Made by a program: the position numbers and the translations under genes. Below are positions 1-64,000 of a stretch of 64,000 nucleotides of DNA, one piece after another; the stretch's first letter is position 1, and each line of letters begins with the position of its first letter. The stretch is from positions 203,034-267,033 of the forward strand of contig JAHFKV010000001.1 in the NCBI GenBank assembly GCA_023245155.1. Direction: 5' to 3'. Under the pieces are notes generated by a model. The model ran no database searches. It was not told the DNA's origin and worked only from the letters and a program-made list of their open reading frames with translations. Source of the stretch: Candidatus Staskawiczbacteria bacterium (GTDB lineage Bacteria > Patescibacteriota > Minisyncoccia > Minisyncoccales > Staskawiczbacteraceae).

Positions 1-2439
1 ATGCTATTGAGGCAGATTGATTTGTATTTAGAAAAGAGAGCCAAATTCAAGATTTTTTGGGAAAAGTTTGGAAATAAAGATAATAAAATAGAATTAATTA
101 AGGCTTTAACCGGAAAAGAGCTAACCCCAAAGCAAGCCAAAGGAATCAGTGTTTCCCAGATTCCCACAGGCGTGATTTTTGAAGGCGATAAAGACACCTT
201 GCTTTTGTTGCGCGTGAAAGGAGTGTTGGACATAGGAGAAACACCAAGCCCGAATTTTGCCAGCAGGAGCAAGAGTAAATCTCCAGAAAATAATGATATT
301 GATTATGTTGCCCTGGAATCTTACGCAAGCGTGCTCAAACGCGAAAGAACGAAAAGAGAAAAAGAAAATAAAAAGCCATTAAGCAAGGAACAGATTAAGC
401 AACTGGAAAAAGATGTGAAAAACATACGGTTGCACGAACTCCAGCATGTCAATTACTATAGGAAGGATGCAGACAATAGGGATAGGTTGGAGAAAAAAGC
501 TGATCAGCAGTTGGTTGAGTATAAACAAGCTAAGGCAGCAGAAAGAGAGGCTAGGGCGCAAGATTATGTAAAGAGTTTGCAGCGCCAGGGGTTGAATAAG
601 GTTAAAAATGAAATCTTAGCTTGTTTTTATGACCAAGGAATAGTAAAACTTCAGCAAAAATTAGAACAGTACTTTTTAAAGGGGGCAGAAAGCAGGTACG
701 ATTATTTTGAAGATCCCCGCCAGAAAGTAGTCTATCAAAAAATTGAGAAAGACCATCCTTCCATGGTTAAAAAGGTCATGATTGAAGATTATGCAACCAT
801 TATCCAGGCTTCAACAAAGGCGCTGACTGAATTATTTGGCAACAACAAAGACGAAGCTTTTATTGAGCGCGCCATTGCTTTTTTGACTAAAAAAGATTTT
901 GAATTTTGGCCAAGGAACATTAGTTCGTTCATTGGGGAAGAAGCCAAGAAAGCTGGGGAACCAGCTAAGCAGGCCGAAAAACCTGAAAAGCCCGCTTCCT
1001 TGGAAGATGCAAACGATTTTGATGAACTGAAAACAACGCTGCGCGGTAAGAAAAATCAACTTGAATACGTTAATAAGACGGAAGCCTCTGTTAATGGAAT
1101 GAAGCAGAAAAAAGGTATTGCCTTGCTAGAGGCTATGCCGGCTATATATACCACCATAACAGGGTCAGAAAAAGGCGGGCCTGCGCTAAAGAAAGCCCTA
1201 CTTAAGTTATTCAAAGAAGAATTACTGAACTTAAAACCAGAAATCCAAGAAACAAAGGTAAGGCTGTTGCAAGAACTGGAACAAGACCAAGCCGAGGAAG
1301 AAGACCTTAAAGCAGAGTTTGAATTGGAATCGCGTTTTTCATTGCGCAGTTTTATAACCCTAAACTTTGCAGAAGAAAAAGTTGAGCAAAAAATGAAGGT
1401 GGTGGCTCAAAGATGCCAGGAGAACATAAAGCTTTTAGAAGGTATAAAAGAAGTTGAAGGATGGGCCTTTGGTATTTCGCCGCAAGAAGTAGGCAAGAAA
1501 AGGCAAGAAAACGAAAAATCAATATTAGAGCGTAAGTTGCGCGTTGCTAAAAAAGATTTGGAGAATTATAAAAGCCCTTTGAGATGGCTAGATCCTTTTG
1601 AAGAGTTTAAGGGTGTCAAAGAAGACCGGGTGAAAAGGCTTGAGGAAGCTATTAGTAATATAGCAGTAAAAGAATTAACAGATGTCATACAACAAAAGAA
1701 GGCCCAGCTAGAAAAGGCAACAACCGATACCGAGAAGTTTGATTTGCAAACTGACATTGATGTAATGGAGGGCAAATTACTTGCAGCGAAAGGCAAAGAG
1801 GGGGAGGTGAAGCCAGAAGTGGTAAAGTCTGAAGGGATGAAAAAGTTTGAGAAAGGGAGGGAGATTCTAGAGAGCGAGATTGGAAGGGTAAATAAACTTT
1901 CTGATTTTGCTGATATTGTAAAAAAATATCCCGTTTTGGCAGAGGCGGAAGAGTTTGGCGAATTGTTTGATATTATGAGTGGTTTGGATAAAATGAGCGT
2001 TAAGAATATTGCCGACATAAGTAGGGAGGACTTGCAAAAGGGTAAAGATTGGGCGACCGCAGTGTTGCAAGACAAAGAATTTGAAAAGATAAAAGGCTTA
2101 AAGGAAAAGTGCGAAAAATTAGCTTACGCCAAAATAGATGAGTTGCTTGCGGCGAAAGGCAAAGAGGAGGAGGTGAAGCCAGAAGTGGTAAAGTCTGAAG
2201 GGGTGAAGCAATTGGAAATCTTGTTCAGGCTTCCTGTTACAACGGCAAGCACTGTTTTGACGGCGCTGGAATCTGACGCTAAAGCATATTTGGATACGCC
2301 AGAGCACGAGCAAGAGTTCAGAAAATTATTTACTGAAGCATCTGATAATAATTGGTATCCAGAAAGTTGGTCTAGCTTAGATCCACTTGATCAATCGGTC
2401 GCCGAAGATGTGATCGCTAAAATATTGGCTAAAAAATAA
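1..2439 (+). CDS. Large Lys/Glu-rich, probably coiled-coil protein of unknown function; likely 5'-truncated by the window edge; contains an HExxH motif
   Basis: Uninterrupted 812-codon ORF from base 1 to TAA 2437-2439. K/E-rich low-complexity composition. HELQH at nt 433-447. Internal near-identical 64-nt repeat. No family recognised. Confidence 0.6.
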   Translation: MLLRQIDLYLEKRAKFKIFWEKFGNKDNKIELIKALTGKELTPKQAKGISVSQIPTGVIFEGDKDTLLLLRVKGVLDIGETPSPNFASRSKSKSPENNDIDYVALESYASVLKRERTKREKENKKPLSKEQIKQLEKDVKNIRLHELQHVNYYRKDADNRDRLEKKADQQLVEYKQAKAAEREARAQDYVKSLQRQGLNKVKNEILACFYDQGIVKLQQKLEQYFLKGAESRYDYFEDPRQKVVYQKIEKDHPSMVKKVMIEDYATIIQASTKALTELFGNNKDEAFIERAIAFLTKKDFEFWPRNISSFIGEEAKKAGEPAKQAEKPEKPASLEDANDFDELKTTLRGKKNQLEYVNKTEASVNGMKQKKGIALLEAMPAIYTTITGSEKGGPALKKALLKLFKEELLNLKPEIQETKVRLLQELEQDQAEEEDLKAEFELESRFSLRSFITLNFAEEKVEQKMKVVAQRCQENIKLLEGIKEVEGWAFGISPQEVGKKRQENEKSILERKLRVAKKDLENYKSPLRWLDPFEEFKGVKEDRVKRLEEAISNIAVKELTDVIQQKKAQLEKATTDTEKFDLQTDIDVMEGKLLAAKGKEGEVKPEVVKSEGMKKFEKGREILESEIGRVNKLSDFADIVKKYPVLAEAEEFGELFDIMSGLDKMSVKNIADISREDLQKGKDWATAVLQDKEFEKIKGLKEKCEKLAYAKIDELLAAKGKEEEVKPEVVKSEGVKQLEILFRLPVTTASTVLTALESDAKAYLDTPEHEQEFRKLFTEASDNNWYPESWSSLDPLDQSVAEDVIAKILAKK
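1777..1840 (+). repeat. Copy 1 of an intragenic direct repeat encoding LLAAKGKEGEVKPEVVKSEGM
   Basis: Near-identical, with a few mismatches, to 2143-2206 within the same ORF. Confidence 0.8.
2143..2206 (+). repeat. Copy 2 of an intragenic direct repeat encoding LLAAKGKEEEVKPEVVKSEGV
   Basis: Near-identical to 1777-1840, 366 nt (122 codons) downstream and in frame. Confidence 0.8.
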
Positions 2440-4344
2440 CTACTTTTTTATTTTTTTTAATAAATCCCGTAACTCCGCCGCGCGTTCAAAATCCATATTT
2501 TTGGCGGCAATTTTCATTTCTTTTTCTAGTAACTTTTTATCCTGGACTAAATCAAACTCCATAGAAACATCCTCTGGTTTGGAAAACCCCCAGTCGCGGA
2601 TGTCTTTAATAATCGCCCGTGGTTTTAAGCCGTGTTTTTTATTATATGCTTCTTGAATTTTTCTTCTGCGATTAATTTCACCAATGGCCAAATTCATAGA
2701 CACGGTTGTTTTATCGGCATACAAAATAATCCGGCCTTGAATATGTCGAGCCGCGCGCCCCATGGTTTGAATTAATGTCGTATAATTTCGCAAAAAGCCT
2801 TCTTTGTCGGCGTCCAAAATGGCCACCAGTGAAACTTCGGGCAGGTCCAAACCTTCTCTAAGTAAATTAATTCCCACCAACACATCAAACTTTCCGCGCC
2901 GAAAATCATTGAGCACTTTTGGCCGTTCCATGGTTTTTACTTCTGAATGTAAATACTGGGTTTTGATGCCATGGTCAACTAAATAATCGGCAATTTCTTC
3001 CGCCAATCTTTTGGTCAGTGTTACCACTAAAACCCGATGACCTTTTTCGGTCTCTTTTTTAATTTCCTCCATCACATCCTTAATTTGGTTTTGCGTTTTT
3101 TTTATTTCAATGGAGGGCTCAAGTAAGCCTGTTGGTCGAATAATTTGTTCTATTATATTTTTGCCCGATGTTTCTTGTTCGTATCTGGCCGGCGTGGCGG
3201 AAACATACACCGTTGGTGCTTGCCTCTCAACAAATTCTGGCCAACGCAATGGCCGGTTATCAATGGCGCTGGGCAGCCTCCAGCCGTAGTTTATCAGCGT
3301 CTCTTTTCTGGCTTTATCTCCCACTGACATGGCGTGAATTTGGGGCAGGGCAATGTGGCTTTCGTCAATGAACATTAAAAAACCATTTTTATTGAAATGC
3401 CCAAAGTAATCCACTAAAGAAAATGGTGGACTACCCGGTTTTCTAAATTCCAATTGGCTGGAGTAGTTTTCAATTCCTTGGCAAAAGCCGGTTTCTTGCA
3501 GCATTTCTAAATCGTAATTGGTTTTTTCTTCCAGGCGCTGGACTTCCACCAATTTATTTTGCTTTTTTAGTATCTTTAATCTTTCTTCCAATTCCAGCCG
3601 AATGTTGGCAATGGCAATATTAATTTTGTTTTGCGGAGCCACCCAAAAAGTGGCAGGAAAAATGGTAAAAGGCGACTCGGACAATTTTGAAATATTGTTG
3701 CCGTCAAATTCCACGCGCAAGACTTTTTCTCCCGTGACCAAATTAATTTCAATCACATCTCCGCGCACGCGAAAGGTGCCGGGCTTAAACTCAATATCAT
3801 TTCGTTTATACTGCATGGAAATTAAGTGGGAAATAAAATCTTTGCGGGAAATTTTTTGTCCGGTTTGGATTTGAAAAGACACGCTTTGGTAATTTTCCGG
3901 CGAACCAATGTTGTAAATGCAACTGACCGAAGCTATCACAATAACATCTTTACGGGAGAGCACATCTTGCGCGGCGGCGTGGCGCAATCGGTCAATTTCT
4001 TCGTTGATTTTGGCGTCTTTTTCTATATACGTATTGGTTTGGGGAATGTAGGCTTCGGGCTGATAATAATCATAGTACGACACAAAGTAATGCACGCCGT
4101 TTCTTGGGAAAAATTCTTTAAATTCTTGGTATAATTGTGCAGCCAGGGTTTTGTTGGGGGAAATGATCAGTGTTGGTTTTTGAATATTTTGAATCACATT
4201 GGCCATGGTAAACGTTTTGCCACTGCCCGTCACGCCCAAAAGCACCTGGTGTTGTTCGCCCCTTTTGAGATTTTCGGTCAGCTGTTTAATGGCAGCTGGC
4301 TGGTCGCCGGTGGGTTTAAATTTTGAAATTAGTTCAAATTTCAT
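2440..4344 (-). CDS. uvrB: Excinuclease ABC subunit B
   Basis: 634 aa. Walker A GVTGSGKTFTMANVI, helicase motifs, and a C-terminal UVR motif (FERAAELRDLL). Confidence 0.95.
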   Translation of the reverse strand: MKFELISKFKPTGDQPAAIKQLTENLKRGEQHQVLLGVTGSGKTFTMANVIQNIQKPTLIISPNKTLAAQLYQEFKEFFPRNGVHYFVSYYDYYQPEAYIPQTNTYIEKDAKINEEIDRLRHAAAQDVLSRKDVIVIASVSCIYNIGSPENYQSVSFQIQTGQKISRKDFISHLISMQYKRNDIEFKPGTFRVRGDVIEINLVTGEKVLRVEFDGNNISKLSESPFTIFPATFWVAPQNKINIAIANIRLELEERLKILKKQNKLVEVQRLEEKTNYDLEMLQETGFCQGIENYSSQLEFRKPGSPPFSLVDYFGHFNKNGFLMFIDESHIALPQIHAMSVGDKARKETLINYGWRLPSAIDNRPLRWPEFVERQAPTVYVSATPARYEQETSGKNIIEQIIRPTGLLEPSIEIKKTQNQIKDVMEEIKKETEKGHRVLVVTLTKRLAEEIADYLVDHGIKTQYLHSEVKTMERPKVLNDFRRGKFDVLVGINLLREGLDLPEVSLVAILDADKEGFLRNYTTLIQTMGRAARHIQGRIILYADKTTVSMNLAIGEINRRRKIQEAYNKKHGLKPRAIIKDIRDWGFSKPEDVSMEFDLVQDKKLLEKEMKIAAKNMDFERAAELRDLLKKIKK

Positions 4345-4358
4345 GCTAGTATAAGTTT

Positions 4359-4922
4359 ATGATAAGTTATTTAAGCGGAAAAATTATTTTAAAGAAAGAC
4401 AAGTTTATTATAATTGAAGTCAACAATATTGGCTACAAGGTTTTTTTGTCGCGCCAGAGTGCATTAAAACTACCAGAAAACGTTGAGAATATCAAAGTTT
4501 TTTGTTTTCATAATGTCAAAGAGGATGCTTCAGATTTGTACGGTTTTTTAAGTTATGACGGGTTGGAATTTTTTGAAACACTGCTGGATATTCATGGGGT
4601 GGGGCCCAAAGCGGCGTTGGAAATTTCTGCGCTGGGGCCTTTGGAAAAAGTGAAAGACAAAATTTTAGCGGGGGATGTTAAGATGTTTTCTGAAATTCCA
4701 GGGATTGGTGCCAAAAAAGCTATGACCATTATTTTGGAACTAACCGGAAAAATCAAACTGCTGGATGGCGCAAAAGCCAAAGGAGGCAGTGATGCCGAAG
4801 ATGCGCTGGTACAACTTGGTTTTTCTCATCAACAAGCCAAGGAAGCGCTCAAAAGTGTTGACTCAAAAATAAAAAACACGGAAGAAAAAATTAAACTGGC
4901 ACTCAAAAGTTTGGGGAAATAA
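4359..4922 (+). CDS. ruvA: Holliday junction DNA helicase subunit RuvA
   Basis: 187 aa. MISYLSGKI N-terminus and two HhH motifs (HGVGPKAALEI, IPGIGAKKA). Confidence 0.9.
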   Translation: MISYLSGKIILKKDKFIIIEVNNIGYKVFLSRQSALKLPENVENIKVFCFHNVKEDASDLYGFLSYDGLEFFETLLDIHGVGPKAALEISALGPLEKVKDKILAGDVKMFSEIPGIGAKKAMTIILELTGKIKLLDGAKAKGGSDAEDALVQLGFSHQQAKEALKSVDSKIKNTEEKIKLALKSLGK

Positions 4923-4926
4923 ATTT

Positions 4927-4955
4927 TTGACATTTCCGGATCTTGGGTGCATACT
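4927..4955 (+). promoter_or_regulatory. Sigma70-like promoter of GC-rich cassette 1
   Basis: TTGACA (4927-4932), 17-nt spacer, CATACT (4950-4955). It lies 45 nt upstream of the GTG start, with SD AAGGAGG at 4986-4992. Confidence 0.45.
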
Positions 4956-4999
4956 AGCTATAGTTCGCTCATTCTTGCCCTAACCAAGGAGGTTTTGCT

Positions 5000-5452
5000 G
5001 TGAAGCACCCACCAGTTCATTTCCAGATTTTGGCAGTGTGTTCCAGTGTTCTCTCAAAGAAAAAGAGGGGGGAGCGTGGTAGGGCGATAAGCCATGTGTC
5101 AAGTTACTCAACCACAGTGACCCTGAAGGTTCGTGGAGAAAGGAAGCCGAGGACAATAGAGCTGCTGGCCTCTGATTCCACCGCTGTGTCTGAAAACAGC
5201 TTTGGGCAATCCCTGTTTAAGGCTATCAAGCAGGGATTGGTCGGTGATTTTCCGTGGCTTCAGGATTGCCGCCTGAATAAGATCGAGTATGGGGATGGCC
5301 AGGGATACTATTTTACCTGGGCGTTCGTGCAGGCTGACGCCGGAGTTCAGAAATTTGAGGGCATGGGAGATGACTCGAATTCTGCCACCATTGGTGCGCT
5401 CCAGGCTGCCTTCAACCATTTTTTTGGTCAGCACGTTGCCGAAAACAAGTAG
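5000..5452 (+). CDS. Hypothetical protein, 150 aa, GC-rich cassette 1
   Basis: GTG start 7 nt after AAGGAGG. Hand-counted GC is 232/453 = 51%. The unit has its own promoter and terminator. No family confidently recognised. Confidence 0.65.
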   Translation: MKHPPVHFQILAVCSSVLSKKKRGERGRAISHVSSYSTTVTLKVRGERKPRTIELLASDSTAVSENSFGQSLFKAIKQGLVGDFPWLQDCRLNKIEYGDGQGYYFTWAFVQADAGVQKFEGMGDDSNSATIGALQAAFNHFFGQHVAENK

Positions 5453-5464
5453 GTTCAGTGTTGG

Positions 5465-5495
5465 AGCCGGCTCGCATGCGAGCCGGCTGTTTTTT
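5465..5495 (+). terminator. Intrinsic terminator of cassette 1
   Basis: Perfect 10-bp stem AGCCGGCTCG/CGAGCCGGCT with loop CATG, followed by GTTTTTT. Confidence 0.8.
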
Positions 5496-5522
5496 GTGGA
5501 AATTCTGTGTTAAATTGAGAAT

Positions 5523-6728
5523 ATGAATTTTAAGAAATTATTAAAAAAAATCACGCCAGCGTTTTTACTAAATTGGTACCATTACAGCCTGGCATTTTTG
5601 GGAGCACTGATGTACCGATTTCCCAGTAATAATTTGACCGTGATTGGAGTGACGGGAACCTCCGGTAAGTCAACTACCGTAGATTTTATCACGAGAATCT
5701 TAGAAGAGGCGGGGCATAAGGTGGCTTCAACTTCTTCCATCCGCTTTAAGGTAGCTGACAAAGAATGGAAAAATAAAATGAAAATGACTATGCCCGGGCG
5801 TCTTGTTATCCAAAAACTACTTCGTCAGGCCGTAGACGCAGGTTGTAAATATGCCGTGCTGGAAGTTACTTCCGAAGGTATTAAACAGTCTCGCCATAAG
5901 TTTATCAATTTTGACACAGCAGTTTTTTTGAATTTGACGCCAGAGCATTTAGATTCCCATGGCGGATTTGAAAACTATCGGAATGCTAAAATGGAGTTAT
6001 TTAAGGCTACTAAAAATATCCATGTTATCAATGCCGAAGACGAAAATATGGAATATTTTTTGCAAATCCCCGCTCGTAAGAAAATCACTTTTGGCTTGGA
6101 AAAGGGTGATGTAAATTTGGCAACCAATCCAATCACCCTGCAATTGTTGGGAGATTTTAATAATTACAACGCCCTGGCTGCCATTGCTGTAGGCATGCAC
6201 TACGGCGTCTCAAGAGAGGTTTGTGCCAGGGCAGTTGAAAAAGTAAAAGGTGTGCCGGGCAGATTAGAAGTAGTTTCTCAGAACCCTGTGGTAGTGGTAG
6301 ATTATGCGTTTACGCCAGAACAGCTTGAAGCTTCGCATGGAGCAGTAAAAAAATACTCTGGCGGTAAAAGTTTAGTTTGTGTGTTGGGTTCATGTGGCGG
6401 AGGACGAGATAAGTGGAAAAGACCGGTGCTTGGGAAAATTGCTGCCCAAAATTGCCGAGAAATTATTATCACCAATGAAGACCCGTATGACGAAGACCCT
6501 CTGGAAATTATGGAGCAGGTGGCCAAGGGTATCGGAGAAAAGCCGTACCATATTGTATTAGATAGAAAAGAGGCTATTGAAAAAGCTTTAGAATTAGCAA
6601 CTCCCGCGGACGCCATAATCATCACCGGCAAGGGAGCGGAACCTTTGATGTGCCTAGCTGATGGTAAGAAAATTCCCTGGGATGATCGGGAAATTGTGAG
6701 GGAAGCCTTGCAAAGTAGAGAAAAATAG
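5523..6728 (+). CDS. Mur ligase family protein, MurE-like, lacking the usual N-terminal UDP-binding domain
   Basis: 401 aa. ATP-binding GVTGTSGKSTT, LTPEHLDSHGGFENYRNAK, and C-terminal ITGKGAE...WDDRE typical of the MurE C-terminal domain. Hydrophobic N-terminus. Confidence 0.8.
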   Translation: MNFKKLLKKITPAFLLNWYHYSLAFLGALMYRFPSNNLTVIGVTGTSGKSTTVDFITRILEEAGHKVASTSSIRFKVADKEWKNKMKMTMPGRLVIQKLLRQAVDAGCKYAVLEVTSEGIKQSRHKFINFDTAVFLNLTPEHLDSHGGFENYRNAKMELFKATKNIHVINAEDENMEYFLQIPARKKITFGLEKGDVNLATNPITLQLLGDFNNYNALAAIAVGMHYGVSREVCARAVEKVKGVPGRLEVVSQNPVVVVDYAFTPEQLEASHGAVKKYSGGKSLVCVLGSCGGGRDKWKRPVLGKIAAQNCREIIITNEDPYDEDPLEIMEQVAKGIGEKPYHIVLDRKEAIEKALELATPADAIIITGKGAEPLMCLADGKKIPWDDREIVREALQSREK

Positions 6729-6742
6729 TATATACTTTCGCT

Positions 6743-7009
6743 ATGTCAAAAAACGATACCATTCGAAAATCAGATAAGAAATTTATCCGCCTGGAAAAAG
6801 CCCGTATCCGCCGGCAGTTTTTTGATTTGAAAAAGCGCCAAGAGATGATTAATGAACTCTATAAAAGATTTATCAAAACGGATGCACAGCCGGTAATTAC
6901 CAAGGCAGAACAACCTAAGAAGGTGGAAAAACCCATCGGCCGTAGCCTGAAGGCTAAGCCTACGGGCGAGGCAAAAGCAAAACCTAAAAAAGTAGTAGCT
7001 AAAAAATAA
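6743..7009 (+). CDS. Small basic hypothetical protein (88 aa)
   Basis: ORF with a Lys-rich tail (KAKPTGEAKAKPKKVVAKK). No family recognised. Confidence 0.45.
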   Translation: MSKNDTIRKSDKKFIRLEKARIRRQFFDLKKRQEMINELYKRFIKTDAQPVITKAEQPKKVEKPIGRSLKAKPTGEAKAKPKKVVAKK

Positions 7010-7111
7010 TCGCATGAAACGCAACACCACCAAGCATAATGCCAGAATCAACAAGCGCTGGCGAAAATCACGGAGTAAGAAATATAAAAGCATCCAGTCA
7101 TAAATTGATTG

Positions 7112-7139
7112 CTGCCCGTTTGAAAGCGGGCAGTTTTTT
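7112..7139 (+). terminator. Intrinsic terminator
   Basis: CTGCCCG / CGGGCAG stem with an 8-nt loop, followed by TTTTTT. Confidence 0.7.
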
Positions 7140-7153
7140 GTTATAATAAATCC

Positions 7154-7417
7154 ATGAAACCAAAAAAAGTTAGCAAACCAGCGGGAATCGTCACTCATTA
7201 TTTTGACAAAATAAAAGTGGGTGTAATTAAGTTGGCCGTGCCCCTGAAAGAAGGGGATGAAATCAGGATTATGGGAGGAGAGAATACAGATTTTAACCAA
7301 ACGGTAAAATCTATGCAAGTGGACCATGAGCTGGTCAAAAAGGCTGCTAAGGGTAAAAGCATTGGTCTGAAGGTGAAAGAAAGAGTACGTGACGGATATA
7401 AGGTGTATAAAGTCTGA
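7154..7417 (+). CDS. Small beta-barrel protein resembling EF-Tu domain 2 (translation-factor-like)
   Basis: 87 aa. GIVTHYFDKIKVGVIKL...GDEIRI.G...F.Q.V.SMQVDH..V..A..G..IGLKV pattern typical of stand-alone EF-Tu-D2-like proteins. Confidence 0.55.
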   Translation: MKPKKVSKPAGIVTHYFDKIKVGVIKLAVPLKEGDEIRIMGGENTDFNQTVKSMQVDHELVKKAAKGKSIGLKVKERVRDGYKVYKV

Positions 7418-7429
7418 AATTGTAAAGAG

Positions 7430-7458
7430 TTGACATACCAGAAGTCCCACACTAGAAT
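7430..7458 (+). promoter_or_regulatory. Sigma70-like promoter upstream of greA
   Basis: TTGACA (7430-7435), 17 nt, TAGAAT (7453-7458), 20 nt before the ATG at 7478. Confidence 0.5.
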
Positions 7459-7477
7459 GAGCTATTAATAAAAAACT

Positions 7478-7945
7478 ATGGAAGAAAAAATTTACCATAT
7501 TACCAAAGAAAAATTGGCTCAGGTAAAAAAAGAACACGAAGCTTTGGTAGCCGTCGAGCATAGTGGTGCTGTTGAGCATGAGGCGCCTAAAATGGTTGAG
7601 TCAGACGACTTGAACCCTGAATTTGTCAGTTTCCAGGACGAGGTTGGTTCTATGCGAGCTAGGATTGACGAATTGGAAGATATTTTAAAAAAACACCAAT
7701 TAATTAAAAAGCCGCCCAAGGAGAGGCAAGTGTTTGTGGATTTGGGAGCTAAAGTGAAGATAGAAGCCGATGGCAAGAAGAGTGAATTTATGATTGTGGG
7801 AACCCTGGAGGCCCATCCGGAGTTAGGGAAAATCAGTAACGAGTCACCCGTGGGAGCAGCCTTGTTGGGGCATAAAATTGGAGACGAGGTGGTGCATGAA
7901 AAAACCAAGTATAAAATAAAAAGCATTAAGTACGAGATTAACTAA
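7478..7945 (+). CDS. greA: Transcription elongation factor GreA-like
   Basis: 155 aa. N-terminal coiled-coil region plus the C-terminal Gre domain (VDLGAKVKIE....EFMIVG..EA.P..GKISNESPVGAALLGHKIGDEV). Confidence 0.8.
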   Translation: MEEKIYHITKEKLAQVKKEHEALVAVEHSGAVEHEAPKMVESDDLNPEFVSFQDEVGSMRARIDELEDILKKHQLIKKPPKERQVFVDLGAKVKIEADGKKSEFMIVGTLEAHPELGKISNESPVGAALLGHKIGDEVVHEKTKYKIKSIKYEIN

Positions 7946-7997
7946 ATGTACGTTTCAAGAGGTGTCCTGCTGGGCGCCTTTTGTGATACAATAAAAT

Positions 7998-8636
7998 ATG
8001 TTTACCCATATTAACCGGGTTGCTAAGGCATACATCTTTTGGGATTTGACGGTTAATTCCGCCTGGGGATTACTTTCCCCAGTTTTTGCCATATTTATTG
8101 TCCAAAACATCACCGTTGGAGGCATTGGCGATGCTGCCCGCGTGGCTGGTTTTGCCACGTTGTGTTACTGGATTACCAAAGCTGTTTTGCAGATGCCCAT
8201 TGCTGCTTATTTGGATAAAAATCATGGAGAGAAGGACGATTTTTGGTTCTTTGTCATGGGGACAACCATTGTGGGTTTGGTCCCCCTTGGATATTTATTT
8301 GCTCATCAACCTTGGCATGTGTATGTGCTGCAGATTGTTCAGGCGGCTGGATGGTCTATGATTATCCCTTCGGCAGCGGCAATCTTTATACGGCACATTG
8401 ATGAAGGGAGGGAATCATTCACTACTGGGTTAGACAACACTCTTTCAGGAGCTGGGATTGGCATTACCGGTGCTATTGGAGGTTTGATAGTCAGTTATGT
8501 CGGCTTTAAATTAATATTTATCATGGTAAGTATTTTTACTTTATTGGCAATTCCTATCATATTTTCTATAAAGAAAAATATGCGGCCGAAAATGTCTCAA
8601 AAGATTCACAAGTTTCCCCCGCAAAAAATATTCTAA
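7998..8636 (+). CDS. Half-size MFS-like integral membrane protein
   Basis: 212 aa with about 6 predicted hydrophobic helices and an MFS-like loop (YLDKNHGEKD). Confidence 0.5.
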   Translation: MFTHINRVAKAYIFWDLTVNSAWGLLSPVFAIFIVQNITVGGIGDAARVAGFATLCYWITKAVLQMPIAAYLDKNHGEKDDFWFFVMGTTIVGLVPLGYLFAHQPWHVYVLQIVQAAGWSMIIPSAAAIFIRHIDEGRESFTTGLDNTLSGAGIGITGAIGGLIVSYVGFKLIFIMVSIFTLLAIPIIFSIKKNMRPKMSQKIHKFPPQKIF

Positions 8637-8638
8637 GT

Positions 8639-10369
8639 ATGAGCGCGAAAAACCAAGAAATCGCCAAAATTTTTAATGAGATTGCGCGTTTTTTGCGTAT
8701 AGAAAACGTACCTTTCAAACCCTATGCTTATGAAAAGGGAGCTGCGTATTTGGAAGCTATGCCAGAAGATGTAAAAGAGATTTATTTAAAGGGTGGCAGA
8801 AAAGCTTTAGAAGAGTTACCTGGGATTGGCAAAGCTATGTCTGAGCATATTGAGGAGTTTGTCAAAACCGGCAAAATCAAGTTTTATCAAGAAATGAAAA
8901 AGAAGCTGCCAGTGGACATGGATGCGCTTTTACGAGTAGAGGGTATGGGGCCAAAAAAGGCCAAAGTATTGTATGAAAAGCTAGAGGTTAAGAATTTGAA
9001 AGATTTAGAAAGAGCAGCTAAGGCAGGGAAGATCGCGCCATTATTTGGCTTTGGCGAGACGACAGAGAAAAATATTTTGCAGGGACTGGAGTTTCTGAAA
9101 ATGAGTAAAGGGCGGGTGTTGCTCCATGAAATTTTGCCGGTGGCGCGGGAAGTTTTAGAGAAATTACGTGCTTTAAAGGATGTTAGGCGCGCGGAAATTG
9201 GCGGTTCGTTGCGTCGTAGAAAAGAAACTATTGGTGATGTGGATTTTTTGGTAGTCAGCAAGAATGCCAAGAAAGTTACGGATTTTTTTGTGAAACTTCC
9301 AGGTGTGCAAAAAGTGTGGGGTCAGGGGAGCACTAAAGCTTCCGTTCATTTGAAAGACGGCTATGATATGGATTTGCGCGTGGTGCCGGAAAAAAGTTAT
9401 GGTTCGGCTCTGCAATATTTCACAGGTAGTCAAGACCACAATATTGCCACTCGTAAAATTGCTATTGAGAAAGGACTTAAATTAAGCGAATGGGGAATTT
9501 TTCGGGGCGCCAAGCAACTTCCTAGTAGAACCGAGGAAGAGGTGTATGATGCTTTGGGAATGGCTTGGGTACCACCAGAAATGCGAGAAAATACGGGTGA
9601 AATTGAATTGGCTCTGGATGGGAAATTGCCCAAGTTGGTTGAATTAAAAGATATTAAAGGGGATTTACACGTGCATTCTGGTTTTACTGATGACACCAAA
9701 GATTCTATTGAGGTACTGGCTAAAAAGGCTATGGAAATGGGGTATGAATATATTGGTATTTCAGACCACACGAATGATTTAAACGTGGAAAAAAGTTTGA
9801 ATGAAAAAGAGTTGCTTAAGGAAAATGAATATATTAAAAAGTTAAACGCGAAATTTTTGGCGCGCGGCAAAAAAATTCGCGTCCTGCATGGCTGTGAAGC
9901 GAATATCCGGCGCGATGGGTCAATTGATGTTAGGGACGAAGTGCTGGAAAAATTAGATTATGTGATTGCGGGCGTGCATTCACTTTTGAAAATGGAGAAA
10001 AAAGAAATGACGGCGCGGATTATCAAAGCCATGAAAAATCCGAATGTAGATATTATTGCTCACCCTACGGGCAGAATTGTCGGCCAGCGAGATGAGTACC
10101 AGCATGATTTTGATGCCATGCTAAAAGCCGCCAAAGAAACAGGAACCATTTTGGAAATTAATTCATCTAGCCGCTTAGATTTACGCGATTTGTATATCAG
10201 GCGCGCCAAAAATTCAGAAGTAAAGATGATTATCAATACCGATGCGCATGCAAAAGAGCAGATGTTGCAAATGGAGTATGGTGTGGCACAGGCAAGGCGA
10301 GGATGGGTGGAAAAAGGTGATATCATCAACACGTTGTCGGTTGAAGAATTATTAAAAAGTTTAAAATAA
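8639..10369 (+). CDS. polX: Family X DNA polymerase with C-terminal PHP domain (PolX)
   Basis: 576 aa. HhH motifs (LPGIGKAMSEHI, VEGMGPKKA), nucleotidyl-transferase GSLRRRKETIGDVDFLV, PHP GDLHVHS...SDH. Confidence 0.9.
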   Translation: MSAKNQEIAKIFNEIARFLRIENVPFKPYAYEKGAAYLEAMPEDVKEIYLKGGRKALEELPGIGKAMSEHIEEFVKTGKIKFYQEMKKKLPVDMDALLRVEGMGPKKAKVLYEKLEVKNLKDLERAAKAGKIAPLFGFGETTEKNILQGLEFLKMSKGRVLLHEILPVAREVLEKLRALKDVRRAEIGGSLRRRKETIGDVDFLVVSKNAKKVTDFFVKLPGVQKVWGQGSTKASVHLKDGYDMDLRVVPEKSYGSALQYFTGSQDHNIATRKIAIEKGLKLSEWGIFRGAKQLPSRTEEEVYDALGMAWVPPEMRENTGEIELALDGKLPKLVELKDIKGDLHVHSGFTDDTKDSIEVLAKKAMEMGYEYIGISDHTNDLNVEKSLNEKELLKENEYIKKLNAKFLARGKKIRVLHGCEANIRRDGSIDVRDEVLEKLDYVIAGVHSLLKMEKKEMTARIIKAMKNPNVDIIAHPTGRIVGQRDEYQHDFDAMLKAAKETGTILEINSSSRLDLRDLYIRRAKNSEVKMIINTDAHAKEQMLQMEYGVAQARRGWVEKGDIINTLSVEELLKSLK

Positions 10370-10370
10370 T

Positions 10371-10886
10371 ATGAAAGTAATTTTATATATGGGCATAACG
10401 CCCAATGGGTACATTGCCAAGCCAGATGGCGATTCAGAGTGGACTTCAGAGGAAGATTTGAAGGGTTTTTATGAACAAAGCAAGAAGGCTGGGAATATTA
10501 TCATGGGGAAAAATACATTCAACTATGTGGTTAAACAGGAAATGTTCCCGTTCCCAGATGCGTTGAATGTGGTGGTTTCTCATGAGGCTATAGAAAATAC
10601 GTGGGGCGAAAAAGTTTTGATACTTAATAAGTCTCCCAAAGAGGTGCTTGTTGTATTAAAAGAAAAAGGTTTTCAATCAGCTTTCTTAGCAGGAGGCGGA
10701 CAGTTAAATGCTTCGTTTATGAAAGAGGGCTTGGTAGATGAAATGTATTTGGATGTTGAGCCATTGATATTTGGTCAGGGGATAAAATTATTCGCAGATA
10801 ATGATTTTGAATTAGAGTTGGAATTACTAGATGTTAAAAAAATGAATAGCAACACGGTCCAGTTGCATTATAAAGTGTTAAAGTAA
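10371..10886 (+). CDS. Dihydrofolate reductase family protein (RibD C-terminal domain type)
   Basis: 171 aa. MKVILYMGITPNGYIA..DG...W pattern and GGGQLN. Confidence 0.75.
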   Translation: MKVILYMGITPNGYIAKPDGDSEWTSEEDLKGFYEQSKKAGNIIMGKNTFNYVVKQEMFPFPDALNVVVSHEAIENTWGEKVLILNKSPKEVLVVLKEKGFQSAFLAGGGQLNASFMKEGLVDEMYLDVEPLIFGQGIKLFADNDFELELELLDVKKMNSNTVQLHYKVLK

Positions 10887-10887
10887 T

Positions 10888-11340
10888 ATGCCACAGGAAA
10901 AGTCTGCTGGAGCTATCATTTATAAACTAAAAGATAATAAGCCATATTATTTGCTTTTGCATTACCTGGGTGGGCATTGGGAGTTTGCGCGCGGGCATGG
11001 CGAAGAGGGGGAAAACGAACAGCAAGTGGCTCGGCGAGAAATTGAAGAAGAGACAGGGTTAAAAGATTTACAATTTGTGCCAGGGTTTAAGGGCTACACT
11101 AAATTTGTGTTTAAGCGTACGTGGGATTTACCGCCGGAAGAAAAAAAGAAAGCACCTTGGACGATGAAAATTGTGACATTGTATTTAGCAGAAACAAAAA
11201 CGGATGCAGTGAAAATTTCCAGCGAGCATAAGGGGTTTGGGTGGTTTACGTTTGAAGATGCTATTAAAAAATTACCAAAAGATGCCAAAAAAGTATTCAC
11301 ACAAGCTAATGACTTCATCATTTCAAGAAAAAGTATATAG
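10888..11340 (+). CDS. NUDIX hydrolase
   Basis: 150 aa. Nudix box GHWEFARGHGEEGENEQQVARREIEEETGL. Confidence 0.85.
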   Translation: MPQEKSAGAIIYKLKDNKPYYLLLHYLGGHWEFARGHGEEGENEQQVARREIEEETGLKDLQFVPGFKGYTKFVFKRTWDLPPEEKKKAPWTMKIVTLYLAETKTDAVKISSEHKGFGWFTFEDAIKKLPKDAKKVFTQANDFIISRKSI

Positions 11341-11563
11341 TGTGGTGCGCAGGATTCCGCGCGGGAAGACTTTAACCTACAAGGAGGTCGCATTAAAAAT
11401 GGGCATGCCTAATGCGGCGCGTGCTGTCGGAAACACATTAAATAAAAATCGTAGCAAGGATGTGCCCTGCCATAGAGTTATTAGAAGTGATGGCAAAATA
11501 GGAGGATATTATTGGGGCGCAGCCGCTAAAATTGAAATCCTAAAAAAAGAAGGAACTATATGA
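11309..11563 (+). CDS. Minimal O6-alkylguanine-DNA alkyltransferase, MGMT C-terminal domain only
   Basis: 84 aa from the internal ATG. FQEKVY..VRRIPRGKTLTYKEVA, active-site PCHRV retained. The longer listed ORF (from 11237) overlaps the NUDIX gene. Confidence 0.8.
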   Translation: MTSSFQEKVYSVVRRIPRGKTLTYKEVALKMGMPNAARAVGNTLNKNRSKDVPCHRVIRSDGKIGGYYWGAAAKIEILKKEGTI

Positions 11564-11635
11564 TCTTTAGATAAGCTAAGCTCGTGTAAAGTTTTTTGGC
11601 GTGGTACTATGAACGAATAAAATTTATTTTTAAAA

Positions 11636-12832
11636 ATGGAACAACTAGAACAGAAAATTGGTAATAGTCTTGAAGGACCAAAATTTACTTTTACAGGTTT
11701 AACGTTAGGAATATCGTCGTTTATTATTTCAGTTATAGAATGGATTATTGCCATTTTTATTGCCAGTCTTCCTTTTGTTAATTCTGCTTTTTATAGTAAT
11801 GATCAGACACCAAGATTAGAATACTCCATAGTATTTTTTCTGGTAGTTAGCCTTTTCGGCGTTATAGCTATAGTTTTCAGTATTGTTAACGTTGTTAAAA
11901 ATAAAAGATATACATTGCAAGTAGTTCTAGGGTTTGTATTTGCGCTGCTTGGTATAATAATTACCCTTTTTTTTCTTGTCCCTTCTGTAAAAAGCTATCA
12001 TATTTCTGTTCATCACTACTATGTTTCTCTTACACCAACTATTGGTGAGTCAAATAGTAATATTGATATTACATATCGATATAAAACAGGTGACTCAATC
12101 TACATTAAATGGAGTCCAGAAACCGAGTCGTTAATAAATGCTGGGACGGCTAGTATTTATCTTGATTATCAAAACAGATTAATAGCAAAGGATATCCCGG
12201 TTTCTATAAGAACATACGTTTGGAAAATAGACAGAGATCTCCCTACGGGTGAGTATAAAATTTTTGTCATTCATAAGCATGATGATGCATTATGGGAAGA
12301 AAACTATTTCTTTTTCAATGTTATTAATGAAAATCCTGCAGGAACTATATTGGGATGGAAAACTTATACAAATAAAGAATATGGTTACCAAATAAACTTA
12401 CCAGATACTTGGGTTGCGAGTACTTATGCATTCCCAATTCCCACAAAAACCGGAGACGGATCATATTGGTGGCCACCTAATGCCCAGAAAAAAGAAGAAA
12501 TGGTTTTTTGTCCTCCCGAACTCCAAGAAACAAAAAATGGTAATATTGTTTGTAACAATGGTAGCGATGTAGCCTCCCCATTTCCTCCTATTTATCTATT
12601 CAAGTGCAGCAAAGAAGGTTCTCTTCTAGAAACTTGCGATAAAGAATACATGAAAAATAATTATGGCGATAGTGTTAGCGATAGTATAAGTCTGGGAATA
12701 GATTTAGTGGGAAATTATTCTTATTATCTTATACATAATATCAAAAATGGTCCTCAGTATAGTACGACCCATCAACTGGAGTGGGACGATATATGGACGC
12801 AAATGATACCAAGTTTTAAGTTTATAAAGTAA
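11636..12832 (+). CDS. Hypothetical membrane protein with a large extracytoplasmic C-terminal region; markedly AT-rich
   Basis: 398 aa. Three or four N-terminal hydrophobic helices. No family recognised. A 60-nt sample was 32% GC. Confidence 0.6.
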   Translation: MEQLEQKIGNSLEGPKFTFTGLTLGISSFIISVIEWIIAIFIASLPFVNSAFYSNDQTPRLEYSIVFFLVVSLFGVIAIVFSIVNVVKNKRYTLQVVLGFVFALLGIIITLFFLVPSVKSYHISVHHYYVSLTPTIGESNSNIDITYRYKTGDSIYIKWSPETESLINAGTASIYLDYQNRLIAKDIPVSIRTYVWKIDRDLPTGEYKIFVIHKHDDALWEENYFFFNVINENPAGTILGWKTYTNKEYGYQINLPDTWVASTYAFPIPTKTGDGSYWWPPNAQKKEEMVFCPPELQETKNGNIVCNNGSDVASPFPPIYLFKCSKEGSLLETCDKEYMKNNYGDSVSDSISLGIDLVGNYSYYLIHNIKNGPQYSTTHQLEWDDIWTQMIPSFKFIK

Positions 12833-12851
12833 TAAAAGTTAAGGCATAACT

Positions 12852-12877
12852 AAAAAACCGCCGAGGGGCGGTTTTTT
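12852..12877. terminator. Bidirectional intrinsic terminator between convergent genes
   Basis: AAAAAACCGCC-GAGG-GGCGGTTTTTT, a hairpin flanked by an A-run and a T-run. Confidence 0.8.
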
Positions 12878-12888
12878 ATTCTGCTTTC

Positions 12889-13272
12889 TTATTCTTTGGA
12901 TGTTACCCTAGTTGCCTTTGGCAAAGCTGATTTTGCCTCCTCCACAATCTTAGCAAATACTTCGGGATGCGATTGAATTAACTGAGCCAGCACTTTTCTA
13001 TCCAACTCAATGCCTTTTTTCTTTAATCCGTTGATGAAACGGCTGTAATTAATTCCCATTGGGCGAACAGCACCATTAATCTGCAATTGCCACAATTGCC
13101 TGAAATCCCGCTTTTTTACTTTCCGGTCTCGGTAAGAATACGTCCAGGCATGGCGCAAGGCATCTTTAGCTAACTTATATTTTGATTTTCGGCCATACTT
13201 AAAACCTTTGGCATGAGCCAGTAAATGTTTGCGATGCTTGTGGGCCGATGCTCCTTTTTTAACTCTTGTCAT
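12889..13272 (-). CDS. rplT: 50S ribosomal protein L20
   Basis: 127 aa. MTRVKKGASAHKHRKHLLAHAKGFKYGR. Confidence 0.95.
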   Translation of the reverse strand: MTRVKKGASAHKHRKHLLAHAKGFKYGRKSKYKLAKDALRHAWTYSYRDRKVKKRDFRQLWQLQINGAVRPMGINYSRFINGLKKKGIELDRKVLAQLIQSHPEVFAKIVEEAKSALPKATRVTSKE

Positions 13273-13336
13273 GTGAATTTTGAACGAAGTGAAAAGTTCG
13301 CAATAGTTGCGACACCTTATTCGTTAATTATTGAAG

Positions 13337-13525
13337 TTAGCTTTGTAAATATCTCCTCACCCGTTTTGTTTCAGATTTTGAGAGTGTAATCCATTTGCGT
13401 CCTTTCCGGCGGTCTTGGCCAGTTTTCTTTGACCGATAATGGTTTTGCCCGGTAGCGCGCCTTAAAATCTTGCCATTTTTCGTGACTTTAAACCGTTTAA
13501 TTATCGCCTTTTTTGTCTTATTCAT
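13337..13525 (-). CDS. rpmI: 50S ribosomal protein L35
   Basis: 62 aa. KTKKAIIKRFKVTKNGKILRR..GQNH. Lies in the infC-rpmI-rplT operon. Confidence 0.9.
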   Translation of the reverse strand: MNKTKKAIIKRFKVTKNGKILRRATGQNHYRSKKTGQDRRKGRKWITLSKSETKRVRRYLQS

Positions 13526-14031
13526 TTTTTTGAAATAATCATACTAAACCCCTTTGGTTCCCGCTTTAATTCCCGCTCTATTTTTGTTTCCAGTAAGCTA
13601 TTCAGCTTTTCCGCAAACAAATCCATTTTCTTTTTGGCAAAGTCTCCCATGGCCTTTTCCCGTCCTCGCAAATACATGGCTACCCGCACTTTATCACCTT
13701 CTTCCATGAATTTCTTAGCTTGCCCGGCTTTCACTTCAATGTCATGGGGGGAAGTGTTGAATCCTACTTGGATTTCCTTTAGCTTTGATTCTTTGGTGTT
13801 GGCCTTTATCTTACGCTCTTTTTTTTGCATCGCGTACAAGTGCTTGCCATAATTTCCAATCCGGCAAACGGGCGGTTCCACTTTTTCGGTTACTTGGATT
13901 AAATCCAAGCCCTTATTTTTGGCCAAATCAATGGCGGCAAAAATATTCATGATGCCAAGTTGCTCTCCGGTTTCACTGATAACCCGTACCTCTTTGGCCT
14001 TGATGAAATTGTTGATTAAAACTTTGTCCAA
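13522..14031 (-). CDS. infC: Translation initiation factor IF-3
   Basis: 169 aa. INNFIKAKEVRVISETGEQLGI. The start codon read from the sequence is TTG (14029-14031), consistent with the atypical starts known for infC. Confidence 0.9.
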   Translation of the reverse strand: MDKVLINNFIKAKEVRVISETGEQLGIMNIFAAIDLAKNKGLDLIQVTEKVEPPVCRIGNYGKHLYAMQKKERKIKANTKESKLKEIQVGFNTSPHDIEVKAGQAKKFMEEGDKVRVAMYLRGREKAMGDFAKKKMDLFAEKLNSLLETKIERELKREPKGFSMIISKK

Positions 14032-14039
14032 TTTTTTTG

Positions 14040-14393
14040 TGGAGATGCCGGCGATGAAGCCGGGTCCAGAAGTTGTTTTAAAATAATTCTACAAATGTAT
14101 CCTGTTTTTTTGTTCGGACGGCAAATAAGGAACAGGAAAAATTTTTGCCATCGTAATCCCTTTAAGGTTCGATTATTCCCAAGGGAAGAGAATAATCTAT
14201 CCTGATAATATAACACCGCTAGCTACCTATCAGGAGTGGATAGTAGCGATGCCAGTTAAGCGAAAGCTAAAACTGGTTGCTGCTTATTAAAGCTAAATAA
14301 GTTTGCAATTATGGTTTTCTAGAAGTTTTACCAGGTTCTAGAATACTGGATTTGCTTATTTTAAAAGGAAAATCTGTCGAAACAGTCATCCCC
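14040..14393 (-). ncRNA. ssrA: tmRNA (SsrA)
   Basis: The minus-strand 5' end GGGGATGACTGTTTCGACAG matches the tmRNA consensus. The 3' end is GGACCCGGCTTCATCGCCGGCATCTCCA (T-arm plus acceptor). The 7-bp acceptor GGGGATG/CATCTCC includes the G3:U wobble. Tag ORF 14306-14256 reads GCA AAC ... GCT TAA, giving ANLFSFNKQQPVLAFA*. The gene is adjacent to smpB. Confidence 0.85.
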
Positions 14394-14403
14394 TTAAATC
14401 ACG

Positions 14404-14847
14404 CTATGAATTCAGTTGCCGGCGAGTGTCACGTTCGACATCTCGTTTCTTTATCTTCTCTTTCTTGTCAAATTTTTTCTTTCCTTTTGCCAGGCCAAAT
14501 TCGAGCTTTATCCTACCATTATTATCGTACACTTTCAAGGGGATTAAGGAAAAACCGCGTTCATTGACCTTGCCTTGCAAATAATCCAGCTCTTTTTTGT
14601 TGAGCAGTAGCTTGCGGGTTTGTTCTGGGTTATAGCTCTGCGGAGCGTTTAATGGCTGGTAGGCGGGAATTTTGGCGCCAATCAATTGAGGTTGTCCGTC
14701 TTTAATTATTACGTAAGAACTTGCCAAATTAATCTGTCCGCCGCGAATGCTTTTTACCTCTTGGCCAATCAAAACCAACCCGGCTTCATATTTTTCCAGG
14801 ATTTCGTAGTCAAACGTGGCTTTTTTGTTTTCACTGTATATTTTCAT
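14404..14847 (-). CDS. smpB: SsrA-binding protein SmpB
   Basis: 147 aa. NKKATFDYEILEKYEAGLVL.G.EVKSIR and KLLLNKKE. Confidence 0.95.
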   Translation of the reverse strand: MKIYSENKKATFDYEILEKYEAGLVLIGQEVKSIRGGQINLASSYVIIKDGQPQLIGAKIPAYQPLNAPQSYNPEQTRKLLLNKKELDYLQGKVNERGFSLIPLKVYDNNGRIKLEFGLAKGKKKFDKKEKIKKRDVERDTRRQLNS

Positions 14848-14956
14848 TAGATAATACTACATTTATTTTTTTCCTAAGTAAATGATTGATTATTCTATAT
14901 AAACATGTATATTTAAATAAAATTTCATTAAGCTGTTCTTTCGGAGGGATCATCTC

Positions 14957-15277
14957 GTGTTTCGAATCATGATTGTCAAAGTTCCGCGTGGCGAGGCAGA
15001 CGAAAAAATTCGCAAAGCCTGGCTTTGGATGACACTTCCTTGCACTGGCACCACTTCTTCGGCTTCCGGTGCATTGTCGGGAAAACCAGTTGACCATGGA
15101 GTTCTGGGCTACAAAGTTCCGCAAGTTGCTGCCCTTGAGCTGCTAGCGGAACAGGATTCGGCAGCAGCTCTGTGGTGGAACCAGCATGGCTACCCAAAAC
15201 CTGGGCATGTGTTTGTCTTCTATGAGAACGAGGTTATTGTCTTGGGATCGGATACGGCACATGAATCATGGGGATAG
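14957..15277 (+). CDS. Hypothetical protein, 106 aa, GC-rich cassette 2
   Basis: GTG start 8 nt after GGAGGG (14943-14948). Hand-counted GC is 165/321 = 51%. Has its own terminator. No named family recognised. Confidence 0.6.
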   Translation: MFRIMIVKVPRGEADEKIRKAWLWMTLPCTGTTSSASGALSGKPVDHGVLGYKVPQVAALELLAEQDSAAALWWNQHGYPKPGHVFVFYENEVIVLGSDTAHESWG

Positions 15278-15308
15278 CATAGATAATGGTCGCACGACCG
15301 AGCAAAAG

Positions 15309-15338
15309 GTCGCACGTCTTCGGATGTGCGACTTTTTT
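15309..15338 (+). terminator. Intrinsic terminator of cassette 2
   Basis: GTCGCACGTC-TTCG-GATGTGCGAC (10-bp stem with one G:U pair, tetraloop), followed by TTTTTT. Confidence 0.75.
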
Positions 15339-15385
15339 ATTTTAAACCTTTAAATTTGGGCTGTTTTGTGATAAAATTTCCCAAT

Positions 15386-16063
15386 ATGCCAAAAGAGAAC
15401 ATAATAATTTCTTTGGGTGGGTCATTGGTGGCGCCAGGGGAAATTGACGTCGCGTTTTTGAGGGTTTTCAAGAAAGCTATTTTAAAGAATACTACCAGCC
15501 AACGGTTTTTTATCTTTGTGGGCGGTGGGAAAATTTGCCGGAACTATCAACATGCTTTGCTGGAATTTGGGGCGGATATCAATGAGAGGGATGTAATGGG
15601 TGTTGATGTTTCAAGATTGAATGCGCGAGTGGTACAGCAACTGTTTGGAGAAGCGGCACATTCGCAAATTATTACCAATCCAACTAAAAAAATTTCTACG
15701 AACAAATATATTATAGTAGCTGCTGGTTGGAAGCCTGGCTGGTCAACGGATTATTGCGCGGTAACGTTGGCCAAAAACATGGGCATTAAAACGATTGTGA
15801 ACCTGACCAACATTGATTATGTGTATGATAAGGATCCGAAAAAGTATCCCAAGGCACAAGCTTTTAAAGAAATTCCCTGGAAAGAGTTTCGAAAGATTGT
15901 GGGAAATAAATGGAGTCCGGGCTTAAGTATGCCCTTTGACCCGCGCGCTTCCCGCCAAGCAGAAGTATTAAAAATAAAAGTAGCCGTCATAAATGGTAAA
16001 AAATTAGATCGCCTGGAGAATTTTTTAAGTAACAAAGCCTTTGTGGGCACAACTATTGTATGA
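15386..16063 (+). CDS. pyrH: UMP kinase, archaeal-type (amino-acid kinase fold)
   Basis: 225 aa from the internal ATG. IIISLGGSLVAP, FVGGGKICRNY, VSRLNARVV, AAGWKPGWSTDYCA, NIDYVYDKDPKKYP. Confidence 0.75.
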   Translation: MPKENIIISLGGSLVAPGEIDVAFLRVFKKAILKNTTSQRFFIFVGGGKICRNYQHALLEFGADINERDVMGVDVSRLNARVVQQLFGEAAHSQIITNPTKKISTNKYIIVAAGWKPGWSTDYCAVTLAKNMGIKTIVNLTNIDYVYDKDPKKYPKAQAFKEIPWKEFRKIVGNKWSPGLSMPFDPRASRQAEVLKIKVAVINGKKLDRLENFLSNKAFVGTTIV

Positions 16064-16947
16064 ACAAAAAAATAACATTGTTGGTGCTTATGGTTCTGAT
16101 TGTTTTAGCAGGAGCTTTATTGTTTTTTTATAAAAATAATATTGCTACCCAGAAATCAGGTGCGCAAAATGAGCCGCAGAACCAACCGGCGGCGTTTTCT
16201 GTGTTGGATGAAAAAGATTATACCGCTTTAACCGGTATGGAAACGTATGAGGTGAAATCTGCAGAATTTAAGGTATATGCCCCTAAAAATACTCTAACTG
16301 CACCAGGATATTTTGAAGTGTACCAAAGTGGCACCAAAGTGTTTGCCAGCGATCCTGATTACTTAATAAGCGGCTTATTATCGTTTGTATTTGGTGATAC
16401 CACCTATGTGGTGGTAAAAGATTATTCAGGTGGCGCCCATTGCTGTGATACCGATTATCTTTTCAGGGTTAACCCCGCCGGCCAGGTGAAACTGATTAAA
16501 ACGTTTGATATAGGCAATGTTACCATCTCAAAAGACAGTTTGCTGTTGAAAAATAACAAACTTTATCTTGTGCTGATTGACGACCGGTTCCAATATTTCC
16601 ACACAGCTTATGTTGACTCATATTTTTTCAATCAATACCTCAGATTAGATGGCGATGCAGTTTATGCGGCCAACCAAGATTTTGCCGAAATAATTGCCAA
16701 AACTGCCCAGGATTGCCGCGCTAAGATTGCTCATGACGCCAGCGATGCTTGGTTGAATGATTTTCTGTGTTATGCTGCCAATTACACCTTAATTGGCAAA
16801 CAAAACACAGCCTTAGAAGACTTTAATGGATTTTTCAATCAGTTTTTTCCAAGCGGAAGCGGTAAAGATTCATTTGGCGAAACTATCCAGCGCGATACAT
16901 TGAAACAAGAAATTATCGAAACGTTACAACATGATCGATTTAATTAA
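16060..16947 (+). CDS. Hypothetical membrane-anchored protein
   Basis: 295 aa with an N-terminal TM helix (ITLLVLMVLIVLAGALLFF). No family recognised. Confidence 0.55.
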   Translation: MNKKITLLVLMVLIVLAGALLFFYKNNIATQKSGAQNEPQNQPAAFSVLDEKDYTALTGMETYEVKSAEFKVYAPKNTLTAPGYFEVYQSGTKVFASDPDYLISGLLSFVFGDTTYVVVKDYSGGAHCCDTDYLFRVNPAGQVKLIKTFDIGNVTISKDSLLLKNNKLYLVLIDDRFQYFHTAYVDSYFFNQYLRLDGDAVYAANQDFAEIIAKTAQDCRAKIAHDASDAWLNDFLCYAANYTLIGKQNTALEDFNGFFNQFFPSGSGKDSFGETIQRDTLKQEIIETLQHDRFN

Positions 16948-18565
16948 ACAATTGATTGAAAAAGCAGTTGGCACAGATGCGTCGTTTTCGGTTCAAGTGT
17001 CCGCTGATAAAATGCATGGGGATTATGCCACCAATGTGGCTTTGGCTTTGGCAAAAAAAATCGGGAAAAATCCGCGCGAGGTAGCGCAAGATATTGCCGC
17101 CAAAATTGGAAAAAAGAACTTTTTAGAAAAAATAGAAATCGCCGGCCCTGGTTTTATTAATTTTTACTTGTCGAAAGATTACTTTATTGACCAGTTAAAA
17201 AGCATTGATAAGCATTTTGGTTCCAGCGACCATGCCAAAAGATTTAAGGTGATAGTTGAGTATACTGACCCAAATCCCTTTAAGTTGTTTCATGTTGGCC
17301 ATTTGATGAACAACGCCATTGGCGAATCTATTTCAAGGATTATGGAAATGCACGGGGTGAATTTAAAACGCGCAAACTATCAGGGGGACGTGGGCATGCA
17401 TGTGGCCAAGGCCTTATATGGAAAGCTGAAAAACCCCTCGTATTCCTGGCAAGATGCCTATGTTTTTGGTTCAAAAGAGTATGATGAGCATGAACAGGCT
17501 AAAGCAGAGATGGCGCTGTTAAATAAGCAGATTTTTGAAAAGTCAAACAAAAAGGTAAATGCATTATACGCGCAAGGCAGGAAAGAAAGTTTGGCGGCAT
17601 TTGAAAAAATGTATAAAAAGTTGGGCACCAAGTTTGATTATTACTTCTTTGAAAGTGAGGTGGCCGATTTCGGCAAGAAAATCGTTTTAGAAGGGCTAAA
17701 AAAGGGTATTTTTGAAAAAGGTGAGAAGGGGGCAATTGTATTTAAGGGTGAGAAGGTGGCTTTGCATACCCGCGTATTTATTAATTCGGAAGGATTGCCA
17801 ACCTATGAAGCCAAAGAATTGGGATTGGCAAATGTTAAATACAAAAAGTTTAAATATGATCATTCGGTTATCGTTACCGCTAACGAAATTAACGAATATT
17901 TCAAGGTATTGTTAGCAGCTATGGAGCAGGTTTTTCCGGATTTGGCGAAAAAAACTAAGCATATTGGGCATGGGATCTTACGCTTGCCTGAAGGTAAAAT
18001 GTCCTCGCGCACAGGAAAGGTAGTAACCGCCGAATCGCTGATTGAAAAGGTGAAGGCCATAGTAACGCAAAAAGCAGCGGATAAAAAGTTAGATGAAAAA
18101 ACTATTGAAATGATTGCCATCGGCGCTATAAAATATTCTATTTTAAAGCAATCTATTGGTGGCGATATTATTTTTGACCTCGAAAAATCGGTTTCCTTTG
18201 ACGGAGATTCAGGTCCTTACCTGCAATATGCCTATGTGCGAGCAGTTTCTGTTTTAGCAAAAGCAAAGGCAGAAAAAGTTAAGGCTTCGTTTAAAAAACC
18301 GCCAGGGGAAATTGGGCAACTTGAAAAAATGATGGTACGTTTCCCGGAAGTTATAGAAAAAGCCGGCCAAGGATATGAGCCACACCTTATTGTAACCTAT
18401 CTTACTGAATTAGCCCGTGAATTTAATGCTTATTATGCCCACCATAAGATTGTTGATAAGGCTGATGAATTTTCACCATATAAAGTCGCAATAACGGAAG
18501 CTTTCTCAATAATCATGAAAAACGGATTATGGCTGCTTGGGATTCAGGCGCCCGAAAAAATGTAA
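16931..18565 (+). CDS. argS: Arginine--tRNA ligase
   Basis: 544 aa. Class I HVGHL and MSSRTGKV motifs, and the C-terminal DALR anticodon-binding region. Confidence 0.95.
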   Translation: MIDLIKQLIEKAVGTDASFSVQVSADKMHGDYATNVALALAKKIGKNPREVAQDIAAKIGKKNFLEKIEIAGPGFINFYLSKDYFIDQLKSIDKHFGSSDHAKRFKVIVEYTDPNPFKLFHVGHLMNNAIGESISRIMEMHGVNLKRANYQGDVGMHVAKALYGKLKNPSYSWQDAYVFGSKEYDEHEQAKAEMALLNKQIFEKSNKKVNALYAQGRKESLAAFEKMYKKLGTKFDYYFFESEVADFGKKIVLEGLKKGIFEKGEKGAIVFKGEKVALHTRVFINSEGLPTYEAKELGLANVKYKKFKYDHSVIVTANEINEYFKVLLAAMEQVFPDLAKKTKHIGHGILRLPEGKMSSRTGKVVTAESLIEKVKAIVTQKAADKKLDEKTIEMIAIGAIKYSILKQSIGGDIIFDLEKSVSFDGDSGPYLQYAYVRAVSVLAKAKAEKVKASFKKPPGEIGQLEKMMVRFPEVIEKAGQGYEPHLIVTYLTELAREFNAYYAHHKIVDKADEFSPYKVAITEAFSIIMKNGLWLLGIQAPEKM

Positions 18566-18582
18566 GGTATCGATACTCATTT

Positions 18583-19170
18583 ATGAATTTAAATAACAAA
18601 TACTACATTTTGCGGCACGGGGAGGCGGTGAGCAATGTGAAGCACATTTGTTCTTCCTGGCCGGAAAAGTTCAGGAATCCGCTCACCCAACATGGCAAGG
18701 AAATGATTCTGGCCGTGGCGGAAATGTTAAAAGAAAACCATGCCAAACATGGCCATGCCATTGATATGATTTTCTCTTCACCGTTACTGCGGACCAAGCA
18801 AACTGCCGGCATCGTAGCTAAAGAATTGAATGTACCCGTAAAATTTGATAAAAGGTTAAGGGAGGTGGGGTTTGGGGCGTTGAATAATAAGCCCATAACC
18901 CAGATACGTAATTACTTTAAAAACGAGAATGACCGGATTAGTCGGAATTTCCCGCGGGGAGAAACGTATCAGCAAATTGTGGACCGGATGCATGCATTTT
19001 TAAAGGAAATTAACAAAAAATACCGCGGCAAGAATATTTTGATTGTCAGTCACAAAGCGCCCTTGTGGATGTTGGAAAACAAGGTGCAAGGATTTACTCT
19101 GGCGCAAGGTTTGAAAAGAAATCCCGAAGAATTACGAATTGAAAAAGGGCAGATTAAAGAGTTGCATTAA
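18583..19170 (+). CDS. Histidine phosphatase family protein (phosphoglycerate-mutase-like)
   Basis: 195 aa from the internal ATG. RHGEA catalytic motif and a downstream SHKAPL. Confidence 0.8.
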   Translation: MNLNNKYYILRHGEAVSNVKHICSSWPEKFRNPLTQHGKEMILAVAEMLKENHAKHGHAIDMIFSSPLLRTKQTAGIVAKELNVPVKFDKRLREVGFGALNNKPITQIRNYFKNENDRISRNFPRGETYQQIVDRMHAFLKEINKKYRGKNILIVSHKAPLWMLENKVQGFTLAQGLKRNPEELRIEKGQIKELH

Positions 19171-19175
19171 ATAGT

Positions 19176-22016
19176 ATGCCATATAACTTTTCACAAGAAG
19201 AACAAAAAATACTGAAGTTTTGGGAGCAGGATGCAACGTTTGAAAAGTCGCTCAAGCAAACCGAGGGCAAAAAGCCATTCGTATTTTATGATGGCCCACC
19301 CTTTGCTACGGGGCTTCCACACTATGGGCACATTTTAGGATCTGTAGCCAAAGATGTGTTTCCGCGCTATAAAACCATGCAGGGTTTTTATGTACGCCGG
19401 CGCTGGGGTTGGGATTGTCATGGCATGCCCATCGAAAATTTAGTGGAAAAAGAAATCGGGGTGAGTGGCAAGAAAGACATCGAAGCCAAATTCGGGGTTG
19501 CAAAATTTAATGCCGCCTGCAGATCAAAAGTGCAAATGTATGTGGCCGAATGGAAGAAAATGGTGGAACGGATTGCCCGCTGGGTTGATTTTGATAATTC
19601 TTATAAGACAATGGATTCCACATATATGGAATCTGTCTGGTGGGCATTAAAAACTTTATGGGATAAGGGTTTGGTGTATGAGGGGCGAAAGGTTTTGCCC
19701 TATTGTTTGCATTGTGAAACCCCGGTTTCCAAGGCAGAAATTGCCATGGATAATAGTTACAAAAACATTACCGAGCTGACCGTTACGGTAAAGTTCAAGT
19801 TAAAAAATGAGCCGAATACATATTTGTTAGCTTGGACCACTACTCCCTGGACCATGCCAGCTCATACTTTTATTAATGTTGGGCCAGATATTGAATATGT
19901 AAAAGTGAAATGGCAAGGAGATTTTTACATTGTCGCAAAACTGGCGTTGGAAAAAAACTTTGCCGGCAAGGAATATACAGTAGTAGAAAATTTGACGGGG
20001 AAAGATTTAGCGGGCTTGGAATATGAACCTCCGTTTGATTATTTTAAAGGCTGGAAGAATGCCCACAAAGTATATTTGTCTGAGAAGGTGAATCCAGCCG
20101 AGGGCACGGGTTTGGTACACATGGTACCGCCGTTCGGAGACCAGGAAGAAATGGATTTTATGAAAGAAAAAGGTATTGAGCCTATTATCCACGTAAAGCC
20201 TGATGGCACGTTCACCGATGACGTCCGCGATTGGGCGGGCAAAAAAATCAAAACCCAAGTAGAAGGCATTAAAGACGCTTTGCAGGCACGGGGGGTATTA
20301 TTTAGTGCTGAAAATTACACCCATAGCTATCCTCATTGCTGGCGGTGCGAGAATCCGGTTATTTACTATGCTATCTCGGCCTGGTTTATCAACATCCAAA
20401 AACATAAAAAGAAACTGGAAAAGTTGAATAAAAAGATTAACTGGTATCCAGAACACTTAAAAGAAGGCAGGTTTTTGCATATTTTAGAAGATGCTCCCGA
20501 TTGGAATATTTCGCGCAACCGTTTTTGGGCAACGCCCTTGCCGTTTTTTGTCTGCGAATGTGGCCACCAAGAATGTATCGGATCGGTAAAGGAGCTGAAA
20601 GAAAAGGCAGTTAATTTCTCAGAAGTCTACCATTCAGATAGCGTGCAGGATCTGGATTTACACAAAGATAAGATGGATCAGATTCGATTGAAATGCCCAA
20701 TGTGTAAAAAAGAAATGTCCCGTGTGCCAGAAGTGATTGATTGTTGGGTGGAATCGGCCAGCATGCCGTTTGCCGAATTGCATTACCCATTTGAAAACAA
20801 GTCATTATTCAGCAAGCGTTTCCCTGGTCAATACATTGCTGAATATATCGCCCAAACCCGCACGTGGTTCTATTATATGCATGTGCTGGGAGTCTTATTG
20901 TTTGACAGCGAAGCATTTCAAAACGTGGTGACCACAGGTACCGTTCTCAATGAAAAAGGGGAAAAAATGTCAAAGTCAAAAAGGAACTTTCCTGATCCCT
21001 GGGAAATCATCAATCAGTATGGGGTGGATTCTCTGCGATTTTATCTAATGTCCACTCCTGTCATGGCTGCTGAAGATCTGTTTTTCAATGAAAAAGAAGT
21101 GAAAGAAGCCCATAACAGGGTAATGAACACCCTACTGAATGTGGTTGAGTTTTATCAAACCTATGCCGCTAAAAATGCAGATGAAAAAGAACGTAAGCAA
21201 AAAAACATTTTAGATGCATGGATTTTGAGTAAGTTGAATAACTCCATTCAAAATATTACTAACGAAATGGAAGTGTATAACACGGTACGGGCTTGCCGCT
21301 TAATCAGGGAGTTTGTTGAGGATTTGTCGCTTTGGTATGTGCGCAGGTCCCGTAGCCGCTATAAAGATGAAACCGAAGATAAACAGGAGGCTTCGGCAAC
21401 CTTACGGCATGTGCTATTAACATTTTCAAAAATCATTGCCCCGATTTTACCGTTTACCGCAGAAATGGTTTTTGCGAAAGTCAAAAATGTAACAGGCGTA
21501 GAATCGGTGCATTTGGAGGCATGGCCAACGTTTACCAAAAAACATATCGATAAAGATTTAGAAAAAAACATGGATGAAGTCCGAGCCGTGGTAGCCTCGG
21601 CGTTAGCTGAACGAAATGCCGTAGCGATAAAAGTGCGGCAACCACTCGCTTCGCTTAAAATAAAAGATCAAACATTAAACGGTACTGATACCAGACTTTT
21701 AGATTTAATTAAAGACGAAGTGAATGTGAAGGAAGTTCTGTTTGATGGTACAATAGAAGGCGGGGTCGAGTTAGATTTGACGCTTACGCAGGAATTAAAA
21801 GATGAGGGGATGTTGCGCGACTTAGTTCGTGACGTGCAGGGTCAACGCAAAGAGGCTGGACTGAAGCCTGATGATAAAATCTCTGTGGAAATTTCGGGCG
21901 CCGCGGATTTGGTACAAGTTATAGAAAAAAATAAAGAGGGGTTGCTCAAAGAAATGCGGGCGGTTGAAATGAGCACCCAGGTTGGTGAAAAAACCATTGT
22001 AATTAAAAAAGTATAA
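19176..22016 (+). CDS. ileS: Isoleucine--tRNA ligase
   Basis: 946 aa. PHYGH (HIGH) and KMSKS motifs, and an editing-domain insertion. Confidence 0.95.
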   Translation: MPYNFSQEEQKILKFWEQDATFEKSLKQTEGKKPFVFYDGPPFATGLPHYGHILGSVAKDVFPRYKTMQGFYVRRRWGWDCHGMPIENLVEKEIGVSGKKDIEAKFGVAKFNAACRSKVQMYVAEWKKMVERIARWVDFDNSYKTMDSTYMESVWWALKTLWDKGLVYEGRKVLPYCLHCETPVSKAEIAMDNSYKNITELTVTVKFKLKNEPNTYLLAWTTTPWTMPAHTFINVGPDIEYVKVKWQGDFYIVAKLALEKNFAGKEYTVVENLTGKDLAGLEYEPPFDYFKGWKNAHKVYLSEKVNPAEGTGLVHMVPPFGDQEEMDFMKEKGIEPIIHVKPDGTFTDDVRDWAGKKIKTQVEGIKDALQARGVLFSAENYTHSYPHCWRCENPVIYYAISAWFINIQKHKKKLEKLNKKINWYPEHLKEGRFLHILEDAPDWNISRNRFWATPLPFFVCECGHQECIGSVKELKEKAVNFSEVYHSDSVQDLDLHKDKMDQIRLKCPMCKKEMSRVPEVIDCWVESASMPFAELHYPFENKSLFSKRFPGQYIAEYIAQTRTWFYYMHVLGVLLFDSEAFQNVVTTGTVLNEKGEKMSKSKRNFPDPWEIINQYGVDSLRFYLMSTPVMAAEDLFFNEKEVKEAHNRVMNTLLNVVEFYQTYAAKNADEKERKQKNILDAWILSKLNNSIQNITNEMEVYNTVRACRLIREFVEDLSLWYVRRSRSRYKDETEDKQEASATLRHVLLTFSKIIAPILPFTAEMVFAKVKNVTGVESVHLEAWPTFTKKHIDKDLEKNMDEVRAVVASALAERNAVAIKVRQPLASLKIKDQTLNGTDTRLLDLIKDEVNVKEVLFDGTIEGGVELDLTLTQELKDEGMLRDLVRDVQGQRKEAGLKPDDKISVEISGAADLVQVIEKNKEGLLKEMRAVEMSTQVGEKTIVIKKV

Positions 22017-22017
22017 T

Positions 22018-22494
22018 ATGCCACAATCATTTAATAATCCATTGCCAGAGCCCTTGTCTGAACGCCAGGAATCAGCCCGCCAAGAGCATCATAATCCATA
22101 TCCGTCAAAGAGTAGCTTTCTTAAGAGTATGGCTAAAGATGTCATTATGGGGCCCGAACACCTGCCGGAAAAATCAACCGATCCCGATAAAAAAGAAGTG
22201 GCTATGAATATAAAAACAAAAAAAGAACCTGTCGACAAAGAAAAAGAAGTGGAGTCTATTGATAAGATTTCCCGCCAAAAGCTGATAAGGGAGTTTAAAA
22301 AGGCGTATGAAGTAACCGATATGAGGGAAGCAGAAAGGGAAAAGTTAGGCAAAGAGTTACCTGCTAAAAGCCGCATAGATGTAAAAGTAAAGGATCTCGA
22401 AAAGTTTACCGAAAAAATCAAATATAAGGATGACCCCGAACTCAAAAGGAAAAAAAGGTTTATTGATAAAATGAAAGCAAAGTTATTTAAGTAA
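22018..22494 (+). CDS. Hypothetical Lys/Glu-rich protein
   Basis: 158-aa ORF tightly coupled to ileS and recO. No family recognised. Confidence 0.45.
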   Translation: MPQSFNNPLPEPLSERQESARQEHHNPYPSKSSFLKSMAKDVIMGPEHLPEKSTDPDKKEVAMNIKTKKEPVDKEKEVESIDKISRQKLIREFKKAYEVTDMREAEREKLGKELPAKSRIDVKVKDLEKFTEKIKYKDDPELKRKKRFIDKMKAKLFK

Positions 22495-23108
22495 TGGCTG
22501 TAAAGTATGCCACCGAGGCGTTCGTGTTTAATAAAGAAAACAACATGGAAGCTGACCGGATATTTTCTGTGTTCACCAAAGAATTCGGCCGGCTGGAGGT
22601 TTCCGGCAAAGCCATCCGCAAGATTGATTCAAAACTGCGCGGAGGAATAGATCTTTTTTCTTTTTGCGAGATTGAATTTATCCAGGGTAAGAGTAAAAAA
22701 ACGTTGACTGATGTCTTCCCCCGTCAACGTTTTGTGCATATTGCGCAGGACCCGGAAAAATATGCGATTGCTCGGCGCATATGCCAATTGGTTCAAGCTT
22801 GCATTCATGGCCAAGAAAAAGATGAACGCATTTTAGATTTATTGGTGGACGTGTTTTCCAAGCTGAATGCAGGCAAAGCCCGAAAGTTGATATACTACTA
22901 TTTTTTTTGGAATTTCATTGCTTTATTAGGCTATGAGCCGGAAATAAAAAGCATGGAAATCTCAGAAGAAGTGGCAATCGTATTAGCATTAATCATGAAA
23001 AAGGATTGGGTTGCTTTAGATGCATTAATCATTTCGGTTGCTACCCAAAAAGTTTTCCAAGAAGTTTCAGAAAAATATTATTCCCGTGTTATGGAGTCGC
23101 ATGCTTAA
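22494..23108 (+). CDS. recO: DNA repair protein RecO
   Basis: 204 aa. N-terminal OB-fold pattern (EAFVFNKEN..EADRIFSVFTKEFGRLEVSGKAIRK..SKLRGG.DLF). Confidence 0.85.
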   Translation: MAVKYATEAFVFNKENNMEADRIFSVFTKEFGRLEVSGKAIRKIDSKLRGGIDLFSFCEIEFIQGKSKKTLTDVFPRQRFVHIAQDPEKYAIARRICQLVQACIHGQEKDERILDLLVDVFSKLNAGKARKLIYYYFFWNFIALLGYEPEIKSMEISEEVAIVLALIMKKDWVALDALIISVATQKVFQEVSEKYYSRVMESHA

Positions 23109-24387
23109 AAAACTGATTCAAAATAATTTTTTTATTTTCTTTGCCTGTTTGGCAGTTTTATTATTAGGTTTTTTTGGTTTTTGGCATTACCGGGATGCGG
23201 TATTTTCAGGAGAAGTTTTACAGCTCACTATTTCTGCGCCGAGCACCGCAGCCATGGGGAATGAAATTACGTATACGGTAACCTATAAAAATAACGGGAA
23301 CTTTGTTTTAGAAGAGCCAAAACTGGTTTTTGAATTACCGGACAACTCTTTAACTGAAGATTCAAAAACCAGGATTGAGAAAAACATAAAAAATATTTAT
23401 CCGGGCGAAGAAGGTTTTGTTATTTTCAAAACCAGGTTATTGGGCAAGGAAGGGGATATCAAAACTGCCCAAGCTTCGCTTTCCTACATGCCCCATAATT
23501 TATCTGCCCGGTATGAATCCAATGCTTCAGCTACCACAACCGTTGCAACGGTTGACATGAATTTAACGTTTGATTTACCTGCAACCTTACAGCAAAAACA
23601 GCAACTGGTGTATTCCATTAATTATCTTTCCAACATTGATTATCCGCTGGAAAATTTGAGCATTAAGGTGGATCCGGTGCCCGGGCTTACCATTACTTCT
23701 GCCGATCCAGCTTCGTTAGATAACGCTGAATGGAAGTTGGATATTTTGCAAAAAGGCCAAGGCGGCACCCTGAAAATTATAGGTATGATCGCACCCGATG
23801 CTCCCACTCCCATGGTGTTTTCTGCGCGCCTAGGCATGCGGGTGAACGGCATGTTTGTGGTAGTAAAAAGCGTAATCCAAAATGTGCAGGTTCCCCAATC
23901 ACAAACTTCCATTTCTGAACCAATCAGCCAAAAAGTCTACTACACAAGCCAGAATGGTATTGATAACATTGGCCCTATTCCACCAAACGTGGGCAGTACA
24001 ACTACCTACGCAGTGGTTTGGCAAGTTGCGAATAATTCCCGTGCTGTTAAGAATGTAGCCATACAAGCTGTGTTACCCGCGGGCGTTTCACTGAATGATA
24101 ATGTGTTTCCTGAAGACCAGGGTGCAAGGCTTTCTTTTGATAATGCCAGCCGGAAAGTCACGTGGCTGGCGGGAGATTTAGCTCCGGGGGCATCGCCTTT
24201 GCTAACATTCCAAATTGCGTTGACCTCAGACGCTTCTATGCAAGGCAAACTAGCGCCGTTAATCGGCCAAGCCGTAGTTTCCGGCCAAGACCAGACCACC
24301 GGAATGCCTTTGACGGGCAGCGCCCCTGCGGTAGATAGCAGCCTACCTGATGATGTTGCAAATTCAGGCAAAGGGATAGTGCAATAA
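23101..24387 (+). CDS. Membrane-anchored surface protein with DUF11/CARDB-like repeats
   Basis: 428 aa from the internal ATG. N-terminal TM helix. Repeated G.EITYTVTYKNNGN-type motif. Confidence 0.55.
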   Translation: MLKKLIQNNFFIFFACLAVLLLGFFGFWHYRDAVFSGEVLQLTISAPSTAAMGNEITYTVTYKNNGNFVLEEPKLVFELPDNSLTEDSKTRIEKNIKNIYPGEEGFVIFKTRLLGKEGDIKTAQASLSYMPHNLSARYESNASATTTVATVDMNLTFDLPATLQQKQQLVYSINYLSNIDYPLENLSIKVDPVPGLTITSADPASLDNAEWKLDILQKGQGGTLKIIGMIAPDAPTPMVFSARLGMRVNGMFVVVKSVIQNVQVPQSQTSISEPISQKVYYTSQNGIDNIGPIPPNVGSTTTYAVVWQVANNSRAVKNVAIQAVLPAGVSLNDNVFPEDQGARLSFDNASRKVTWLAGDLAPGASPLLTFQIALTSDASMQGKLAPLIGQAVVSGQDQTTGMPLTGSAPAVDSSLPDDVANSGKGIVQ

Positions 24388-24470
24388 TGGAAAATCTGAT
24401 AGTATAAAGCAACATGAAAAAAGCCACCGCCACTGACGGGGTCCCGTCCGAAAGCGGGAAAAATAATCTC

Positions 24471-25763
24471 ATGGAAAAAATAATTTCGCTTTGCAAACGG
24501 CGAGGTTTTGTGTTTCCGGGCAGCGAAATTTATGGGGGAATTACCGGAATGTGGGATTTTGGCCCGGCTGGCGTTTTGTTGCGCAAAAACTTGAAAGACC
24601 TGTGGTGGAAAGATTTGGTGCAAATGCGAGATGATATGGTTGCGGTTGACGCGGCAATTATTATGAACCCAAAAGCTTGGGAGGCTTCCGGCCACACCGC
24701 TTCATTTTCTGATCCTTTGGTTGAGTGTAAAATTTGTCACTTAAGATTTCGGCATGATAAAGCTGAAGAAATTTCAGCTCACGAAAAAACCCACAAGGGC
24801 AAGAAAGTGGAATGGACCGAGCCTCAACAATTTAATTTATTGGTAAAAACCTATTTGGGAATTATTGAGGGCAAACAACAAGAAGTTTTTTTGCGCGGTG
24901 AAATTACCAATGGCGTGCAGGTTAATTTTAAAAATGTGATGGATTCAACGCGCGTCAAAATCCCTTTTGGTATTGCCCAAATCGGTAAAGCTTTTAGAAA
25001 TGAAATTACGCCCGGTGGATTTATTTTTCGAGATCGAGAATTTGAACAAATGGAAACCCAATTTTTTATCAAACCTGATAAACAAGAAGGAGAAAAATGG
25101 TTTGAGTATTGGAAACAAAACCGGATGGATTTTGTGGTGTCGCTTGGAATGAGGAAAGAAAAATTGAGATTTAAAGACCATGAAAAGTTGGCTCACTATG
25201 CTAAAGCCGCAACCGATATTGAGTATGAATTTCCTTGGGGTTTTGACGAAATCATGGGAATTCACAACCGAGCTGATTGGGATTTATCTCGCCATCAAGA
25301 ATATTCCGGTAAAAAAATGGGGGTTTTGGATTCTGAGACGAATGAAATTTTCATTCCGTGGGATATTGAAACTTCAGCCGGAGTTGATAGGCAAATGTTG
25401 GCTTTGTTACTGGATGCTTACCGTGAAGAGGGCGAGCGAATTTGGCTTTCGCTGTCTCCCAAACTGGCTCCCTATAAAGTTGCCGTGTTTCCGCTTTTGG
25501 GGAATAAACCCGAACTTATTGATAAAGCCAAGGCGATTTATAACGATTTAAAGCAAGATTATATGGTGGCCTGGGACGACAGGGGCAATATTGGAAAGCG
25601 CTATGCTGCCCAAGACGAAATTGGCACCCCATTTTGCATCACCGTAGATTTTGAAACTTTAGAGAAGGATGACAGTGTAACCGTGCGCGATCGGGATTCC
25701 ATGAAGCAGGAGAGGGTGAAAGTCTCTAAGTTGAAAGAGTATATAAAAGAAAGATTACAATAA
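24471..25763 (+). CDS. glyQS: Glycine--tRNA ligase (class II, GlyQS type)
   Basis: 430 aa from the internal ATG. MEKIISLCKRRGFVFPGSEIYGG, FRNEITPG, and a C-terminal anticodon-binding domain. Confidence 0.92.
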   Translation: MEKIISLCKRRGFVFPGSEIYGGITGMWDFGPAGVLLRKNLKDLWWKDLVQMRDDMVAVDAAIIMNPKAWEASGHTASFSDPLVECKICHLRFRHDKAEEISAHEKTHKGKKVEWTEPQQFNLLVKTYLGIIEGKQQEVFLRGEITNGVQVNFKNVMDSTRVKIPFGIAQIGKAFRNEITPGGFIFRDREFEQMETQFFIKPDKQEGEKWFEYWKQNRMDFVVSLGMRKEKLRFKDHEKLAHYAKAATDIEYEFPWGFDEIMGIHNRADWDLSRHQEYSGKKMGVLDSETNEIFIPWDIETSAGVDRQMLALLLDAYREEGERIWLSLSPKLAPYKVAVFPLLGNKPELIDKAKAIYNDLKQDYMVAWDDRGNIGKRYAAQDEIGTPFCITVDFETLEKDDSVTVRDRDSMKQERVKVSKLKEYIKERLQ

Positions 25764-26470
25764 TGGAGAAATATTCAAAGGAAAAAGTTTTTCAATATTT
25801 GGAACATTATAAAACACTGCCAAGTGGATGTTTGTTATACCAAATCACTCAAAACGGTAAAATTTTTGTTACGGGCAATGGTTCAATAAACGAAGTGTCT
25901 AAAGATAGTCCCGACTATCAAGATAAGCTGCATTTGTTTGTAAATCCCGGGAACCAAGCCTATTATTTACTTGGAAATCCAGATACCAATGAAAAAACCC
26001 CAAATAATGCAACGGTAAAAATGGGGATTACTGATTCGCACCACCATTTTACTCCTCATGCCCATGGCTCTCAGCATTATGTAAAATCAGAGGGATTTAG
26101 CGGTTGTCTCCTTTATAACCACGATAAAAAGATTGCATTCGCAATAAAATTAATACCAGGCTCATTGATTTATATCCCCGAATGGATTCCCCATGCCTTT
26201 TATAATCGTTCTGATATTCCCCTTATTACTTTAATTGCAAATGGTGGATTGGGTCTACATGATGAAAATTATGCAGTTACCAAAGAGATTGCAGAAAAAA
26301 GACTAAAAGAGATGAGTGGTAATGGAGATAAAGGTTTAGAAGAATTAGTAAAGGTGCTTGGCTCTATCGAAGAATTTTTTGATAAAACACAGCCACAGAA
26401 AGATATTGATACTCGTGAGAAAATATCAAAAAAACTTTATAAAGTTGCAGAATACTTTAGCATGCATTAG
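25763..26470 (+). CDS. Cupin-domain protein
   Basis: 235 aa. HHHFTPHAHGSQHY...IPEWIPHAFYN, cupin metal-site-like motifs. Confidence 0.55.
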   Translation: MEKYSKEKVFQYLEHYKTLPSGCLLYQITQNGKIFVTGNGSINEVSKDSPDYQDKLHLFVNPGNQAYYLLGNPDTNEKTPNNATVKMGITDSHHHFTPHAHGSQHYVKSEGFSGCLLYNHDKKIAFAIKLIPGSLIYIPEWIPHAFYNRSDIPLITLIANGGLGLHDENYAVTKEIAEKRLKEMSGNGDKGLEELVKVLGSIEEFFDKTQPQKDIDTREKISKKLYKVAEYFSMH

Positions 26471-26495
26471 GCAATGAGTTTATAAGAATAAAAAT

Positions 26496-27767
26496 ATGTT
26501 CAAAAAATCTGCCTTAAAAAATGGCTTGCGCATTCTGACGGTGCCGATGAAAAATGCTAACAGTGTGACGGTTTTGCTGTTGGTTGGCACGGGCTCAAAG
26601 TATGAAACTAAAGACATTAACGGCATCTCGCACTTTTTAGAGCACATGTTTTTTAAGGGAACGCAAAAACGACCAAATACGTTAGCCATTTCCGAAACGT
26701 TAGATAAAATTGGTGGTCAGTATAATGCTTTTACTTCCAAAGAGGTGACGGGCTTTTGGGCCAAAGTAGATAAAAAGCATACCGATGTGGCTTTAGATTG
26801 GATCTCGGACATTTTCTTAAATTCTAAATTTGATGCCGAAGAATTGGAACGCGAAAAAGGCGTGGTGACCGAAGAATTAAACATGTATTTGGATACGCCG
26901 ACCAGTTATGTTTCCGAATTATTTGAGGAATTGTTGTACGGCGACACGCCGGCAGGCTGGAGGATTGTGGGGGAAAAAGAAACTATTGCCGCTTATAATC
27001 GTGAAAAATTAATGGATTATTTTCAGAGCCATTATTCAAACGACAACACCGTTTTGTGCGTGGCAGGGGATATTGACCAAGCTGACATTGAAAAAAAGCT
27101 CGCAGAATATTTTGCTGATATCCAGATTAGAAAAGCGGCTGAAAAATTGCCAGTCAAAGAATCACAATCAAAACCGGGTATCTTTTTGCACTACAAAAAA
27201 ACTGACCAGACGCATTTTTGTTTGGGTGTGCGAGCCTATGACATGTATGATAAACGGCGCTTTGCCCTGCAGCTGATTTCGGTTGTACTGGGCGGGAACA
27301 TGAGTTCGCGTTTGTTTATTTCCGTACGCGAGAGAAATGGCTTGGGCTATTACATTCACACTAGTGTTGACTCCGCTACCGATACGGGATATTTAGTGAC
27401 GCAGTCAGGAATTAAAAACGATAGTTTGGAAAAAGCCATTGGATTAGTTTTGAAAGAATACAAAGATATCCGGGATAATGGTGTTTCGCCTGATGAACTG
27501 CAAAAAGCCAAAGATTTTGTTCGGGGCAGTGCATCGCTTTCATTAGATTCTTCAGATGCCCTGGCTTCATTTTACACTACCCAAGAAGTGATGCGCCAAG
27601 AAGTCATGACTCCCGAGCAAAAGTTAGAAATGATTGATAACGTTACGGCCGATGATATAAAGAAGGTAGCCAAGGATATTTTTGTAAATGCCAAGTTGAA
27701 TCTATCGGTCATCGGGCCGTTTGAGGAGAAGGAAAAGGAAAAACTTGAGAAGTTATTAAGCTTATAA
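26496..27767 (+). CDS. M16 family zinc peptidase (pitrilysin-like)
   Basis: 423 aa. Inverted zinc motif HFLEHMFFKG and a downstream E. Confidence 0.9.
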   Translation: MFKKSALKNGLRILTVPMKNANSVTVLLLVGTGSKYETKDINGISHFLEHMFFKGTQKRPNTLAISETLDKIGGQYNAFTSKEVTGFWAKVDKKHTDVALDWISDIFLNSKFDAEELEREKGVVTEELNMYLDTPTSYVSELFEELLYGDTPAGWRIVGEKETIAAYNREKLMDYFQSHYSNDNTVLCVAGDIDQADIEKKLAEYFADIQIRKAAEKLPVKESQSKPGIFLHYKKTDQTHFCLGVRAYDMYDKRRFALQLISVVLGGNMSSRLFISVRERNGLGYYIHTSVDSATDTGYLVTQSGIKNDSLEKAIGLVLKEYKDIRDNGVSPDELQKAKDFVRGSASLSLDSSDALASFYTTQEVMRQEVMTPEQKLEMIDNVTADDIKKVAKDIFVNAKLNLSVIGPFEEKEKEKLEKLLSL

Positions 27768-27768
27768 C

Positions 27769-28791
27769 ATGGACCAAACCTTAGACATATCCTGGTCAGC
27801 CATTATAAAGGTACTCATTGCCGGTTTTCTTTTGTATTTCCTTTTTTTGTCACGCGAAATTGTGATTTGGCTCTTTTTTGCGCTAGTCATTTCTCTACTG
27901 CTAGAGCCAGCGATTAATTTTTTGGAAAAGTTCCGGGTGCCTAAAATATTAGCTGCCATTGCGGTATATCTGGCTATTTTTGCCGTGATTGGTCTGATGA
28001 TATTTTTTACTGCCCCTATTTTTATTTTTGAACTTAACCAGCTGTCCCAAAATATCCCTGCCTATTTTGAAGCGGTAAACCCGGTGTTAAAAAGTTTTGG
28101 TTTTGAAATTGCTAAAAATTTCCAAGATTTTACCGCCGGTTTAATGAGCGCCTTACAAGAGAGTTCGGGTAGCATTTTTAAAGCTATTACCATCTTTTTT
28201 GGTGGGCTATTTTCCACCCTATTTATTTTTTCCCTAGCTTTTTTTATTTCTTTAGAAGACCGAGGCGTAGAACGGGTATTAGCCCTATTGGCTCCAAAAC
28301 GGTATGAACACCACATTTTATACGTGTTTGAGCGAGCTCAAACCAAAGTGGCCGGATGGTTCGGAGCGCGGATCTTGGCTTGCTTGTTCGTGGGCATCAC
28401 TTCTTTCATCGTATTCTTCTTGCTTGGGGTAAAATATCCGTTTATCTTAGCGCTTATTTCCGGAGTGCTTAATTTTATACCGTTCATCGGGCCCACCATC
28501 ACATTAGTTTTGGCAGTCCTCTTTGTTTTTTCTTCCGGTTCTTGGTTGCTGGCCCTGTATGTTGCCATTGCCTTGCTGATAATCCAAGAAATAGAAAACA
28601 AAGCGTTAACACCCTTGCTGATGAAAAAGTTTATTGATCTGCCACCAGTACTGGTACTGGTTTCATTACTGGTGGGCGGCGTACTTTTTGGATTTTTGGG
28701 AACTATTTTTTCCGTTCCCGTATTTGGCATTATTTACGAAATCTCAAAAGAATTTTTCATAAAGCGCAAGGAAGAATCGGCCAATGCCTAA
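27769..28791 (+). CDS. AI-2E family transporter (PerM-like permease)
   Basis: 340 aa, multi-pass. NFIPFIGP motif. Confidence 0.85.
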   Translation: MDQTLDISWSAIIKVLIAGFLLYFLFLSREIVIWLFFALVISLLLEPAINFLEKFRVPKILAAIAVYLAIFAVIGLMIFFTAPIFIFELNQLSQNIPAYFEAVNPVLKSFGFEIAKNFQDFTAGLMSALQESSGSIFKAITIFFGGLFSTLFIFSLAFFISLEDRGVERVLALLAPKRYEHHILYVFERAQTKVAGWFGARILACLFVGITSFIVFFLLGVKYPFILALISGVLNFIPFIGPTITLVLAVLFVFSSGSWLLALYVAIALLIIQEIENKALTPLLMKKFIDLPPVLVLVSLLVGGVLFGFLGTIFSVPVFGIIYEISKEFFIKRKEESANA

Positions 28792-30214
28792 ACCCTTTTA
28801 TATTACTACCACGTTGCCCTATGTAAATGCTGATCCGCATATCGGTTTTGCCATGGAGCTTATTCAGGCCGATGTCATTGCACGCTGCAAGCGGCAGCAA
28901 GGTTTTGAAGTATTTTTTAATATGGGGTCTGATGAGCATGGCATAAAAATATTGCGTAAAGCAGAGGAAACTAGTATGGAACCAAAAGCTTACTGTGATA
29001 TTTACGCGGCCAAATTTAACGATTTAAAAAAGGCCTTGAATGTCAGCTACGATAATTTTATCCGCACCACCGATGAGCATCACATTAAAGCTGCCCAAGA
29101 ATTTTGGCTTCGATGCCAAAAAAATGGGGATATTTATAAAAAAAATTACAAAGTAAAATATTGTGTTGGTTGTGAGTTGGAAAAAACAGATTCGGAATTA
29201 GAAAATGGCAAATGCGCAATCCATCCAAATTTACCGATAGAGCTTATTGAAGAAGAAAACTACTTTTTCAAATATTCTAAGTATCAGCAACCTTTGCTGG
29301 ATTTTTACGAAAAGAACCCAAATTTTGTAGTGCCACATTCTCGTCTGAATGAAATTACGGAATTTACCAAAAAGGGGCTTGAAGATTTTAGTATTTCCCG
29401 CTTGAAGGACAAAATGCCCTGGGGGGTGCCGGTTCCCAATGATGAAAAACACGTGATGTATGTTTGGTTTGATGCGCTAGTAGGATACATTTCCGCTTTG
29501 GGCTGGCCGGAAAATGAAAAACAATTTAAAACATTTTGGCCGGGTATGCAGGTGGCGGGCAAGGATAATTTGCGCCAGCAATCTAGCATGTGGCAGGCAA
29601 TGTTGTTGTCGGCCGATTTGCCCAATTCAAAGCAAATCTTCATCCATGGATTTATTACCGTAGGCGGGCAAAAAATGTCTAAGTCGCTGGGAAATGTGAT
29701 TGATCCGTTTGAATTGGTGAAAAAATATGGAGTGGATGCGGTAAGATATTATTTATTAAGAGAAATTACGCCTACTGAGGATGGAGATTTTACGTACGAG
29801 AAGTTTGAGCAAAGATATAATTCGGATTTGGCTGGGGGAATTGGAAACTTATTGGCGCGGACGGTGACGCTGGCTAATAATCCAAAATTTATTAAACAGG
29901 AGCCTGGAAAGATGGTTAAAGAAATCGTTGAGGGCTCAAGAGCACGAGTTGAAGAAAAAATCGAAGCATTTAGGTTCAATGAAGCTTTGGAATGGATCTG
30001 GGTTATTATCAGCAGTTGTGATCAATTCATGAGTCAGGATAAGCCTTGGGAGTGGAAGGAAGCCGCTTCGCAAACGATTTGCGACGCACTCTTTGCATTA
30101 GAGAGCATTTCTGAACTACTTTTACCATTCATGCCCGAAACCGCAGAAAAAATAGAAACAACCATTAAAACTAAAAAATCGGTGCAATTGTTTCCGCGTC
30201 TATTGACGCAATAG
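28784..30214 (+). CDS. metG: Methionine--tRNA ligase
   Basis: 476 aa. PYVNADPHIGF (HIGH-type), KMSKS, and a zinc knuckle CVGCE...C. Confidence 0.95.
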   Translation: MPKPFYITTTLPYVNADPHIGFAMELIQADVIARCKRQQGFEVFFNMGSDEHGIKILRKAEETSMEPKAYCDIYAAKFNDLKKALNVSYDNFIRTTDEHHIKAAQEFWLRCQKNGDIYKKNYKVKYCVGCELEKTDSELENGKCAIHPNLPIELIEEENYFFKYSKYQQPLLDFYEKNPNFVVPHSRLNEITEFTKKGLEDFSISRLKDKMPWGVPVPNDEKHVMYVWFDALVGYISALGWPENEKQFKTFWPGMQVAGKDNLRQQSSMWQAMLLSADLPNSKQIFIHGFITVGGQKMSKSLGNVIDPFELVKKYGVDAVRYYLLREITPTEDGDFTYEKFEQRYNSDLAGGIGNLLARTVTLANNPKFIKQEPGKMVKEIVEGSRARVEEKIEAFRFNEALEWIWVIISSCDQFMSQDKPWEWKEAASQTICDALFALESISELLLPFMPETAEKIETTIKTKKSVQLFPRLLTQ

Positions 30215-30231
30215 TAACTCTTTGCTATAGT
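30203..30231 (+). promoter_or_regulatory. Sigma70-like promoter of the csrA cassette (cassette 3)
   Basis: TTGACG (30203-30208, inside the last metG codons), 17 nt, TATAGT (30226-30231). A 68-nt leader follows, with GGA motifs at 30265 and in SD AAGGAGG 30284-30290. Confidence 0.5.
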
Positions 30232-30299
30232 ACAGGTAGCGCAACTCAAATTCGGGCTCACGGGGGAGCTCACACACCTTTTGAAGGAGGTACTTAGAC

Positions 30300-30503
30300 A
30301 TGTTGGTTCTGTCCCGTAAACTGGGCGAGAAGATTTACATCAACGACAATATCTGTATCACCGTCGTTGACATCGAACGCGGCAAAATTCGCTTGGGCAT
30401 TGAAGCCCCGCCCGATGTGCCGGTCTTTCGGCAGGAGCTCATGGCCGACAAGCACGACGCGCCCCCGCCGGCCGACAAACCGGTCGCGAGTGCCAAGGCC
30501 TAG
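30300..30503 (+). CDS. csrA: Carbon storage regulator CsrA/RsmA family RNA-binding protein, GC-rich cassette 3
   Basis: 67 aa. MLVLSRKLGEKIYI...ITVV.I.RGKIRLGIEAP.DVPV.R.EL is the CsrA signature, followed by a Pro/Ala-rich tail. Hand-counted GC is 119/204 = 58%. Confidence 0.85.
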   Translation: MLVLSRKLGEKIYINDNICITVVDIERGKIRLGIEAPPDVPVFRQELMADKHDAPPPADKPVASAKA

Positions 30504-30528
30504 AGGGCCGATGGCTCAACAAAACACG

Positions 30529-30563
30529 AAGCTGGGTGATCAGGATTGATTGCCCAGCTTTTT
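30529..30563 (+). terminator. Intrinsic terminator of cassette 3
   Basis: AAGCTGGG ... CCCAGCTT stem (8 bp, 16-nt loop) running into TTTTT. Confidence 0.65.
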
Positions 30564-30580
30564 ACATGTATAATTTTCAT

Positions 30581-31339
30581 ATGATAATTGATACCCATAG
30601 TCACCTGCAATTTGACGCGTTTGACGCTGACCGCGACCAAGTCATCAAAAGAATGCTAGCAGAAAATATTCAGTGTATTAATGTTGGCTGTTCTTTGGAT
30701 TCCTCTAAAAAAGCGGTTGCATTAGCCGAAAAACACGAAGGTTTTTATGCTGCGATTGGCTTGCACCCCACCGATGCTGGCGAGCCGTTTGATGTGGCGC
30801 AATATCGAGCATTGGCACAATCAAAAAAAGTAGTGGCGATCGGAGAAATCGGTTTGGATTTTTTCCATAAACCTTACGACGAACAAAAACAAAAAGATAT
30901 TTTTTTACAGCAGTTAGCTCTGGCCGAAGAACTAAATTTGCCAGTTATCATTCATTGCCGCGCCGCGCATGAGCAAATGATAGAAATATTGAGAAATCAA
31001 AAGTTGGCGCGCCTGCCGGCAGGCAGGCAGGGCGTTATTCATTGTTTTACAGGAACTTTAGAGCAAGCTCAAAAGTATGTTGAGCTTGGATTTTACCTTG
31101 GGATTGGCGGAATTATTTTTAAGTTTAACATTGATAAGGTTATCCAAGAAACTCCGCTGGCAAAATTATTGATAGAAACCGATTGCCCGTTTTTAACACC
31201 CGCGGGTGCGCCGGAAAAAAGAAACGAACCAATATTTATGAAATACACCATTGAAAAAATTGCCCAACTTAAAAATATCAGTCCAGAAATGGTTGCCTCT
31301 GCAACCACAGAAAACGCGAAAAAATTGTTCGGTGTATAA
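30581..31339 (+). CDS. tatD: TatD family metal-dependent hydrolase/DNase
   Basis: 252 aa from the internal ATG. MIIDTHSHL, GEIGLDF, IHCR, ETDCPFL. Confidence 0.9.
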   Translation: MIIDTHSHLQFDAFDADRDQVIKRMLAENIQCINVGCSLDSSKKAVALAEKHEGFYAAIGLHPTDAGEPFDVAQYRALAQSKKVVAIGEIGLDFFHKPYDEQKQKDIFLQQLALAEELNLPVIIHCRAAHEQMIEILRNQKLARLPAGRQGVIHCFTGTLEQAQKYVELGFYLGIGGIIFKFNIDKVIQETPLAKLLIETDCPFLTPAGAPEKRNEPIFMKYTIEKIAQLKNISPEMVASATTENAKKLFGV

Positions 31340-31345
31340 CTTTTG

Positions 31346-31374
31346 TTGCTAAAATAATGGGACAGGTGTAAAGT
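31346..31374 (+). promoter_or_regulatory. Candidate promoter of cassette 4
   Basis: TTGCTA (31346-31351), 17 nt, TAAAGT (31369-31374). SD AGGAGG lies at 31418-31423. Confidence 0.35.
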
Positions 31375-31430
31375 ATAGCAATTTGCGTCGCACCTTGTTT
31401 CAGCACCTTGTTCTAAGAGGAGGACGTCCC

Positions 31431-31901
31431 ATGCTGCTGTCCATGTTTTGCGTAATCGTGTTCGCAGCGGCCGAGTCGGCCACTACCGGCAACGGAATGA
31501 GCCCGGATTTGGGCAAAAAAGAGGCGCCTCCGAAAATCAGGCCGGTTGAGCCTGACACCGACCTCACGGGCTACTACACTTGCACCGGCGAAGAGGCTGG
31601 CGGCAAGAAGTACTCCGGCGTCGTTAGCCTCGTCAAGAAAAACGAAGTTTACTTAATTAGCTGGGTAGTCGGTGGCGGCTCGACGTTCTCGGGTATCGCC
31701 ATTCGACAAGGGAATAACCTCGCCGCTAGTTGGTCAGTAAACACCGAAAAGGGCCTGGTGCGCGGCGTCAATCTTTACCGCATCGAGGCGGCCAAGGATG
31801 GTCCGCGCCTAGTCGGCCGTTGGGCATCGGTTCCCGGGACCGGAGTTCAGCAAACAGAGACGTTATCATTCTTGAAAAAGATGGAGGTCGAGAAAGACTA
31901 A
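31431..31901 (+). CDS. Secreted hypothetical protein, 156 aa, GC-rich cassette 4
   Basis: ATG 7 nt after AGGAGG. Signal-peptide-like MLLSMFCVIVFAAAES. A beta-rich mature part (YTCTGEEAGGKKYSGVV...W.V..G....G.A.R.GN.LA.SW). Hand-counted GC is 265/471 = 56%. Confidence 0.6.
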   Translation: MLLSMFCVIVFAAAESATTGNGMSPDLGKKEAPPKIRPVEPDTDLTGYYTCTGEEAGGKKYSGVVSLVKKNEVYLISWVVGGGSTFSGIAIRQGNNLAASWSVNTEKGLVRGVNLYRIEAAKDGPRLVGRWASVPGTGVQQTETLSFLKKMEVEKD

Positions 31902-31922
31902 AGCGAGCGGTTCGTCTCGCGC

Positions 31923-31955
31923 TCCCGCCAGGCAGCTCTGGCGGGACTTTTTTTT
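31923..31955 (+). terminator. Intrinsic terminator of cassette 4
   Basis: TCCCGCCAG-GCAGCT-CTGGCGGGA (9-bp stem), then C and 8 T residues. Confidence 0.85.
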
Positions 31956-31987
31956 GCATATAAAGTGTGATAGCATAATTTAAAATA

Positions 31988-34387
31988 ATGATTAAATATA
32001 ATCCAGCTAAAATTGAAAAAAAGTGGCAAAAGAGGTGGTTTACTTCAGGCGTTTTTGAAGCGAAAAACTCTTCAAAAAAGCCAAAGTATTACCTGCTTGA
32101 CGAATTCCCGTATCCTTCGGGAGATGGGCTCCATGTGGGACATTGCCGGCCTTACATTGGTTTAGATGTGATTGCTAGGAAAAGGCGGATGCAGGGTTTC
32201 AATGTGCTTTACCCCATGGGCTGGGATGCTTTTGGCCTGCCTACGGAGAATTACGCGATTAAAAAAGGCGTTCATCCTGCCATAGTAACCAAAAAAAATA
32301 CTGCCAATTTTAAAAAGCAGATGAAAAATTTAGGGCTGTCTTTTGATTGGAGCCGGGAAATAAATACTACTGACCCAAAATATTATACATGGACGCAATG
32401 GATTTTTATCAAGTTGTTTGAAGCGGGAATGGCCTACAAAGATAAAATTAACATTAATTGGTGCCCAAAAGATAAAACGGGTTTGGCGAATGAAGAAGTG
32501 ATTAATGGTTGCTGTGAGCGCTGCGGCACTAAGGTTGAAAAGCGAGAAAAATCCCAGTGGCTGATTAAAATTACCAAATACGCTGATCGGTTAATTGAAG
32601 ATTTATCAAATGTGGATTATCCGGCGCGCGTTAAGGATCAACAAATAAATTGGATTGGCAGGAGCGAGGGAATCAACATTGATTATCAAATTGAAAATAG
32701 TAAAAAAGTTATTTCTGTTTTTACAACAAGACCCGACACTAATTTTGGCGCCACGTTTTTAGTGGTTGCCCCTGATGGAAAGTTTGTAAAAGAAAATGTG
32801 GAAGAGTTTCCTGAAAAAGAAAAAGTGAGAGCCTATGTGAAAGAATCGTTGGCCAAACCGGAAATAGATAGAACTGCAGAGGGCAAGAAAAAAACCGGGG
32901 TACCAACGGGCTGGTATGCTATCAACAACTTAAATGGCAAAAAAATGCCTATTTATGTGGGGGATTTTGTGCTGGGGCAGTTTGGAACCGGCTGCGTGGT
33001 TGGTGTGCCGGGGCACGATGTGCGCGACTTTGAATTCGCTAAAGCAATGGGGCTGGAAATTATCAGGGTGGTAGTGGGTCCCGATGGCGACAAGTCAGAA
33101 ATTACTGACGTAAAGCAAGTCCAGGAAGAAAAGGGAACCATGATAAACAGCGGATTTTTAGATGGCAGAGACATTCATGAAGCTACAAAGGTTATTATGG
33201 ATCATATAGTTGAGAAAGGTTGGGGTAAAAAGATTGTAAATTATAAACTGCGCGATTGGGTTTTTTCACGTCAGCATTATTGGGGCGAGCCGATTCCGAT
33301 GATTTATTGCGCGGCTTGTGGTTGGGTTACAGTTCCAGAAAAAGATTTACCGGTGGCATTGCCAAAAGTTACAAAATATCAGCCCACTGATGATGGCGAG
33401 TCACCCTTGAGTGCGATCGAAAAGTTTGTAAACACCAAATGTCCAAAATGTGGCGGCGCGGCAAAAAGAGAAACTGATACCATGCCAAATTGGGCAGGCT
33501 CTAATTGGTATTTTTTGCGCTACACCGATCCGAAGAATAATAAAAGTTTAGCTGATGAAAAGGTGCTAAAATATTGGATGCCCGTGGATTGGTACAACGG
33601 CGGTATGGAACATACTACGTTACATTTATTGTATTCGCGATTTATCTTTAAATTTTTGTGGGATATTGGGGCGTTACCAAAAGAAATCGGTAATGAACCT
33701 TATAAAAAGAGAACCTCCCATGGTATTGTGCTGGCTGAAGGCGGCGTGAAAATGTCAAAAAGCAAGGGAAATGTAATTAATCCGGATGATGTGGTTAAAG
33801 AATATGGCGCTGATACGTTGCGAGTGTACGAAATGTTTATGGGACCTTTCGAGCAAATGATTCCATGGGATACCAAGGGCATTGTTGGTGCACGCAGGTT
33901 TTTGGAAAAGATTTATATACTGGCGAATAAAAAAGTTGCTACAAAAAGCAGCCAGGATTTGGCATTAGCTTTAAACAAAACTATCAAAAAAGTATCGGAG
34001 GATATTGAGCTGATGAAGTTTAATACGGCAATAAGTGCCATGATGAGTTTTGTGAATGAATGGTATTCTTCAGAAACGGGATTAGACAAGAAAGACCTGC
34101 AAAAGTTTTTGACAATTTTATCGCCTTTTGCGCCGCATTTGGCTGCCGAATTAGGATTGAAAGAAAGAACATGGCCAACGTATGCAGAAATTCAGGAAGC
34201 TACGGTGATGATGATTGTTTCTGTGAATGGCAAAGTGCGCGATAAAATGGAAATGAAAAGTGGATTAGATCAAAGCCAAGTTGAAGGCTTGGTTTTACAT
34301 ACGCCAAAAATCAAACCATGGCTGGAAGGGAAACAGGTTAAGAAAATCATTTTCGTGCTAAATAAACTGATAAATATAGTCGTATGA
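31988..34387 (+). CDS. leuS: Leucine--tRNA ligase
   Basis: 799 aa. PYPSGDGLHVGH (HIGH), KMSKSKGN, CP1 editing domain. Confidence 0.95.
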   Translation: MIKYNPAKIEKKWQKRWFTSGVFEAKNSSKKPKYYLLDEFPYPSGDGLHVGHCRPYIGLDVIARKRRMQGFNVLYPMGWDAFGLPTENYAIKKGVHPAIVTKKNTANFKKQMKNLGLSFDWSREINTTDPKYYTWTQWIFIKLFEAGMAYKDKININWCPKDKTGLANEEVINGCCERCGTKVEKREKSQWLIKITKYADRLIEDLSNVDYPARVKDQQINWIGRSEGINIDYQIENSKKVISVFTTRPDTNFGATFLVVAPDGKFVKENVEEFPEKEKVRAYVKESLAKPEIDRTAEGKKKTGVPTGWYAINNLNGKKMPIYVGDFVLGQFGTGCVVGVPGHDVRDFEFAKAMGLEIIRVVVGPDGDKSEITDVKQVQEEKGTMINSGFLDGRDIHEATKVIMDHIVEKGWGKKIVNYKLRDWVFSRQHYWGEPIPMIYCAACGWVTVPEKDLPVALPKVTKYQPTDDGESPLSAIEKFVNTKCPKCGGAAKRETDTMPNWAGSNWYFLRYTDPKNNKSLADEKVLKYWMPVDWYNGGMEHTTLHLLYSRFIFKFLWDIGALPKEIGNEPYKKRTSHGIVLAEGGVKMSKSKGNVINPDDVVKEYGADTLRVYEMFMGPFEQMIPWDTKGIVGARRFLEKIYILANKKVATKSSQDLALALNKTIKKVSEDIELMKFNTAISAMMSFVNEWYSSETGLDKKDLQKFLTILSPFAPHLAAELGLKERTWPTYAEIQEATVMMIVSVNGKVRDKMEMKSGLDQSQVEGLVLHTPKIKPWLEGKQVKKIIFVLNKLINIVV

Positions 34388-35127
34388 TTAAAAAAGTGGT
34401 GGTTTCGGCGGCGGGGCATGGCACTCGCATGCTGGAACTTTCAAAAGACAAGCCAAAGCATTTAATTGAAGTGGAACAAAAGCCGTTTTTGGCGTACTTG
34501 TTGGACAATGTTTTTACTGCCGGATACCAAGAGGTTATTTTAGTCGTAGGCTACAAACAAGAAGCCATGCAAGCATTTGTGGCCAGCTACACTTTTGGTG
34601 GTGCGCCGCAAAACATTTCCCTGGTTAGTCAATTTGAAATATTGGGGCCAAAAGAGCAGGGTGACTATGGTACCGCTTGCCCGCTCAAATGCGTTAAAGA
34701 ACAGGTGAAGGGCGAAGATTTTATTTCTTTGGTGGGCGATAATTTTTATACGGTGGAAGATTTAAAAGCCATGGATAAAGATGATGCATTTTGCTATGTT
34801 GCCGGGCGAGTGGAGGAACATCCCGAAAAGTTTGGGGTGTTAATAGAAAATGGTCAATTTTTGAAAGAAATTATTGAAAAACCTAAAACGTTTGTGGGGA
34901 ATTTGGTAAATACCAGTTTGTATAAATTTACGCCGGATGTGTTTGAAAAATTGCCGTTAATTGGCAAATCGGTGCGTGGTGAATATGAAATTACGGATGT
35001 TATCTCGCTTTTGGCTAAAGATGGTAAAGTGAAAATAGTAACAACGAAAAATTACTGGATGGATTTTGGCCGGCCGGAGGATATTGAAAAATTCCAAGGT
35101 TATTTGAAAGATGAAAAATCTAAATAA
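34384..35127 (+). CDS. Sugar-phosphate nucleotidyltransferase
   Basis: 247 aa. N-terminal AAGHGTRM (GxGTR) and K.KPK.LI.V signature. Confidence 0.8.
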   Translation: MIKKVVVSAAGHGTRMLELSKDKPKHLIEVEQKPFLAYLLDNVFTAGYQEVILVVGYKQEAMQAFVASYTFGGAPQNISLVSQFEILGPKEQGDYGTACPLKCVKEQVKGEDFISLVGDNFYTVEDLKAMDKDDAFCYVAGRVEEHPEKFGVLIENGQFLKEIIEKPKTFVGNLVNTSLYKFTPDVFEKLPLIGKSVRGEYEITDVISLLAKDGKVKIVTTKNYWMDFGRPEDIEKFQGYLKDEKSK

Positions 35128-35653
35128 GGCAGTAGCTGTTTTAAAAAGGGGCGGAATAATAATTTGCCCAACAGACACAGTGTATGGATTTTTGGCGGCT
35201 GCTAGTAATAAAAAAGCAGTTGAAAAAATTTACAAAATAAAAAAGAGACCAAAGCCACTGTCAGTTTTTGTAAAAAATCTAACTACTGCAAAAAAACTAG
35301 CTTTCGTTAACGAAAAAGCCCAAAAACTTTTGCTTAATCCAAAAGTAACAGTTGTCCTAAAAAGAAAATCGGGCATCAAGCTTTATGGCATGGCAAAAAA
35401 CAATACTGTTGCTATAAGAATTCCAAATTACAGGTTTCTAAATGATTTGCTAAAAAAAATAAACCGGCCGCTGGTACAAACTTCAGCTAATTTGAGTGGT
35501 CAGGAGCCCTTGAAAACTGGGGAGCAAATAATGGCCACCTTTGGAAAATCCAAGCTTGTAGGGCTAATTGTAACCTCTAGTAAGCCCCTGGGAGGTAAAT
35601 CTTCGAAAGTCATTGATTTAGCTGGTAAAAATGTCAAAATAATAAGAAAGTAA
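35111..35653 (+). CDS. tsaC: L-threonylcarbamoyladenylate synthase (YrdC/TsaC domain)
   Basis: 180 aa. GGIIICPTDTVYGF, IYKIKKRP..KPLSV, TSANLSG. Confidence 0.85.
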   Translation: MKNLNKAVAVLKRGGIIICPTDTVYGFLAAASNKKAVEKIYKIKKRPKPLSVFVKNLTTAKKLAFVNEKAQKLLLNPKVTVVLKRKSGIKLYGMAKNNTVAIRIPNYRFLNDLLKKINRPLVQTSANLSGQEPLKTGEQIMATFGKSKLVGLIVTSSKPLGGKSSKVIDLAGKNVKIIRK

Positions 35654-35657
35654 ACGT

Positions 35658-36905
35658 ATGCCAAAACTCTCAAAACAAGATACGCAAATTGCAAAATTGA
35701 TAGACTTGGAAGCGAAGCGGCAAAAGGAGTCGCTACAGATGATTGCTTCGGAAAATCATTGCTCGCCGGCGGTGCGGGAAGCTTTGGGCAGTGTTTTGAC
35801 GGATAAATATGCTGAAGGATATCCGGGCAAAAGATATTATGGCGGAAATCAATATATTGATATGGTGGAAAATATTTGTATTGATAGGGCAAAAAAGTTA
35901 TTTGGTGTGGAGCATGTGAATGTGCAGCCGCATTCGGGTTCGCCAGCCAACGCTGCAGTGTATGTGGCAACCTGCTTGCCTGGGGAGACGATTATGGGAT
36001 TGGCTTTGCCCATGGGTGGGCATTTAACACATGGCACCAAAATCAGTTTTGGCGGAAAGTTTTTTAATGCGGTGCAATATGCGGTGGATGAAAAAACCCA
36101 TTTAATTAATTATGATACGCTGGCAAAAATGGTTTTGGAACATAAGCCAAAACTTATTTGGGTGGGTGCGACGGCGTACCCACGATTTTTTGATTGGAAG
36201 AAGCTAGGCGAAATTGCGGATTCTGTTGGCGCCTATTTAGCCGCTGATATTGCGCACATTGCTGGCTTGGTTGCAGGAGGCGCACATCCAAGTCCTGTGC
36301 CCTACGTACACATTGTAACCACTACTACGCACAAAACATTGCGCGGTCCGCGCGGTGGTATGATTATGGTAACAGCCAAAGGTTTAAAGAAAGATGCAGA
36401 ATTGCCCAAGAAAATTGATAAAGCCGTTTTTCCAGGGCTTCAAGGCGGGCCACATGAAAATGCCATTGCCGCCATTGCTGTTTGCTTGAAAGAAGCTTCG
36501 GCGCCAGCGTTTAAAACATATGCTAAGCAAATTGTAAAAAATGCTAAGACGTTGGCGGAGGAGTTAAAAAAATATGGGTTTATATTAATGAGTGGCGGTA
36601 CGGATAATCATTTAATGGTGATCGATTTGAGAAATAAAAACATCACGGGAGCCGAGGCACAGGATTTGCTGGAAAGCGCGGGGATAAGTGCCAACAGAAA
36701 TAGTATTCCGTATGACCCGGCTGGCCCATTTAAGCCATCGGGAATTCGCTTGGGAACTCCAGCCATTACCACTCGCGGTATGAAAGAAAAAGAAATGAAA
36801 CTGATTGCGGGATGGATTGATGAAGTTATTTCAAATCCTTCTAAGGCTAAAAAAATAGCGCAGGAAGTTAAGAAATTATGCAAGAAATTCCCACTTCCAA
36901 AATAG
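35658..36905 (+). CDS. glyA: Serine hydroxymethyltransferase
   Basis: 415 aa. LQMIASENH, GYPGKRYYGG, and the PLP site TTTTHKTLRGPRGG. Confidence 0.95.
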   Translation: MPKLSKQDTQIAKLIDLEAKRQKESLQMIASENHCSPAVREALGSVLTDKYAEGYPGKRYYGGNQYIDMVENICIDRAKKLFGVEHVNVQPHSGSPANAAVYVATCLPGETIMGLALPMGGHLTHGTKISFGGKFFNAVQYAVDEKTHLINYDTLAKMVLEHKPKLIWVGATAYPRFFDWKKLGEIADSVGAYLAADIAHIAGLVAGGAHPSPVPYVHIVTTTTHKTLRGPRGGMIMVTAKGLKKDAELPKKIDKAVFPGLQGGPHENAIAAIAVCLKEASAPAFKTYAKQIVKNAKTLAEELKKYGFILMSGGTDNHLMVIDLRNKNITGAEAQDLLESAGISANRNSIPYDPAGPFKPSGIRLGTPAITTRGMKEKEMKLIAGWIDEVISNPSKAKKIAQEVKKLCKKFPLPK

Positions 36906-37399
36906 ATTTACAGGTGTTTAACCTGATTAACGGTTTTGCGAAAAAATCCAGGGTTCTGGATTTTTTCGCTGTGTTCTGCGCAGAATATTTGGGCTATCTT
37001 TTTGCTGGTATTTTATTGGTGCTAGCCTTCTGGTTTGGCCGGTGGCAATTGTTTGTTGAGCCATTAGCGGCGGGGTTTTTAGCCAGATGCAGTAATGAAA
37101 TAGTATATCTTTTTTACCAACGTAAAAGGCCAATGGAAGTTTTGCCCATTACCACATTAATAAAAAAACCGAACCATCCGGCCTTTCCCTCTGGCCATAC
37201 CTCATTCTTTTTTGCAGCTTCATTTTGCTTGCTACTGTTTAGTACCCAATTGGCGATACTATTTTTAGCGGCAAGTGCTCTTGTTGGATTTTTCAGGGTA
37301 TTTTGCGGAGTCCATTGGCCTAGCGATATTTTGGGCGGAATCGGTGCCGGTTTCATTTCTTTTTTGATGCTAATGTGTTTGATAACAATAATCTTGTAA
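36878..37399 (+). CDS. PAP2 family lipid phosphate phosphatase
   Basis: 173 aa. RKRP, PSGHTS, RVFCGVHWPSD (R-x5-H-x3-D). Confidence 0.8.
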   Translation: MQEIPTSKIDLQVFNLINGFAKKSRVLDFFAVFCAEYLGYLFAGILLVLAFWFGRWQLFVEPLAAGFLARCSNEIVYLFYQRKRPMEVLPITTLIKKPNHPAFPSGHTSFFFAASFCLLLFSTQLAILFLAASALVGFFRVFCGVHWPSDILGGIGAGFISFLMLMCLITIIL

Positions 37400-37414
37400 G
37401 AGTTATTCCAATCC

Positions 37415-38026
37415 ATGGATACAAATTTCCATTATTTTGCACCAGGTGAACATGCTGTATATAAAAAGATAAGAAAATTACGGGACTTTTTAGTTCATTT
37501 TTTAGTGAAAATCTTCACGTTGTTAAAAATAACACCCAACATGGTTACGTTGGCCAGCTTTCTTTGTATCTTATTTTTTGTGTATTTTTGCGTGCGTAAT
37601 CCATTAGTCGCTTTATTTTTTCTTGGTTTTCATATGATTCTTGACGGTATCGATGGGCCATTTGCCAGATTGACTAATCGGGCAAATTCTGCGGGGGCAT
37701 TCCTTGATATGCTTAATGACCATACGGGTTTGGTTATTGTGATGGGATCATTGGTATTTTACTCCCTATTAAATCTTGTTATTGGTTTGATATACATATA
37801 TCTTTATTCTTTGCTCGTGATTTTCCTGGTACTGCGCAATATGCTTGGAATACATCCAGCATTCACACTAAGGACCAAACATGTGCCGTATCTTACGTAC
37901 GTTCTATGGGCAGTTACGGCTATAAATATTTTTGATAAGATAATGATAGTATGTATTATTATCACCTTAATTCCGTTGACGGAAAGCTTGCGTGCACTTC
38001 TCCGTTTTTTAAAAGATACAAAATAG
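37415..38026 (+). CDS. CDP-alcohol phosphatidyltransferase family protein
   Basis: 203 aa. Exact DG-x2-AR-x8-G-x3-D-x3-D motif (DGPFARLTNRANSAGAFLDMLND). Multi-pass membrane protein. Confidence 0.8.
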   Translation: MDTNFHYFAPGEHAVYKKIRKLRDFLVHFLVKIFTLLKITPNMVTLASFLCILFFVYFCVRNPLVALFFLGFHMILDGIDGPFARLTNRANSAGAFLDMLNDHTGLVIVMGSLVFYSLLNLVIGLIYIYLYSLLVIFLVLRNMLGIHPAFTLRTKHVPYLTYVLWAVTAINIFDKIMIVCIIITLIPLTESLRALLRFLKDTK

Positions 38027-38029
38027 CAT

Positions 38030-38572
38030 ATGTATAGTATTTACCAAATCATAGGAGTTTTTTGGCTTTTACTTCCAGCTGGTGTTTCCAATATGATGCC
38101 AGTTTTTGTGAAAGGGGTTGACGTTCTTAATTATCCCATTGATCATGGCCTGAAATTTGGTGGTAAAGAACTGCTGGGGCCCAATAAAACATGGCGGGGA
38201 CTTTTCTTCGGGACTATTGCGGGCATTATAGTAGTATATATCCAAGTTTTTCTGTATCCTTATGTCCAAAAATATGCTCTGTTGGATTATTCTGCTATCA
38301 GTCCTTTAGCCATAGGATTTTTACTGGGGTTCGGGGCTTTAGCTGGTGATAGTGTGAAAAGTTTTTTTAAAAGGCGGACGGGCATTCAACCTGGCAAAAC
38401 ATGGTGGGTTTTTGATCAAATAGACTGGATCGTGGGGGCATTTGTTTTTCTTGCACTCTATCATGTGTTCGGATTACACGTGTATGTTACCGGAATAATT
38501 CTGATGGGAATTTTGCACCCGGCAATAAATATAATTGGATATGTGTTAGGAATAAAAAAGAATGTTTTTTAA
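38030..38572 (+). CDS. CDP-archaeol synthase (CarS, DUF46) family CTP-transferase homologue
   Basis: 180 aa. WLLLPAGVSN..PV, PID.G..F.GKELLGPNKTWRG, GALAGDSVKSFFKRR.G, DQIDW, HPAINIIGY. These motifs are co-linear with archaeal CarS (A. fulgidus sequence recalled from memory). Confidence 0.7.
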   Translation: MYSIYQIIGVFWLLLPAGVSNMMPVFVKGVDVLNYPIDHGLKFGGKELLGPNKTWRGLFFGTIAGIIVVYIQVFLYPYVQKYALLDYSAISPLAIGFLLGFGALAGDSVKSFFKRRTGIQPGKTWWVFDQIDWIVGAFVFLALYHVFGLHVYVTGIILMGILHPAINIIGYVLGIKKNVF

Positions 38573-38577
38573 CTTTT

Positions 38578-39312
38578 ATGAAAATTATAACTTGGAATAT
38601 TTATAAAAAGAATAAAAATATCCCTAAAGCAGTGGCTTTTTTGAAAAAACAAAAGGCTGACATTATTTGCCTTCAGGAATTTCCCGATACCCATCTTGAT
38701 TTGATCAGGAACTTCGTGGGTCACGTGGCCATGTGCGAAGAAGTGTGGATTTATAAAGACAATCGCAGGCAGGCAACCAGATTGTACACCGTTATCATTT
38801 CCAAATTCCCCATTAAGCAGCACGTTATTATCCCCCACAAAAACACCTATGGGCACATCAGCCGGTATAAGCATTTCCAGGCTGATTCTTCCTATATTGA
38901 CATTGATGCCCCAGAAGGGTTATTCAGGGTTTTTAACTCGCACTTTAAGTGTGTGACGGGGCCCTTGCATAGGCTTTTTCAGTTTGAAGAAGTGGTTGGC
39001 CACTTAAGCCCCGAGAGACACAATATTATTTGCGGCGATTTCAATACTTTCGGCAAACCGCTGGTGAACATCTTTTTATGGAAACTGTTTGGATACAAAA
39101 CCCATGAAATTGCCATTAATGAGAATAAAAATCTGGCCAAGATGTTGAGCGCCTATGGTTTACAAAATCCGCTGCAGCGGCAGGTTACCTTTTGGAAGTT
39201 TCCCGTTCAGTTAGATTATATTTTGGTGCCCGCGCACGTTGAGGTTAAAAAAAAGCGGGCATTTTCAAGGCCGCATGGGTCAGACCACTTTCCCTTGATG
39301 TTGGAGATATGA
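38578..39312 (+). CDS. Endonuclease/exonuclease/phosphatase (EEP) family protein
   Basis: 244 aa. MKIITWNI, ADIICLQEF, GDFN, GSDHFPL. Confidence 0.8.
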   Translation: MKIITWNIYKKNKNIPKAVAFLKKQKADIICLQEFPDTHLDLIRNFVGHVAMCEEVWIYKDNRRQATRLYTVIISKFPIKQHVIIPHKNTYGHISRYKHFQADSSYIDIDAPEGLFRVFNSHFKCVTGPLHRLFQFEEVVGHLSPERHNIICGDFNTFGKPLVNIFLWKLFGYKTHEIAINENKNLAKMLSAYGLQNPLQRQVTFWKFPVQLDYILVPAHVEVKKKRAFSRPHGSDHFPLMLEI

Positions 39313-39317
39313 TATTG

Positions 39318-39401
39318 TGCCCGAGGTGGGAGTTGAACCCACATGAGATTACTCTCGCGGGATTTTGAGTCCCGTGCGTCTGCCAATTCCGCCACCCGGG
39401 C
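39318..39401 (-). tRNA. tRNA-Leu (anticodon CAA), type II with long variable arm
   Basis: Minus strand reads GCCCGGGTGGCGGAATTGGCAGACGCACGGGACTCAAAATCCCGCGAGAGTAATCTCATGTGGGTTCAACTCCCACCTCGGGCA. Acceptor, anticodon loop CTCAAAA and T-arm GTGGG-TTCAACT-CCCAC all fold. CCA is not encoded. Confidence 0.9.
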
Positions 39402-39435
39402 AAATTGCTAATAATTAGATATTAGCATAAATTGC

Positions 39436-41496
39436 TTATTTTTCAATTTTTGTTTCGCCTTCTCTCTTAAAATCACACTCTTTGCTTGAGCATTTTACTA
39501 AGCCCTTCATGGTTTGTACTAAAATGGATTTGCAGGTTGGGCAGAATTCGTTGATGGGTTTATCCCATGTTGCCATGTCGCAGGCGGGGTATTGGTCACA
39601 TCCATAAAATATTTTGCCGCGCTTGGTTCTTTTGGCGGCCATCTTGCCCTTACCGCATTTTGGGCAGACAATTTCCAGTGTGATGGGTTTGGCACTGCCT
39701 TCAATTTTTACCAAAGATTCGGTGTGTTTGCATTCCGGAAACCCGGTGCAAGCGTAAAACCGGCCAAACCTTCCCAATTTTTCTATCATGGGCTTTTGGC
39801 ACTTTGGGCAAATTTTATCGGTGGCAATATCGGTGTTGGCTTTTTTTACCTCTTCGTATTTTTCTTTTAGATTGGCTTCAAAGGGCACATAAAAATCTTT
39901 GACCGTTTTGCGCCAAGTATCTTTGCCTTCGGCAATTTCGTCTAGCTCTTTTTCCATCTTGGCGGTAAAATCGATGTCTACAATTTGCGGAAAATTTTCG
40001 ATTAATACTTTGTTGACAATGGTGCCCATTTCGGTTGGGTAAAATCGTTTTTGCTCGTTTTTTGCAATGTAGTTTCTGGCTTGCACCGTGCTTAGGGTTG
40101 GAGCGTACGTTGAGGGCCGGCCAATGCCATGTTTTTCCAATGCTTTGATTAAACTCGCTTCGTTGTATCTGGCGGGAGGCTCGGTAAAGTGCTGGCTGGG
40201 TGTGACTGAAACTAATTCAACCGTTTCTTTTTCAGTTAATTTTGGCATTTCTGTCTCTGAAAACTTCATGGGGTAGACTTTCAAAAATCCATCAAACTTT
40301 AAAATTTGGCCGTTGGCGCCAAAAGCATAATTTCCAGCAGAAATTTCTACGGCAGTTGAATCAAATAAAGCGGGCACCATTTGTGATGCTAAAAACCGCT
40401 GCCAGATTAAATTGTACACTTTCCAGCGCGGACCATCTAAATCGGCTTTCAAAGATTCAGGAGTTCTGTCTGCAAAGGTTGGCCTAATAGCTTCGTGGGC
40501 TTCCTGGGCGCCTTTGCCAGCTTTGTAGTGCTTTACATTGGAATAGTTTTCGCCGAAAGATTGGGTGATGAATTTCTTGGCGCCATCCAAAGAAGATTGC
40601 GATAAATTGAGCGAGTCGGTGCGGTGATACGTAATATGCCCTTCTTCATATAATTTTTGGGCCAGCGACATCGTCATTTTGGCCGAGTAGCCAAATTTAT
40701 TGGCGGCGGACTGCTGAAGCGTACTAGTGGTAAATGGAGGTAGGGGATTTTTCTTGGTTTCTTTTTTTTCTACTTTTTCTATGATATATGTTGCATTTTC
40801 TAAGCCTTTTAAAATTTCATCAGCTTCAACTTTAGTTTTTACTTCCAATTTATCAACCGGCTTACCATCTTTTTTAGTTAAATGAGCTTCAAATTCCTTA
40901 TCTGCTTTTTTCAGCAACGCTAACACTTCCCAATATTCAACAGCAATAAATTTTTTAATTTCTTCTTCTTTTTCAACCACTAGTTTTACGGCTACGGACT
41001 GCACTCTTCCGGCCGAAAGTCCTTTGGAAACTTTTTTCCACAAAAATGGGGATAATTTATAGCCCACCAGTCTATCTAAAACCCGGCGCGCCTGCTGGGC
41101 ATTCACCAAATTCATATCAATTTTTCCTGGATGCGCCAACGCTTCATCAATGGCCGTTTTGGTAATTTCGTGAAAAACAATTCGCTTTGGATTTTCTAAA
41201 TTCAGAGCTTGCATTAAGTGCCAGCTAATACTTTCCCCTTCGCGATCTTGGTCGGTGGCTAAAATGGTGTTTTCCGCGGCTTTAGAGGCTTTCTTTAATT
41301 CGGTAATGACTTTTCTAGCTTTGGTAGGAATAACATACTGGGGCTCAAAATCTTTTTCCACATCCACGCCCAATTTTGACTTTGGTAAATCCCGTACATG
41401 CCCAAAAGACGACAATATTTTATACTTCTTGCCACCTAAAAACTTTTGAATGGTCTTCGCCTTAGTTGGGCTTTCTACGATTACGAGATCAGTCAT
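39436..41496 (-). CDS. topA: DNA topoisomerase I
   Basis: 686 aa. TOPRIM LVIVESPTKAKTI, active-site region, and C-terminal C4 zinc ribbons (CPKC...C..FPEC). Confidence 0.95.
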   Translation of the reverse strand: MTDLVIVESPTKAKTIQKFLGGKKYKILSSFGHVRDLPKSKLGVDVEKDFEPQYVIPTKARKVITELKKASKAAENTILATDQDREGESISWHLMQALNLENPKRIVFHEITKTAIDEALAHPGKIDMNLVNAQQARRVLDRLVGYKLSPFLWKKVSKGLSAGRVQSVAVKLVVEKEEEIKKFIAVEYWEVLALLKKADKEFEAHLTKKDGKPVDKLEVKTKVEADEILKGLENATYIIEKVEKKETKKNPLPPFTTSTLQQSAANKFGYSAKMTMSLAQKLYEEGHITYHRTDSLNLSQSSLDGAKKFITQSFGENYSNVKHYKAGKGAQEAHEAIRPTFADRTPESLKADLDGPRWKVYNLIWQRFLASQMVPALFDSTAVEISAGNYAFGANGQILKFDGFLKVYPMKFSETEMPKLTEKETVELVSVTPSQHFTEPPARYNEASLIKALEKHGIGRPSTYAPTLSTVQARNYIAKNEQKRFYPTEMGTIVNKVLIENFPQIVDIDFTAKMEKELDEIAEGKDTWRKTVKDFYVPFEANLKEKYEEVKKANTDIATDKICPKCQKPMIEKLGRFGRFYACTGFPECKHTESLVKIEGSAKPITLEIVCPKCGKGKMAAKRTKRGKIFYGCDQYPACDMATWDKPINEFCPTCKSILVQTMKGLVKCSSKECDFKREGETKIEK

Positions 41497-41503
41497 AAAC
41501 TTT

Positions 41504-42595
41504 TTATGATGTTTTATTATTTTTTAAAATATTATAGTAAATTTTTTCATATTCCTCTGCCATTTTTTTTGCTGTAAATTCTTTTTGAACATGTGCTCTG
41601 CAGTTAAAACTCATTTTTTCGTATTCATCACTGGGCATGGCGGCTATTTTTTTTACCGCCGTTATTATAGCCCCCATATTATCTTTCTCTATAATAAAAC
41701 CAGTTTCTCCATGCTTTATGATTTCTGATACGCTGCCTCGGTCAAAAGTGATTACCGGTTTTCCAGAAGCCATGGCTTCAATAAAAACAAGGCCAAAAGG
41801 TTCTTCCCATTGGATGGGCGAAATTAAAGCAATTGCGTTTTTTAAAAAATCGCTTTTTTCCCTTGGTCCCACTTCTCCTAAAAATTGGATTTGTTGGCCA
41901 TCAATCAGTGGCTTAATTTCTTTTTCAAAATAATCTTTATCACTTGTGGATTTTGCAGCTATTTTTAATGTTACGCCCGCCTCTTTTGCAATAAGGATTG
42001 CTTCCTTAATTCCTTTTTCTGGAGATGTTCTACCTAAAAATGCAAAGTAATTTCCTTTTTCTTTTGAAAATTCATATTTATTTAGATCAATACCATTGTA
42101 AACGTTTCCAATATAATTTAAATCAGACATACCATTCCTTTGGCTGTTTGATATTGAAACATAGTTAGCTTTTTTAAAGTTTTCGTAAATTACTTTACTA
42201 TACTTGTTGTAAAATCCAATAGGGGCGTGAAGTGTAGTTATCATAGGAGGCTTAATGATATCAATAAATGGTACAATCATGGTTCCACAGTGATTGTGTA
42301 CAATATCAACCTCTAAATTATTAAGATACTTTAAAATTCTTCCTGCGCACAGTAAGTTCATTTTTTCTTCCCACTTTTGATCATGGTTTTCTGGATACTG
42401 GCGGAAATTTTGAGGCAGAATCGGTAACAATTCAGCGCTTGTGTTTGAGTTTCCCGTTGCTAAAAGATATACCTTGTGGCCTTTTTTGACCAGTTCCTCA
42501 CTTAGGTTATAGGCTACAAATTCTATCGCACCGAATTTTTCTGGTGGAACAGATTCATATAGCGGAGATATTATCGCTATTTTTAATTTTTTCAT
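41504..42595 (-). CDS. Glycosyltransferase family 4 (GT-B fold)
   Basis: 363 aa. EPFGLVFIEAMASGKPVI signature. AT-rich. Confidence 0.85.
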   Translation of the reverse strand: MKKLKIAIISPLYESVPPEKFGAIEFVAYNLSEELVKKGHKVYLLATGNSNTSAELLPILPQNFRQYPENHDQKWEEKMNLLCAGRILKYLNNLEVDIVHNHCGTMIVPFIDIIKPPMITTLHAPIGFYNKYSKVIYENFKKANYVSISNSQRNGMSDLNYIGNVYNGIDLNKYEFSKEKGNYFAFLGRTSPEKGIKEAILIAKEAGVTLKIAAKSTSDKDYFEKEIKPLIDGQQIQFLGEVGPREKSDFLKNAIALISPIQWEEPFGLVFIEAMASGKPVITFDRGSVSEIIKHGETGFIIEKDNMGAIITAVKKIAAMPSDEYEKMSFNCRAHVQKEFTAKKMAEEYEKIYYNILKNNKTS

Positions 42596-42598
42596 TTT

Positions 42599-43465
42599 TT
42601 AATTTAATGCATATGTGTTTCCCCCTAAGTTTCGTATCTTACCTGAAATTTCCATTAAGGCAAGCGTGGAGCCGACAACGGGCGCGCTTAATTTGGTTTT
42701 TTTAATGATGGCATCAATGTACAAACTTTCTTCTTGGAGGGCGTCAAAAATGAGTTCTTCATCGGCATTTTGGGCGACCGGCGCTTGTTGTAAAACCTTC
42801 TTGGGATCAATATCTAATACATCAAAAATATCCTGCGCGCTTTCGGTTAATGTTGCCCCGGCTTTAATTAATTTGTTGGGCCCTTCGGCGTTTAAGGTGT
42901 AAATCGGTCCGGGAACGGCAAACAATTTCTTTTTTTGTTGGATGGCAAGGTTAGCAGTTACCAGTGTGCCCGATGCCATTTTGGCTTCCACCACTAACAC
43001 CCCCAAACTTAATGCTACCACAATTCGGTTTCTTTCCGGAAAATTTCCAGCGTAACCTGGCGTGCCTTCTATGTATTCCGAAATCAAGCAACCGCCGGTT
43101 TTGACAATTTGCCGGGATAATTCTAAATTCTGTTTTGGGTAAATTGATTTTTCATCCAGCCCCGTGCCAAGCACAGCAATGGTTCGCGTACCTCTTTCCA
43201 CGCACGCTTGATGGGCAAACGTATCAATGCCCGGCGCCATACCTGACACGATTACTAATCTGGCGCCTAATAGTTCTTGGGTAATTTTTATAGTAGCTCG
43301 CTGGCCGTAATCAGAAGGCCTGCGCGTTCCTACAACAGCAAAACACTTTTCTTTATTGGTGGGCAAAATTCCGCGATAATATAATAATTTCGGTGCGCTA
43401 GAAATCTTTTTGAGCAACGCCGGATAGTTTTTGTCAGTGATTTTTATGGATTTGATCAAGTCCAT
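42599..43465 (-). CDS. dprA: DNA processing protein DprA
   Basis: 288 aa. VVGTRRPS.YG, SGMAPGIDT.AH, and a C-terminal winged helix. Confidence 0.9.
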   Translation of the reverse strand: MDLIKSIKITDKNYPALLKKISSAPKLLYYRGILPTNKEKCFAVVGTRRPSDYGQRATIKITQELLGARLVIVSGMAPGIDTFAHQACVERGTRTIAVLGTGLDEKSIYPKQNLELSRQIVKTGGCLISEYIEGTPGYAGNFPERNRIVVALSLGVLVVEAKMASGTLVTANLAIQQKKKLFAVPGPIYTLNAEGPNKLIKAGATLTESAQDIFDVLDIDPKKVLQQAPVAQNADEELIFDALQEESLYIDAIIKKTKLSAPVVGSTLALMEISGKIRNLGGNTYALN

Positions 43466-43485
43466 GGATACATGATAGCATATTT

Positions 43486-45435
43486 TTATGTGCGCAGTTT
43501 TTCCACGGACTCCGCTAACATCTGGCAGTATAAATTCAAGCCAATTTTATTGATTGAACCAGATTGTTCTTTGCCTAAAACGTTTCCCGCGCCACGGAGT
43601 TCTAAATCTTTAATGGCGATTTGATAACCTGCTCCCAATTCTTTGGCTTCACCAAGTGCTCGCAATCTCTCTTTAGCTAGTGGCGGCATATTTTTGGGAT
43701 GGAAAAAATAAGCGTAGCTTTTAATATGGCTCCGACCCACGCGCCCGCGGATTTGGTATGCCTGCGCCAAACCGAGACGGGAGGTGTCTTCTATAATAAT
43801 CGTATTTACGTTTGGCAAATCAATGCCGTTTTCTATAATGGTAGTAGCAACGAGAATATCAGTTTTCTTGGCTGTAAAATTCTCCATACTCTTTAAAATT
43901 TGCTGCTCTGTCATGCGGCCGTGGATGGAAGCAATCTTGGTTTCAGGCAACAATTTTTGCATGCGTTTGACGGTTGTATCAATGCTGGCAACCCGATTGT
44001 GCAAAAAATACACTTGCCCGCCGCGGGCCAGTTCAAATTCAACAGCACTTTTTACCGCTGATTTTTTGTATAAAGAAATGTGGGTATGGATTGCACTGCG
44101 TCCCAATGGGGGTGTTTGCATCAAAGAAATGTTTTTAAAGCTTGAAAGCGCCAAATAAATGGTGCGGGGGATGGGCGTGGCTGAAAGGCTAAGTAAATCC
44201 AGCGCCGGGCGGCCCTGGCGCAATTTTTCTTTTTGTTTTACGCCAAAACGCTGTTCATCATCAAGGATGAGCAGCTGCAAGTTTTTAAATGCAATGTCGT
44301 TAGACAAAATACGATGCGTGCCGATGATAATGTCAACTTTTCCTTCGGAGATTTCTTTGATTACTTTTTTCTGTTCAGCCGCGCTTTGCAGTCTTGAAAG
44401 TTGCCCCACTCTAATGGGCAGTTTGGCAAAGCGGTGTTTAAAATTATTAAAATGCTGATTGGCTAAAATGGTGGTTGGGCAGATGATGGCTGTCTGGTAA
44501 TTATTGCTAGCTGCCAGGAGAGAAGTTCGCATAGCAATTTCTGTTTTTCCAAAACCAACGTCTCCGCACACAATCCTATCCATGGGTCTTTCTTTCTGCA
44601 AATCTGTGGTGATATCTTCTAGGGCTTGCAACTGGTCGGGAGTTTCTTGGTATAAAAAACCGGCCTTGAATTGTTCCAGTAATTCTTTATCAATTTCATA
44701 GGGTCTGCGGGTAATAATTTCTTTTTCAGCGTACAAAGCCAATAATTCTTTAGCTAATTTTTCAACATCTTCTTTGATTTTACGTTTGGTTTTTTGCCAT
44801 ATGCTTGAACCTAAACGAGAAACCGGGGGATCGGTGAATCCCGCATATCGTGATAACTTTCTTTCTAAGCCAACGGGGACATAGAGAATATCTTTTTCTG
44901 CATATTCTAATTTGTAAAAATCTTGGTCGCCAATTCTTTCAATGCCCGCAAACTTAGCCACGCCGTGGTCAAGGTGCACCAAATAATCTCCGGGTTTGAG
45001 ATTTTTAAGATCAGAAAATAATTTCTGCGATTTTAATTTTTTCTGGAGAACCTCTCGAGATTTCTTTTCGCCTTCAACTTTAATATCTAGTTTAGTAATA
45101 TTTTCCAGAGTATTTCCCAGAAAATCCAAACGAATCGCGTTGAGCGTATTGACTGGGAAAATTTCTAAGATTCCTCCTATTTGTGAAAATTCTCCGGGGT
45201 CCTGGACGGTAAACACCTTTTCATACCCCATTTCGTCTAACTTGCGAAGTAGCTGCATGAATTCAACTTTGTGTCCAACCTGTAAAAACACGATGTTATC
45301 CTGAAAAAACTGCTGTTTTTTAGCTGATTGCAGTATTTGCTCTAGATTTTCCTGGAACCAAAAAACCTGCTTTTCTAAAAAGTAGGGGGTGATTGAAGCC
45401 ACCAATAGATGGCGCATGTTATCCGCTTGTTTCAT
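43486..45435 (-). CDS. mfd: Transcription-repair coupling factor, shortened form
   Basis: 649 aa. CarD/TRCF RNAP-interaction domain (GDYLVHLDHGVAKFAGIE), SF2 helicase motifs (GDVGFGKTE, LLILDDEQRFG). No C-terminal D7 domain and only part of the UvrB-homology module. Confidence 0.85.
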   Translation of the reverse strand: MKQADNMRHLLVASITPYFLEKQVFWFQENLEQILQSAKKQQFFQDNIVFLQVGHKVEFMQLLRKLDEMGYEKVFTVQDPGEFSQIGGILEIFPVNTLNAIRLDFLGNTLENITKLDIKVEGEKKSREVLQKKLKSQKLFSDLKNLKPGDYLVHLDHGVAKFAGIERIGDQDFYKLEYAEKDILYVPVGLERKLSRYAGFTDPPVSRLGSSIWQKTKRKIKEDVEKLAKELLALYAEKEIITRRPYEIDKELLEQFKAGFLYQETPDQLQALEDITTDLQKERPMDRIVCGDVGFGKTEIAMRTSLLAASNNYQTAIICPTTILANQHFNNFKHRFAKLPIRVGQLSRLQSAAEQKKVIKEISEGKVDIIIGTHRILSNDIAFKNLQLLILDDEQRFGVKQKEKLRQGRPALDLLSLSATPIPRTIYLALSSFKNISLMQTPPLGRSAIHTHISLYKKSAVKSAVEFELARGGQVYFLHNRVASIDTTVKRMQKLLPETKIASIHGRMTEQQILKSMENFTAKKTDILVATTIIENGIDLPNVNTIIIEDTSRLGLAQAYQIRGRVGRSHIKSYAYFFHPKNMPPLAKERLRALGEAKELGAGYQIAIKDLELRGAGNVLGKEQSGSINKIGLNLYCQMLAESVEKLRT

Positions 45436-45961
45436 TCATAGTGTTTAATGTTTCAGCTATTTGAGGAAACACCGACTGTAGTGTTTCATATTGTTCTGGA
45501 GTAAACTTTTCTAAGACCACATCCTCGGCTTTCTGGGTTGAGTCAACTTCAACGCCAATTTTTATTCTCAAGAATTCTTTCGTGCCCAGAGCAGTAATGA
45601 TAGAGTCCACTCCTTTGTGGCCACCAGCTCCGCTTTCTTGGGTGATTTTTATTTTTCCCAAGGGGACATCAATATCGTCGTGAACAACAACGAGCTTCGC
45701 TTGATTATTTTTCATAACTGCTGCCACGGATTTTCCACTTTCATTCATGAATGTTTGCGGCTTAACTAACATCACATCATCCCTGCCCTGAGCCGTGTCG
45801 AAGGGTTTTTCTGAAACCAAAGCATTATACTTTTTTGAAAGCTCAAACTCGGGGAAATGATTTTCCTTGGCAAAAAAATCTAAGGCTTCAAAACCGGCAT
45901 TGTGGCGCGTTTTATTAAACTTTTCGCCCGGGTTTCCCAAACCAATAATTACCGTTGTCAT
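45419..45961 (-). CDS. pth: Peptidyl-tRNA hydrolase
   Basis: 180 aa from the internal ATG. VIIGLGNPG..F..TRHNAGF, PQTFMNESG, HDD.D.P.G. Confidence 0.9.
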   Translation of the reverse strand: MTTVIIGLGNPGEKFNKTRHNAGFEALDFFAKENHFPEFELSKKYNALVSEKPFDTAQGRDDVMLVKPQTFMNESGKSVAAVMKNNQAKLVVVHDDIDVPLGKIKITQESGAGGHKGVDSIITALGTKEFLRIKIGVEVDSTQKAEDVVLEKFTPEQYETLQSVFPQIAETLNTMNETSG

Positions 45962-46046
45962 GTTACCTACATCATATATGCTTTTGTCAGCATTGACAAT
46001 AATACCTATCTTGCAATCCTGAAAAAAATATGTTACATTACGTGCT

Positions 46047-46646
46047 ATGGATGAGCAATTATCTCCCCAAGTAATCCCTCCCGAGCCAGAGAATATTTTT
46101 AAAAAGTACGCTCTTTTCGGCTGGGAAATCATTAAAATTTTAATTATCGCAGGCATTATTGTGCTGCCCATCCGTTATTTTTTATTCCAACCCTTTATTG
46201 TTAAAGGTGACAGCATGGTGCCGAATTTCCATTCAGGAGATTACCTAATTGTAGATGAGATTTCATATCGGTTGCACACACCCGCCCGCGGAGATGTGGT
46301 AGTGCTCAAATATCCTCTAAATACAACCCAGCGGTTTATCAAGCGTATCATTGGCCTGCCTGGCGAAACCGTTGATGTGAAAAATGGCATAGTTACCGTT
46401 ACCGAAAGCGACGGCAAGGCCATGGTATTGAATGAAAAAGATTATATTCCCGGCTCTTTCACCACCGATGGCACTATACATACCGTGCTCACCGGCGACC
46501 AATATTTTGTGATGGGCGACAACCGGCCTTTTTCTTACGATTCGCGGAGGTGGGGGGTGCTGCCAAAAGAAGATATTATCGGCCGGGCTTTGTTGAGGAT
46601 TTTCCCGTTTTCTCATATTTCATATCTTTCAAATCCAAATTACTAA
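46047..46646 (+). CDS. lepB: Signal peptidase I
   Basis: 199 aa. TM anchor, catalytic GDSMVPN and KRIIGLPGE, GDNRPFSYDSR. Confidence 0.9.
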   Translation: MDEQLSPQVIPPEPENIFKKYALFGWEIIKILIIAGIIVLPIRYFLFQPFIVKGDSMVPNFHSGDYLIVDEISYRLHTPARGDVVVLKYPLNTTQRFIKRIIGLPGETVDVKNGIVTVTESDGKAMVLNEKDYIPGSFTTDGTIHTVLTGDQYFVMGDNRPFSYDSRRWGVLPKEDIIGRALLRIFPFSHISYLSNPNY

Positions 46647-46647
46647 G

Positions 46648-47943
46648 ATGACAGAAAAAAAATTAAAATTACGAAGCTTAAGTGGCTTCAACGATATTTT
46701 ACCAAAAGACCAACCGTATTTTAAAAAAATACAAAAGTCTCTTGAAAGCACCACAAGTTATTACAACTTCCAAAAAATAGAAGTGCCGGTTTTAGAATTT
46801 GCCGAAGTGTTTTCAAAAGCCGCCGGCGGCACTTCTGATATTGTTGAAAAAGAAATGTATTCTTTCCGTACCAAGGGGGGAGATTTGGTTTGTTTAAGGC
46901 CGGAATTTACCCCGGGCGTGGTGCGCAGCTACATTGAACATGGTATGTACAATTTACCCCAGCCGGTGAAAGTGTGGGCTTGCGGCCCCTGTTTCCGCCA
47001 TGACCGGCCTCAAAAAGGCAGGTATCGCCAATTTTTTCAGGCAAGTTTAGAGGCTTTGGGAGACAAAAGCCCTTCCATTGACGGCCAGATCATCCAAATG
47101 AGTTATGATGTTTTAAAAGATTTAGGATTTAAGAATATCAACATTCAGGTAAACAGCATTGGGGATAACGAATGCCGGCCCTACTTTAAAAAGATTTTGG
47201 TAGGATATTTCAAGTCAAAAAAATCCGCACTATGTTCAGATTGCCAGCGCCGGTTAAGAGAAAACCCGTTAAGAATTCTAGATTGCAAAGAAGAAAAATG
47301 CCAGCAAGTAAAATCGGGTGCTCCCCAAATTGTGGATCATTTGTGTGAAACCTGCCACAAGCACTTTAAACAAGTTCTGGAATTTTTGGATGAATTGGAA
47401 TTACCGTACTCTTTAAATCCGTATTTGGTGCGCGGCTTGGATTATTACACCAAAACCGTATTTGAAATTTCTGAAAAAAGCGATATCGGAACAGAATACG
47501 GATCTTTAGCTTCGGGCGGTCGGTATGATGGCTTGGTAAAATTATTGGGCGGCCGTGATACGCCAGCTTGCGGGGTGGGCATCGGCATTTCAAGGATTAT
47601 GGAATTGATGATGGAAAAAGAAATGAAAACGGAGAAAAAGCCGGTAGAGGGTCCAAAAATATTCCTGGCCCAGTTGGGAGAAATGGCCAAGCGCAAAAGT
47701 TTGAAGCTGTTTGAAAAATTCCGCGATGAGAAAATTCCAGTGGCAGAATCTTTTTCTAAAGATTCGCTGCGCAGCCAGTTGAGCACTGCTAACAAAATGG
47801 GAATCCGTTGGGTATTGATTTTCGGCCAACGGGAAGCATTGGAAGGCTTTATTACGTTGCGGGATATGGAAAGCGGAGTACAAACGGAAATCACATTAGA
47901 CAAGGTCGTAGAAGAAATGAAGAAAAAAGTAAATAAAAAATAG
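46648..47943 (+). CDS. hisS: Histidine--tRNA ligase
   Basis: 431 aa. Class II motifs (LRPEFTP, FRHDRPQKGRYRQF, GGGRYDGL). Confidence 0.95.
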   Translation: MTEKKLKLRSLSGFNDILPKDQPYFKKIQKSLESTTSYYNFQKIEVPVLEFAEVFSKAAGGTSDIVEKEMYSFRTKGGDLVCLRPEFTPGVVRSYIEHGMYNLPQPVKVWACGPCFRHDRPQKGRYRQFFQASLEALGDKSPSIDGQIIQMSYDVLKDLGFKNINIQVNSIGDNECRPYFKKILVGYFKSKKSALCSDCQRRLRENPLRILDCKEEKCQQVKSGAPQIVDHLCETCHKHFKQVLEFLDELELPYSLNPYLVRGLDYYTKTVFEISEKSDIGTEYGSLASGGRYDGLVKLLGGRDTPACGVGIGISRIMELMMEKEMKTEKKPVEGPKIFLAQLGEMAKRKSLKLFEKFRDEKIPVAESFSKDSLRSQLSTANKMGIRWVLIFGQREALEGFITLRDMESGVQTEITLDKVVEEMKKKVNKK

Positions 47944-47955
47944 TAATACAAAACT

Positions 47956-48174
47956 ATGCCAGTCCAAGTAACAAAAAAAGACCGGGAAACCTCACAAAAC
48001 TTGGTTCACCGGTTTACTAAAACCGTGCGGGGGTCGGGACTTTTACTCCAGGTGCGCAGCAAACAATTCAAAAAGCGGGCAAAGTCAGCCTTGGCTAAAA
48101 AAAGATCAGCCCTAAGGCGAGTTACCATGCGGGCCGAGAAAAAGATGGCCGAAAAATTAGCTAAACCGAAATAA
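47956..48174 (+). CDS. rpsU: 30S ribosomal protein S21
   Basis: 72 aa, basic. LVHRFTK.....GLL..VR....F.K....K pattern. Typical rpsU-yqeY adjacency. Confidence 0.7.
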   Translation: MPVQVTKKDRETSQNLVHRFTKTVRGSGLLLQVRSKQFKKRAKSALAKKRSALRRVTMRAEKKMAEKLAKPK

Positions 48175-48672
48175 ATGTTAAAGCAAAAAATTCAAGCACA
48201 TATTAAAGAAGCCATGAAAGCCCATGACGAGCTTTTGCTGACCGTCCTGCGCGGAGCGATTGCGGCCGTGAATTCTAAGCAAGCCGAGAAACGGTATGCC
48301 TTGGTTAAAGCTGATGCTGCAAAAACAGAAGAGGTGTTAGTGGCAGAGTCGACACTCACCGATGACGAAATAATTGGCGTTATTTCCTCTGAAATTAAAA
48401 AACGCCGCGATGCCATTGCCTTGTATGAACAGGGCGGGCGAGCGGAATTAGCGGAAGGTGAGAGAAAAGAAATTGTCATGCTGCAAGCATATCTGCCCGA
48501 GCAGCTGTCGGCAGATGAACTGAAAAAGTTAATAGAAGAATCTATTGCCAAGGTGGGAGCTTCTTCTGTTAAAGACATGGGAAAAATCATGGCTGACCTT
48601 GTCCCAAAAACCAAAGGAAGAGCCGAAAACAGCGAAATCAGTAAAATAATTAAAGAGCTGTTAAACCAATAA
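48175..48672 (+). CDS. GatB/YqeY domain protein
   Basis: 165 aa. IKEAMKA.DE..L.VLR, KKRRDAIALYEQGGR.ELAE.E..EI..L..YLP. Confidence 0.85.
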   Translation: MLKQKIQAHIKEAMKAHDELLLTVLRGAIAAVNSKQAEKRYALVKADAAKTEEVLVAESTLTDDEIIGVISSEIKKRRDAIALYEQGGRAELAEGERKEIVMLQAYLPEQLSADELKKLIEESIAKVGASSVKDMGKIMADLVPKTKGRAENSEISKIIKELLNQ

Positions 48673-48676
48673 TTCT

Positions 48677-49366
48677 ATGCAGAAACTTTTACCAATTGGT
48701 GATTTGTTTAAAAAGAGTTTCGAACTGTATAAGCCGCGAATTTGGACTATGCTATGGCTTGGAGTGATAAGCTGGATCAGTTCCATAGTGATTTTTGCCG
48801 TTTTTGGAATAGCCGGGTTTACCACATTTGCTCTTGGCAGGAATATTCTCACGTTTAACTTATTTTCCCTATTACTCTTTTTAATAGGCGTATTGCTCGT
48901 AGTTATTATTAATGTGTGGATCCAGGTAGCTATGATTTACGCCGTTAAAGAAGAACACGCAACAAGCAGTATGAAGAATTTATTGTTGGCAGTGCGGGGC
49001 AAGATGGCTTCGTATTACTGGATTGTATTTTTGCGGGGTCTGGCGTCGGTGGTAGGATTTATTTTATTTATTATCCCTGGTATTATTTTTTCTGTTTGGT
49101 TCTGCCTATCCCAATACGCCTTTGTGTTTGAAGATAAGAAAGGTTCAGGCGCCCTTGGGCGAAGCAGGCAACTGATAAAAGGATATTGGTGGCCGGTGCT
49201 GGGAAGATTATTGATTTTAATGGTTATTGCCGTTTTAATTTCTTCTATCTCTAAAATAGGATTTTTGATTAATTCATTATTCACCGTACCGTTTGGAATT
49301 GTATATCTGTATGTTATCTACGAAGATTTGAAACAGATAAAGGGTGCTTTATTGCCGGTTGTATAA
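48677..49366 (+). CDS. Hypothetical multi-pass membrane protein
   Basis: 229 aa with 5-6 hydrophobic helices. No family recognised. Confidence 0.55.
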   Translation: MQKLLPIGDLFKKSFELYKPRIWTMLWLGVISWISSIVIFAVFGIAGFTTFALGRNILTFNLFSLLLFLIGVLLVVIINVWIQVAMIYAVKEEHATSSMKNLLLAVRGKMASYYWIVFLRGLASVVGFILFIIPGIIFSVWFCLSQYAFVFEDKKGSGALGRSRQLIKGYWWPVLGRLLILMVIAVLISSISKIGFLINSLFTVPFGIVYLYVIYEDLKQIKGALLPVV

Positions 49367-49388
49367 GATTTTTTAGGAATATTTTACA

Positions 49389-49424
49389 ACAGCGCCCCGA
49401 TGTACATCGGGGCGCTGTTTGTTT
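49389..49424 (+). terminator. GC-rich hairpin terminator upstream of cassette 5
   Basis: Perfect palindrome ACAGCGCCCCGATG-TA-CATCGGGGCGCTGT followed by TTGTTT. Confidence 0.7.
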
Positions 49425-49450
49425 GCAAAAGCAATAAAAGAGAGTAGTAT
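49423..49450 (+). promoter_or_regulatory. Candidate promoter of cassette 5
   Basis: TTGCAA (49423-49428), 16 nt, TAGTAT (49445-49450). SD AAGGAGG lies at 49476-49482. Confidence 0.35.
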
Positions 49451-49488
49451 GATAAGCATTCACTACAACCAAATAAAGGAGGTGAAAA

Positions 49489-50133
49489 GTGAAAACAGTT
49501 GTTCTTTCTGGCTTTCGTCGCTTTGGCGACTACCTTGCCAATTCAACGGCAATTGTAGCGCGGCAGCTAGATCAGAAGGTCCTTGGGGGCGTTCGGGTTG
49601 AGTCAATCGTATTCAGCGCGGCTATTCCCAGAATCAATCGGGGCAAGCAGCTGGTTGGTTTTGCCAGACGCGTTGATGCAAGCGCAATCATTTCCCTGGG
49701 AATGGCTTCGGACAAATCGGGTTTGTGTGTTGAGCACGTGGCTCAAAACAGGATTGACGGAAAGTACGTTCCGACTTCAATGAAAGGCGCCCGCATTGAT
49801 GTGGCCCAACCCTACGGCCATGAGCTTGAGCTGGATCTTGCGCCCTGGAGGTTTGAAAAATTAGCACAGTCTTGTATGACTGCGGGCGTGCCAATTATGA
49901 GGCGTTCGCGCAACGCAGGAGGTTTTTGCTGTAACCACTTAATGTGGCAGCTGCATCAAGCCCAGCTCGGTGTGCCAGCTAAAAAAAGAATTTCGGCCAT
50001 CTTCCTGCACGTTCCGTGTTCCTTGGCATCCGTTGCTGACCTGGATGCTTTCACTCAAGCTGGGAAGGTAACCATGGAGCCAAGTGAAATCATCAAGGGG
50101 TTGGCGTTGCTTATAAAGCATGCGTCAATCTGA
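49489..50133 (+). CDS. Peptidase C15 (pyroglutamyl-peptidase I-like) cysteine peptidase, GC-rich cassette 5
   Basis: 214 aa. GTG start 6 nt after AAGGAGG. MKTVVLSGF..FG N-terminus. Putative Glu-Cys-His triad contexts are retained (LCVEHVAQN, AGGFCCNH, IFLHVP). Hand-counted GC is 333/645 = 52%. Confidence 0.7.
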   Translation: MKTVVLSGFRRFGDYLANSTAIVARQLDQKVLGGVRVESIVFSAAIPRINRGKQLVGFARRVDASAIISLGMASDKSGLCVEHVAQNRIDGKYVPTSMKGARIDVAQPYGHELELDLAPWRFEKLAQSCMTAGVPIMRRSRNAGGFCCNHLMWQLHQAQLGVPAKKRISAIFLHVPCSLASVADLDAFTQAGKVTMEPSEIIKGLALLIKHASI

Positions 50134-50135
50134 AA

Positions 50136-50166
50136 ACCGCCACGTCGCCCTGTGTGCGGTTTTTTT
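50136..50166 (+). terminator. Intrinsic terminator of cassette 5
   Basis: Imperfect hairpin ACCGCCAC...GTGTGCGGT followed by a T-run (50160-50166). Confidence 0.55.
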
Positions 50167-50201
50167 GTTTAATTTTAAAATATATTGTACAATGCGTGAT
50201 T

Positions 50202-50615
50202 ATGGTAGAGATCAACAATCTGACTAATTTTACTGTGGATAAAGCTTTCTTTTCGGGGATTGCAAAAAAAGTCTTAACAGGCGAGAATAAGAGAACGGAA
50301 AATGTTTCCATTGCTTTTGTCACTCCTGCGGAAATTCAGAATCTTAACCAACGATACCGGAAGAAAGACCAACCAACTAATGTGCTGAGCTTTGAAAAAG
50401 TATCTCATTTTAAAGAAGAATGTTCAGAAGTGGTTATTTGCCCGTTTGTGGTCCGGGAAATGGCAAAAGATTCAAGGCTTCCCTTGAAAAAAGAATTGGC
50501 AAAGACACTTATTCATGGTTTGTTGCATGCGCTGGGATACGACCACGAGCGGTCAGCCAAAGATGAGGAAATCATGTTCGCAAAAGAAGAGTTTTATTTT
50601 TCAAAAATAAAATAA
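50202..50615 (+). CDS. ybeY: rRNA maturation endoribonuclease YbeY
   Basis: 137 aa from the internal ATG. Zinc motif HGLLHALGYDHE. Confidence 0.9.
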   Translation: MVEINNLTNFTVDKAFFSGIAKKVLTGENKRTENVSIAFVTPAEIQNLNQRYRKKDQPTNVLSFEKVSHFKEECSEVVICPFVVREMAKDSRLPLKKELAKTLIHGLLHALGYDHERSAKDEEIMFAKEEFYFSKIK

Positions 50616-50616
50616 T

Positions 50617-51864
50617 ATGGCCAAGGGTCACATTGTTACAGGTTTAGATATTGGAACAAGCACGATAAAAGTGTTGGTTGCTGAGCGCAAAGCCGCCGAA
50701 TGGGAAGTTTTGTCATATGCTCAAATACCTTCATTCGGTTTGCGGAGGGGCGCAGTGGTTAACCCCGAAGAAACCGCTAAGCGTTTGCAGATGCTATTAT
50801 CTGGCGTTGAGCGTGATTCGGGGAAAAGGATTAGTTCGGTGTTTGTGAATATCGGGGGCAGCCACTTGCATGTTACCCCTTCAGATGGTTTGATTTCCGT
50901 TTCTCGGGCCGACCACATTATTTCTGAAGAAGACCGTGACCGGGTGTTACAAGCCACCCGCGCCATTAATATTCCTTTGAACGAAGAAATTTTAGACGTA
51001 TTTCCCAAAGAATTCATTATTGACGAACAAAAAGGCATTAAGCAACCCGTGGGATTAACGGGTGTGCGCCTGGAGGCCAAGGTTATTTTGCTATGTTACT
51101 TCCAATCGTATTTTATTAACTTGACGCAGGCAGTTTTGGGAGCGAAATTGCAGATTGACGATATTGTGCCTTCGCCCTTGGCGGCAGCTGAAGCGGTATT
51201 AACCCGTGAACAAAAAGAAATCGGCGCAGCAGTGATTGATATCGGTTCAGCTACCACCAGTTTAGCCGTGTTTGAGGAAGGAGATTTAATTCATCTGGCC
51301 ATTTTTCCGCTCGGCAGCGCCAATATTACCAATGACATTGCCATTGGCCTTCGCACCGATGTGGCCATTGCCGAAGACATTAAAAAACAGCATGGCTCGT
51401 GCATGGTAAAAGAAGCTGTTTCTTCCAAGGCTTCGGCGACCCAAAGCCGGAAAAAAATAGAAGTGTTTGATGCTGCTCACTCACTTTCGTTTACGAAGAA
51501 ACAATTGGTTGATATTATTGAGCCCAGGGTCGTTGAAATTTTAGCCTTAATGCAGAAAGAATTAAAGTCCATCGGCCGCGGGGAATTGTTGCCCGGGGGA
51601 GTGGTGTTGACCGGCGGCGGGGCAAAATTGCCGAAAATCAAAGAGTTGGCTAAACAACAGCTAAAATTGCCTTGCCAAATTGGTGTGGTCAAACAGATTG
51701 TGGGACTTGAGGCCGATCCGGCGCTGGCCACGGTGGCGGGTCTGGTCATGGGCAGTTCTTACTTTGATGACGGACAGGCAGAGGGATTATTAGGTTTACC
51801 GGCGGGTTTTATGAAAGGCTGGGGTTTAAAGTTTCGCCGGATGTTCCGTGTGTTTATTCCATAA
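50617..51864 (+). CDS. ftsA: Cell division protein FtsA
   Basis: 415 aa. Actin-fold LDIGTSTIKVLV, IDIGSATTS, GGGAKLP. C-terminal amphipathic helix (GLKFRRMFRVFIP). Confidence 0.92.
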   Translation: MAKGHIVTGLDIGTSTIKVLVAERKAAEWEVLSYAQIPSFGLRRGAVVNPEETAKRLQMLLSGVERDSGKRISSVFVNIGGSHLHVTPSDGLISVSRADHIISEEDRDRVLQATRAINIPLNEEILDVFPKEFIIDEQKGIKQPVGLTGVRLEAKVILLCYFQSYFINLTQAVLGAKLQIDDIVPSPLAAAEAVLTREQKEIGAAVIDIGSATTSLAVFEEGDLIHLAIFPLGSANITNDIAIGLRTDVAIAEDIKKQHGSCMVKEAVSSKASATQSRKKIEVFDAAHSLSFTKKQLVDIIEPRVVEILALMQKELKSIGRGELLPGGVVLTGGGAKLPKIKELAKQQLKLPCQIGVVKQIVGLEADPALATVAGLVMGSSYFDDGQAEGLLGLPAGFMKGWGLKFRRMFRVFIP

Positions 51865-51895
51865 TTTCAAAATTCAAATTTCAAATTAACATACC

Positions 51896-52816
51896 ATGTC
51901 ACCGAAAATCAGGGTGGTGGGAGTGGGAGGATCGGGGTCAAACACGATTTCGCGCATCGCCAAATTTAATGTTAAAGGAGTTGAATTAATCGCCATCAAT
52001 ACGGATGCGCAGGCATTGCATTTTTGCAAAGTTCCCCAGAAGTTGCTGATTGGTAAAAATGTAACTCGCGGTTTGGGAGCGGGCATGGATGTGGCACAAG
52101 GCAAAGCAGCCGCCCAAGAAAATACCAAGGAAATTTCGGAAATGCTTAAGGGTGCAGACATGGTTTTCATTACTTGTGGATTTGGCGGGGGTACTGGCAG
52201 TGGTGCAGGTCCGGTGATTGCCCAAATAGCCCACCAACTGGGTATTTTAACGGTGGCGGTGATTACCACACCTTTTTCTTTTGAAGGGGAGCAGCGTAAA
52301 AAAATTGCCGATGAAGCTATTAAAGAGTTGCAGTTAAACGTGGATTCGCTACTAATTATTTCCAATGATAATTTATTGAAAATCATCGATGAAAAGACCA
52401 CGGTTTCCAATGCCTTTGAAATTTGTGATGACATGGTTAAGCAAGCGGTGCAGGGTATTACCGATTTAATTGTTACTCCCGGAATTATTAATGTTGATTT
52501 CGCCTCACTGATTTCCGTGATGAAAAATTCCGGCCGGGCTTTATTTGGCGTGGGAAAAGCTCATGGTCAGAATCGTGCGATTGAGGCGGCTACCAGGGCT
52601 ATCCAATCTCCATTATTGGATTTTTCTATTAAGGGGGCGAAAGGAATTTTGTTCAATGCTTCCGGGTCAGATGTTACTCTGCAGGAAATCCAAGATGCGG
52701 CCAAAATCATTACCGAACACACTGACCCTAAAGCCCAGATTATTTTCGGGGCGGTGAAAGACGTTTCGCTGAAAAAAGGCGAAGTGAAAATTACGGTAAT
52801 TGCCACCAAGTTTTAA
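51896..52816 (+). CDS. ftsZ: Cell division protein FtsZ, core only, no C-terminal linker or tail
   Basis: 306 aa. GVGGSGSN, tubulin signature GGGTGSGAGP, NTDAQAL. Ends at ...KITVIATKF* directly at the end of the globular core. Confidence 0.95.
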   Translation: MSPKIRVVGVGGSGSNTISRIAKFNVKGVELIAINTDAQALHFCKVPQKLLIGKNVTRGLGAGMDVAQGKAAAQENTKEISEMLKGADMVFITCGFGGGTGSGAGPVIAQIAHQLGILTVAVITTPFSFEGEQRKKIADEAIKELQLNVDSLLIISNDNLLKIIDEKTTVSNAFEICDDMVKQAVQGITDLIVTPGIINVDFASLISVMKNSGRALFGVGKAHGQNRAIEAATRAIQSPLLDFSIKGAKGILFNASGSDVTLQEIQDAAKIITEHTDPKAQIIFGAVKDVSLKKGEVKITVIATKF

Positions 52817-54294
52817 TGACTGCTTCCCGTACCCTTTTTTTCTTTTGTATTTCGTTTATGGTTGGGATTGGGCTCGAATTTTTTGTAAAAATACCTCAAG
52901 AGTTACTATGGGGATTTTTAGTTGGAGGAATGTTTTTAATCGCCGCCGGTTTTTTTTATAAAAAATCGGCGGTAGTAGCTGGCTTCTGCCTGCTCTTTTT
53001 ACTCCTTGGGATTTTGCGCCTGCAAACTTCCACATTTACCATTTCCCAAGATCCGCTCCGTAAATTAAACGATCAACCGCAAAAAATAACTCTCACGGGC
53101 CAGGTTGTTGATGAGCCCGATATTCGGATCAATCAGCAGAAACTAAAGGTGAAAGTTGGTGAAAGTATGGTGCTGGTTACGGCTAATTTGTATCCGCCTT
53201 ACCGCTACTTAGACATTGTTCAAATAACGGGAAAACTGAAAACACCGGCCGAACTGGCTAACTTCAGCTACAAAAATTATTTAGCCAAAGATGGTGTTTA
53301 TTCAGTTATAGATTATCCGGATATTACCGTTTTACCCGGTCCGCGGTTGTATACGCCAACCACGTTTTTGTATGAAAAAATCCTTTGGATGAAAGAAAGG
53401 CTGGTGGCTTCAATTTACAAAAATTTTTTCCCGCCTAACACCCTTATTTTAGAAGGCATGATCTTTGGCAATGATAAGCGCATGTCTCCTGAGTTAAAAA
53501 ATCAATTCAACGCCACCGGTCTTTCGCATGTAACTGCCGTTTCGGGAACTAACATCGTAATTTTAATTAATATCTTAATGGTTTTTTTGTTGGCGCTGGG
53601 ATTCTGGCGCGGCCAGGCGTTTTGGGCAGCTGTGGGATTAATTTGGTTTTATTTAATCATGATTGGCCTGCCCGTTTCCGGGGTGCGCGCGGGCATTATG
53701 GGAAGCATGGGGTTGTTGGCCCAAAAATTAGGCAGGCAAAATACCAGTTCCCGCGTACTCACCTTAACGGGTGCGGTCATGTTGTTTCAAAATCCCATGT
53801 TGTTGGTTTATGATGTCAGTTTCCAGCTTTCTTTTTTGGCATCGCTGGGAATTATCTATGTAAAGCCTTGCCTAGACTATTATTTAGCCGTTTTTTCTTG
53901 GGAAAAGACTCAGTGGTTAATTAGTATCCTTTCAATTACCTTGGCCGCCCAAATTATTACTTTGCCAATTATGGTGTATAACTTCGGCCAGGTTTCTTTC
54001 ATTGCGCCCATTACCAATGTGCTGGCGCTCCCAGTGGTGGAAGCGCTGACCGTGCTGGGATTTTTAGCTTCTTTTGCGGGCGCTTTTTCTCATTTACTAG
54101 GATTCCTATTTTCATTGCCATGCCTGGCCCTCTTAAAGTATTTTACGCTGGTTTTAGATATTTTTTCTAAACCCTGGGCTGTAACAACCGTGCAAGGTGT
54201 TCCCTGGATATGGATAGCGGTTTATTATGCCGCCCTGGCCGTCCTGATTTGGTGGTTGCAAAAGTCCCAAAACCTGAGTTTTTGGGATGATTGA
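52816..54294 (+). CDS. comEC: ComEC/Rec2 DNA internalisation channel, without the metallo-beta-lactamase domain
   Basis: 492 aa. N-terminal OB/DUF4131-like region plus the multi-pass Competence domain (F...GLSH..A.SG.N). Confidence 0.85.
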   Translation: MTASRTLFFFCISFMVGIGLEFFVKIPQELLWGFLVGGMFLIAAGFFYKKSAVVAGFCLLFLLLGILRLQTSTFTISQDPLRKLNDQPQKITLTGQVVDEPDIRINQQKLKVKVGESMVLVTANLYPPYRYLDIVQITGKLKTPAELANFSYKNYLAKDGVYSVIDYPDITVLPGPRLYTPTTFLYEKILWMKERLVASIYKNFFPPNTLILEGMIFGNDKRMSPELKNQFNATGLSHVTAVSGTNIVILINILMVFLLALGFWRGQAFWAAVGLIWFYLIMIGLPVSGVRAGIMGSMGLLAQKLGRQNTSSRVLTLTGAVMLFQNPMLLVYDVSFQLSFLASLGIIYVKPCLDYYLAVFSWEKTQWLISILSITLAAQIITLPIMVYNFGQVSFIAPITNVLALPVVEALTVLGFLASFAGAFSHLLGFLFSLPCLALLKYFTLVLDIFSKPWAVTTVQGVPWIWIAVYYAALAVLIWWLQKSQNLSFWDD

Positions 54295-54315
54295 AAATAT
54301 AGTATAATAAATAAT

Positions 54316-55608
54316 ATGCAAGAAGAAACTAAAAAAGCCTGGGTGGTGGCGGTGGATATGGGTTATGGGCATCAGCGCACTGCCTATCCCTTGCGCGCCA
54401 TTGCTCTTGGGGGTGCGGTGGTGAACGCCAATAATTACCCGGGAATCCCTTCCCAGGATAAAAAGTTTTGGAAAAATTCCAAAGCTGCTTATGAATTTAT
54501 TTCTCGGTTTCGCCGTATTCCGATTGTAGGGCTGACGTTATTTTTGCTGTTTGATTATTTCCAGAAAATTTTAGGATATTACCCCAAACGCGATCTTTCT
54601 AAAACCACGTTTGGCCTCAAAAGCGTTTTTCATTTTATCAACAAGGGTCGCGGTAAAGACTTGATTGAAAAATTCAGCAAGCAACCCGTACCGATTATTT
54701 CCACCTTTTTTACACCCGCATTCATGGCAGAAAAATTGGGGTATCCTGGCACCGTGTATTGTGTCATCTGTGACGCCGATGTGGCTCGCGGCTGGGTTGA
54801 TTTAGAACCCCAGAAAACCACCATCCATTATTTGGCCCCAAACACCTGGACGCGCGACCGCCTGAAGCTCTATGGCGTTCCCGCTCAAAACATTACCTTA
54901 ACCGGTTACCCCTTACCCAAAGAAAACATCGGCAGCCAGATGGAAATCATTAAAAAAGACATGGGTTACCGCTTGCTGAATTTAGATCCTAAGGGCAAAT
55001 ACAAACATTTGTATGCTCCGCTGATTAAGAAGTATGTTGGGGAGCTTCCCGTCTTGTCTAATCATCCCTTAACCATCCTGTTTTCCATTGGGGGTGCGGG
55101 TGCCCAGAAAGAAATTGCGCTGCAAATTATTCAAAGTTTGAAAGAAAAAATCAAAGCCAAGCAGCTGCGGTTTATCGTTTCGGTAGGTACGCGTGAAAAC
55201 TTGCGCCAATATTTTGCCTCCAAGGTGAAAGACTTGGAGCTGAACGGCTGGCTGCATATTCTTTCAGGGAAAACTGCCAAGGAATATTTTGAAACATTCA
55301 ATCAGGCTTTACGCACCACCGATATTTTGATGACCAAGCCCTCAGAGCTTTCCTTTTACGGCGGTTTGGGAATCCCGATTATTATTGAACCTTCCATTGG
55401 TTCGCAGGAAGATTTTAACCGCCGGTGGCTTGAACACGTGGGCGTAGGTGTAGCCCAGGAAAATCCCAAATATACTGAAGAATGGTTATTTGACTTATTA
55501 GAAGGAGGGGATTTGGCGGAAATGGCCATGCAGGGCTTTGTGGAAATTGAAAAAATGGGAACCTACAATATTGAAAAAATAATCCAACATGGGGCTGTCA
55601 AAAACTAA
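54316..55608 (+). CDS. Putative GT-B fold glycosyltransferase (MGDG-synthase/MurG-like); assignment uncertain
   Basis: 430 aa. N-terminal VVAVDMGYGHQRTA resembles the G-x-GH motif of MGDG-synthase-type enzymes. The C-terminal half is Rossmann-like. Confidence 0.45.
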   Translation: MQEETKKAWVVAVDMGYGHQRTAYPLRAIALGGAVVNANNYPGIPSQDKKFWKNSKAAYEFISRFRRIPIVGLTLFLLFDYFQKILGYYPKRDLSKTTFGLKSVFHFINKGRGKDLIEKFSKQPVPIISTFFTPAFMAEKLGYPGTVYCVICDADVARGWVDLEPQKTTIHYLAPNTWTRDRLKLYGVPAQNITLTGYPLPKENIGSQMEIIKKDMGYRLLNLDPKGKYKHLYAPLIKKYVGELPVLSNHPLTILFSIGGAGAQKEIALQIIQSLKEKIKAKQLRFIVSVGTRENLRQYFASKVKDLELNGWLHILSGKTAKEYFETFNQALRTTDILMTKPSELSFYGGLGIPIIIEPSIGSQEDFNRRWLEHVGVGVAQENPKYTEEWLFDLLEGGDLAEMAMQGFVEIEKMGTYNIEKIIQHGAVKN

Positions 55609-56596
55609 TATACTTTTACTGATTGTTTTTTTGGTTGCCGTTTTCTTGGCATACTTTTTTTTCATTGGTAATGCGCCTAAGCAGCAACCTATTACTTGGG
55701 GCGTGGACTTTTCCCAAATGCAAGCGGAAAGTTTAAAACTGGATTGGAAAAAGACCTATTTGGCCATCTTAGAAGATTTGGGCGCGGGTAATGTGAAGCT
55801 CCACACCCAGTGGGATTGGGTAGAGGGCAAAAGGGGTGAATATTATTTTGATGATATTGACTGGCAAATGCGCCAGGCGGAAATACATAATGCGAAAATA
55901 ATATATGTGGTAGGTATGAAAACTGGTCGGTGGCCAGAGTGCCATGTTCCAACCTGGGCTGCCAGCTTGAGCAAGCAGGCTCAGCAAGATGCTTTGTTAG
56001 CCTATATAAAAAAGGTGGTGGCGCGCTATAAAAACAGCGGGTCCATTATTGCCTGGCAGGCAGAAAACGAGCCCCTGTTTCAATTCGGCCAATGCCCCTG
56101 GTATGACAAAGGTTTTTTGACCAAAGAAGTGGCCTTGATAAAATCCCTTGACCCGGTCAGACCCGTGATTGTTTCTGATTCGGGAGAACAGTCGTTATGG
56201 TTGAGCGCAGCTCAAATTGGTGATATGGTTGGAGTAACCACGTATCGGAAAGCCTGGTTCCACCTTTTTGGTGATTACGGTTTTTATGTCACTTCACCAT
56301 TTGCGCCGGGAAGCTATTGGATAAAGTCCCAGCTAGTCAATTGGCTGTTCCATAAAAAAGTGATTGGCGTTGAACTACAGGCCGAACCCTGGACCTTCAA
56401 ACCTTTTTACGATGTGCCGGTAGCAGAACAAGAAAAAACTATGAACCTGAACCAGTTTAAGGCTAACATTACGTACGCCAAAAACACCGGCTTGGATACG
56501 TTTTACTGGTGGGGGGCAGAATGGTGGTATTGGTTAAAGGAAAAGCAGGGAATGCCCGAAATCTGGAACGAGGCGAAAAAGTTATTTAGTAATTAA
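55589..56596 (+). CDS. Membrane-anchored glycoside hydrolase, clan GH-A (TIM-barrel, GH5-like)
   Basis: 335 aa. N-terminal TM helix. Catalytic acid/base context IIAWQAENEP. Trp-rich. Confidence 0.55.
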   Translation: MGLSKTNILLLIVFLVAVFLAYFFFIGNAPKQQPITWGVDFSQMQAESLKLDWKKTYLAILEDLGAGNVKLHTQWDWVEGKRGEYYFDDIDWQMRQAEIHNAKIIYVVGMKTGRWPECHVPTWAASLSKQAQQDALLAYIKKVVARYKNSGSIIAWQAENEPLFQFGQCPWYDKGFLTKEVALIKSLDPVRPVIVSDSGEQSLWLSAAQIGDMVGVTTYRKAWFHLFGDYGFYVTSPFAPGSYWIKSQLVNWLFHKKVIGVELQAEPWTFKPFYDVPVAEQEKTMNLNQFKANITYAKNTGLDTFYWWGAEWWYWLKEKQGMPEIWNEAKKLFSN

Positions 56597-56609
56597 ATTG
56601 TTGTAAACC

Positions 56610-57977
56610 ATGGGAATAGAAAAACATGAAATTAAAGATACTGATGAGCAGCCGAAAGAAACGCCAGAACAGGCGGAAATGACCAAGCAGTTGCAACAAA
56701 TGGCAGATACAGAATTAAAAAGAGAGGCCGATGCCTTGGCGCAAAAGCAACGGGAAAAAACGTTTATCGAAAGTACTTTCTCTGAATATCAGACCAGGGA
56801 ATCAAAGGTGCGGGGCACTGAAATCAAAAGGGGCGAAGCGTTTCGTTATGAGCGTGGACAGATCTTTAAAGCCTACATGAATTTGAGACAAGAAATCAGG
56901 GAGGCAGAAGCAAGGGGCGAAAAAGTTGTTGTCAAAAAGAGATTGTTAATAAGAATGCGCGAGAGAGCAAGGGTGATAGAAAAAGATTTAGACGAATTAA
57001 ACCGCCAATATTACGAGAATGCCAGGGACGTTGAAATTGAAACACCAGACGGTACATTTACCGTGCCAGTGGTTGAGCTGGATTTAAAGAAAGCCAAAGA
57101 AGGCGAAGATTATGATGCAACAAAGGACGATAGAATTCCGGAAGTATTTTTAACGGGCGCGGTTTCAAATTATCATCAAACAGCTTGTTACACGATGGCA
57201 CGGGCCTTACAGGGGCACCGGGTATTGGTGCCCATGACTCCTGAACAGCCATCAGTGAAAAAGCCGGAAAACTTTTCACAAGTGTTAAAGCAAAAAGGGA
57301 ATTTAGAGCCGTACGCAGATATTGTTAAAGCATTGGTCAAAAAAATGGAACTGGAAGAATTTAATTTGTCGGGGTGGTCCATGGGTGCTACTGTGGCGCT
57401 TGAAATGGCTTCGGATCCCGAGCTTGAGGGCTTGCATGATTTAACCGTCATGGAACCACTGGGTCTGCAAGACAAGGGATTTTTACGTATGGGATGGGAA
57501 TTTGCGGTCGGGCAGGGCTTAAAAACAGTCACTTCGTCTGAAAAAAAGATTAAATCTTTGGACCAGGGTGCTCAAGACAGCCAAGCCGGGTTGTCCGCCC
57601 TGGTGAACGCTGGGAGTATTTTAGCTAGAAAACATTTTGACTCCCAAAAATTGTCACGGATTAATCCTGGTGGGCGTTTTCAGGTATTGATGGGAGCCCA
57701 AAGCCCGATCATGAACGGGAATATTATTAAGGACGTCTTTAAAAAAACAGAAGCATTAAGAATCCAAAAAGATTCGGAAGCCTCTCCCCTGGAATTTTAT
57801 ACGGTTGAGGGCAAAGAAACTGGGGCGGATCATAGTTTCCCAATGGTAAACGCTCTCGGGTTGTCACGGATGGTTGATGGAGAACCACCCAAGAGCCAGT
57901 TTAGCACGGTAACCAATAAAGCCCTGGGAAATTCGGCTGTTGAGTGGATGCTTAAAGATATTGCTCAAGGAAAATAA
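56610..57977 (+). CDS. Coiled-coil N-terminal domain fused to an alpha/beta hydrolase
   Basis: 455 aa. K/E/R-rich first ~150 aa. Nucleophile elbow GWSMGA. No subfamily recognised. Confidence 0.55.
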   Translation: MGIEKHEIKDTDEQPKETPEQAEMTKQLQQMADTELKREADALAQKQREKTFIESTFSEYQTRESKVRGTEIKRGEAFRYERGQIFKAYMNLRQEIREAEARGEKVVVKKRLLIRMRERARVIEKDLDELNRQYYENARDVEIETPDGTFTVPVVELDLKKAKEGEDYDATKDDRIPEVFLTGAVSNYHQTACYTMARALQGHRVLVPMTPEQPSVKKPENFSQVLKQKGNLEPYADIVKALVKKMELEEFNLSGWSMGATVALEMASDPELEGLHDLTVMEPLGLQDKGFLRMGWEFAVGQGLKTVTSSEKKIKSLDQGAQDSQAGLSALVNAGSILARKHFDSQKLSRINPGGRFQVLMGAQSPIMNGNIIKDVFKKTEALRIQKDSEASPLEFYTVEGKETGADHSFPMVNALGLSRMVDGEPPKSQFSTVTNKALGNSAVEWMLKDIAQGK

Positions 57978-57978
57978 T

Positions 57979-58215
57979 ATGAAAATCCAAATAGTTAAAA
58001 ATAAATATCTCAATGCAGTTTTAATTTTAATGCTGGTTTCGGCCATTGCTCATATGGCTATTCTTTTCTGGATTGCCATTATTACGGCTAATATCCATGT
58101 GCTTAACTATTTTGACATTTTGAATTTGGGCGCAGGTCCTTCTTTTGATATTCCTTCTTTTGTGTTCGTGCTCTTCTTGTATGGTGGCATTCTTTATTTC
58201 AATGAAAAACACTGA
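57979..58215 (+). CDS. Small hypothetical membrane protein
   Basis: 78 aa from the internal ATG, with two or three hydrophobic helices. Overlaps the next gene by 14 nt. Confidence 0.4.
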   Translation: MKIQIVKNKYLNAVLILMLVSAIAHMAILFWIAIITANIHVLNYFDILNLGAGPSFDIPSFVFVLFLYGGILYFNEKH

Positions 58216-59032
58216 GCATAAAGAAATCATTATTAACGGCCGCAAGGTGCTCTATTTTGAACGGGGTAACCCTGCCCACTCCACGATGGTGTTACTTCAC
58301 GGATACCCGGGTAGTTATGAACACCTCATGGATTTCGCGGATGCATTGGGTAGTAATTTCCATATTATTATTCCCAATTTCCCTTCTTGCGGAGGATCAG
58401 AGCCCATGAACCAAGCTCATACGTTAGAGCATTTTACAGCTTGGCTGGGTGTATTTTTGCAGGAGGTCCAGGCAAGAAATTTCGTGTTGGTCGGTCATTC
58501 ATTCGGTTCCCGGGTGGCGCTATCGTATGCGGTCCGTTGGCCCAAAGAAATAAAGCGTCTTGTGCTGATTACGCCGGTACTCAAAGCTGACAGCGTGTTT
58601 GTATATGTGGTACTGCTTAAGTATAAAATTGCCAAACTTTTGCCCGCTTCAGCTAAAAAAGCTTTTCTAGCCAGCAAGCTCTATGAATATATGGCCTGCA
58701 AAATTGTGTTACAATCAAGAAATCCAAGGCTTCGTAAAGAAATCATCGGCCGCGGGTTTGGCGAATTGGTAAATGTATATCCGGATGTTCACATTGAACT
58801 GTTTGAAGAATTTTATCAGTCTGATTTGACAGTTCTCGCTAAAAAACTGGCCGTGCCAACCCTGGTGATGGCGGGGAGTAAAGACCAAGTAGCTACAGTA
58901 GCATCTGTTAAGCTGTTTACCAGGGCAGCCAAGAATATATCCTTAAAAATAATAACGGGAGCTGGGCACTTAGTGCCATTTGAACGGCCTCGGGCAGTAG
59001 CTAATCTTATTAAAGCGTGGCTTAATCGGTAA
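58202..59032 (+). CDS. Alpha/beta hydrolase
   Basis: 276 aa from the internal ATG. HGYPGS oxyanion region, GHSFGS nucleophile elbow, C-terminal GAGHL. Confidence 0.8.
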   Translation: MKNTEHKEIIINGRKVLYFERGNPAHSTMVLLHGYPGSYEHLMDFADALGSNFHIIIPNFPSCGGSEPMNQAHTLEHFTAWLGVFLQEVQARNFVLVGHSFGSRVALSYAVRWPKEIKRLVLITPVLKADSVFVYVVLLKYKIAKLLPASAKKAFLASKLYEYMACKIVLQSRNPRLRKEIIGRGFGELVNVYPDVHIELFEEFYQSDLTVLAKKLAVPTLVMAGSKDQVATVASVKLFTRAAKNISLKIITGAGHLVPFERPRAVANLIKAWLNR

Positions 59033-59035
59033 TCT

Positions 59036-59944
59036 ATGATATTTTCTTGGGTCATTATCATTGTTTTCTCCTACTTGTTTTTTGCGTTGGCGGCTTTCGG
59101 GGACAAGTTGGTGCTTTCTGGTTCACCCAACCAAAAGTCCTATGCTTTTTACGTGGGAGTTTTAGGTATCTGTGTGGTTTTTTTAATTCCGTTTGCGGGT
59201 TTGGGGTTACCTGCTTTGCCGGTCTTAGCTTGGATTTTTTTAGATGCTTTAGCCTACATTCTGGCCATTTACACCATGTTTTCAGCCCTGGAAACCTTTG
59301 ATGTTTCCCGCGTGGTGCCCGCAATTGGAGCTGTACAACCCATATTTACGTTTATCATCACCTGGTTGTTGTTTGGCCCGCAGGTGTTTCAGCCTATCCA
59401 CATGCTAGCATTTGCCATTTTGCTGGTTGGCGGATTTGTCATTTCCATGGGAAAAACGTTTTCCATTCACGGAAGATATTTGAAACTAACCCTGTTTTCT
59501 TCGCTGATGTTTTCTTGTGACTATGTGTTTTCTAAAATGGTGTTTTTACATATGCCTTTCTTGCAGGGGTTAATTTGGATCAGGATTTTTTGTTTTGGCC
59601 TGGCTTTGCTGCTTTTGTTTGATAAGAAGCTGCGCCAAGAAGTATTCAGCCGGCACCACATGGTCAAGCCCAAAACTCAGTTGTTTATTTTATCAGCCCA
59701 AGCCTCAGGCGCGGTAGCGGGGATTTTACAAAGCTTGGCTATTGCGATTGTCCCGGTGAGCTATTTGGCTATTATGAACGCTTTGCGTGGTGTGCAGTAT
59801 GTGTTTTTGTTTCTGATTACCCTGGGATTTTCCTGGTTGTTTCCGCGTTTACTAAAGGAGGAATTTTCCCAGCGGGCCATCATCCAAAAAGTCTGTTCTA
59901 TCGTCCTGATTTTTATAGGCTTGGCCATGTTATTTTTGAATTAA
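59036..59944 (+). CDS. EamA/DMT superfamily transporter
   Basis: 302 aa with about 10 hydrophobic helices in two similar halves. Confidence 0.65.
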   Translation: MIFSWVIIIVFSYLFFALAAFGDKLVLSGSPNQKSYAFYVGVLGICVVFLIPFAGLGLPALPVLAWIFLDALAYILAIYTMFSALETFDVSRVVPAIGAVQPIFTFIITWLLFGPQVFQPIHMLAFAILLVGGFVISMGKTFSIHGRYLKLTLFSSLMFSCDYVFSKMVFLHMPFLQGLIWIRIFCFGLALLLLFDKKLRQEVFSRHHMVKPKTQLFILSAQASGAVAGILQSLAIAIVPVSYLAIMNALRGVQYVFLFLITLGFSWLFPRLLKEEFSQRAIIQKVCSIVLIFIGLAMLFLN

Positions 59945-59948
59945 CGGT

Positions 59949-60647
59949 ATGAAATTAAGCATTATCATTCCAGCACTAAACGAAGAGAAGTATTTACCCC
60001 TGTTACTTGAATCAATTAGAATTCAAAGTTTTACTGATTATGAAATCATTGTGGCTGACGCTGGTTCGCACGATGGCACCCTAGACATTGCAAGGAGCTA
60101 TGGTTGCAAAATCGTTTTGGGCGGGCTGCCTGCGGCAGCCCGCAACAGCGGTGCCCGCAGTGCCACAGGCAAATTACTATTATTTTTAGATTCAGATGTG
60201 ATTTTGCCTCCGGGTTTTTTGGAAAGATCTATCGCAGCATTTGAAAGCAGAAATTTAGGCGTGGCCGGATTTTTATTAAAGCCTCTTGACGGAAAAACCG
60301 TTGATACGGCAATCTATTGGGGGCTAGACCAGTTTGTACGGGCAATGCACGGCTGGTTTTACCACGGGGCCAGCGCTATCATGGTTAAAAAAGAGGTTCA
60401 TGAAGACATTAATGGTTTTAATGAGGCGATTACCATGATCGAAGATTATTATTATATGAAAAGTGCGGCAAAAGTTTCCCGGTATGGATACATCCGCCAG
60501 CCCGTTAAAGTTTCCATGCGCCGGTATGAAAAAGACGGAAGATTCACCTATGCAAAATATGCCCTAGCGGCCTTGTATACGCACGTTATTGGCCCCATTA
60601 CCAAAGATATTTTCAATTACCAATTTAACCACTATCATAAGAAATGA
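59949..60647 (+). CDS. Glycosyltransferase family 2
   Basis: 232 aa. LSIIIPALNEE, ADAGS.DGT, LDSD (DxD). Confidence 0.85.
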   Translation: MKLSIIIPALNEEKYLPLLLESIRIQSFTDYEIIVADAGSHDGTLDIARSYGCKIVLGGLPAAARNSGARSATGKLLLFLDSDVILPPGFLERSIAAFESRNLGVAGFLLKPLDGKTVDTAIYWGLDQFVRAMHGWFYHGASAIMVKKEVHEDINGFNEAITMIEDYYYMKSAAKVSRYGYIRQPVKVSMRRYEKDGRFTYAKYALAALYTHVIGPITKDIFNYQFNHYHKK

Positions 60648-61039
60648 AAAATCTTGTTACATACTTTTGGTGGGCGGTTACTTTTTTGGGCACACTAGTC
60701 ATTTACCTAGTTTTTTTTGCGGTCCCCTCGTGGCGATTCGTAGTAATTATCGCCAGTGTGGAGATTATCTGTTGGGGGATTAAAGTTTTTTACAAAAAAG
60801 ACCGGCCCATCCCGTATCCCCGTACCAATCTCTATTCCTATATCGACGCCAATAGTTTTCCTAGCATTCATACCGCCCGTGCCGCAGCCGTAGGAATATG
60901 GTTATTCGGCCCATTAGGATTGGCTCTGGCGGCAGTGATAGGTTACTCTAGGATTTTTTTGAAAAAACATTATACTATTGATGTGGTGGCTGGCGCGATG
61001 ATTGGCGCCCTTATTTCCACCCTCATGCTATGTTTATGA
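60644..61039 (+). CDS. PAP2 family phosphatase
   Basis: 131 aa. KKDRP, PSIHTA, SRIFLKKHYTID (SR-x5-H-x3-D). Confidence 0.8.
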   Translation: MKNLVTYFWWAVTFLGTLVIYLVFFAVPSWRFVVIIASVEIICWGIKVFYKKDRPIPYPRTNLYSYIDANSFPSIHTARAAAVGIWLFGPLGLALAAVIGYSRIFLKKHYTIDVVAGAMIGALISTLMLCL

Positions 61040-61809
61040 AAATAACCGAATGGCTCACCTTATTTAAATTCAGATATCACGTTACCTTTATCCTGGTGAT
61101 TCTGGGAGCTTTATTATTCGCCCCGTTTACCTACGCCCTGTTTGCTAATCTGATTGTCGTGTATCTTTCCTTCAATGTGCTTTTGTATGGAGGGCTGTAT
61201 ATATTAAACGACTTAGCTGATATTGAAAACGATAAAAAACACCCGCAAAAAAGGTTCCGACCCTTGCCCGCGGGTAAAATCACCCCCAAGGTTGCGTTCA
61301 TATTGTCTCTTGGTTGCGTCATCTTGGGCCTGGCCATAAGCTATTTCACGTTTGGCACCCTAATTTTTGCTTTATGCGTACTATTTATTGTAGCCAATCA
61401 GTTTTATACCCGGCTTGCCAAAAAAGTTCCTTACCTTGAAATTTTCGCCAATGCCATAACTCATCCCATGCGGTTTTTGCTCGGAGTTTTGCTGGTGGGA
61501 GCTGTTATCCCATATGTGTTGGTTGCCGCTTTGTTTATGCTGGCAATCGGCTTTGCTTGTGTGCGCCGCGTCATAGAACTGCGCGCCCGCGGTGAAAATT
61601 CCAGAAAGGTGTTGAAGTATTATTCTCTAAAAAGTTTGGCAACGGTCATGGTAATTGCTTTTTTTGCCATGATATTCATGGCCATTATTAATTATCCTAT
61701 GTATAGTATCGCATATGCAGTCATGGCAGGAGTATATGTAATTTGTGTTTTCGGTATTTATGTTTCCACACCTGTTTCAAGAGCCTTTGAATGGGTGTGG
61801 TTGAACTAA
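61030..61809 (+). CDS. UbiA family prenyltransferase, decaprenyl-phosphate phosphoribosyltransferase-like
   Basis: 259 aa, multi-pass. NDLADIENDKKHPQKRFRPLPAGKI (NDxxDxxxD plus HP.KR.RP..AG, as in the DPPR-synthase subgroup). Confidence 0.75.
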   Translation: MFMKITEWLTLFKFRYHVTFILVILGALLFAPFTYALFANLIVVYLSFNVLLYGGLYILNDLADIENDKKHPQKRFRPLPAGKITPKVAFILSLGCVILGLAISYFTFGTLIFALCVLFIVANQFYTRLAKKVPYLEIFANAITHPMRFLLGVLLVGAVIPYVLVAALFMLAIGFACVRRVIELRARGENSRKVLKYYSLKSLATVMVIAFFAMIFMAIINYPMYSIAYAVMAGVYVICVFGIYVSTPVSRAFEWVWLN

Positions 61810-61813
61810 TAGT

Positions 61814-63097
61814 ATGTACGAACTACCAGATTATAAACCAGAAGACATTAAAAGAAATGCTCAAAAAATTGCTGGCAATAAAACCTTGCAGGCAGTAGTT
61901 TTATTACTTATTATTGGGGTGGCCTTGGCATTCGCTTCGGGTAAAGTCACCGTAGATCAGCTAAAAAGCCAATATCATGCATTTTTTCAAAATGCCCAGG
62001 GCGTGGCCCATCAAATAACCCCCTTGGCTCAAAAGCCGGCGGAAAAATATGTTTCCAAAGTAGGGTACGAGCAGGCCATTATTGATTCAGTAAAATCGGC
62101 TTCGCCTTCGGTGGTCAGCATTATCATTTCAAAAAATGTGCCGGTCTACGAACAGCAATTTATTAATCCGTTCGGCGATATCCCCGGTTTTAACATTCAA
62201 ATTCCTCAGCAAGTTCAAAATGGCACCCAGTACCAAGAAGTGGGTGCCGGTTCAGGTTTTATTGTTTCAGAAGATGGTTTGATTTTAACCAACAAACATG
62301 TGGTTTCTGATACTGGCGCAGACTATGTTGCTATTACCACTGACGGCCAAAAATATCCGGCCAAAGTCCTGGCTTTGGATCCGGTGCAAGACTTGGCGGT
62401 GATAAAAATTACCGGAGATAAAAAGTTTCCGAGCATTACTCTGGGAGATTCTGCGGGCATCCAAATCGGCCAGGGGGCGATTGCCATTGGAAACGCCTTG
62501 GGGCAATTTTCTAACACGGTTTCTGTGGGTGTGGTTTCTGGCTTGGGCAGAACTATTTCAGCTGGTGGTGAGGGCGGATTTTCGGAAACCTTAGAAGGTG
62601 TTATCCAGACTGATGCAGCCATTAACCCGGGGAACTCAGGCGGACCGCTCCTGAATTTAAACGGCGAAGTGATGGGGGTGAATGTGGCTATGGCTCAGGG
62701 TGCTCAAACCATTGGTTTTGCTATTCCTATTAACATTGCCAAGCGCGACATTGATCAGATTATTAAAACCAACAAAATCATTTATCCGTTTTTGGGAGTG
62801 CGCTACGTGTTAGTGGATGGCACGGTGCAAAAAAAGTATAAGCTTCCAGTTGATTATGGTGCACTGGTTTTGAAGGGGGACAATGGCGAGCCTGCCATCA
62901 CCAAAGGCAGTCCGGCCGAAAAAGCGGGTATCCAGGAAAAAGATATTATCTTGAATTTAAACGGAGAAAAAGTAACCAAAGATGTTTCGTTGGCCAGTCT
63001 TATCCAAAAATTCAGCCCAGGCGATAAGGTGACCTTAAAAATTCTGCGCAGTGGCAAAGAAATCATGGTTGACGTAGTGCTTTCTGAGAGAAGTTAA
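61814..63097 (+). CDS. htrA: HtrA/DegP family serine protease with PDZ domain
   Basis: 427 aa. TM anchor, TNKHVV / DLAVIK / GNSGGPL triad contexts, C-terminal PDZ. Confidence 0.9.
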   Translation: MYELPDYKPEDIKRNAQKIAGNKTLQAVVLLLIIGVALAFASGKVTVDQLKSQYHAFFQNAQGVAHQITPLAQKPAEKYVSKVGYEQAIIDSVKSASPSVVSIIISKNVPVYEQQFINPFGDIPGFNIQIPQQVQNGTQYQEVGAGSGFIVSEDGLILTNKHVVSDTGADYVAITTDGQKYPAKVLALDPVQDLAVIKITGDKKFPSITLGDSAGIQIGQGAIAIGNALGQFSNTVSVGVVSGLGRTISAGGEGGFSETLEGVIQTDAAINPGNSGGPLLNLNGEVMGVNVAMAQGAQTIGFAIPINIAKRDIDQIIKTNKIIYPFLGVRYVLVDGTVQKKYKLPVDYGALVLKGDNGEPAITKGSPAEKAGIQEKDIILNLNGEKVTKDVSLASLIQKFSPGDKVTLKILRSGKEIMVDVVLSERS

Positions 63098-63115
63098 AAA
63101 AGTAACCATAATCTG

Positions 63116-64000
63116 ATGAAAGAGCAACCACATTTTAACCAAGGTCCTAGTTCTGAAGTTGTCCCTCGATTTGGTCCGCTACCCACTCCTGTAGGTGAAA
63201 CATTTCCTTCAGAAGATGGAAAATTTCAAGCAATAACCACGGAATCTTTAGCAAACCAGGAAAAATGTTTTGCATTAGGAGATGTAATCTATTTTCCTCC
63301 TTATGCTTCCCCTGAAGATGTGGCTGATAGCTTAGATGAAGTTGATCCTGAAATTATAAAAAGCGTCACGTTCGGGCAGGAAGATCTTGTTAAGCAAGCT
63401 CGAATTTATAAGCCCTGGTTAGTTGAAGCAATAAAAGTAAATTATTTTCGATATTTTGAGCAAAACAAAAAAGAGCCCGATTGGATAGAGCAGGTGTCGC
63501 CTCTGTGTCGCCAAAATATTCGCCGCGAACACATGTTGCGCGAATATGATGATACGCTTTACATTCTTCCCTCAATACCACTTTCGGGAACAGGGGGTTA
63601 TATTATTTCTGAGGGAGGCATTACCCAGGATGTCACTAACGCCTTAGGTCTTGGTCGCCTTGGTGAAATACGCCAACTCGCCAAACTTACCGATCCGGTA
63701 ACAACAAAAGAAGAATCTCCGGGTCACTTTGCTACGGCTTTTCAGCACCGAAGGTATGCTCATAGTTTAGATACCATGGCTATTATGCGTTTAATGGCAG
63801 TAAGAAATGGTTTGGATGAACAAACTACCAATGCCGCTATCGTAGCAGCTTTGGCTCATGATATGTATACTCCTGCTGGCGGAGATACCACCAAAATGGC
63901 TGATCCGGAAAGATTTGATGAAGACGCGCGTTTTGCCGAAATTCTACAGGAACCTCTATATATAGAGCTTTGTACTAAATATAATATTGATCCCCAAGTG
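63116..64000 (+). CDS. HD-domain protein, 3'-partial (runs off the window)
   Basis: My own translation from ATG 63116 is open to the window end (295 codons). It contains HRRYAHSLD ... AALAHDMYTPAGGD, an HD-superfamily metal-site pattern. It is absent from the supplied ORF track because no stop is reached. Confidence 0.65.
   Translation, partial: MKEQPHFNQGPSSEVVPRFGPLPTPVGETFPSEDGKFQAITTESLANQEKCFALGDVIYFPPYASPEDVADSLDEVDPEIIKSVTFGQEDLVKQARIYKPWLVEAIKVNYFRYFEQNKKEPDWIEQVSPLCRQNIRREHMLREYDDTLYILPSIPLSGTGGYIISEGGITQDVTNALGLGRLGEIRQLAKLTDPVTTKEESPGHFATAFQHRRYAHSLDTMAIMRLMAVRNGLDEQTTNAAIVAALAHDMYTPAGGDTTKMADPERFDEDARFAEILQEPLYIELCTKYNIDPQV

Follow-up and report, generated by a model that had tools for sequence, protein, structure and literature searches.

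Transfers of single genes have been documented in groundwater Patescibacteria, for which DNA uptake based on pili and competence has also been proposed (PMC12455944). MAG names in that data set carry the prefix 'nzgw', as in the isolate of locus L002. The window analysed here, meaning the whole stretch of 64,000 nt, has the backbone of a Candidatus Staskawiczbacteria genome (Parcubacteria/Patescibacteria), and the relatives of its tatD gene are Candidatus Staskawiczbacteria MAGs. The host is an ultra-small groundwater bacterium with an AT-rich genome. Sixty of the 65 genes in the window form the backbone; the other five are cassette genes (C1–C5), positioned in intergenic slots that separate conserved housekeeping operons. 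All five predicted coding sequences are present, on the + strand as are the cassette signals described below: C1 at 5000–5452, C2 at 14957–15277, C3 at 30300–30503, C4 at 31431–31901 and C5 at 49489–50133. With a probability of roughly 0.7, C1–C5 are horizontally acquired accessory genes, held as single-gene islets in intergenic slots of the Staskawiczbacteria chromosome. Repeated single-gene acquisition was one of several options in the original prediction and is the best reading.

GC content of the 60 backbone genes averages 0.411 (sd 0.033, maximum 0.483). The five coding sequences have a GC content of 0.512, 0.514, 0.583, 0.563 and 0.516, respectively, in agreement with earlier hand counts, and fill exactly the top five GC ranks among the 65 genes (z 3.1–5.3; Mann–Whitney p=2e-4); GC was also profiled along the window in 500-nt steps. 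Third-position GC (GC3) is 0.48–0.77 as against a backbone mean of 0.42, and codon-usage likelihood likewise marks C1–C5 as outliers (z −2.9 to −5.2). Shine–Dalgarno (SD) sites separate the two groups completely. Motifs of the GGAGG type precede 5/5 cassette genes and 0/60 backbone genes (Fisher p=1.2e-7), no GGAGG, AGGAG or GAGGA being found at −20 to −4 of any backbone gene, which bears out the predicted division. In order, the sites are AAGGAGG, GGAGGGA, AAGGAGG, GAGGAGGA and AAGGAGGT, 5–9 nt before the starts. Predicted anti-SD duplex energies are −10 to −16 kcal/mol for C1–C5 and −6.3 kcal/mol or weaker for every backbone gene, and the first genes of backbone operons look leaderless.

Signals for transcription had been described around each cassette, namely a −35/−10 pair before it and a hairpin with T-run after it. 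In a promoter scan with a threshold of 9/12 matching positions, three of the upstream pairs score high enough: TTGACA-17-CATACT of C1 (4927–4955, 10/12, implying a leader of ~37 nt), TTGATT-16-TATATT of C2 (14886–14913) and TTGACG-17-(TG)TATAGT of C3 (30203–30231, 10/12 with the TG), the last being kept upstream of csrA in two other species (L002 and L003). The promoter-like regions of C4 (TTGCTA-17-TAAAGT/TATAGC, 31346–31379) and C5 (TTGCAA-16-TAGTAT, a weak match, 49423–49453) reach 8/12 as read from the sequence and so fall below the threshold, and promoter-like matches in the AT-rich DNA of the window are not clearly enriched over shuffles. Promoters are the least secure of the described signals. 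Terminators follow all five, although backbone genes have them too (7111, 12851, 49388). The terminators of C1 (5465–5496, a 12-bp perfect hairpin and T-run, inverted repeat I1; the best-ranked in segment 1–20000), C2 (15304–15345, from scan and repeat analysis) and C4 (31923–31955) are the best-ranked hairpin and T-run sites of their respective 20-kb segments. Such sites also follow C3 (30529–30565, inverted repeat I1, homologous to the L002 terminator) and C5 (within 50134–50166, ahead of an extended −10 box of ybeY).

Donor ancestry is demonstrated for one of the five genes, C4. It encodes a secreted 8-stranded beta-barrel of 156 aa (GC3 0.68) and is led by the SD site AGAGGAGGA (31416–31424, 7 nt upstream of the ATG, −11.9 kcal/mol). 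The AlphaFold model (pLDDT 82.5) has an avidin/FABP-like barrel with a domain of 1jju_A as best PDB match, and a secreted small ligand-binding barrel is the likely function on this modelled fold. The named organisms among the 190 homologues are Planctomycetes or Gemmataceae and one Uhrbacteria. Planctomycete C4 genes adjoin leuA in four loci (L012, L016, L057 and L058), three of which also have a downstream Ser/Thr kinase; the GC of these C4 genes equals that of their context (~0.61–0.64), and a GAAGGAG or TGAGGAG SD lies in a T-rich leader similar to that of the window gene. Phylogeny, this synteny and composition together show that C4 descends from a Planctomycetota-native, Gemmataceae-like family, as had been suspected of the secreted beta-rich protein. 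Identity is 83 % between the window copy and P0002 and 87 % between the L003 copy and P0048, as against 75 % between window and L003; the quartet has 1000/1000 bootstrap support, and the rare residues shared within its pairs extend over the whole coding sequence. Adaptation of C1–C5 to host composition is only partial. Of the third positions at which each of the four Planctomycete C4 genes carries G/C, 21/73 are now A/T in the window copy of C4 and 14/74 in that of L003, a conversion of only about 20–30 %.

An exact 10-nt direct repeat, TAAAATAATG, flanks C4. Its left copy (31350–31359) is a relic of the leuS start, and its right copy (31981–31990) contains the leuS ATG, behind the terminator and the leaderless leuS promoter (31923–31990 in all). 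What remains after removal of the cassette and one repeat copy is colinear with the corresponding site in L002, which is empty. The left junction, with its repeat, is identical in two species (window and L003), and the window shares homologous promoter, leader and terminator sequence with L003 or L002 (z 4.6–8.6); flanks of this type are absent upstream of the Planctomycete donor genes. The window and L003 copies come from different Planctomycete sublineages and have a single common insertion junction, which implies allelic replacement or cassette exchange after the first insertion. Neither C3 nor C4 is a recent acquisition private to this genome, their slots being common to other Staskawiczbacteria.

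The nesting of C4 in a family that synteny and composition show to be native to Planctomycetes argues against an unlikely alternative in which the five are old residents of a special expression class. Selection would then keep leader, SD and GC-rich coding sequence, and composition would reflect function, not origin. C3 is a CsrA-family protein of 67 aa with a Pro/Ala-rich tail (PF02599, E=1.3e-22; GC3 0.765) that retains Arg44 when aligned to RsmE 2jpp and is, from its sequence, a likely RNA-binding regulator. The SD (AAGGAGG, 30284–30290, 9 nt upstream of the ATG, −13.5 kcal/mol) follows a second G-rich, GGA-type motif, GGGGGAG, at ~30262–30268, and directly 3′ of the terminator come the tatD −10 box (TTGATT-17-TATAAT, 30546–30574) and the leaderless tatD ATG (30581). 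This slot is filled in three species (window, L002 and L003) by a csrA gene, or by two paralogous ones depending on the species, with promoter, leader and SD conserved, as residency would have it. Residency is also favoured by two type-A csrA genes, 91 % identical in protein and saturated at synonymous sites, which both still have GC3 of ~0.6. Across the three species, csrA GC3 is 0.59–0.77 although synonymous sites in their backbone genes have reached saturation. Such persistence exceeds simple amelioration and needs either outside replacement or selection. The nearest non-CPR CsrA relatives (57–65 % identical) lie on contigs of GC 0.57–0.69 with SD sites of the gaaaggagtc type, in keeping with the suggested origin from an SD-using, higher-GC lineage.

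The presence of CsrA among the five raises a further possibility, compatible with foreign origin and itself improbable: the GGA-rich SD motifs may mainly or additionally be candidate CsrA sites, through which an imported CsrA would regulate its own transcript together with the remaining SD-led foreign genes, the native mRNAs having no GGA leader. GGA-rich leaders occur in only these 5 of 65 genes, two GGA motifs stand side by side in C2 and in C4, and the csrA leader retains both its upstream GGA-type motif and its SD motif in three species. In Parcubacteria, detection of an anti-SD motif succeeded for only 48 % of 16S genes (PMC9297842), and an SD-like motif conserved in a lineage that often lacks its partner would need another reader. 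However, the leaders of C1 and C5 contain just one GGA each, none of the five leaders is more stably folded than its shuffled controls or forms a hairpin with GGA in the loop, and ordinary SD pairing is the simplest reading.

C5 is a pyroglutamyl-peptidase-I-like protein (Peptidase C15, 214 aa; PF01470, E=5e-12) whose Glu/Cys/His triad aligns with 1a2z, and is on sequence grounds likely a cytosolic pyroglutamyl peptidase. Its SD, AAGGAGGT (49476–49483), lies 5–6 nt upstream of the GTG and has the strongest duplex energy, −16.0 kcal/mol. The nearest relatives (40–50 % identity) sit in low-GC, CPR-like contexts (GC 0.40–0.46), where leader, SD and terminator are present and GC excess is absent. 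A higher-GC donor lineage, as first proposed, is not supported here; the setting fits a family circulating inside CPR rather than a GC-rich donor. The same relatives in other small genomes favour long residency by their leader, SD and terminator, but speak against it by their composition, high GC being no property of the C5 family.

C1 and C2 are orphans of 150 and 106 aa. The SD of C1 (AAGGAGG, 4986–4992, −12.4 kcal/mol) and that of C2 (GGAGGGA, 14943–14949, −10.0 kcal/mol) both lie 7 nt upstream of a GTG start; GC3 of C1 is 0.576, and public gene calls start it at an ATG at 5096, giving 118 aa. The C1 protein has no match in Pfam, NCBIfam, PHROG, PADLOC or PDB, and an identical copy of C1 is present in Logan locus L001. 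For C2, the sole match among 5.8 billion proteins is itself, JGI metagenomes and IMG/VR hold no relatives, and AlphaFold gave no usable model from the single sequence (pLDDT 41.7). Homologues of either were found in none of the fetched loci, 38 relatives included. Because no relatives were found, the putative foreignness of C1 and C2 is argued from composition and signals only. Comparison of the orthologous intervals showed either empty sites or sites with different small genes, frequently GC-rich, and this too counts against old residency. Among five informative relatives the ruvA–mur slot of C1 is empty in one; the others have a small Cys-rich gene, a different small gene led by an SD, or an IS200-like ORF. 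In one relative the smpB–pyrH slot of C2 is a 190-nt spacer in which no ORF reaches 60 aa, and genes of GC 0.53–0.58 occupy it in L033, L035 and L038, three of the remaining four informative loci.

A 10-nt direct repeat, ATAAAATTTC, also flanks C2 (14917–14926, within the promoter-like region 14886–14926, and 15371–15380, within the pyrH −10 region; P ~0.02–0.04). The original prediction had seen no target-site duplication at any cassette; this stands for C1, C3 and C5, whose flanking repeats are not beyond chance, and fails for C4 and possibly C2. The exact repeats at C4 and C2, the C4 left junction shared by two species, the IS200/RAYT-like ORF in the ruvA–mur slot of L022 and the CsrA-like genes in IMG/VR contigs and PHROGs could all be expected if the cassettes were the cargo of a phage or of an integron-like or transposon-like system. 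Such a system is nevertheless very unlikely: integrase, transposase, attC-like site and terminal inverted repeat are absent in and beside all five, as had been noted for integrases, transposases and att-like repeats, a search for viral relatives of C1, C2 and C5 found none, and C1–C5, unlike integron cassettes, have their own promoters.

The textbook-like layout of promoter, SD, coding sequence and terminator might also suggest chimeric assembly, bin contamination or engineered sequence, the odds of which are negligible. The DNA-level comparison covers the junctions of C1, C3 and C4, which are 100 % identical in two independent samples, Logan SRR14366769 (L001, L010) and ENA ERZ27280214 (L011, C3 junctions only). 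Gene-call spacing, the sole comparison for the C5 junctions, is equal in the ENA and Logan assemblies ERZ27296333 (429-kb contig) and SRR14366772. Cassette proteins are recorded also on a 661-kb NCBI contig, and orthologous cassettes occupy the same sites in the separately deposited MAGs nzgw419 and RIFCSPHIGHO2_02_FULL_43_16. The non-biological or chimeric origin once listed as an option is excluded by the identity of comparable junctions across independent assemblies.

Under horizontal acquisition, each gene would have entered the cell as naked DNA together with a leader that already bore its SD, the sources being GC-rich neighbours or hosts that use SD sites. ComEC, DprA and RecO, all encoded within the window, could provide uptake and recombination, a route suggested by gene content only. 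Integration would occur beside the start of a leaderless backbone gene, for C4 with a duplication of 10 nt by which the leuS ATG was kept intact. The cassette would be transcribed from a local sigma-70-type promoter and ended by its intrinsic terminator, the downstream backbone gene restarting from its own extended −10 box 5–11 nt before the ATG. Slots may be reused, as in the C4 slot with two Planctomycete ancestries and the csrA slot with one or two csrA paralogues. Two aspects merit further work, the donor signal from Planctomycetes and the way in which SD-led foreign genes stand apart from leaderless native ones. The case neatly illustrates a process already known and does not represent a novel type of element.

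The window was curated to 65 genes, with starts compared with public gene calls where these exist. A 500 nt GC profile shows isolated peaks of 0.47–0.53 at exactly five places over a background of approximately 0.41, and these are the five single-gene cassettes: C1 (5000–5452) and C2 (14957–15277), orphans of 150 and 106 aa; C3 (30300–30503), a CsrA; C4 (31431–31901), a secreted beta-barrel; and C5 (49489–50133), pyroglutamyl-peptidase-like. With GC contents of 0.512, 0.514, 0.583, 0.563 and 0.516, respectively, they are the top five of the 65 genes, at z 3.1–5.3 relative to the 60 backbone genes (mean 0.411, sd 0.033, maximum 0.483). GC3 is 0.48–0.77 in the cassettes against a backbone mean of 0.42, and their codon-usage likelihood scores fall 2.9–5.2 sd under the backbone mean (z −2.9 to −5.2). 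All five deviate from the host in both composition and codon usage; the sliding-window GC, GC3 and codon-usage comparisons proposed with the original prediction thus mark them as outliers, and its hand-counted GC values proved accurate when recomputed for all five coding sequences. A further GC peak, reaching 0.585 at 24074–24390, lies inside the 3′ part of a 449 aa gene with a DUF11 repeat domain, presumably of the surface-protein type; being internal to this gene, it was ruled out as a separate cassette. A 99 aa gene of no family on the minus strand (46317–46616) has the backbone maximum GC of 0.483 and cassette-like atypical codon usage, with no Shine–Dalgarno (SD) site, and may be an older, partly adapted acquisition.

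Translation signals separate the same five genes from the rest. A GGAGG, AGGAG or GAGGA motif is present at −20 to −4 in 5/5 cassettes versus 0/60 backbone genes (Fisher P=1.2e-7), confirming the SD coordinates originally proposed and their confinement to the cassettes. Predicted anti-SD duplex energies are −10 to −16 kcal/mol for the five versus −6.3 kcal/mol or weaker for all other genes. Each cassette had also been described as carrying its own promoter and terminator. The terminators stand in all five cases, although some backbone operons end in them too; the hairpins of C1, C2 and C4 are each the first- or second-ranked of their 20 kb segment, and hairpins are found 3′ of C3 and C5 as well. 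The promoters stand less well: three of the five cassettes pass a consensus scan, and promoter matches are not clearly enriched in the AT-rich DNA of the window. The cassette −10 boxes lie at least 35 nt upstream of the start, giving leaders of roughly 30–70 nt.

Native genes start with a different geometry. Seven operon-first backbone genes have no SD and an extended −10 box (TGnTAnAAT type) ending 5–11 nt before the ATG: the mur ligase gene (5496–5522), the gene starting at 7154 (7120–7153), an MFS gene (7960–7997), pyrH (15355–15385), the gene starting at 24414 (24388–24413), leuS (31955–31990) and ybeY (50170–50201). An eighth case, tatD (30546–30583), was placed by eye; its TATAAT (30569–30574) lies 6 nt before a second ATG at 30581, which is probably the start, as in one public caller's choice. 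This −10 geometry matches that of leaderless mRNAs, and the native operon-first genes appear to be leaderless. GeneMarkS-2 classes reportedly include bacteria rich in leaderless mRNAs, and the backbone resembles these as well as SD-poor Parcubacteria in its lack of SD sites and in the closeness of the −10 box to the ATG. Tsurumaki et al. 2022 (PMC9297842) found an anti-SD motif in only 48 % of the 16S genes of Parcubacteria; in the present case the 16S 3′ end was looked for in all loci analysed and lies in none of them. Published work on SD-poor translation has dealt with whole genomes, whereas here a foreign minority with strong SD sites resides inside the same genome, exposing the contrast gene by gene. 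In effect this is a natural experiment, with about 60 SD-less, apparently leaderless native genes beside five foreign strong-SD genes; whether the cassettes are translated, and how, is relevant to a question raised in the literature, namely if SD pairing persists in the ribosomes of some Parcubacteria. There is also a consequence for annotation, as gene callers that have learned from mostly SD-less genes assign wrong starts to SD-led cassette genes or overlook them. Public callers begin C1 at ATG 5096 (118 aa), 32 codons short, and C2 at ATG 14969 (102 aa), four codons short, and look-ups among the recorded products of the long NCBI and ENA contigs gave none identical to the 67 aa CsrA.

By its TatD relatives the backbone belongs to Candidatus Staskawiczbacteria (Parcubacteria, within the CPR); these relatives include loci from MAG nzgw419 (L002) and from RIFCSPHIGHO2_02_FULL_43_16 (L003). 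An engineered or chimeric origin for the cassettes, left open in the original prediction, is excluded for practical purposes because the same DNA occurs in several independent assemblies. Logan contig L001 (SRR14366769) is 100 % identical over 6319 nt spanning uvrB–ruvA–C1–mur ligase–polX, contig L010 is 100 % identical over 3575 nt from metG through csrA, tatD and C4 into leuS, and ENA contig L011, from a different sample, is also 100 % identical to the window. According to gene calls, a 429 kb ENA contig has the same ruvA-to-mur and C5-to-ybeY spacings, and protein records place the cassette proteins on a 661 kb NCBI contig.

C4 has a Planctomycete source, which has demonstrably supplied the slot between tatD and leuS on two or more occasions. 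There are 190 homologues of 53–74 % identity, and the named ones belong to Planctomycetes or Gemmataceae, plus one Candidatus Uhrbacteria. On four contigs of GC 0.61–0.62 (L012, L016, L057 and L058) the homologue is directly 3′ of leuA, with a Ser/Thr kinase gene downstream in 3/4. These homologues have GC 0.61–0.64, equal to their surroundings, and GC3 0.81–0.89, and GAAGGAG or TGAGGAG in a T-rich leader precedes the Planctomycete homologues. Synteny, matching GC and the SD leader indicate that the gene is native to the leuA-syntenic contigs. The CPR copies are intermediate, with GC 0.56 and GC3 0.68 in the window and GC 0.59 and GC3 0.70 in L003. dS was rejected as a clock, since synonymous sites of the backbone are saturated and codon bias constrains GC-rich genes; dating of C4 goes no further than polarised third-position counts. 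Where all four Planctomycete genes have G/C at a third position, the base is now A/T at 21/73 such sites in the window and 14/74 in L003.

The two Staskawiczbacteria copies are not mutual closest relatives. Over a 110-column core, identity is 83 % between the window C4 and P0002, the homologue on L057, and 87 % between the L003 copy and P0048, a Gemmataceae protein, against only 75 % between the two copies themselves. The quartet pairing the window copy with P0002 and the L003 copy with P0048 was recovered in 1000/1000 bootstraps, and the diagnostic residues are spread along the whole protein. C4 is thus nested in a donor clade where the gene has native context, and the original suggestion that the secreted beta-rich protein is Planctomycetota-like is borne out by homologues, synteny, composition and quartet alike. 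CPR bacteria have acquired this family on at least three occasions: two of the captures went into one and the same Staskawiczbacteria slot, and another was made by an Uhrbacteria lineage. Next to nothing is known of the hosts of Parcubacteria or of the organisms with which they exchange genes, and Planctomycetes are a concrete, testable partner.

Membership of C4 in this family is supported by full-length homology, 27 invariant residues, an N-terminal signal-like segment and an eight-stranded barrel. In the AlphaFold model (pLDDT 82.5), C4 folds into an up-and-down barrel of eight strands similar to avidins, to FABPs and to one domain of quinohemoprotein amine dehydrogenase; judged from this fold, C4 may be a secreted small-ligand binder. 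Similarity to LIC10280_fam is weak, with NCBIfam NF050085 scoring C4 at only 37.5 against a cut-off of 100.

The junctions of C4 are recognisable. The cassettes of the window and L003 have homologous non-coding flanks (z 7.3 on the upstream side and 8.6 on the downstream side), and this upstream flank is absent from the Planctomycete loci. An exact 10 nt direct repeat, TAAAATAATG, flanks C4 at 31350–31359 and 31981–31990 (P about 0.01), the right copy including the leuS start codon. Removal of the cassette with one repeat copy yields tatD–17 nt–ATG(leuS), colinear with the empty site of L002. Read by eye, the sequence of L003 shares this left junction, with a relic ATG preceding aggcgggtgtatagt. 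In the favoured reading a single insertion junction underlies both cassettes, and either the coding sequence was later replaced by a second Planctomycete allele or cassettes were exchanged between CPR lineages. In backbone identity the window is nearer L002 than L003, so the empty site of L002 would reflect either loss, which the direct repeat favours, or exchange. Reuse of a slot with a recognisable junction deserves follow-up.

C2 is likewise flanked by an exact 10 nt direct repeat, ATAAAATTTC (14917–14926 and 15371–15380), whose right copy lies in the pyrH −10 region; among the five cassettes such repeats occur at C2 and C4 only. These two repeats are all that speaks for the cassettes as cargo of a mobile element. 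Neither a transposase nor terminal inverted repeats are found at the cassettes, and an inverted-repeat scan for attC sites returned only terminator hairpins after the cassette genes. In line with what had been noted from the sequence, Pfam tables contain no integrase domain for the genes called near C1 and C5 or for the short C3–C4 locus. A defence or phage origin finds no match in PADLOC, and PHROGs matched CsrA-like regulators only.

For C1 and C2, no family, structure or homologue was found in family, PDB sequence and metagenome searches. C1 has no family, PDB or viral match. A word-index protein search with C2 returned only itself, scans of JGI and IMG/VR and a PDB sequence search were empty, and its single-sequence AlphaFold model has a pLDDT of 41.7. 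None of 38 related loci obtained through PolX contains a relative of either protein. Their sites are variably occupied in related loci. The ruvA–mur slot of C1 is closed in L033, holds a Cys-rich gene of 73–107 aa in L026 and L035 and another small SD-led gene in L045, and in L022 (4900–5690) contains what by eye is an IS200/RAYT-like ORF with the inverted repeat gtgttcaacacccgacgttgaacat / gtgttcaacgtcgggtgttgaacac. The smpB–pyrH slot of C2 is a 190 nt spacer without an ORF of at least 60 aa in L027; L033 and L035 share a homologous SD-led 190 aa gene there (GC 0.53–0.58), and L038 has a 94 aa gene of GC 0.53. Together with the empty tatD–leuS site of L002, presence is patchy at syntenic sites, and the comparison of orthologous intervals suggested at the outset found each of the three slots empty or differently filled in at least one relative. 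The C1 and C2 sites behave as hot spots.

Other GC-rich (0.49–0.58) intergenic single genes are present in related Staskawiczbacteria, several with SD-like motifs and terminators: L003 15757–16497 and 16775–17146, L002 15589–16161 (minus strand), L033 12248–12817, L035 18351–18926 and L038 13051–13335. Given the hot-spot slots and the further GC-rich single genes in L002 and L003, single-gene inserts that are GC-rich and often SD-led occur generally in the clade and turn over quickly. A purF-like gene (amidophosphoribosyltransferase-like by eye) lies 7–16 GC points above its locus in L023 (11565–12965), L027 (10326–11750) and L028 (6431–7828), with a conserved leader (gataataagaag.cg.aag...gttcgttga) before it and a strong terminator after it, which could mark one more acquired gene or else a regulated leader. 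In the window, a tmRNA gene (14037–14393, minus strand; Rfam RF00023, 112.7 bits) adjoins smpB, with C2 on the far side of smpB, away from the tmRNA 3′ end. A tRNA-Leu(CAA) gene is located at 39317–39401 on the minus strand.

C3 matches PF02599 over residues 1–49 (E=1.3e-22, 80 bits against a cut-off of 27), falls just under the cut-off of the NCBIfam equivalog TIGR00202 (66.1 versus 70.1 bits) and, aligned to RsmE (2jpp) and CsrA structures, keeps Arg44. All three Staskawiczbacteria loci place csrA between metG and tatD, with a single type A copy in L002, a tandem pair of types A and B in L003 and only type B in the window. The window protein is 70 % identical to the second L003 copy over its whole length and 81 % within the CsrA domain. 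Conservation between species extends to the csrA promoter (TTGACG-17-TGCTATAG/A) and leader, and the window terminator is homologous to that of L002. The slot of csrA is old, with varying gene content. Ancient residence, with selection keeping the genes GC-rich, fits csrA best among the cassettes and fails for C4, C1 and C2. All csrA copies are GC-rich (GC3 0.59–0.77). The closest non-CPR relatives reached, 57–65 % identical, are on IMG/VR contigs of GC 0.57–0.69 and have gaaaggagtc-type SD sites and similar Pro/Ala tails, while a search through plasmids gave only distant, uninformative gammaproteobacterial matches. Nesting in a donor clade is suggestive from these relatives, which point to a GC-rich source.

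C5 matches PF01470 at 46.7 bits (cut-off 22.7) over 2–198 of 204 profile positions, and its VEHVAQN, FCCNH and LHVP segments align with the Glu/Cys/His triad motifs of 1a2z. It is thus like pyroglutamyl peptidase I (Peptidase C15, Pcp) in its end-to-end profile match and triad, but unlike it in scoring far under the equivalog cut-offs (62.8 versus 199 bits). With no clustered protein more than 50 % identical, this low score identifies a divergent subfamily. Three relatives with readable context are 40–50 % identical and lie in DNA of GC 0.40–0.46. Two of the three share the leader, an AAGGAGG-type SD and the terminator architecture, and L018 has a weak GAGG-type SD only. The two closest relatives are not GC-elevated; the L018 copy has GC 0.49 in a context of 0.45. 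Relatives with the same architecture in low-GC contexts suggest that C5 may come from a family circulating among small genomes. A search for a donor of C5 identified none, with at most 50 % identity in the representative search and all three contexts low in GC.

The best-supported account of the cassettes is that single genes were taken up repeatedly from bacteria that are GC-rich and use SD sites. Permissive slots beside the starts of apparently leaderless operons would take the inserts, with leader and SD arriving together with the gene, as the likeness to donor leaders shows for C4. Each unit would then be served by a local promoter upstream and a terminator downstream, leaving the next backbone gene with its own −10 box. 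Natural transformation is a plausible uptake route, since the window encodes DprA (42599–43465, minus strand), ComEC (PF03772; 52816–54294, plus strand) and RecO (22494–23108, plus strand).

An attractive but unlikely alternative is that the five leaders constitute a CsrA regulon. Autoregulated csrA of E. coli has an SD-overlapping GGA and an upstream GGA-type motif in its leader, and the leader of C3 likewise has an SD-overlapping GGA and an upstream G-rich GGA-type motif. C3 differs from the CsrA/RsmA family in falling under the equivalog cut-off, in its Pro/Ala-rich tail and in its genomic setting, where native genes have no SD/GGA leaders. GGA motifs occur in all five cassette leaders and only in these, as would be expected of such a regulon, but their presence is a trivial consequence of the SD sites, and nothing further speaks positively for the regulon. 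Two of the leaders have a single GGA, and folding energies of the cassette leaders are no better than those of shuffled controls. Neither FliW nor a small-RNA partner was seen near C3. A CCU(C/U)UUU...GAGG/AAGG arrangement is present in the leaders of csrA and C4 (window 30270–30290 and 31395–31424; csrA of L002 at 9718–9740 and of L003 at 9745–9765) and upstream of the Planctomycete C4 homologues on L057 and L058; the SD could pair with the upstream pyrimidine tract in these leaders.

A joint reading, to which we give little credence, is that Staskawiczbacteria are stably associated with a Planctomycetes host or neighbour and that the imported CsrA gatekeeps foreign genes. In the first half, Gemmataceae-type genes would enter the same slots repeatedly, through one junction and with different donor alleles per species; Planctomycetes would then be the host or obligate neighbour of this Parcubacteria lineage. 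In the second half, imported GGA-rich leaders might be read or gated post-transcriptionally by CsrA, as native genes appear leaderless and many Parcubacteria lack an anti-SD motif.

Returning to repeated single-gene acquisition, the cassettes can be set beside two known systems. Like integron cassettes they are compact single-gene units at defined sites with rapid turnover of content. Unlike them they have no attC, IntI or common Pc promoter, each unit having its own promoter and terminator, and they are scattered between housekeeping operons rather than arrayed. The closer parallel is groundwater Patescibacteria, for which transfer of individual genes and of small genomic islands is on record and DNA uptake by way of competence and pili has been proposed (mSystems 2025, PMC12455944). 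The window belongs to this already described class, in which accessory genes foreign in composition occur singly in CPR genomes that are otherwise streamlined; the MAG set of that study also shares the 'nzgw' naming with the isolate of L002. Planctomycetota occur 0 times in its donor table and text, whereas a Planctomycete family was the source of C4, twice. The inserts in the window additionally differ from native genes in translation initiation and reuse defined slots. Features of the window that merit further attention are the Planctomycete source, the clean split between apparently leaderless native and SD-led foreign genes, and the reuse of slots.

Follow-up and report, generated by a model that had tools for sequence, protein, structure and literature searches.

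A Planctomycete-like csrA gene at a conserved metG–tatD site in Candidatus Staskawiczbacteria and related genomes

Background

CsrA is understood almost wholly as a competitor of the ribosome for leaders that contain a Shine–Dalgarno (SD) sequence. The protein typically binds GGA motifs in these leaders, one of them in a hairpin loop and another in the SD sequence, and a two-GGA layout with one motif in the SD sequence reportedly serves the autoregulation of csrA in E. coli (Yakhnin et al. 2011). In Bacillus, the antagonist FliW uses the C-terminal extension region of CsrA. Accessory copies of CsrA/RsmA are additionally known from mobile elements, e.g., the ICE-borne CsrA paralogs of Legionella and the plasmid-encoded RsmQ of Pseudomonas. 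A search of the literature for work on Staskawiczbacteria CsrA or on Planctomycete CsrA paralogs yielded no paper, and searches likewise yielded no experimental study of the csrA paralogs of Gemmataceae.

The csrA gene described here lies between metG and tatD in a stretch of 64,000 nucleotides of a Candidatus Staskawiczbacteria genome, the whole of which is called the window below. The protein itself is ordinary, and the value of the gene is in its context, which is moderately interesting. A clade with essentially no SD sequences on its housekeeping genes keeps csrA, and always with a structured leader and an SD-like box of canonical form. Such a clade is a natural test of CsrA function where SD occlusion cannot be the general mode, and of whether the SD boxes that remain serve the ribosome or are operators for a protein.

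The CsrA Protein and Its Transcription Unit

The csrA unit and the adjoining promoter of tatD consist of the following elements.

30203 to 30231, plus strand: csrA promoter, with −35 box TTGACG (30203–30208), a 17-nt spacer and an extended −10 box TGC-TATAGT (30223–30231); promoter score 10/12
30238 to 30299, plus strand: predicted 5′ leader of the csrA mRNA, approximately 62 nt, its start placed from the position of the −10 box
30254 to 30271, plus strand: leader hairpin 1 in the minimum-free-energy fold, GGGCUC-ACGGGG-GAGCUC, with the GGA at 30265–30267 straddling the border of loop and stem
30276 to 30291, plus strand: leader hairpin 2 in the minimum-free-energy fold, ACCUUU-UGAA-GGAGGU, in which a U-tract pairs with the SD box
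30300 to 30503, plus strand: csrA coding sequence of 67 amino acids, a 'family 1' allele, assigned from Pfam, solved structures and nucleotide identity to genes in Planctomycete contexts
30528 to 30563, plus strand: intrinsic terminator of csrA from its fold, with a 15-bp stem (30528–30542 and 30547–30561), a GGAU tetraloop (30543–30546) and a U-run
30546 to 30583, plus strand: tatD promoter overlapping the csrA terminator, with −35 box TTGATT (30546–30551) and −10 box TATAAT (30569–30574); score 10/12

The 67-amino-acid product was recognized by its CsrA signature in a first-pass annotation of this DNA, which proposed an HMM search as a check. The recognition was correct, as the Pfam CsrA model PF02599 matches the protein with 80 bits, well above its gathering score of 27, over residues 1–49 (model positions 1–49 of 53). 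The protein falls short of the NCBIfam equivalogs TIGR00202 and NF002469 (66.1 vs. 70.1 and 61.2 vs. 73, respectively); in this comparison the core of residues 1–48 alone aligns and the tail, a Pro/Ala-rich stretch of residues 49–67, is divergent. The core can be aligned with RsmE (2jpp) and CsrA (7yr6) without a gap. Compared with these chains, the RNA-binding positions L2, L4, R6, V40, V42, and R44 are kept, as is E46, K7 and L47 are conservative changes, and F43 takes the place of the usual H43. The RNA contacts reported by Mercante et al. 2006 are L2, L4, R6/R7, V40, V42, R44, and I47 in E. coli numbering. The gapless alignment suggests that the protein adopts the interlaced β-strand homodimer fold. 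Judged by these matches, the gene is a genuine CsrA/RsmA-family RNA-binding regulator. Its product is most likely functional and represses its own synthesis.

The gene is packaged as a full one-gene unit, with a strong extended −10 promoter, a structured SD-bearing leader, the coding sequence and a strong terminator. The −35 box lies within the last metG codons (TTGACG at 30203–30208, metG stop codon at 30212–30214), in agreement with the first-pass annotation. The leader was given there as 68 nt, a count that begins where the −10 box ends; with the start predicted near 30238, it measures approximately 62 nt. Both GGA motifs were placed exactly: one is at 30265–30267, the other at 30286–30288 within the SD sequence AAGGAGG (30284–30290). 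They are spaced 21 nt apart, and the SD box ends 9 nt ahead of the ATG. The terminator has a folding energy of −22.6 kcal/mol (z = −6.2; 0/200 shuffles fold as well). The tatD mRNA is predicted to be leaderless, since the tatD ATG at 30581 lies only 6 nt past the −10 box. The ATTGATT/TATAAT layout of this promoter is also present in L008, one of the related genomes.

The metG–tatD Slot in Related Genomes

The same metG–tatD site contains csrA in 18 other related genomes of Staskawiczbacteria-like, ultra-small (CPR) bacteria, i.e., 14 GTDB species genomes and L098, L100, L101, and L102. In all 15 loci that were examined in full, csrA is GC-richer than the genome, has an SD-bearing leader and is followed by a terminator. 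Two csrA genes stand in tandem at this site in L098/L099 and in L100. The promoter architecture TTGAC-N17-TGCTATA is common to L005–L008, L011, L098, and L100, the six closest csrA copies have it in common, and the 12-mer TTGACGCAATAG of the csrA promoter region is identical in L011. Moreover, the 3′ half of the csrA leader in the window (...CACACCTTTTGAAGGAGGT...) resembles the leader of the first gene in L098 (...CACTTTTCCCCGAAGGAGGT...) as well as those of L006, L007, and L008. The argument that the coding sequence was swapped between native flanks was dropped, as the flanks in the window and in L008 resemble each other by only about 1.5–2 sd more than shuffles do. Because of this weak flank identity, promoter architecture and position are used instead.

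In ultra-small prokaryotes of groundwater, csrA is reported to belong to the highly expressed genes (PMC9938205). Given this expression, the conservation of the slot, the common promoter and the tandem copies, this lineage has in csrA an established regulator, for which a native function is to be expected.

Allele Families and Planctomycete Ancestry

The csrA gene of the window is 79–83% identical at the nucleotide level and 78–84% at the amino acid level, tail included, to the genes of family 1 in Gemmataceae/Planctomycete contexts. Its identity to the same-site csrA of the 13 GTDB relatives that allow a valid comparison is 56–64% at the nucleotide level (L031 carries an indel). The slot copies of the relatives mostly belong to family 2, the window carries family 1 alone, and in L098 and L100 a family-2 copy stands ahead of a family-1 copy as a tandem pair. 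In a neighbor-joining tree of 159 aligned nucleotides, with weakly supported nodes within families, the window, the second copies of L098 and L100 and four Planctomycete-context genes group together with 100% bootstrap, apart from the family-2 clade. The Planctomycete contexts have a GC content of 0.55–0.66, conserved UvrC-like/csrA or ROK/csrA synteny, and DUF1559/N_methyl neighbors, and close homologs of both csrA families bear Gemmataceae names at NCBI. Family 2 of the Planctomycetes is 91–93% identical to L008 csrA at the amino acid level. The reading of csrA as foreign stands as far as composition and the nearest, Gemmataceae-named relatives are concerned, and is unsupported in its assumption of a one-off import. 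Composition and abundance are the basis for the direction of transfer, which is not settled by the tree topology, as the Planctomycete family-1 genes nest among the CPR ones with only 60–76% support. A phage vector was considered and rejected: five IMG/VR contigs encode CsrA proteins that are 57–65% identical, and all have a GC content of 0.57–0.69, being Planctomycete-like and not CPR-like.

Family 1 is under purifying selection, since the copies of the window and L098 share 85% of their amino acids and only 55% of their third codon positions. The allele is old, as it is common to the window, L098, and L100, of which the latter two encode a MetRS only 76–78% identical to that of the window.

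The account that we consider reasonably probable joins these observations. The coding sequences in the slot are of Planctomycete (Gemmataceae-like) ancestry and represent two allele families, the gene is a functional one-gene unit in a conserved position, and its product would repress its own synthesis. The data establish the protein family, the layout of the unit, the conservation of the slot, the two allele families with their Planctomycete affinity and the split in SD usage; the tandem loss, the autorepression and the regulon are inferred. Since both families occur side by side in two relatives, the window probably descends from such a pair by loss of the first copy, perhaps through recombination between the near-identical 5′ ends. 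The family-1 coding sequence of the window indeed stands behind a leader resembling that of the first gene in the tandem. Against the last step, the backbone identities to L008 are mosaic, so the allele could also have come by exchange of the block 27769–31900 between CPR lineages and not by local deletion.

A different history, possible and clearly less probable than the account above, is that a resident csrA acted as a homology target and was converted repeatedly by Gemmataceae alleles from a Planctomycete partner or host. Such overwriting would keep csrA GC-rich and yield several allele families. Of the 19 CPR copies examined, 16 have a GC3 of 0.54–0.76 (that of L007, L009, and L031 is lower) at a genome GC of 0.31–0.45, yet third positions among CPR family-2 copies are near saturation, with 28–53% identity. 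No CPR copy is as near to the family-2 copy of L098 as that of Planctomycete L089 (87% nucleotide and 70% third-position identity), the alleles represent two different paralog families of Gemmataceae, and a second cassette with Gemmataceae-like best matches lies 0.9 kb off. However, the small alignment and the weak within-family support weigh against reading this much from the tree, and slow Planctomycete together with fast CPR evolution after a single old transfer gives the same star-like distances. The two paralog families and the Gemmataceae-like cassette point to sustained Planctomycete gene flow into episymbiont-like bacteria, which is a checkable lead to their hosts.

The csrA Leader and Autoregulation

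The GGA motifs at 30265 and 30286 are candidate CsrA sites. In the proposed autorepression, a CsrA dimer would bind both motifs of its own leader, one at the hairpin and one in the SD sequence, and thereby repress its own translation. GGA motifs are enriched in the 19 related leaders (47 observed vs. 19 expected), and 16 of these leaders have at least two, with one within the SD sequence and another approximately 16–37 nt upstream. According to minimum-free-energy folds, the GGA of the SD sequence is at least partly paired in 18 of the 19; the exception is L014, which has a second, partly paired GGA at −11. In nearly all predicted folds, a U-tract 2–8 nt upstream of the SD box pairs with the box. 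The equivalent of hairpin 1 in L006, L007, and L008 has a wholly different yet complementary stem after a common UUCG. A CsrA site in the hairpin loop is not universal, as the loop reads AAGG or AAGA instead of GGA in seven relatives.

The leader is likely structured. The z-score of hairpin 1 is non-significant on its own, and the leader folds are mostly no stabler than shuffles (z from +1.1 to −2.5). From nine leaders, MAFFT combined with RNAalifold recovered no more than a 5-pair helix without energy support, and a MAFFT alignment of the leader hairpins was out of register. Compensatory pairs are visible in a hand alignment of seven leaders; because they appear only there, the structure is graded as likely and not as proven.

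SD Usage and GC-Rich Cassettes

The csrA gene has a GC content of 0.58 and a GC3 of 0.76, compared to approximately 0.41 for the backbone of the window. The first-pass annotation had called it the GC-richest stretch. Among the ORFs it does have the highest GC content; measured over 200 nt, it and the neighboring cassette at 31400–31599 are level (0.585 each). When SD sequences were scored as GGAGG or AGGAG at −20 to −4, they were found in none of the approximately 58 backbone genes, among them rplT, rpmI, infC, ftsA, and ftsZ, and in all five genes with a GC content of at least 0.5 (Fisher's exact test, approximately 1e-7). The backbone of the window thus lacks SD sequences, as had been noted before, and only the five GC-rich single-gene cassettes are SD-led. 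Besides csrA, these are the following.

4986 to 5452, plus strand: SD AAGGAGG (4986–4992), coding sequence 5000–5452, followed by a terminator; no family match
14943 to 15277, plus strand: SD GGAGGG (14943–14948), coding sequence 14957–15277, followed by a terminator; no family match
31350 to 31955, plus strand: cassette near csrA with SD AGAGGAGG (31416–31423), coding sequence 31431–31901 and terminator 31923–31955
49476 to 50133, plus strand: SD AAGGAGGTG (49476–49484), coding sequence 49489–50133 (Peptidase_C15-like), followed by a terminator

The cassette near csrA encodes 156 amino acids with a weak LIC10280-like match; its best named homologs are from Planctomycetes/Gemmataceae (64–67%), and elsewhere it adjoins tatD only in the tandem-csrA relatives L098 and L100. 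Most SD-led GC-rich cassettes of the relatives have no Pfam match. Since the cassettes of the window have the only GGA/SD-type leaders visible in it beyond that of csrA, these foreign leaders would be the most obvious candidate CsrA targets.

It is conceivable, and on balance rather unlikely, that the GGAGG box is no working ribosome-binding site, the anti-SD sequence being lost or masked, and that it is kept as a CsrA operator or as one half of an SD-sequestering hairpin of the fourU type, the trigger of which would not be CsrA. About half of the Parcubacteria lack the anti-SD motif (PMC9297842). In the more distant relative L027, the only fetched locus with a 16S 3′ end, this end reads ...GGAATAAATCTTTTT and has no CCTCC. 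The SD-less backbone and the pairing of the upstream U-tract with the box also fit this reading. However, the distance from the box to the ATG is 7–10 nt in each of the five cassettes and in the 18 CPR csrA leaders for which it was measured. This is the canonical spacing that a real SD sequence would show, and the Planctomycete homologs carry the GAAGGAGG box too. If the 16S rRNA of the host lacks the anti-SD sequence, ribosomes do not bind at the 'SD', and the occlusion model has to be revised.

A bolder combination of these ideas is speculative and improbable. The GGAGG operator, csrA, and the SD-led GC-rich cassettes derived from Gemmataceae might together be an imported, self-contained module of translation control, amounting to 'xenogeneic silencing' at the RNA level, with a csrA locus refreshed repeatedly by host alleles. 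This presumes that SD-led initiation has been given up, with the anti-SD sequence perhaps lost, and that the captured genes come from a Planctomycete host.

Partners of CsrA and the Question of an Orphan Import

The absence of a FliW or CsrB-like partner from the window, asserted in the first-pass annotation, is supported by Rfam and by domain scans of approximately 23 window ORFs. No CsrB/Rsm-type sRNA was found in the 64-kb window at the Rfam gathering score or at E ≤ 0.5. GGA motifs were additionally counted in each gap of a crude gene map; the three GGA-rich 'gaps' considered as CsrB-like sRNAs all proved to be coding, with small proteins and GreA at 6729–7997, an MGMT-like domain at 11341–11635 and a RecO-like ORF at 22495–23037, and their GGA density is about that predicted by composition. 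The FliW domain (PF02623) was found neither in the approximately 23 window ORFs scanned, nor at csrA in related loci, nor in the Planctomycete contexts retrieved. Flagellar genes were not seen; csrA adjoins metG and tatD.

The first-pass annotation had read the gene as an imported orphan with no obvious native targets or antagonist. In its full form, this reading makes csrA a recent one-off import that might be functionless cargo. The exceptional GC content of the ORF, its Planctomycete homologs, the SD-less backbone and the lack of a FliW or CsrB-like partner in the window all suit this idea. It is nevertheless very improbable and was already weakened by the synteny data: csrA occupies the slot in 18 other related genomes, where the architecture of the promoter and features of the leader are conserved, L098 and L100 have the family-1 allele in common with the window despite their divergent MetRS, and csrA is highly expressed in such organisms according to the report cited above. 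Lastly, an assembly or binning artefact, in which a GC-rich foreign fragment was stitched into a CPR contig, would explain the sharp GC jump from 0.41 to 0.58, and is for practical purposes refuted by both junctions at 100% identity in other assemblies from Logan and ENA (SRR14366769 and ERZ27280214 contain the window DNA at this identity and SRR14366772 has the same gene order), by the interlocking of the csrA −35 box with the metG end and of the csrA terminator with the tatD −35 box, and by the same arrangement in eighteen related genomes.

Comparison with Known Csr Systems

The window CsrA belongs to the same Pfam family as E. coli CsrA and RsmA/RsmE of Pseudomonas, with the RNA-contact positions kept, and its two-GGA leader with one motif in the SD sequence is like that of E. 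coli csrA. It differs from these proteins in scoring below the equivalog cut-offs and in having F43 and a Pro/Ala-rich tail; the window contains no sRNA of the CsrB/RsmY/RsmZ type, and SD sites that it could occlude are essentially absent from its host genome. With CsrA of the Bacillus CsrA–FliW system it has in common the MLVLSRK start and a C-terminal extension past the core, and structure 5dmb is among its structural matches. In contrast to that system, the ORFs tested in the window include no FliW, and the neighbors of csrA are metG and tatD.

The csrA paralogs of Gemmataceae are found in a 'UvrC-like/csrA' locus (family 1) and in a 'ROK/csrA/IU_nuc_hydro' locus (family 2). Unlike the window csrA, they reside in genomes with a GC content of 0.55–0.66 and have other promoters and leaders. 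The ICE- and plasmid-borne copies of CsrA differ from the window csrA as well, which has no flanking mobile-element genes, is the sole csrA seen and keeps a single chromosomal site throughout the clade. Like these copies, it would have been acquired horizontally and could control co-acquired genes post-transcriptionally.

The CsrA protein and its transcription unit

The csrA gene in the window encodes a new member of a known protein family, and it is its context that is of interest. The 67-aa protein matches Pfam CsrA (PF02599) over residues 1–49 with 80 bits (gathering score 27) and aligns without gaps over residues 1–48 with the solved chains of RsmE (2jpp) and CsrA (7yr6). In this alignment L2, L4, R6, V40, V42, R44 and E46 are kept, with conservative changes at K7 and L47. 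The NCBIfam equivalog cut-off is narrowly missed (66.1 vs. 70.1 bits), because the core alone aligns. By homology, the protein is a predicted GGA-binding dimer. The first-pass annotation had read the same protein as CsrA, which both the HMM search and the alignment with the solved chains bear out, and its coordinates for the unit were all verified. The unit is complete, from promoter to terminator:

Features of the csrA unit
30203–30231, +, promoter TTGACG-N17-TGC-TATAGT, score 10/12, extended −10
about 62 nt, predicted leader, holding two hairpins upon folding
30254–30271, +, leader hairpin 1, with GGA at 30265
30276–30291, +, leader hairpin 2, a U-tract paired with the AAGGAGG box at 30284–30290
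30300–30503, +, csrA coding sequence
30528–30561, +, terminator, 15-bp stem with GGAU tetraloop (−22.6 kcal/mol, z = −6.2)

The csrA −35 box sits within the final metG codons and the tatD −35 within the csrA terminator, with 6 nt between the end of the tatD −10 and the tatD ATG.

A backbone without Shine–Dalgarno sequences

Judged by its sequence, the backbone of the window is that of a Staskawiczbacteria-like member of the CPR (Patescibacteria), the top matches of its MetRS (65–77%) being MAGs named Staskawiczbacteria. Backbone genes have a GC content of about 0.41, and csrA is the GC-richest ORF (GC 0.58, GC3 0.76). None of the approximately 58 backbone genes, including rplT, rpmI, infC, ftsA and ftsZ, has GGAGG or AGGAG upstream. 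Only five genes in the window are SD-led, and they are identical to the five ORFs with a GC of at least 0.5 (Fisher's exact test, our own arithmetic, approximately 1e-7). Related loci are equally SD-poor, with 0–3 SD-led genes per 10–23 genes, and the contrast previously drawn between an SD-led csrA and an SD-less backbone is thus real. The five genes form single-gene cassettes (GC 0.51–0.58) scattered among AT-rich operons, each with a promoter-like site, a strong SD, a CDS and an intrinsic terminator; a family match is lacking for three, a fourth is Peptidase_C15-like and the remaining one is csrA.

Cassettes of the window (span; start of the SD-led gene)
4986–5497; 5000
14943–15335; 14957
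30203–30563; 30300
31350–31955; 31431
49430–50165; 49489

The ORF at 31431–31901 encodes a 156-aa predicted secreted or lipoprotein-like protein with a weak LIC10280-family match, whose best named homologs (64–67%) are from Planctomycetes/Gemmataceae, together with one Uhrbacteria protein.

In roughly half of the Parcubacteria, no anti-SD motif can be detected (PMC9297842). In agreement with this, a distant relative that is Parcubacteria-like (L027, around 9300, +) has a 16S rRNA 3′ end, ...GGGGAACCTGTCGATGGAATAAATCTTTTT, that lacks CCTCC. In the window, a TATAAT-like hexamer ends 5–8 nt before the start codon of about 9 of the 58 genes, including tatD and leuS (30569–30583, 31973–31990 and seven other gene starts). 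This suggests that leaderless mRNAs may be one initiation route in this SD-less genome, a signal that is weak because upstream regions are AT-rich.

Elsewhere in the window, a tmRNA gene lies at 14037–14393 (−; Rfam 112.7 bits, no ARAGORN call). A 180-aa membrane protein with a CarS-like Pfam match (CDP-archaeol synthase family, 107 bits) is encoded at 38030–38572, adjoining CDP-alcohol phosphatidyltransferase and PAP2 genes, in a bacterial genome.

Conservation of the metG–tatD slot

The window DNA and both csrA junctions are 100% identical in the Logan and ENA assemblies with readable DNA, which rules out an assembly artefact. Among loci fetched through MetRS, 14 GTDB species genomes (L005–L009, L011–L015, L020, L025, L031 and L040) have csrA between metG and tatD. 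The same position is taken by csrA in L098/L099, L100, L101 and L102. The gene is therefore no one-off, and the interpretation of the first-pass annotation is supported in part: the CsrA identity, the foreign ancestry and the SD-less backbone stand, the 'orphan import' does not. In all 15 csrA loci examined in full, the window included, the GC content of csrA exceeds that of its own genome (0.39–0.58 vs. 0.31–0.43), an SD-type box ends approximately 7–10 nt upstream of the ATG and a terminator follows the gene. The six closest copies share a TTGAC-N17-TGCTATA promoter.

In other relatives metG directly abuts tatD (L004, L010, L019, L024, L032, L077) or the gap holds unrelated genes, so that the slot is variable. 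In two more distant Parcubacteria, small AT-rich, SD-led, Lys/Glu-rich ORFs of 63 and 90 aa replace csrA (L022, 7236–7987; L035, 11353–12207), and this junction seems to be a hot spot for small accessory genes in general. The highly expressed genes listed for ultra-small prokaryotes of groundwater include csrA (PMC9938205); judging by the isolate name nzgw419, the closest relative of the window, L008, probably stems from that same New Zealand groundwater sampling.

Ancestry of csrA

Over its full length, tail included, the window protein is 78–84% identical to proteins on contigs of GC 0.55–0.61 that share a conserved 'UvrC-like / csrA' arrangement, the named members being Gemmataceae/Planctomycetes. 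At the nucleotide level the identity to these genes is 79–83%, but only 56–64% to the same-site csrA of 13 GTDB relatives (the valid comparisons; L031 carries an indel). These relatives carry a second allele family, family 2, which is separated from that of the window, family 1, at 100% bootstrap in a neighbor-joining tree. The L008 protein, in turn, shares 91–93% identity with genes of Planctomycete context that sit at a 'ROK / csrA / IU_nuc_hydro' locus, again with Gemmataceae names. As had been proposed, csrA is of foreign ancestry. Gene composition, thousands of homologs and conserved synteny on the Planctomycete side argue for transfer from Planctomycetes to CPR; branching inside each family is too weakly supported to reveal which way the transfer went. 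Two aspects of the context of csrA are of interest: the evidence of gene flow from Gemmataceae, and the conservation of a CsrA unit where the lineage otherwise has no SD-led genes. Five IMG/VR contigs classed as viral (L093–L097) encode CsrA homologs 57–65% identical to that of the window; since all have a GC of 0.57–0.69, they resemble phages or prophages of Planctomycetes, or else DNA that was mis-binned.

Third positions of CPR family-2 copies are near saturation (28–53% identity), and still most CPR copies are GC-rich, with a GC3 of 0.54–0.76 in 16 of 19 (lower in L007, L009 and L031). Ordinary amelioration is absent in these copies. Either Planctomycete alleles overwrite the locus time and again, as favored by the family-2 copy of L098, which is 87% identical in nucleotides to Planctomycete L089 and closer to it than to any CPR copy, or the composition itself is selected.

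In L098/L099 and L100, whose MetRS are 76–78% identical to that of the window, family 2 is followed after about 40 nt by family 1, in tandem between metG and tatD. The pairs (L098, 2073–2516; L100, 2474–2927) have a 37–39 nt spacer with two GGA motifs (CCAGGAWUC and AAAGGA). Only these tandem relatives carry the homolog of the 156-aa cassette ORF between tatD and leuS (L098, 3429–3881; L100, 3889–4272). L098 additionally encodes a 939-aa LeuRS with an internal NUDIX match in precomputed Pfam lists (3965–6784). The window has family 1 only, with a leader like that of the first gene of L098 (...CACTTTTCCCCGAAGGAGGT...) and unlike the short spacer before family 1 in the tandems. The most economical history is probably loss of the first copy from the window lineage, which may have occurred when the 5′ ends of the two genes, near-identical at ATGTTGGT..., recombined. 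A caveat is that the flank similarities are short and only 1.5–2 sd above shuffles. Across 26496–36905, backbone identity to L008 is mosaic, high in M16 (90%), NTP-transferase (89%), LeuRS (87%) and SHMT (86%) and low in MetRS (75%), TatD (71%) and AI-2E (65%), so that the whole block 27769–31900, csrA included, may have moved by recombination between CPR lineages.

Putative regulation by CsrA

No FliW or CsrB-type partner was found within the 64-kb window, as the first-pass annotation had noted. Apart from csrA, GGA/SD-type leaders occur in the window only in front of the other four GC-rich cassettes, and Gemmataceae-like best hits are seen for one or more of these (31431–31901); speculatively, the four cassettes are the obvious candidate CsrA targets. 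Among 19 CPR csrA leaders, GGA occurs 47 times against 19 expected, with at least two motifs in 16. A hand alignment of the upstream hairpin in seven leaders reveals compensatory changes in five of seven inner-stem pairs and in one outer-stem pair. Against autorepression of csrA, as suggested by these leaders, single-sequence fold z-scores are mostly insignificant and the hairpin loop of seven relatives lacks GGA; on balance it is given about an even chance. In E. coli, a layout of two GGA motifs serves dual-site binding and autorepression of csrA. The csrA leader of the window has a like layout: 21 nt separate its two GGA motifs, the first of which lies at a hairpin and the second within the SD.

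Follow-up and report, generated by a model that had tools for sequence, protein, structure and literature searches.

CarS- and CdsA-type enzymes catalyze reactions in which a lipid phosphomonoester attacks CTP (PMC9385802). Characterized CarS enzymes of archaea have a strong preference for the unsaturated isoprenoid substrate DGGGP rather than phosphatidic acid, and AfCarS does not complement an E. coli cdsA mutant (PMC9385802), so that activity on diacyl phosphatidic acid should not be assumed for a CarS-type enzyme. In actinobacteria and archaea, an inositol-phosphate route (5D92, 6H53) leads from inositol-1-phosphate synthase to a PIP or AIP synthase and then to a phosphatase, with phosphatidyl- or archaetidylinositol as its product. 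CPR (Patescibacteria) bacteria lack lipid synthesis and have membranes of the ordinary fatty-acid type, and CPR-enriched fractions contain fatty-acid lipids (PMC7242380). A route from phosphatidic acid through CDP-diacylglycerol to phosphatidylinositol was predicted earlier for a Saccharibacterium (PMC6031116). Our literature search found no paper tying CarS to CPR bacteria or Patescibacteria. Here we describe a four-gene block that contains a CarS-like gene in a 64-kb window, the whole stretch of DNA analysed, from a contig of at least 661 kb of Candidatus Staskawiczbacteria, a CPR bacterium with a small genome.

Results

The block spans positions 36878-39312 on the + strand, and all four ORFs are present where an initial annotation of this DNA had placed them. 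Pfam profile matches bear out its four family assignments, including the significant matches to PF01864 and PF01066 (Table 1). The CarS ORF directly follows the PAP2 and transferase genes and precedes the EEP gene. The observation of a CarS-like gene clustered with these three genes is confirmed.

Table 1. Genes of the four-gene block, with positions in the window
Predicted product	Position	Strand	Length and Pfam match
PAP2-superfamily integral-membrane lipid-phosphate phosphatase	36878..37399	+	173 aa; PF01569, E 2.9e-16
CDP-alcohol phosphatidyltransferase, nearest (archaetidyl/phosphatidyl)inositol-phosphate synthases	37415..38026	+	203 aa; PF01066, E 6.8e-14
CarS-family CTP:lipid-phosphate cytidylyltransferase (predicted)	38030..38572	+	180 aa; PF01864, E 1.1e-30
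Soluble EEP-family (endonuclease/exonuclease/phosphatase) metal-dependent phosphoesterase	38578..39312	+	244 aa; PF03372, E 2.9e-15

The genes are separated by gaps of 15, 3, and 5 nt, and the start of the PAP2 ORF overlaps the stop of the SHMT gene by 28 nt. The block closes a run of eight co-directional genes, which begins with LeuRS and includes the unrelated TsaC/Sua5 and SHMT genes. Public gene calls for the same contig omit the PAP2 ORF and cut the transferase to 161 aa. Conserved orthologues demonstrate that the longer PAP2 and transferase ORFs of the initial annotation are correct; for the transferase, conservation of the N-terminal 42 residues in relatives confirms the start used here.

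The CarS ORF matches PF01864 at 107.3 bits (cut-off 22) over profile positions 5-172 of 175, and at 146.4 bits it falls 1.6 bits short of the cut-off (148) of the NCBIfam CarS equivalog, NF003114. By sequence it finds A. pernix CarS (PDB 5GUF; E 1e-16), which is also the sole significant PDB fold match of its AF2 model (pLDDT 92; TM 0.74/0.83, rmsd 2.9 Å, 31% identity), and five transmembrane helices are predicted. Every CarS/DUF46 motif listed in the initial annotation occurs in the translation, which carries FWLLLPAG, YPIDHG, GPNKTWRG, GDSVKSFFKRRTG, and DQIDW. An alignment of 83 CarS sequences contains 21 near-invariant columns, 19 of them common to ApCarS, including K53, D107, K114, R115, D129, Q130, and D132 (numbering of the window protein). 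Homology, fold, and these conserved active-site columns point to a cytidylyltransferase activity of the predicted protein.

CarS relatives occur in at least 564 species genomes, and the best 80 are divided about equally between CPR bacteria and DPANN archaea. Identity to the window protein is 44-51% for named archaeal relatives (Nanoarchaeia, Thorarchaeota) and 38-51% for DPANN loci. In a tree, the window protein falls within a poorly resolved CPR and DPANN radiation, from which a long branch separates ApCarS, and no column of the 83-sequence alignment cleanly divides bacterial from archaeal members. The earlier statement that CarS homologues are rare in bacteria did not hold: many CPR lineages have them, and at NCBI the name "CDP-archaeol synthase" is already in use for such proteins. 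The CarS gene is real and intact, yet such genes are common in CPR bacteria and already named in databases. The window itself contains bacterial markers (tmRNA, SmpB, IF3, FtsA/FtsZ, a Mur ligase, and ComEC), and its nearest named relatives are CPR. An archaeal-type UMP kinase is also encoded in the window.

The transferase reads DGIDGPFARLTNRANSAGAFLDMLND, a perfect D-x2-D-G-x2-A-R-x8-G-x3-D-x3-D motif. In NCBIfam it matches archaetidylinositol phosphate synthase best, but the score of 54.9 bits is far below the cut-off of 180, and the PIPS equivalog gives 28 bits (cut-off 170). A profile built from 13 relatives ranked PIP synthase 5D92 first in the PDB (E 2.7e-11), followed by AF2299 (1.4e-9), mycobacterial PIPS (6e-8), and CPT1 (1e-5), with PgsA (1e-4) and PssA (6e-3) at lower ranks. 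Of 80 related loci, 57 (32 bacterial, 25 archaeal) have a CDP-alcohol transferase no more than about 10 kb from CarS, and in 56 the distance is at most 4 kb. Natural fusions of the transferase and CarS domains also exist (P0170, P0203), one of them encoded on a contig that also carries bacterial RnpA and YidD. This proximity and the fusions make functional coupling of CarS and the CDP-alcohol transferase well supported.

The partner transferases vary among lineages. In Levyibacteriota, CarS adjoins myo-inositol-1-phosphate synthase, an AIPS/PIPS-like transferase (137.6 bits), a PHP phosphoesterase, and a YegS-type lipid kinase, and Saccharimonadales loci have the order transferase-PHP-CarS. 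The partner is PgsA-like in Falkowbacteria, and in Woesearchaeota it is PssA-like and accompanied by PS decarboxylase. This range of PIPS-, PgsA-, and PssA-like partners implies that CarS acts as a general supplier of CDP-lipid. No inositol-1-phosphate synthase was present in the 64-kb window.

The PAP2 protein has the motifs PSGH and R-x5-H-x3-D. Among PDB sequences it matches the lipid phosphatase LpxE best (6EBU; E 5.8e-9), and its best NCBIfam matches, all weak, are undecaprenyl-diphosphatases, with PgpB also found. Given this resemblance to undecaprenyl-diphosphate phosphatases, PAP2 could instead serve the cell wall. The EEP protein has the EEP-type residues N7, E34, D154, N156, D213, D236, and H237, each fully or almost fully conserved across 33 relatives. 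Its AF2 model (pLDDT 93) matches generic EEP enzymes in the PDB (Tdp2, ExoIII, Crc, and nocturnin), with nucleases, Tdp2, and nocturnin about equal; this fold search singled out neither a specific subfamily nor a lipid enzyme.

Gene contexts elsewhere are consistent with membership of both proteins in the block, as the initial annotation had proposed. PAP2 is fused to CarS in P0200, and DUF212, a divergent PAP2, is fused to CarS in P0278 and P0286. A Staskawiczbacteria contig (L087) carries a PAP2-superfamily gene, CDPOH, CarS, and EEP in the same order as in the window; the upstream PAP2 of L087 is not orthologous to the window PAP2. A Sungiibacteriota genome (L002) has CDPOH-CarS-EEP. EEP is the direct neighbour of CarS in L087 and L002, as in the window, and lies about 2 kb or less away in L003 and L046. 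In L082 and L083, orthologues of the PAP2 gene (53% identity) are directly upstream of EEP orthologues with a 4-nt overlap; neither CarS nor a transferase occurs within 5 kb of these pairs. One further locus, L086, has CDPOH-CarS without PAP2 or EEP. Taken together, PAP2 and EEP plausibly belong to one module with CarS and the transferase.

Other lipid genes were sought by Pfam searches of each non-nested window ORF of at least 100 aa, together with a precomputed list. As the initial annotation had stated, no cdsA, plsC, or G1P dehydrogenase gene was found in the window, and neither GGGPS nor DGGGPS was found there. A UbiA-family ORF (61030-61809) was ruled out as DGGGPS, because it scored 22 bits against DGGGPS models and 89.8 bits against decaprenyl-phosphate phosphoribosyltransferase models.

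Discussion

We consider it probable, at moderate confidence, that the block of this CPR bacterium is a module for polar-head-group synthesis by way of a CDP-activated lipid. In the proposed pathway, CarS would join CTP and a phosphatidic-acid-type lipid phosphomonoester to give CDP-diradylglycerol and pyrophosphate. The transferase would then move the phosphatidyl group from the CDP-lipid onto a polyol phosphate. The acceptor is most likely myo-inositol-1-phosphate, a tentative choice made because the transferase ranks nearest the PIP and AIP synthases; glycerol-3-phosphate would be the alternative. Finally, the membrane PAP2, the soluble EEP, or both would dephosphorylate the product. Genomic context suggests this last step, in which PAP2 and EEP would occupy the slot of the PHP or HAD phosphatases found beside CarS in other CPR lineages.

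The initial annotation had envisaged head-group work on acquired lipids, which is in keeping with the gene contexts in other CPR lineages. Its order of steps (dephosphorylation, CTP activation, new head group) is chemically backwards, because dephosphorylation beforehand would destroy the lipid phosphomonoester that CarS- and CdsA-type enzymes use on CTP; a phosphatase step after the transferase step fits better. CPR bacteria make neither fatty acids nor phospholipids, and for this reason the most likely backbone is a bacterial diacyl lipid acquired from a host or the environment. If so, an archaeal-type CarS would do the job of CdsA, a replacement that the initial annotation also put forward and for which the observed absence of cdsA covers 64 kb of the contig of at least 661 kb.

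The backbone could instead be an isoprenoid ether lipid (DGGGP or archaetidic acid), self-made or obtained from an archaeal partner, which would make the protein a true CDP-archaeol synthase. The near-miss at the curated equivalog cut-off, the identity to Nanoarchaeia, Thorarchaeota, and DPANN relatives, and the lack of columns parting bacterial from archaeal CarS all fit this explanation, as do the isoprenoid selectivity of characterized CarS enzymes and further archaeal-type genes in the window, such as the UMP kinase. Moreover, homologues of both GGGPS and DGGGPS have been reported from one Parcubacteria genome (PMC7852524). However, G1P dehydrogenase, GGGPS, and DGGGPS are absent from the window, where the UbiA ORF does not fill the last role, CPR-enriched fractions contain fatty-acid lipids (PMC7242380), and CPR CarS genes adjoin YegS-type lipid kinases and inositol-1-phosphate synthase. 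We regard true CDP-archaeol synthesis as improbable. Even less credible, to the point of being nearly negligible, is that the CarS-like protein is a CTP-dependent lipid kinase of the dolichol or phytol kinase type acting on polyprenol or diacylglycerol. PF01148, which also takes in CTP-dependent dolichol and phytol kinases, gave a weak partial match (32 bits; profile positions 143-230 of 264), and the neighbouring PAP2 could complete a cycle of phosphorylation and dephosphorylation. Yet the CarS match is much stronger (107 versus 32 bits), nearly full length, and confirmed by fold, the near-constant partner transferase requires a CDP-activated substrate, and a separate YegS-type lipid kinase adjoins CarS at some loci.

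A different doubt concerns the extent of the module. The transferase and CarS may be the sole functional unit, with PAP2 recycling a cell-wall carrier as an undecaprenyl-diphosphate phosphatase, EEP acting on nucleic acid or another non-lipid substrate, and their proximity reflecting tight genome packing. The best NCBIfam matches of PAP2, the fold matches of EEP, and the position of the block behind unrelated genes in the LeuRS run agree with such a pair, as do the PAP2-EEP pairs away from CarS (L082, L083) and the CDPOH-CarS pair of L086. This arrangement is nevertheless rather unlikely given the PAP2-CarS and DUF212-CarS fusions, the recurrence of EEP adjacent or close to CarS in five separate bacterial and archaeal lineages, and the PAP2-superfamily gene again found upstream of CDPOH-CarS-EEP in L087.

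The favored head-group module can be compared with four described systems. Like archaeal CarS (AfCarS, ApCarS), the window protein belongs to PF01864, has about 180 aa and the five-helix fold, carries the motifs G-x2-K-T, G-D-x3-S-F-x-K-R, and D-Q-x-D, and is partnered by CDP-alcohol phosphatidyltransferases. It differs in its bacterial host, in a window without archaeal core-lipid genes, in its distance from ApCarS and the NF003114 cut-off, and perhaps in its substrate, a diacyl lipid instead of an isoprenoid ether. Bacterial CdsA (PF01148; T. maritima 4Q2E) shares with the window protein a superfamily and the conversion of CTP and a lipid phosphomonoester to CDP-lipid, and the role proposed here is that of CdsA in ordinary bacteria. 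By contrast, the window protein has 180 aa and five helices, compared with about 270 aa and nine helices in CdsA, matches PF01148 only weakly and in part, and scores 19 bits against the CdsA equivalog (cut-off 385).

The inositol-phosphate route resembles the proposed pathway in that the window transferase is nearest its synthases, the whole set lies beside CarS in Levyibacteriota, and a phosphatase is needed after the transferase, for which the block holds candidates. Unlike that route, the window has a transferase far below the equivalog cut-offs and no inositol-1-phosphate synthase, its CDP-lipid donor would be made by CarS rather than CdsA, and its candidate phosphatases are PAP2 and EEP rather than the PHP type of other CPR clusters. 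The fourth system is the lipid salvage and head-group interconversion predicted for Saccharibacteria (Starr et al., 2018; PMC6031116). It rests on the same idea, in which a CPR bacterium without fatty-acid synthesis of its own would convert acquired phosphatidic acid through CDP-diacylglycerol to PG, cardiolipin, or PI; there, the enzyme was termed a "putative phosphatidate cytidylyltransferase" and not recognized as CarS-type.

Identity of the CarS-like protein

The assignment of the third ORF of the four-gene lipid block to the CarS family is solid. The CarS motifs listed in the initial annotation are present in its translation, and a search with PF01864, for which lack of a match had been named as grounds to abandon the reading, gave a significant score of 107.3 bits (cut-off 22) over nearly the full length of the profile (positions 5-172 of 175). 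On NF003114, the NCBIfam equivalog model for CarS, the protein reached 146.4 bits, 1.6 bits short of the cut-off of 148, and relatives 49-58% identical to the window protein carry the NCBI name CDP-archaeol synthase (EC 2.7.7.67). The sole solved structure matched by sequence was the Aeropyrum pernix enzyme (ApCarS; PDB 5GUF; E 1e-16). The same structure was the only significant PDB fold match (TM 0.74/0.83, rmsd 2.9 Å, 31% identity) of an AlphaFold (AF2) model that was built from 20 relatives and contains five long helices (pLDDT 92). The predicted structure has the five-transmembrane-helix fold of ApCarS. In an alignment of 83 sequences, 21 columns were at least 95% conserved; 19 of these are identical in ApCarS, and all 19 are kept in the window protein. 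Among the near-invariant residues shared by ApCarS and the window protein are K53, T54, G57, D107, S111, K114, R115, D129, Q130, and D132, so that the polar motif residues of the putative CTP/metal site, whose roles we assign by conservation only, appear to be retained.

The ORF does not qualify as a CdsA-type phosphatidate cytidylyltransferase. PF01148 matches only in part (profile positions 143-230 of 264, 32.3 bits), and the CdsA model NF008635 gives 19.1 bits against a cut-off of 385. No clean signature separating bacterial from archaeal sequences was seen in the 83-sequence CarS alignment, and enrichment of domain-specific residues in the lipid-groove helix had a p value of 0.02 or 0.20, depending on how the helix was delimited.

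The genome belongs to a CPR/Patescibacteria bacterium. The window encodes a tmRNA adjoining SmpB, together with IF3, L20, FtsA, FtsZ, a Mur ligase, ComEC, RecO, RuvA, UvrB, DprA, and signal peptidase I. An identical CarS protein is on record in contigs of 661,750 and 429,282 bp, and the closest named relatives of CarS, the transferase, and the EEP protein come from Candidatus Staskawiczbacteria, Sungbacteria, and "Patescibacteria group" MAGs. The earlier statement that cdsA, plsC, and a G1P dehydrogenase gene are absent holds for these 64 kb, which make up under a tenth of the contig, so that the suggested replacement of CdsA by CarS is a hypothesis. Pfam and NCBIfam profiles likewise found no plsY, GGGPS, or DGGGPS in the 64-kb window, within which the archaeal core-lipid pathway (G1P dehydrogenase, GGGPS, DGGGPS) does not accompany CarS. 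Two candidates for such genes were discarded: the UbiA-family ORF scored 22 bits as DGGGPS against 89.8 bits on a decaprenyl-phosphate phosphoribosyltransferase model, and the 295-aa ORF after pyrH, considered as a diverged CdsA, has one N-terminal hydrophobic segment and no Pfam match.

Coordinates of features in the window
Feature	Position	Strand	Size, match or remark
ORF at window edge	1-2439	+	812 aa; no Pfam match
Family-X DNA polymerase with PHP domain	8639-10369	+	
UMP kinase	15326-16063	+	TIGR02076 (pyrH_arch)
ORF after pyrH	16060-16947		295 aa
Terminator-like hairpin	31923-31946		upstream of LeuRS
Sugar-1-phosphate nucleotidyltransferase	34384-35127	+	three genes upstream of lipid block
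PAP2	36878-37399	+	173 aa; PF01569, E 2.9e-16
Inverted repeat	36938-36969	+	14-bp arms, 4-nt loop
ORF in public gene calls	37114-37416	-	100 aa; no Pfam match
CDP-alcohol phosphatidyltransferase	37415-38026	+	203 aa; PF01066, E 6.8e-14
CarS-like protein	38030-38572	+	180 aa; PF01864, E 1.1e-30
EEP (Exo_endo_phos)	38578-39312	+	244 aa; PF03372, E 2.9e-15
tRNA-Leu	39317-39401		convergent, after block
GT4 glycosyltransferase	41504-42595	-	
Alpha/beta hydrolase	58145-59032		just upstream of second block
EamA-like 9-TM protein	59036-59944	+	second block
GT2 glycosyltransferase	59949-60647	+	second block
Second, small PAP2 phosphatase	60644-61039	+	second block
UbiA-family prenyltransferase	61030-61809	+	second block; nearest decaprenyl-phosphate phosphoribosyltransferase, 89.8 bits, under cut-off

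Several other genes of the window are recorded here as separate observations. The UMP kinase is another archaeal-type gene within this bacterial genome, scoring 195.4 bits on TIGR02076 (cut-off 158) and 49.7 bits on the bacterial pyrH model (cut-off 243.9). A second lipid-related block of four genes has a layout that recalls the mycobacterial polyprenyl-phospho-sugar pair Rv3806c/Rv3807c. The GT4 glycosyltransferase strongly matches a solved "Glycosyl transferase" (7FG9/8X3U; E 8e-76, 258 bits) and is far nearer to it than to PimA, BshA, or MshA; a role as a PimA-type PI mannosyltransferase is not supported, as the PimA match reached only 5e-8.

Layout of the block and its partner enzymes

Pfam confirmed all four families of the cluster that the initial annotation had claimed. 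The genes lie on one strand with intergenic gaps of 15, 3, and 5 nt, and form the tail of a run of eight co-directional genes (LeuRS, NTP-transferase, TsaC/Sua5, SHMT, PAP2, CDP-alcohol transferase, CarS, EEP) whose junctions overlap or nearly abut. A promoter and terminator scan found one convincing terminator-like hairpin, a strong one upstream of LeuRS, and no excess of promoter-like sites (18 versus 21.7 in shuffles). Base composition over the block is unremarkable. A perfect inverted repeat, GCGAAAAAATCCAG GGTT CTGGATTTTTTCGC, lies 33 nt past the SHMT stop, inside the PAP2 coding region near its 5' end, and is not followed by a T-run. This repeat may serve transcript processing or attenuation between SHMT and the lipid block, or may have arisen by chance. 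The sugar-1-phosphate nucleotidyltransferase is most similar to archaeal GlmU-type enzymes, in their N-terminal half (163.6 bits, under cut-off). In the Levyibacteriota locus L025 (2727-4278), a homologue comes after a second CDP-alcohol transferase, in a layout reminiscent of CDP-inositol-type enzymes.

Public gene calls for the contig miss the PAP2 ORF, placing a reverse-strand ORF there instead, and start the transferase 42 codons late, yielding a 161-aa protein. We conclude that both long ORFs are real, because their orthologues are conserved.

The perfect catalytic motif reported earlier for the transferase was confirmed in its extended form, D-x2-D-G-x2-A-R-x8-G-x3-D-x3-D (residues 77-102), and the PF01066 search that had been called for gave 53 bits against a cut-off of 22. 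The best NCBIfam subfamily was archaetidylinositol-phosphate synthase (AIPS; 54.9 bits, cut-off 180), with phosphatidylinositol-phosphate synthase (PIPS) at 28 bits (cut-off 170). When a 13-sequence transferase profile was searched against the PDB, the top rank went to the PIP synthase of Renibacterium salmoninarum (E 2.7e-11), with AF2299, mycobacterial PIPS, CPT1, PgsA, and PssA below it. AIPS/PIPS is thus the best-ranked subfamily in both comparisons, yet the scores fall far below the equivalog cut-offs, and we therefore lean toward an inositol-phosphate acceptor without calling it. An inositol-1-phosphate synthase gene was not found within the 64-kb window.

The PAP2 protein scored 59.9 bits on PF01569 (cut-off 27.2). 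It contains the PSGH and R-x5-H-x3-D motifs, and its first motif (K-x6-RP) reads YQRKRP, without the canonical lysine spacing. Its best PDB match was the lipid phosphatase LpxE (E 5.8e-9), with weak matches to undecaprenyl-diphosphatases and PgpB. The EEP protein is soluble and scored 57.1 bits on PF03372 (cut-off 24.5). Its putative catalytic residues are intact, with N7, E34, D154, N156, D213, D236, and H237 invariant or nearly so. Its model (pLDDT 93) gave 192 PDB matches at E ≤ 0.001, topped by EEP enzymes, and these fold matches showed no sphingomyelinase-like or inositol-phosphatase-like signal. They were generic (Tdp2, ExoIII, Crc, nocturnin, uncharacterised EEPs; TM ≈0.65, ≈15% identity) and point to no particular subfamily or substrate.

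The block in relatives

A second Staskawiczbacteria contig (L087) carries a PAP2-superfamily gene, transferase, CarS, and EEP in the same order as the window. Its upstream gene (294-1436, +) encodes a 380-aa PAP2_3/PAP2 protein that is not orthologous to the window PAP2. PAP2_3 also includes inositol-phosphoryl transferases such as Aur1, and this protein may therefore be something other than a plain phosphatase. After the L087 block comes a GH18 gene. A Sungiibacteriota genome has transferase-CarS-EEP, and in another relative an MFS transporter gene comes after transferase-CarS. In two genomes whose EEP orthologues are 66-70% identical, a PAP2 orthologue (53% identity) overlaps EEP by 4 nt, and no transferase or CarS lies within 5 kb. 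These comparisons resolve the block into two pairs that recur, PAP2-EEP and transferase-CarS, the latter lying between the two members of the former in the window.

We next consider the neighbourhoods of CarS, which were counted by profile searches over ≈10 kb on each side of the gene in the best 80 loci.

Gene families near CarS in the best 80 loci
Neighbour	Loci (of 80)	Bacterial	Archaeal
CDP-alcohol transferase	57	32	25
PHP-type phosphoesterase	22	14	8
Phosphatidylserine decarboxylase	13	0	13
YegS-type lipid kinase	7	5	2
Divergent PAP2 (DUF212)	6	0	6
Myo-inositol-1-phosphate synthase	5	5	0
EEP	5	2	3
HAD phosphatase	5	4	1

In Levyibacteriota, the genes for an inositol-1-phosphate synthase, an AIPS/PIPS-like transferase (137.6 bits on the archaetidylinositol-phosphate synthase model), a PHP phosphoesterase, a YegS-type lipid kinase, and CarS stand next to one another, which on paper is a complete route from diacylglycerol to phosphatidylinositol. 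This inositol cluster is compact in L020 (6729-10558) and also occurs in L056, L025, L028, L070, L035, and L069, from Levyibacteriota and related CPR. Elsewhere the partner transferase is PgsA-like (a Falkowbacteria locus) or PssA/archaetidylserine-synthase-like (a Woesearchaeota locus). Natural fusions join CarS to a CDP-OH transferase (n=2; P0170 and P0203), PAP2 (n=1; P0200), or DUF212 (n=2; P0278 and P0286), and one of the transferase fusions sits beside bacterial rnpA and yidD. These neighbourhoods and fusions imply that CarS supplies CDP-activated lipid to varied head-group transferases, and that PAP2-type phosphatases are tied to the same pathway.

Two further features were observed around CarS. 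The multi-domain CarS proteins also include P0268 (loci of the set: L088 and L089), and one 380-aa protein combines an N-terminal CarS domain with ≈200 C-terminal residues that have no assigned domain. Among the best 80 loci, 17 of the 38 from DPANN and no bacterial one encode a small multi-pass membrane protein (≈170 aa, no Pfam match) at a distance of up to ≈1.5 kb from CarS, often immediately beside it (e.g., L063, 10520-11023, -).

Spread and phylogeny of CarS

The statement that CarS homologues are rare in bacteria did not stand. At least 564 relatives turned up when GTDB species were scanned with one genome each, and NCBI already names the CPR copies CDP-archaeol synthase. When 1.84 billion cluster representatives were searched exhaustively with HMMER, 1,865 clusters reached E ≤ 1e-3, and 916 of them E ≤ 1e-10. 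The split between domains, like the neighbourhood counts, covers the best 80 of the at least 564 relatives and takes the domain from record labels: 42 loci are bacterial and 38 archaeal. Nearly all of these bacterial loci are labelled CPR (Sungii-, Peregrini-, Sacchari-, Levyi-, Dojka-/WS6, Falkow-, and Parcubacteria) or fall within well-supported clades with CPR lineages, and the archaeal loci carry DPANN labels (Woese-, Pace-, Nanoarchaeota) or group with DPANN sequences. Sequences labelled "uncultured Gammaproteobacteria" and "Methanosarcinales" cluster with good support with Patescibacteria and Woesearchaeota, respectively, and such labels, carried by some third-party assemblies, seem mistaken below the rank of domain. 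In a neighbour-joining tree (n=83), each clade with bootstrap ≥70 is purely bacterial or purely archaeal, the deep nodes are unresolved, and ApCarS is on a long branch. The data show one CPR and DPANN radiation, and not the number or direction of transfers between the domains.

Proposed pathway and lipid substrate

We propose that CarS would use CTP and the phosphomonoester of a phosphatidic-acid-type lipid to form an activated lipid. In the next step, the transferase would move the phosphatidyl group from this lipid onto a polyol phosphate. The remaining phosphate would then be stripped by PAP2 and/or EEP, which would fill the slot of the PHP or HAD phosphatases in other CPR clusters. The first two steps are the most likely reading of homology together with strong context, and the phosphate removal is the most likely reading of context only. 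The initial annotation had placed dephosphorylation before CTP activation. This order cannot be right as written, because a cytidylyltransferase requires the lipid phosphate (PMC9385802). True head-group exchange would need regeneration of phosphatidic acid, e.g., by PLD-type cleavage or by PLC together with a kinase. The window revealed no gene of this kind; in other CPR, lipid kinases adjoin CarS.

Characterised CarS enzymes prefer the unsaturated isoprenoid DGGGP over phosphatidic acid, and CarS of Archaeoglobus fulgidus fails to complement an E. coli cdsA mutant; work with crude membranes suggested that chain type outweighs ether or ester linkage and backbone chirality (PMC9385802). CPR bacteria do not synthesise lipids, and their membranes are of the fatty-acid type (PMC7242380). 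Together, the isoprenoid preference and the fatty-acid membranes imply either that acyl chains are substrates for this CarS clade or that ether lipids are processed by these bacteria. A broader interpretation, which we consider possible though somewhat doubtful, is that in many CPR a CarS-type enzyme, not CdsA, would be the CDP-lipid synthase and act on host-derived diacyl phosphatidic acid, while the same clade would act on ether lipids in lipid-scavenging DPANN. One archaeal-type family, perhaps promiscuous for chains, would then underlie a "salvage and re-head-group" pathway shared by two ultra-small symbiont radiations and crossing the lipid divide at the activation step, with PAP2/DUF212, PHP, and EEP proteins as its long-missing terminal phosphatases.

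The assembly and modification of membranes in CPR/Patescibacteria pose an open question, and a 2024 perspective noted that their mechanisms of lipid uptake and breakdown had not been identified (PMC11665869). The block and its conserved relatives supply concrete candidates, namely CarS-type activation, a PIPS-like transferase, and candidate phosphatases, to which some lineages add a lipid kinase and an inositol-1-phosphate synthase. Should the CarS-type enzyme prove to take diacyl lipids, an enzyme regarded as an archaeal signature would perform a bacterial function in much of bacterial diversity, and "CDP-archaeol synthase" annotations in metagenomes could not safely be read as a sign of archaeal lipids. 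Should it be restricted to ether lipids, the even more surprising conclusion would be that some CPR bacteria handle archaeal lipids.

A full-text search of one literature library found no paper discussing CarS in CPR/Patescibacteria. The family, its fold, and its chemistry are already known, and CPR copies are labelled in databases. A related proposal is a salvage route from phosphatidic acid through CDP-diacylglycerol to phosphatidylinositol, predicted for a Saccharibacterium in 2018 with no mention of a CarS-type enzyme (PMC6031116).
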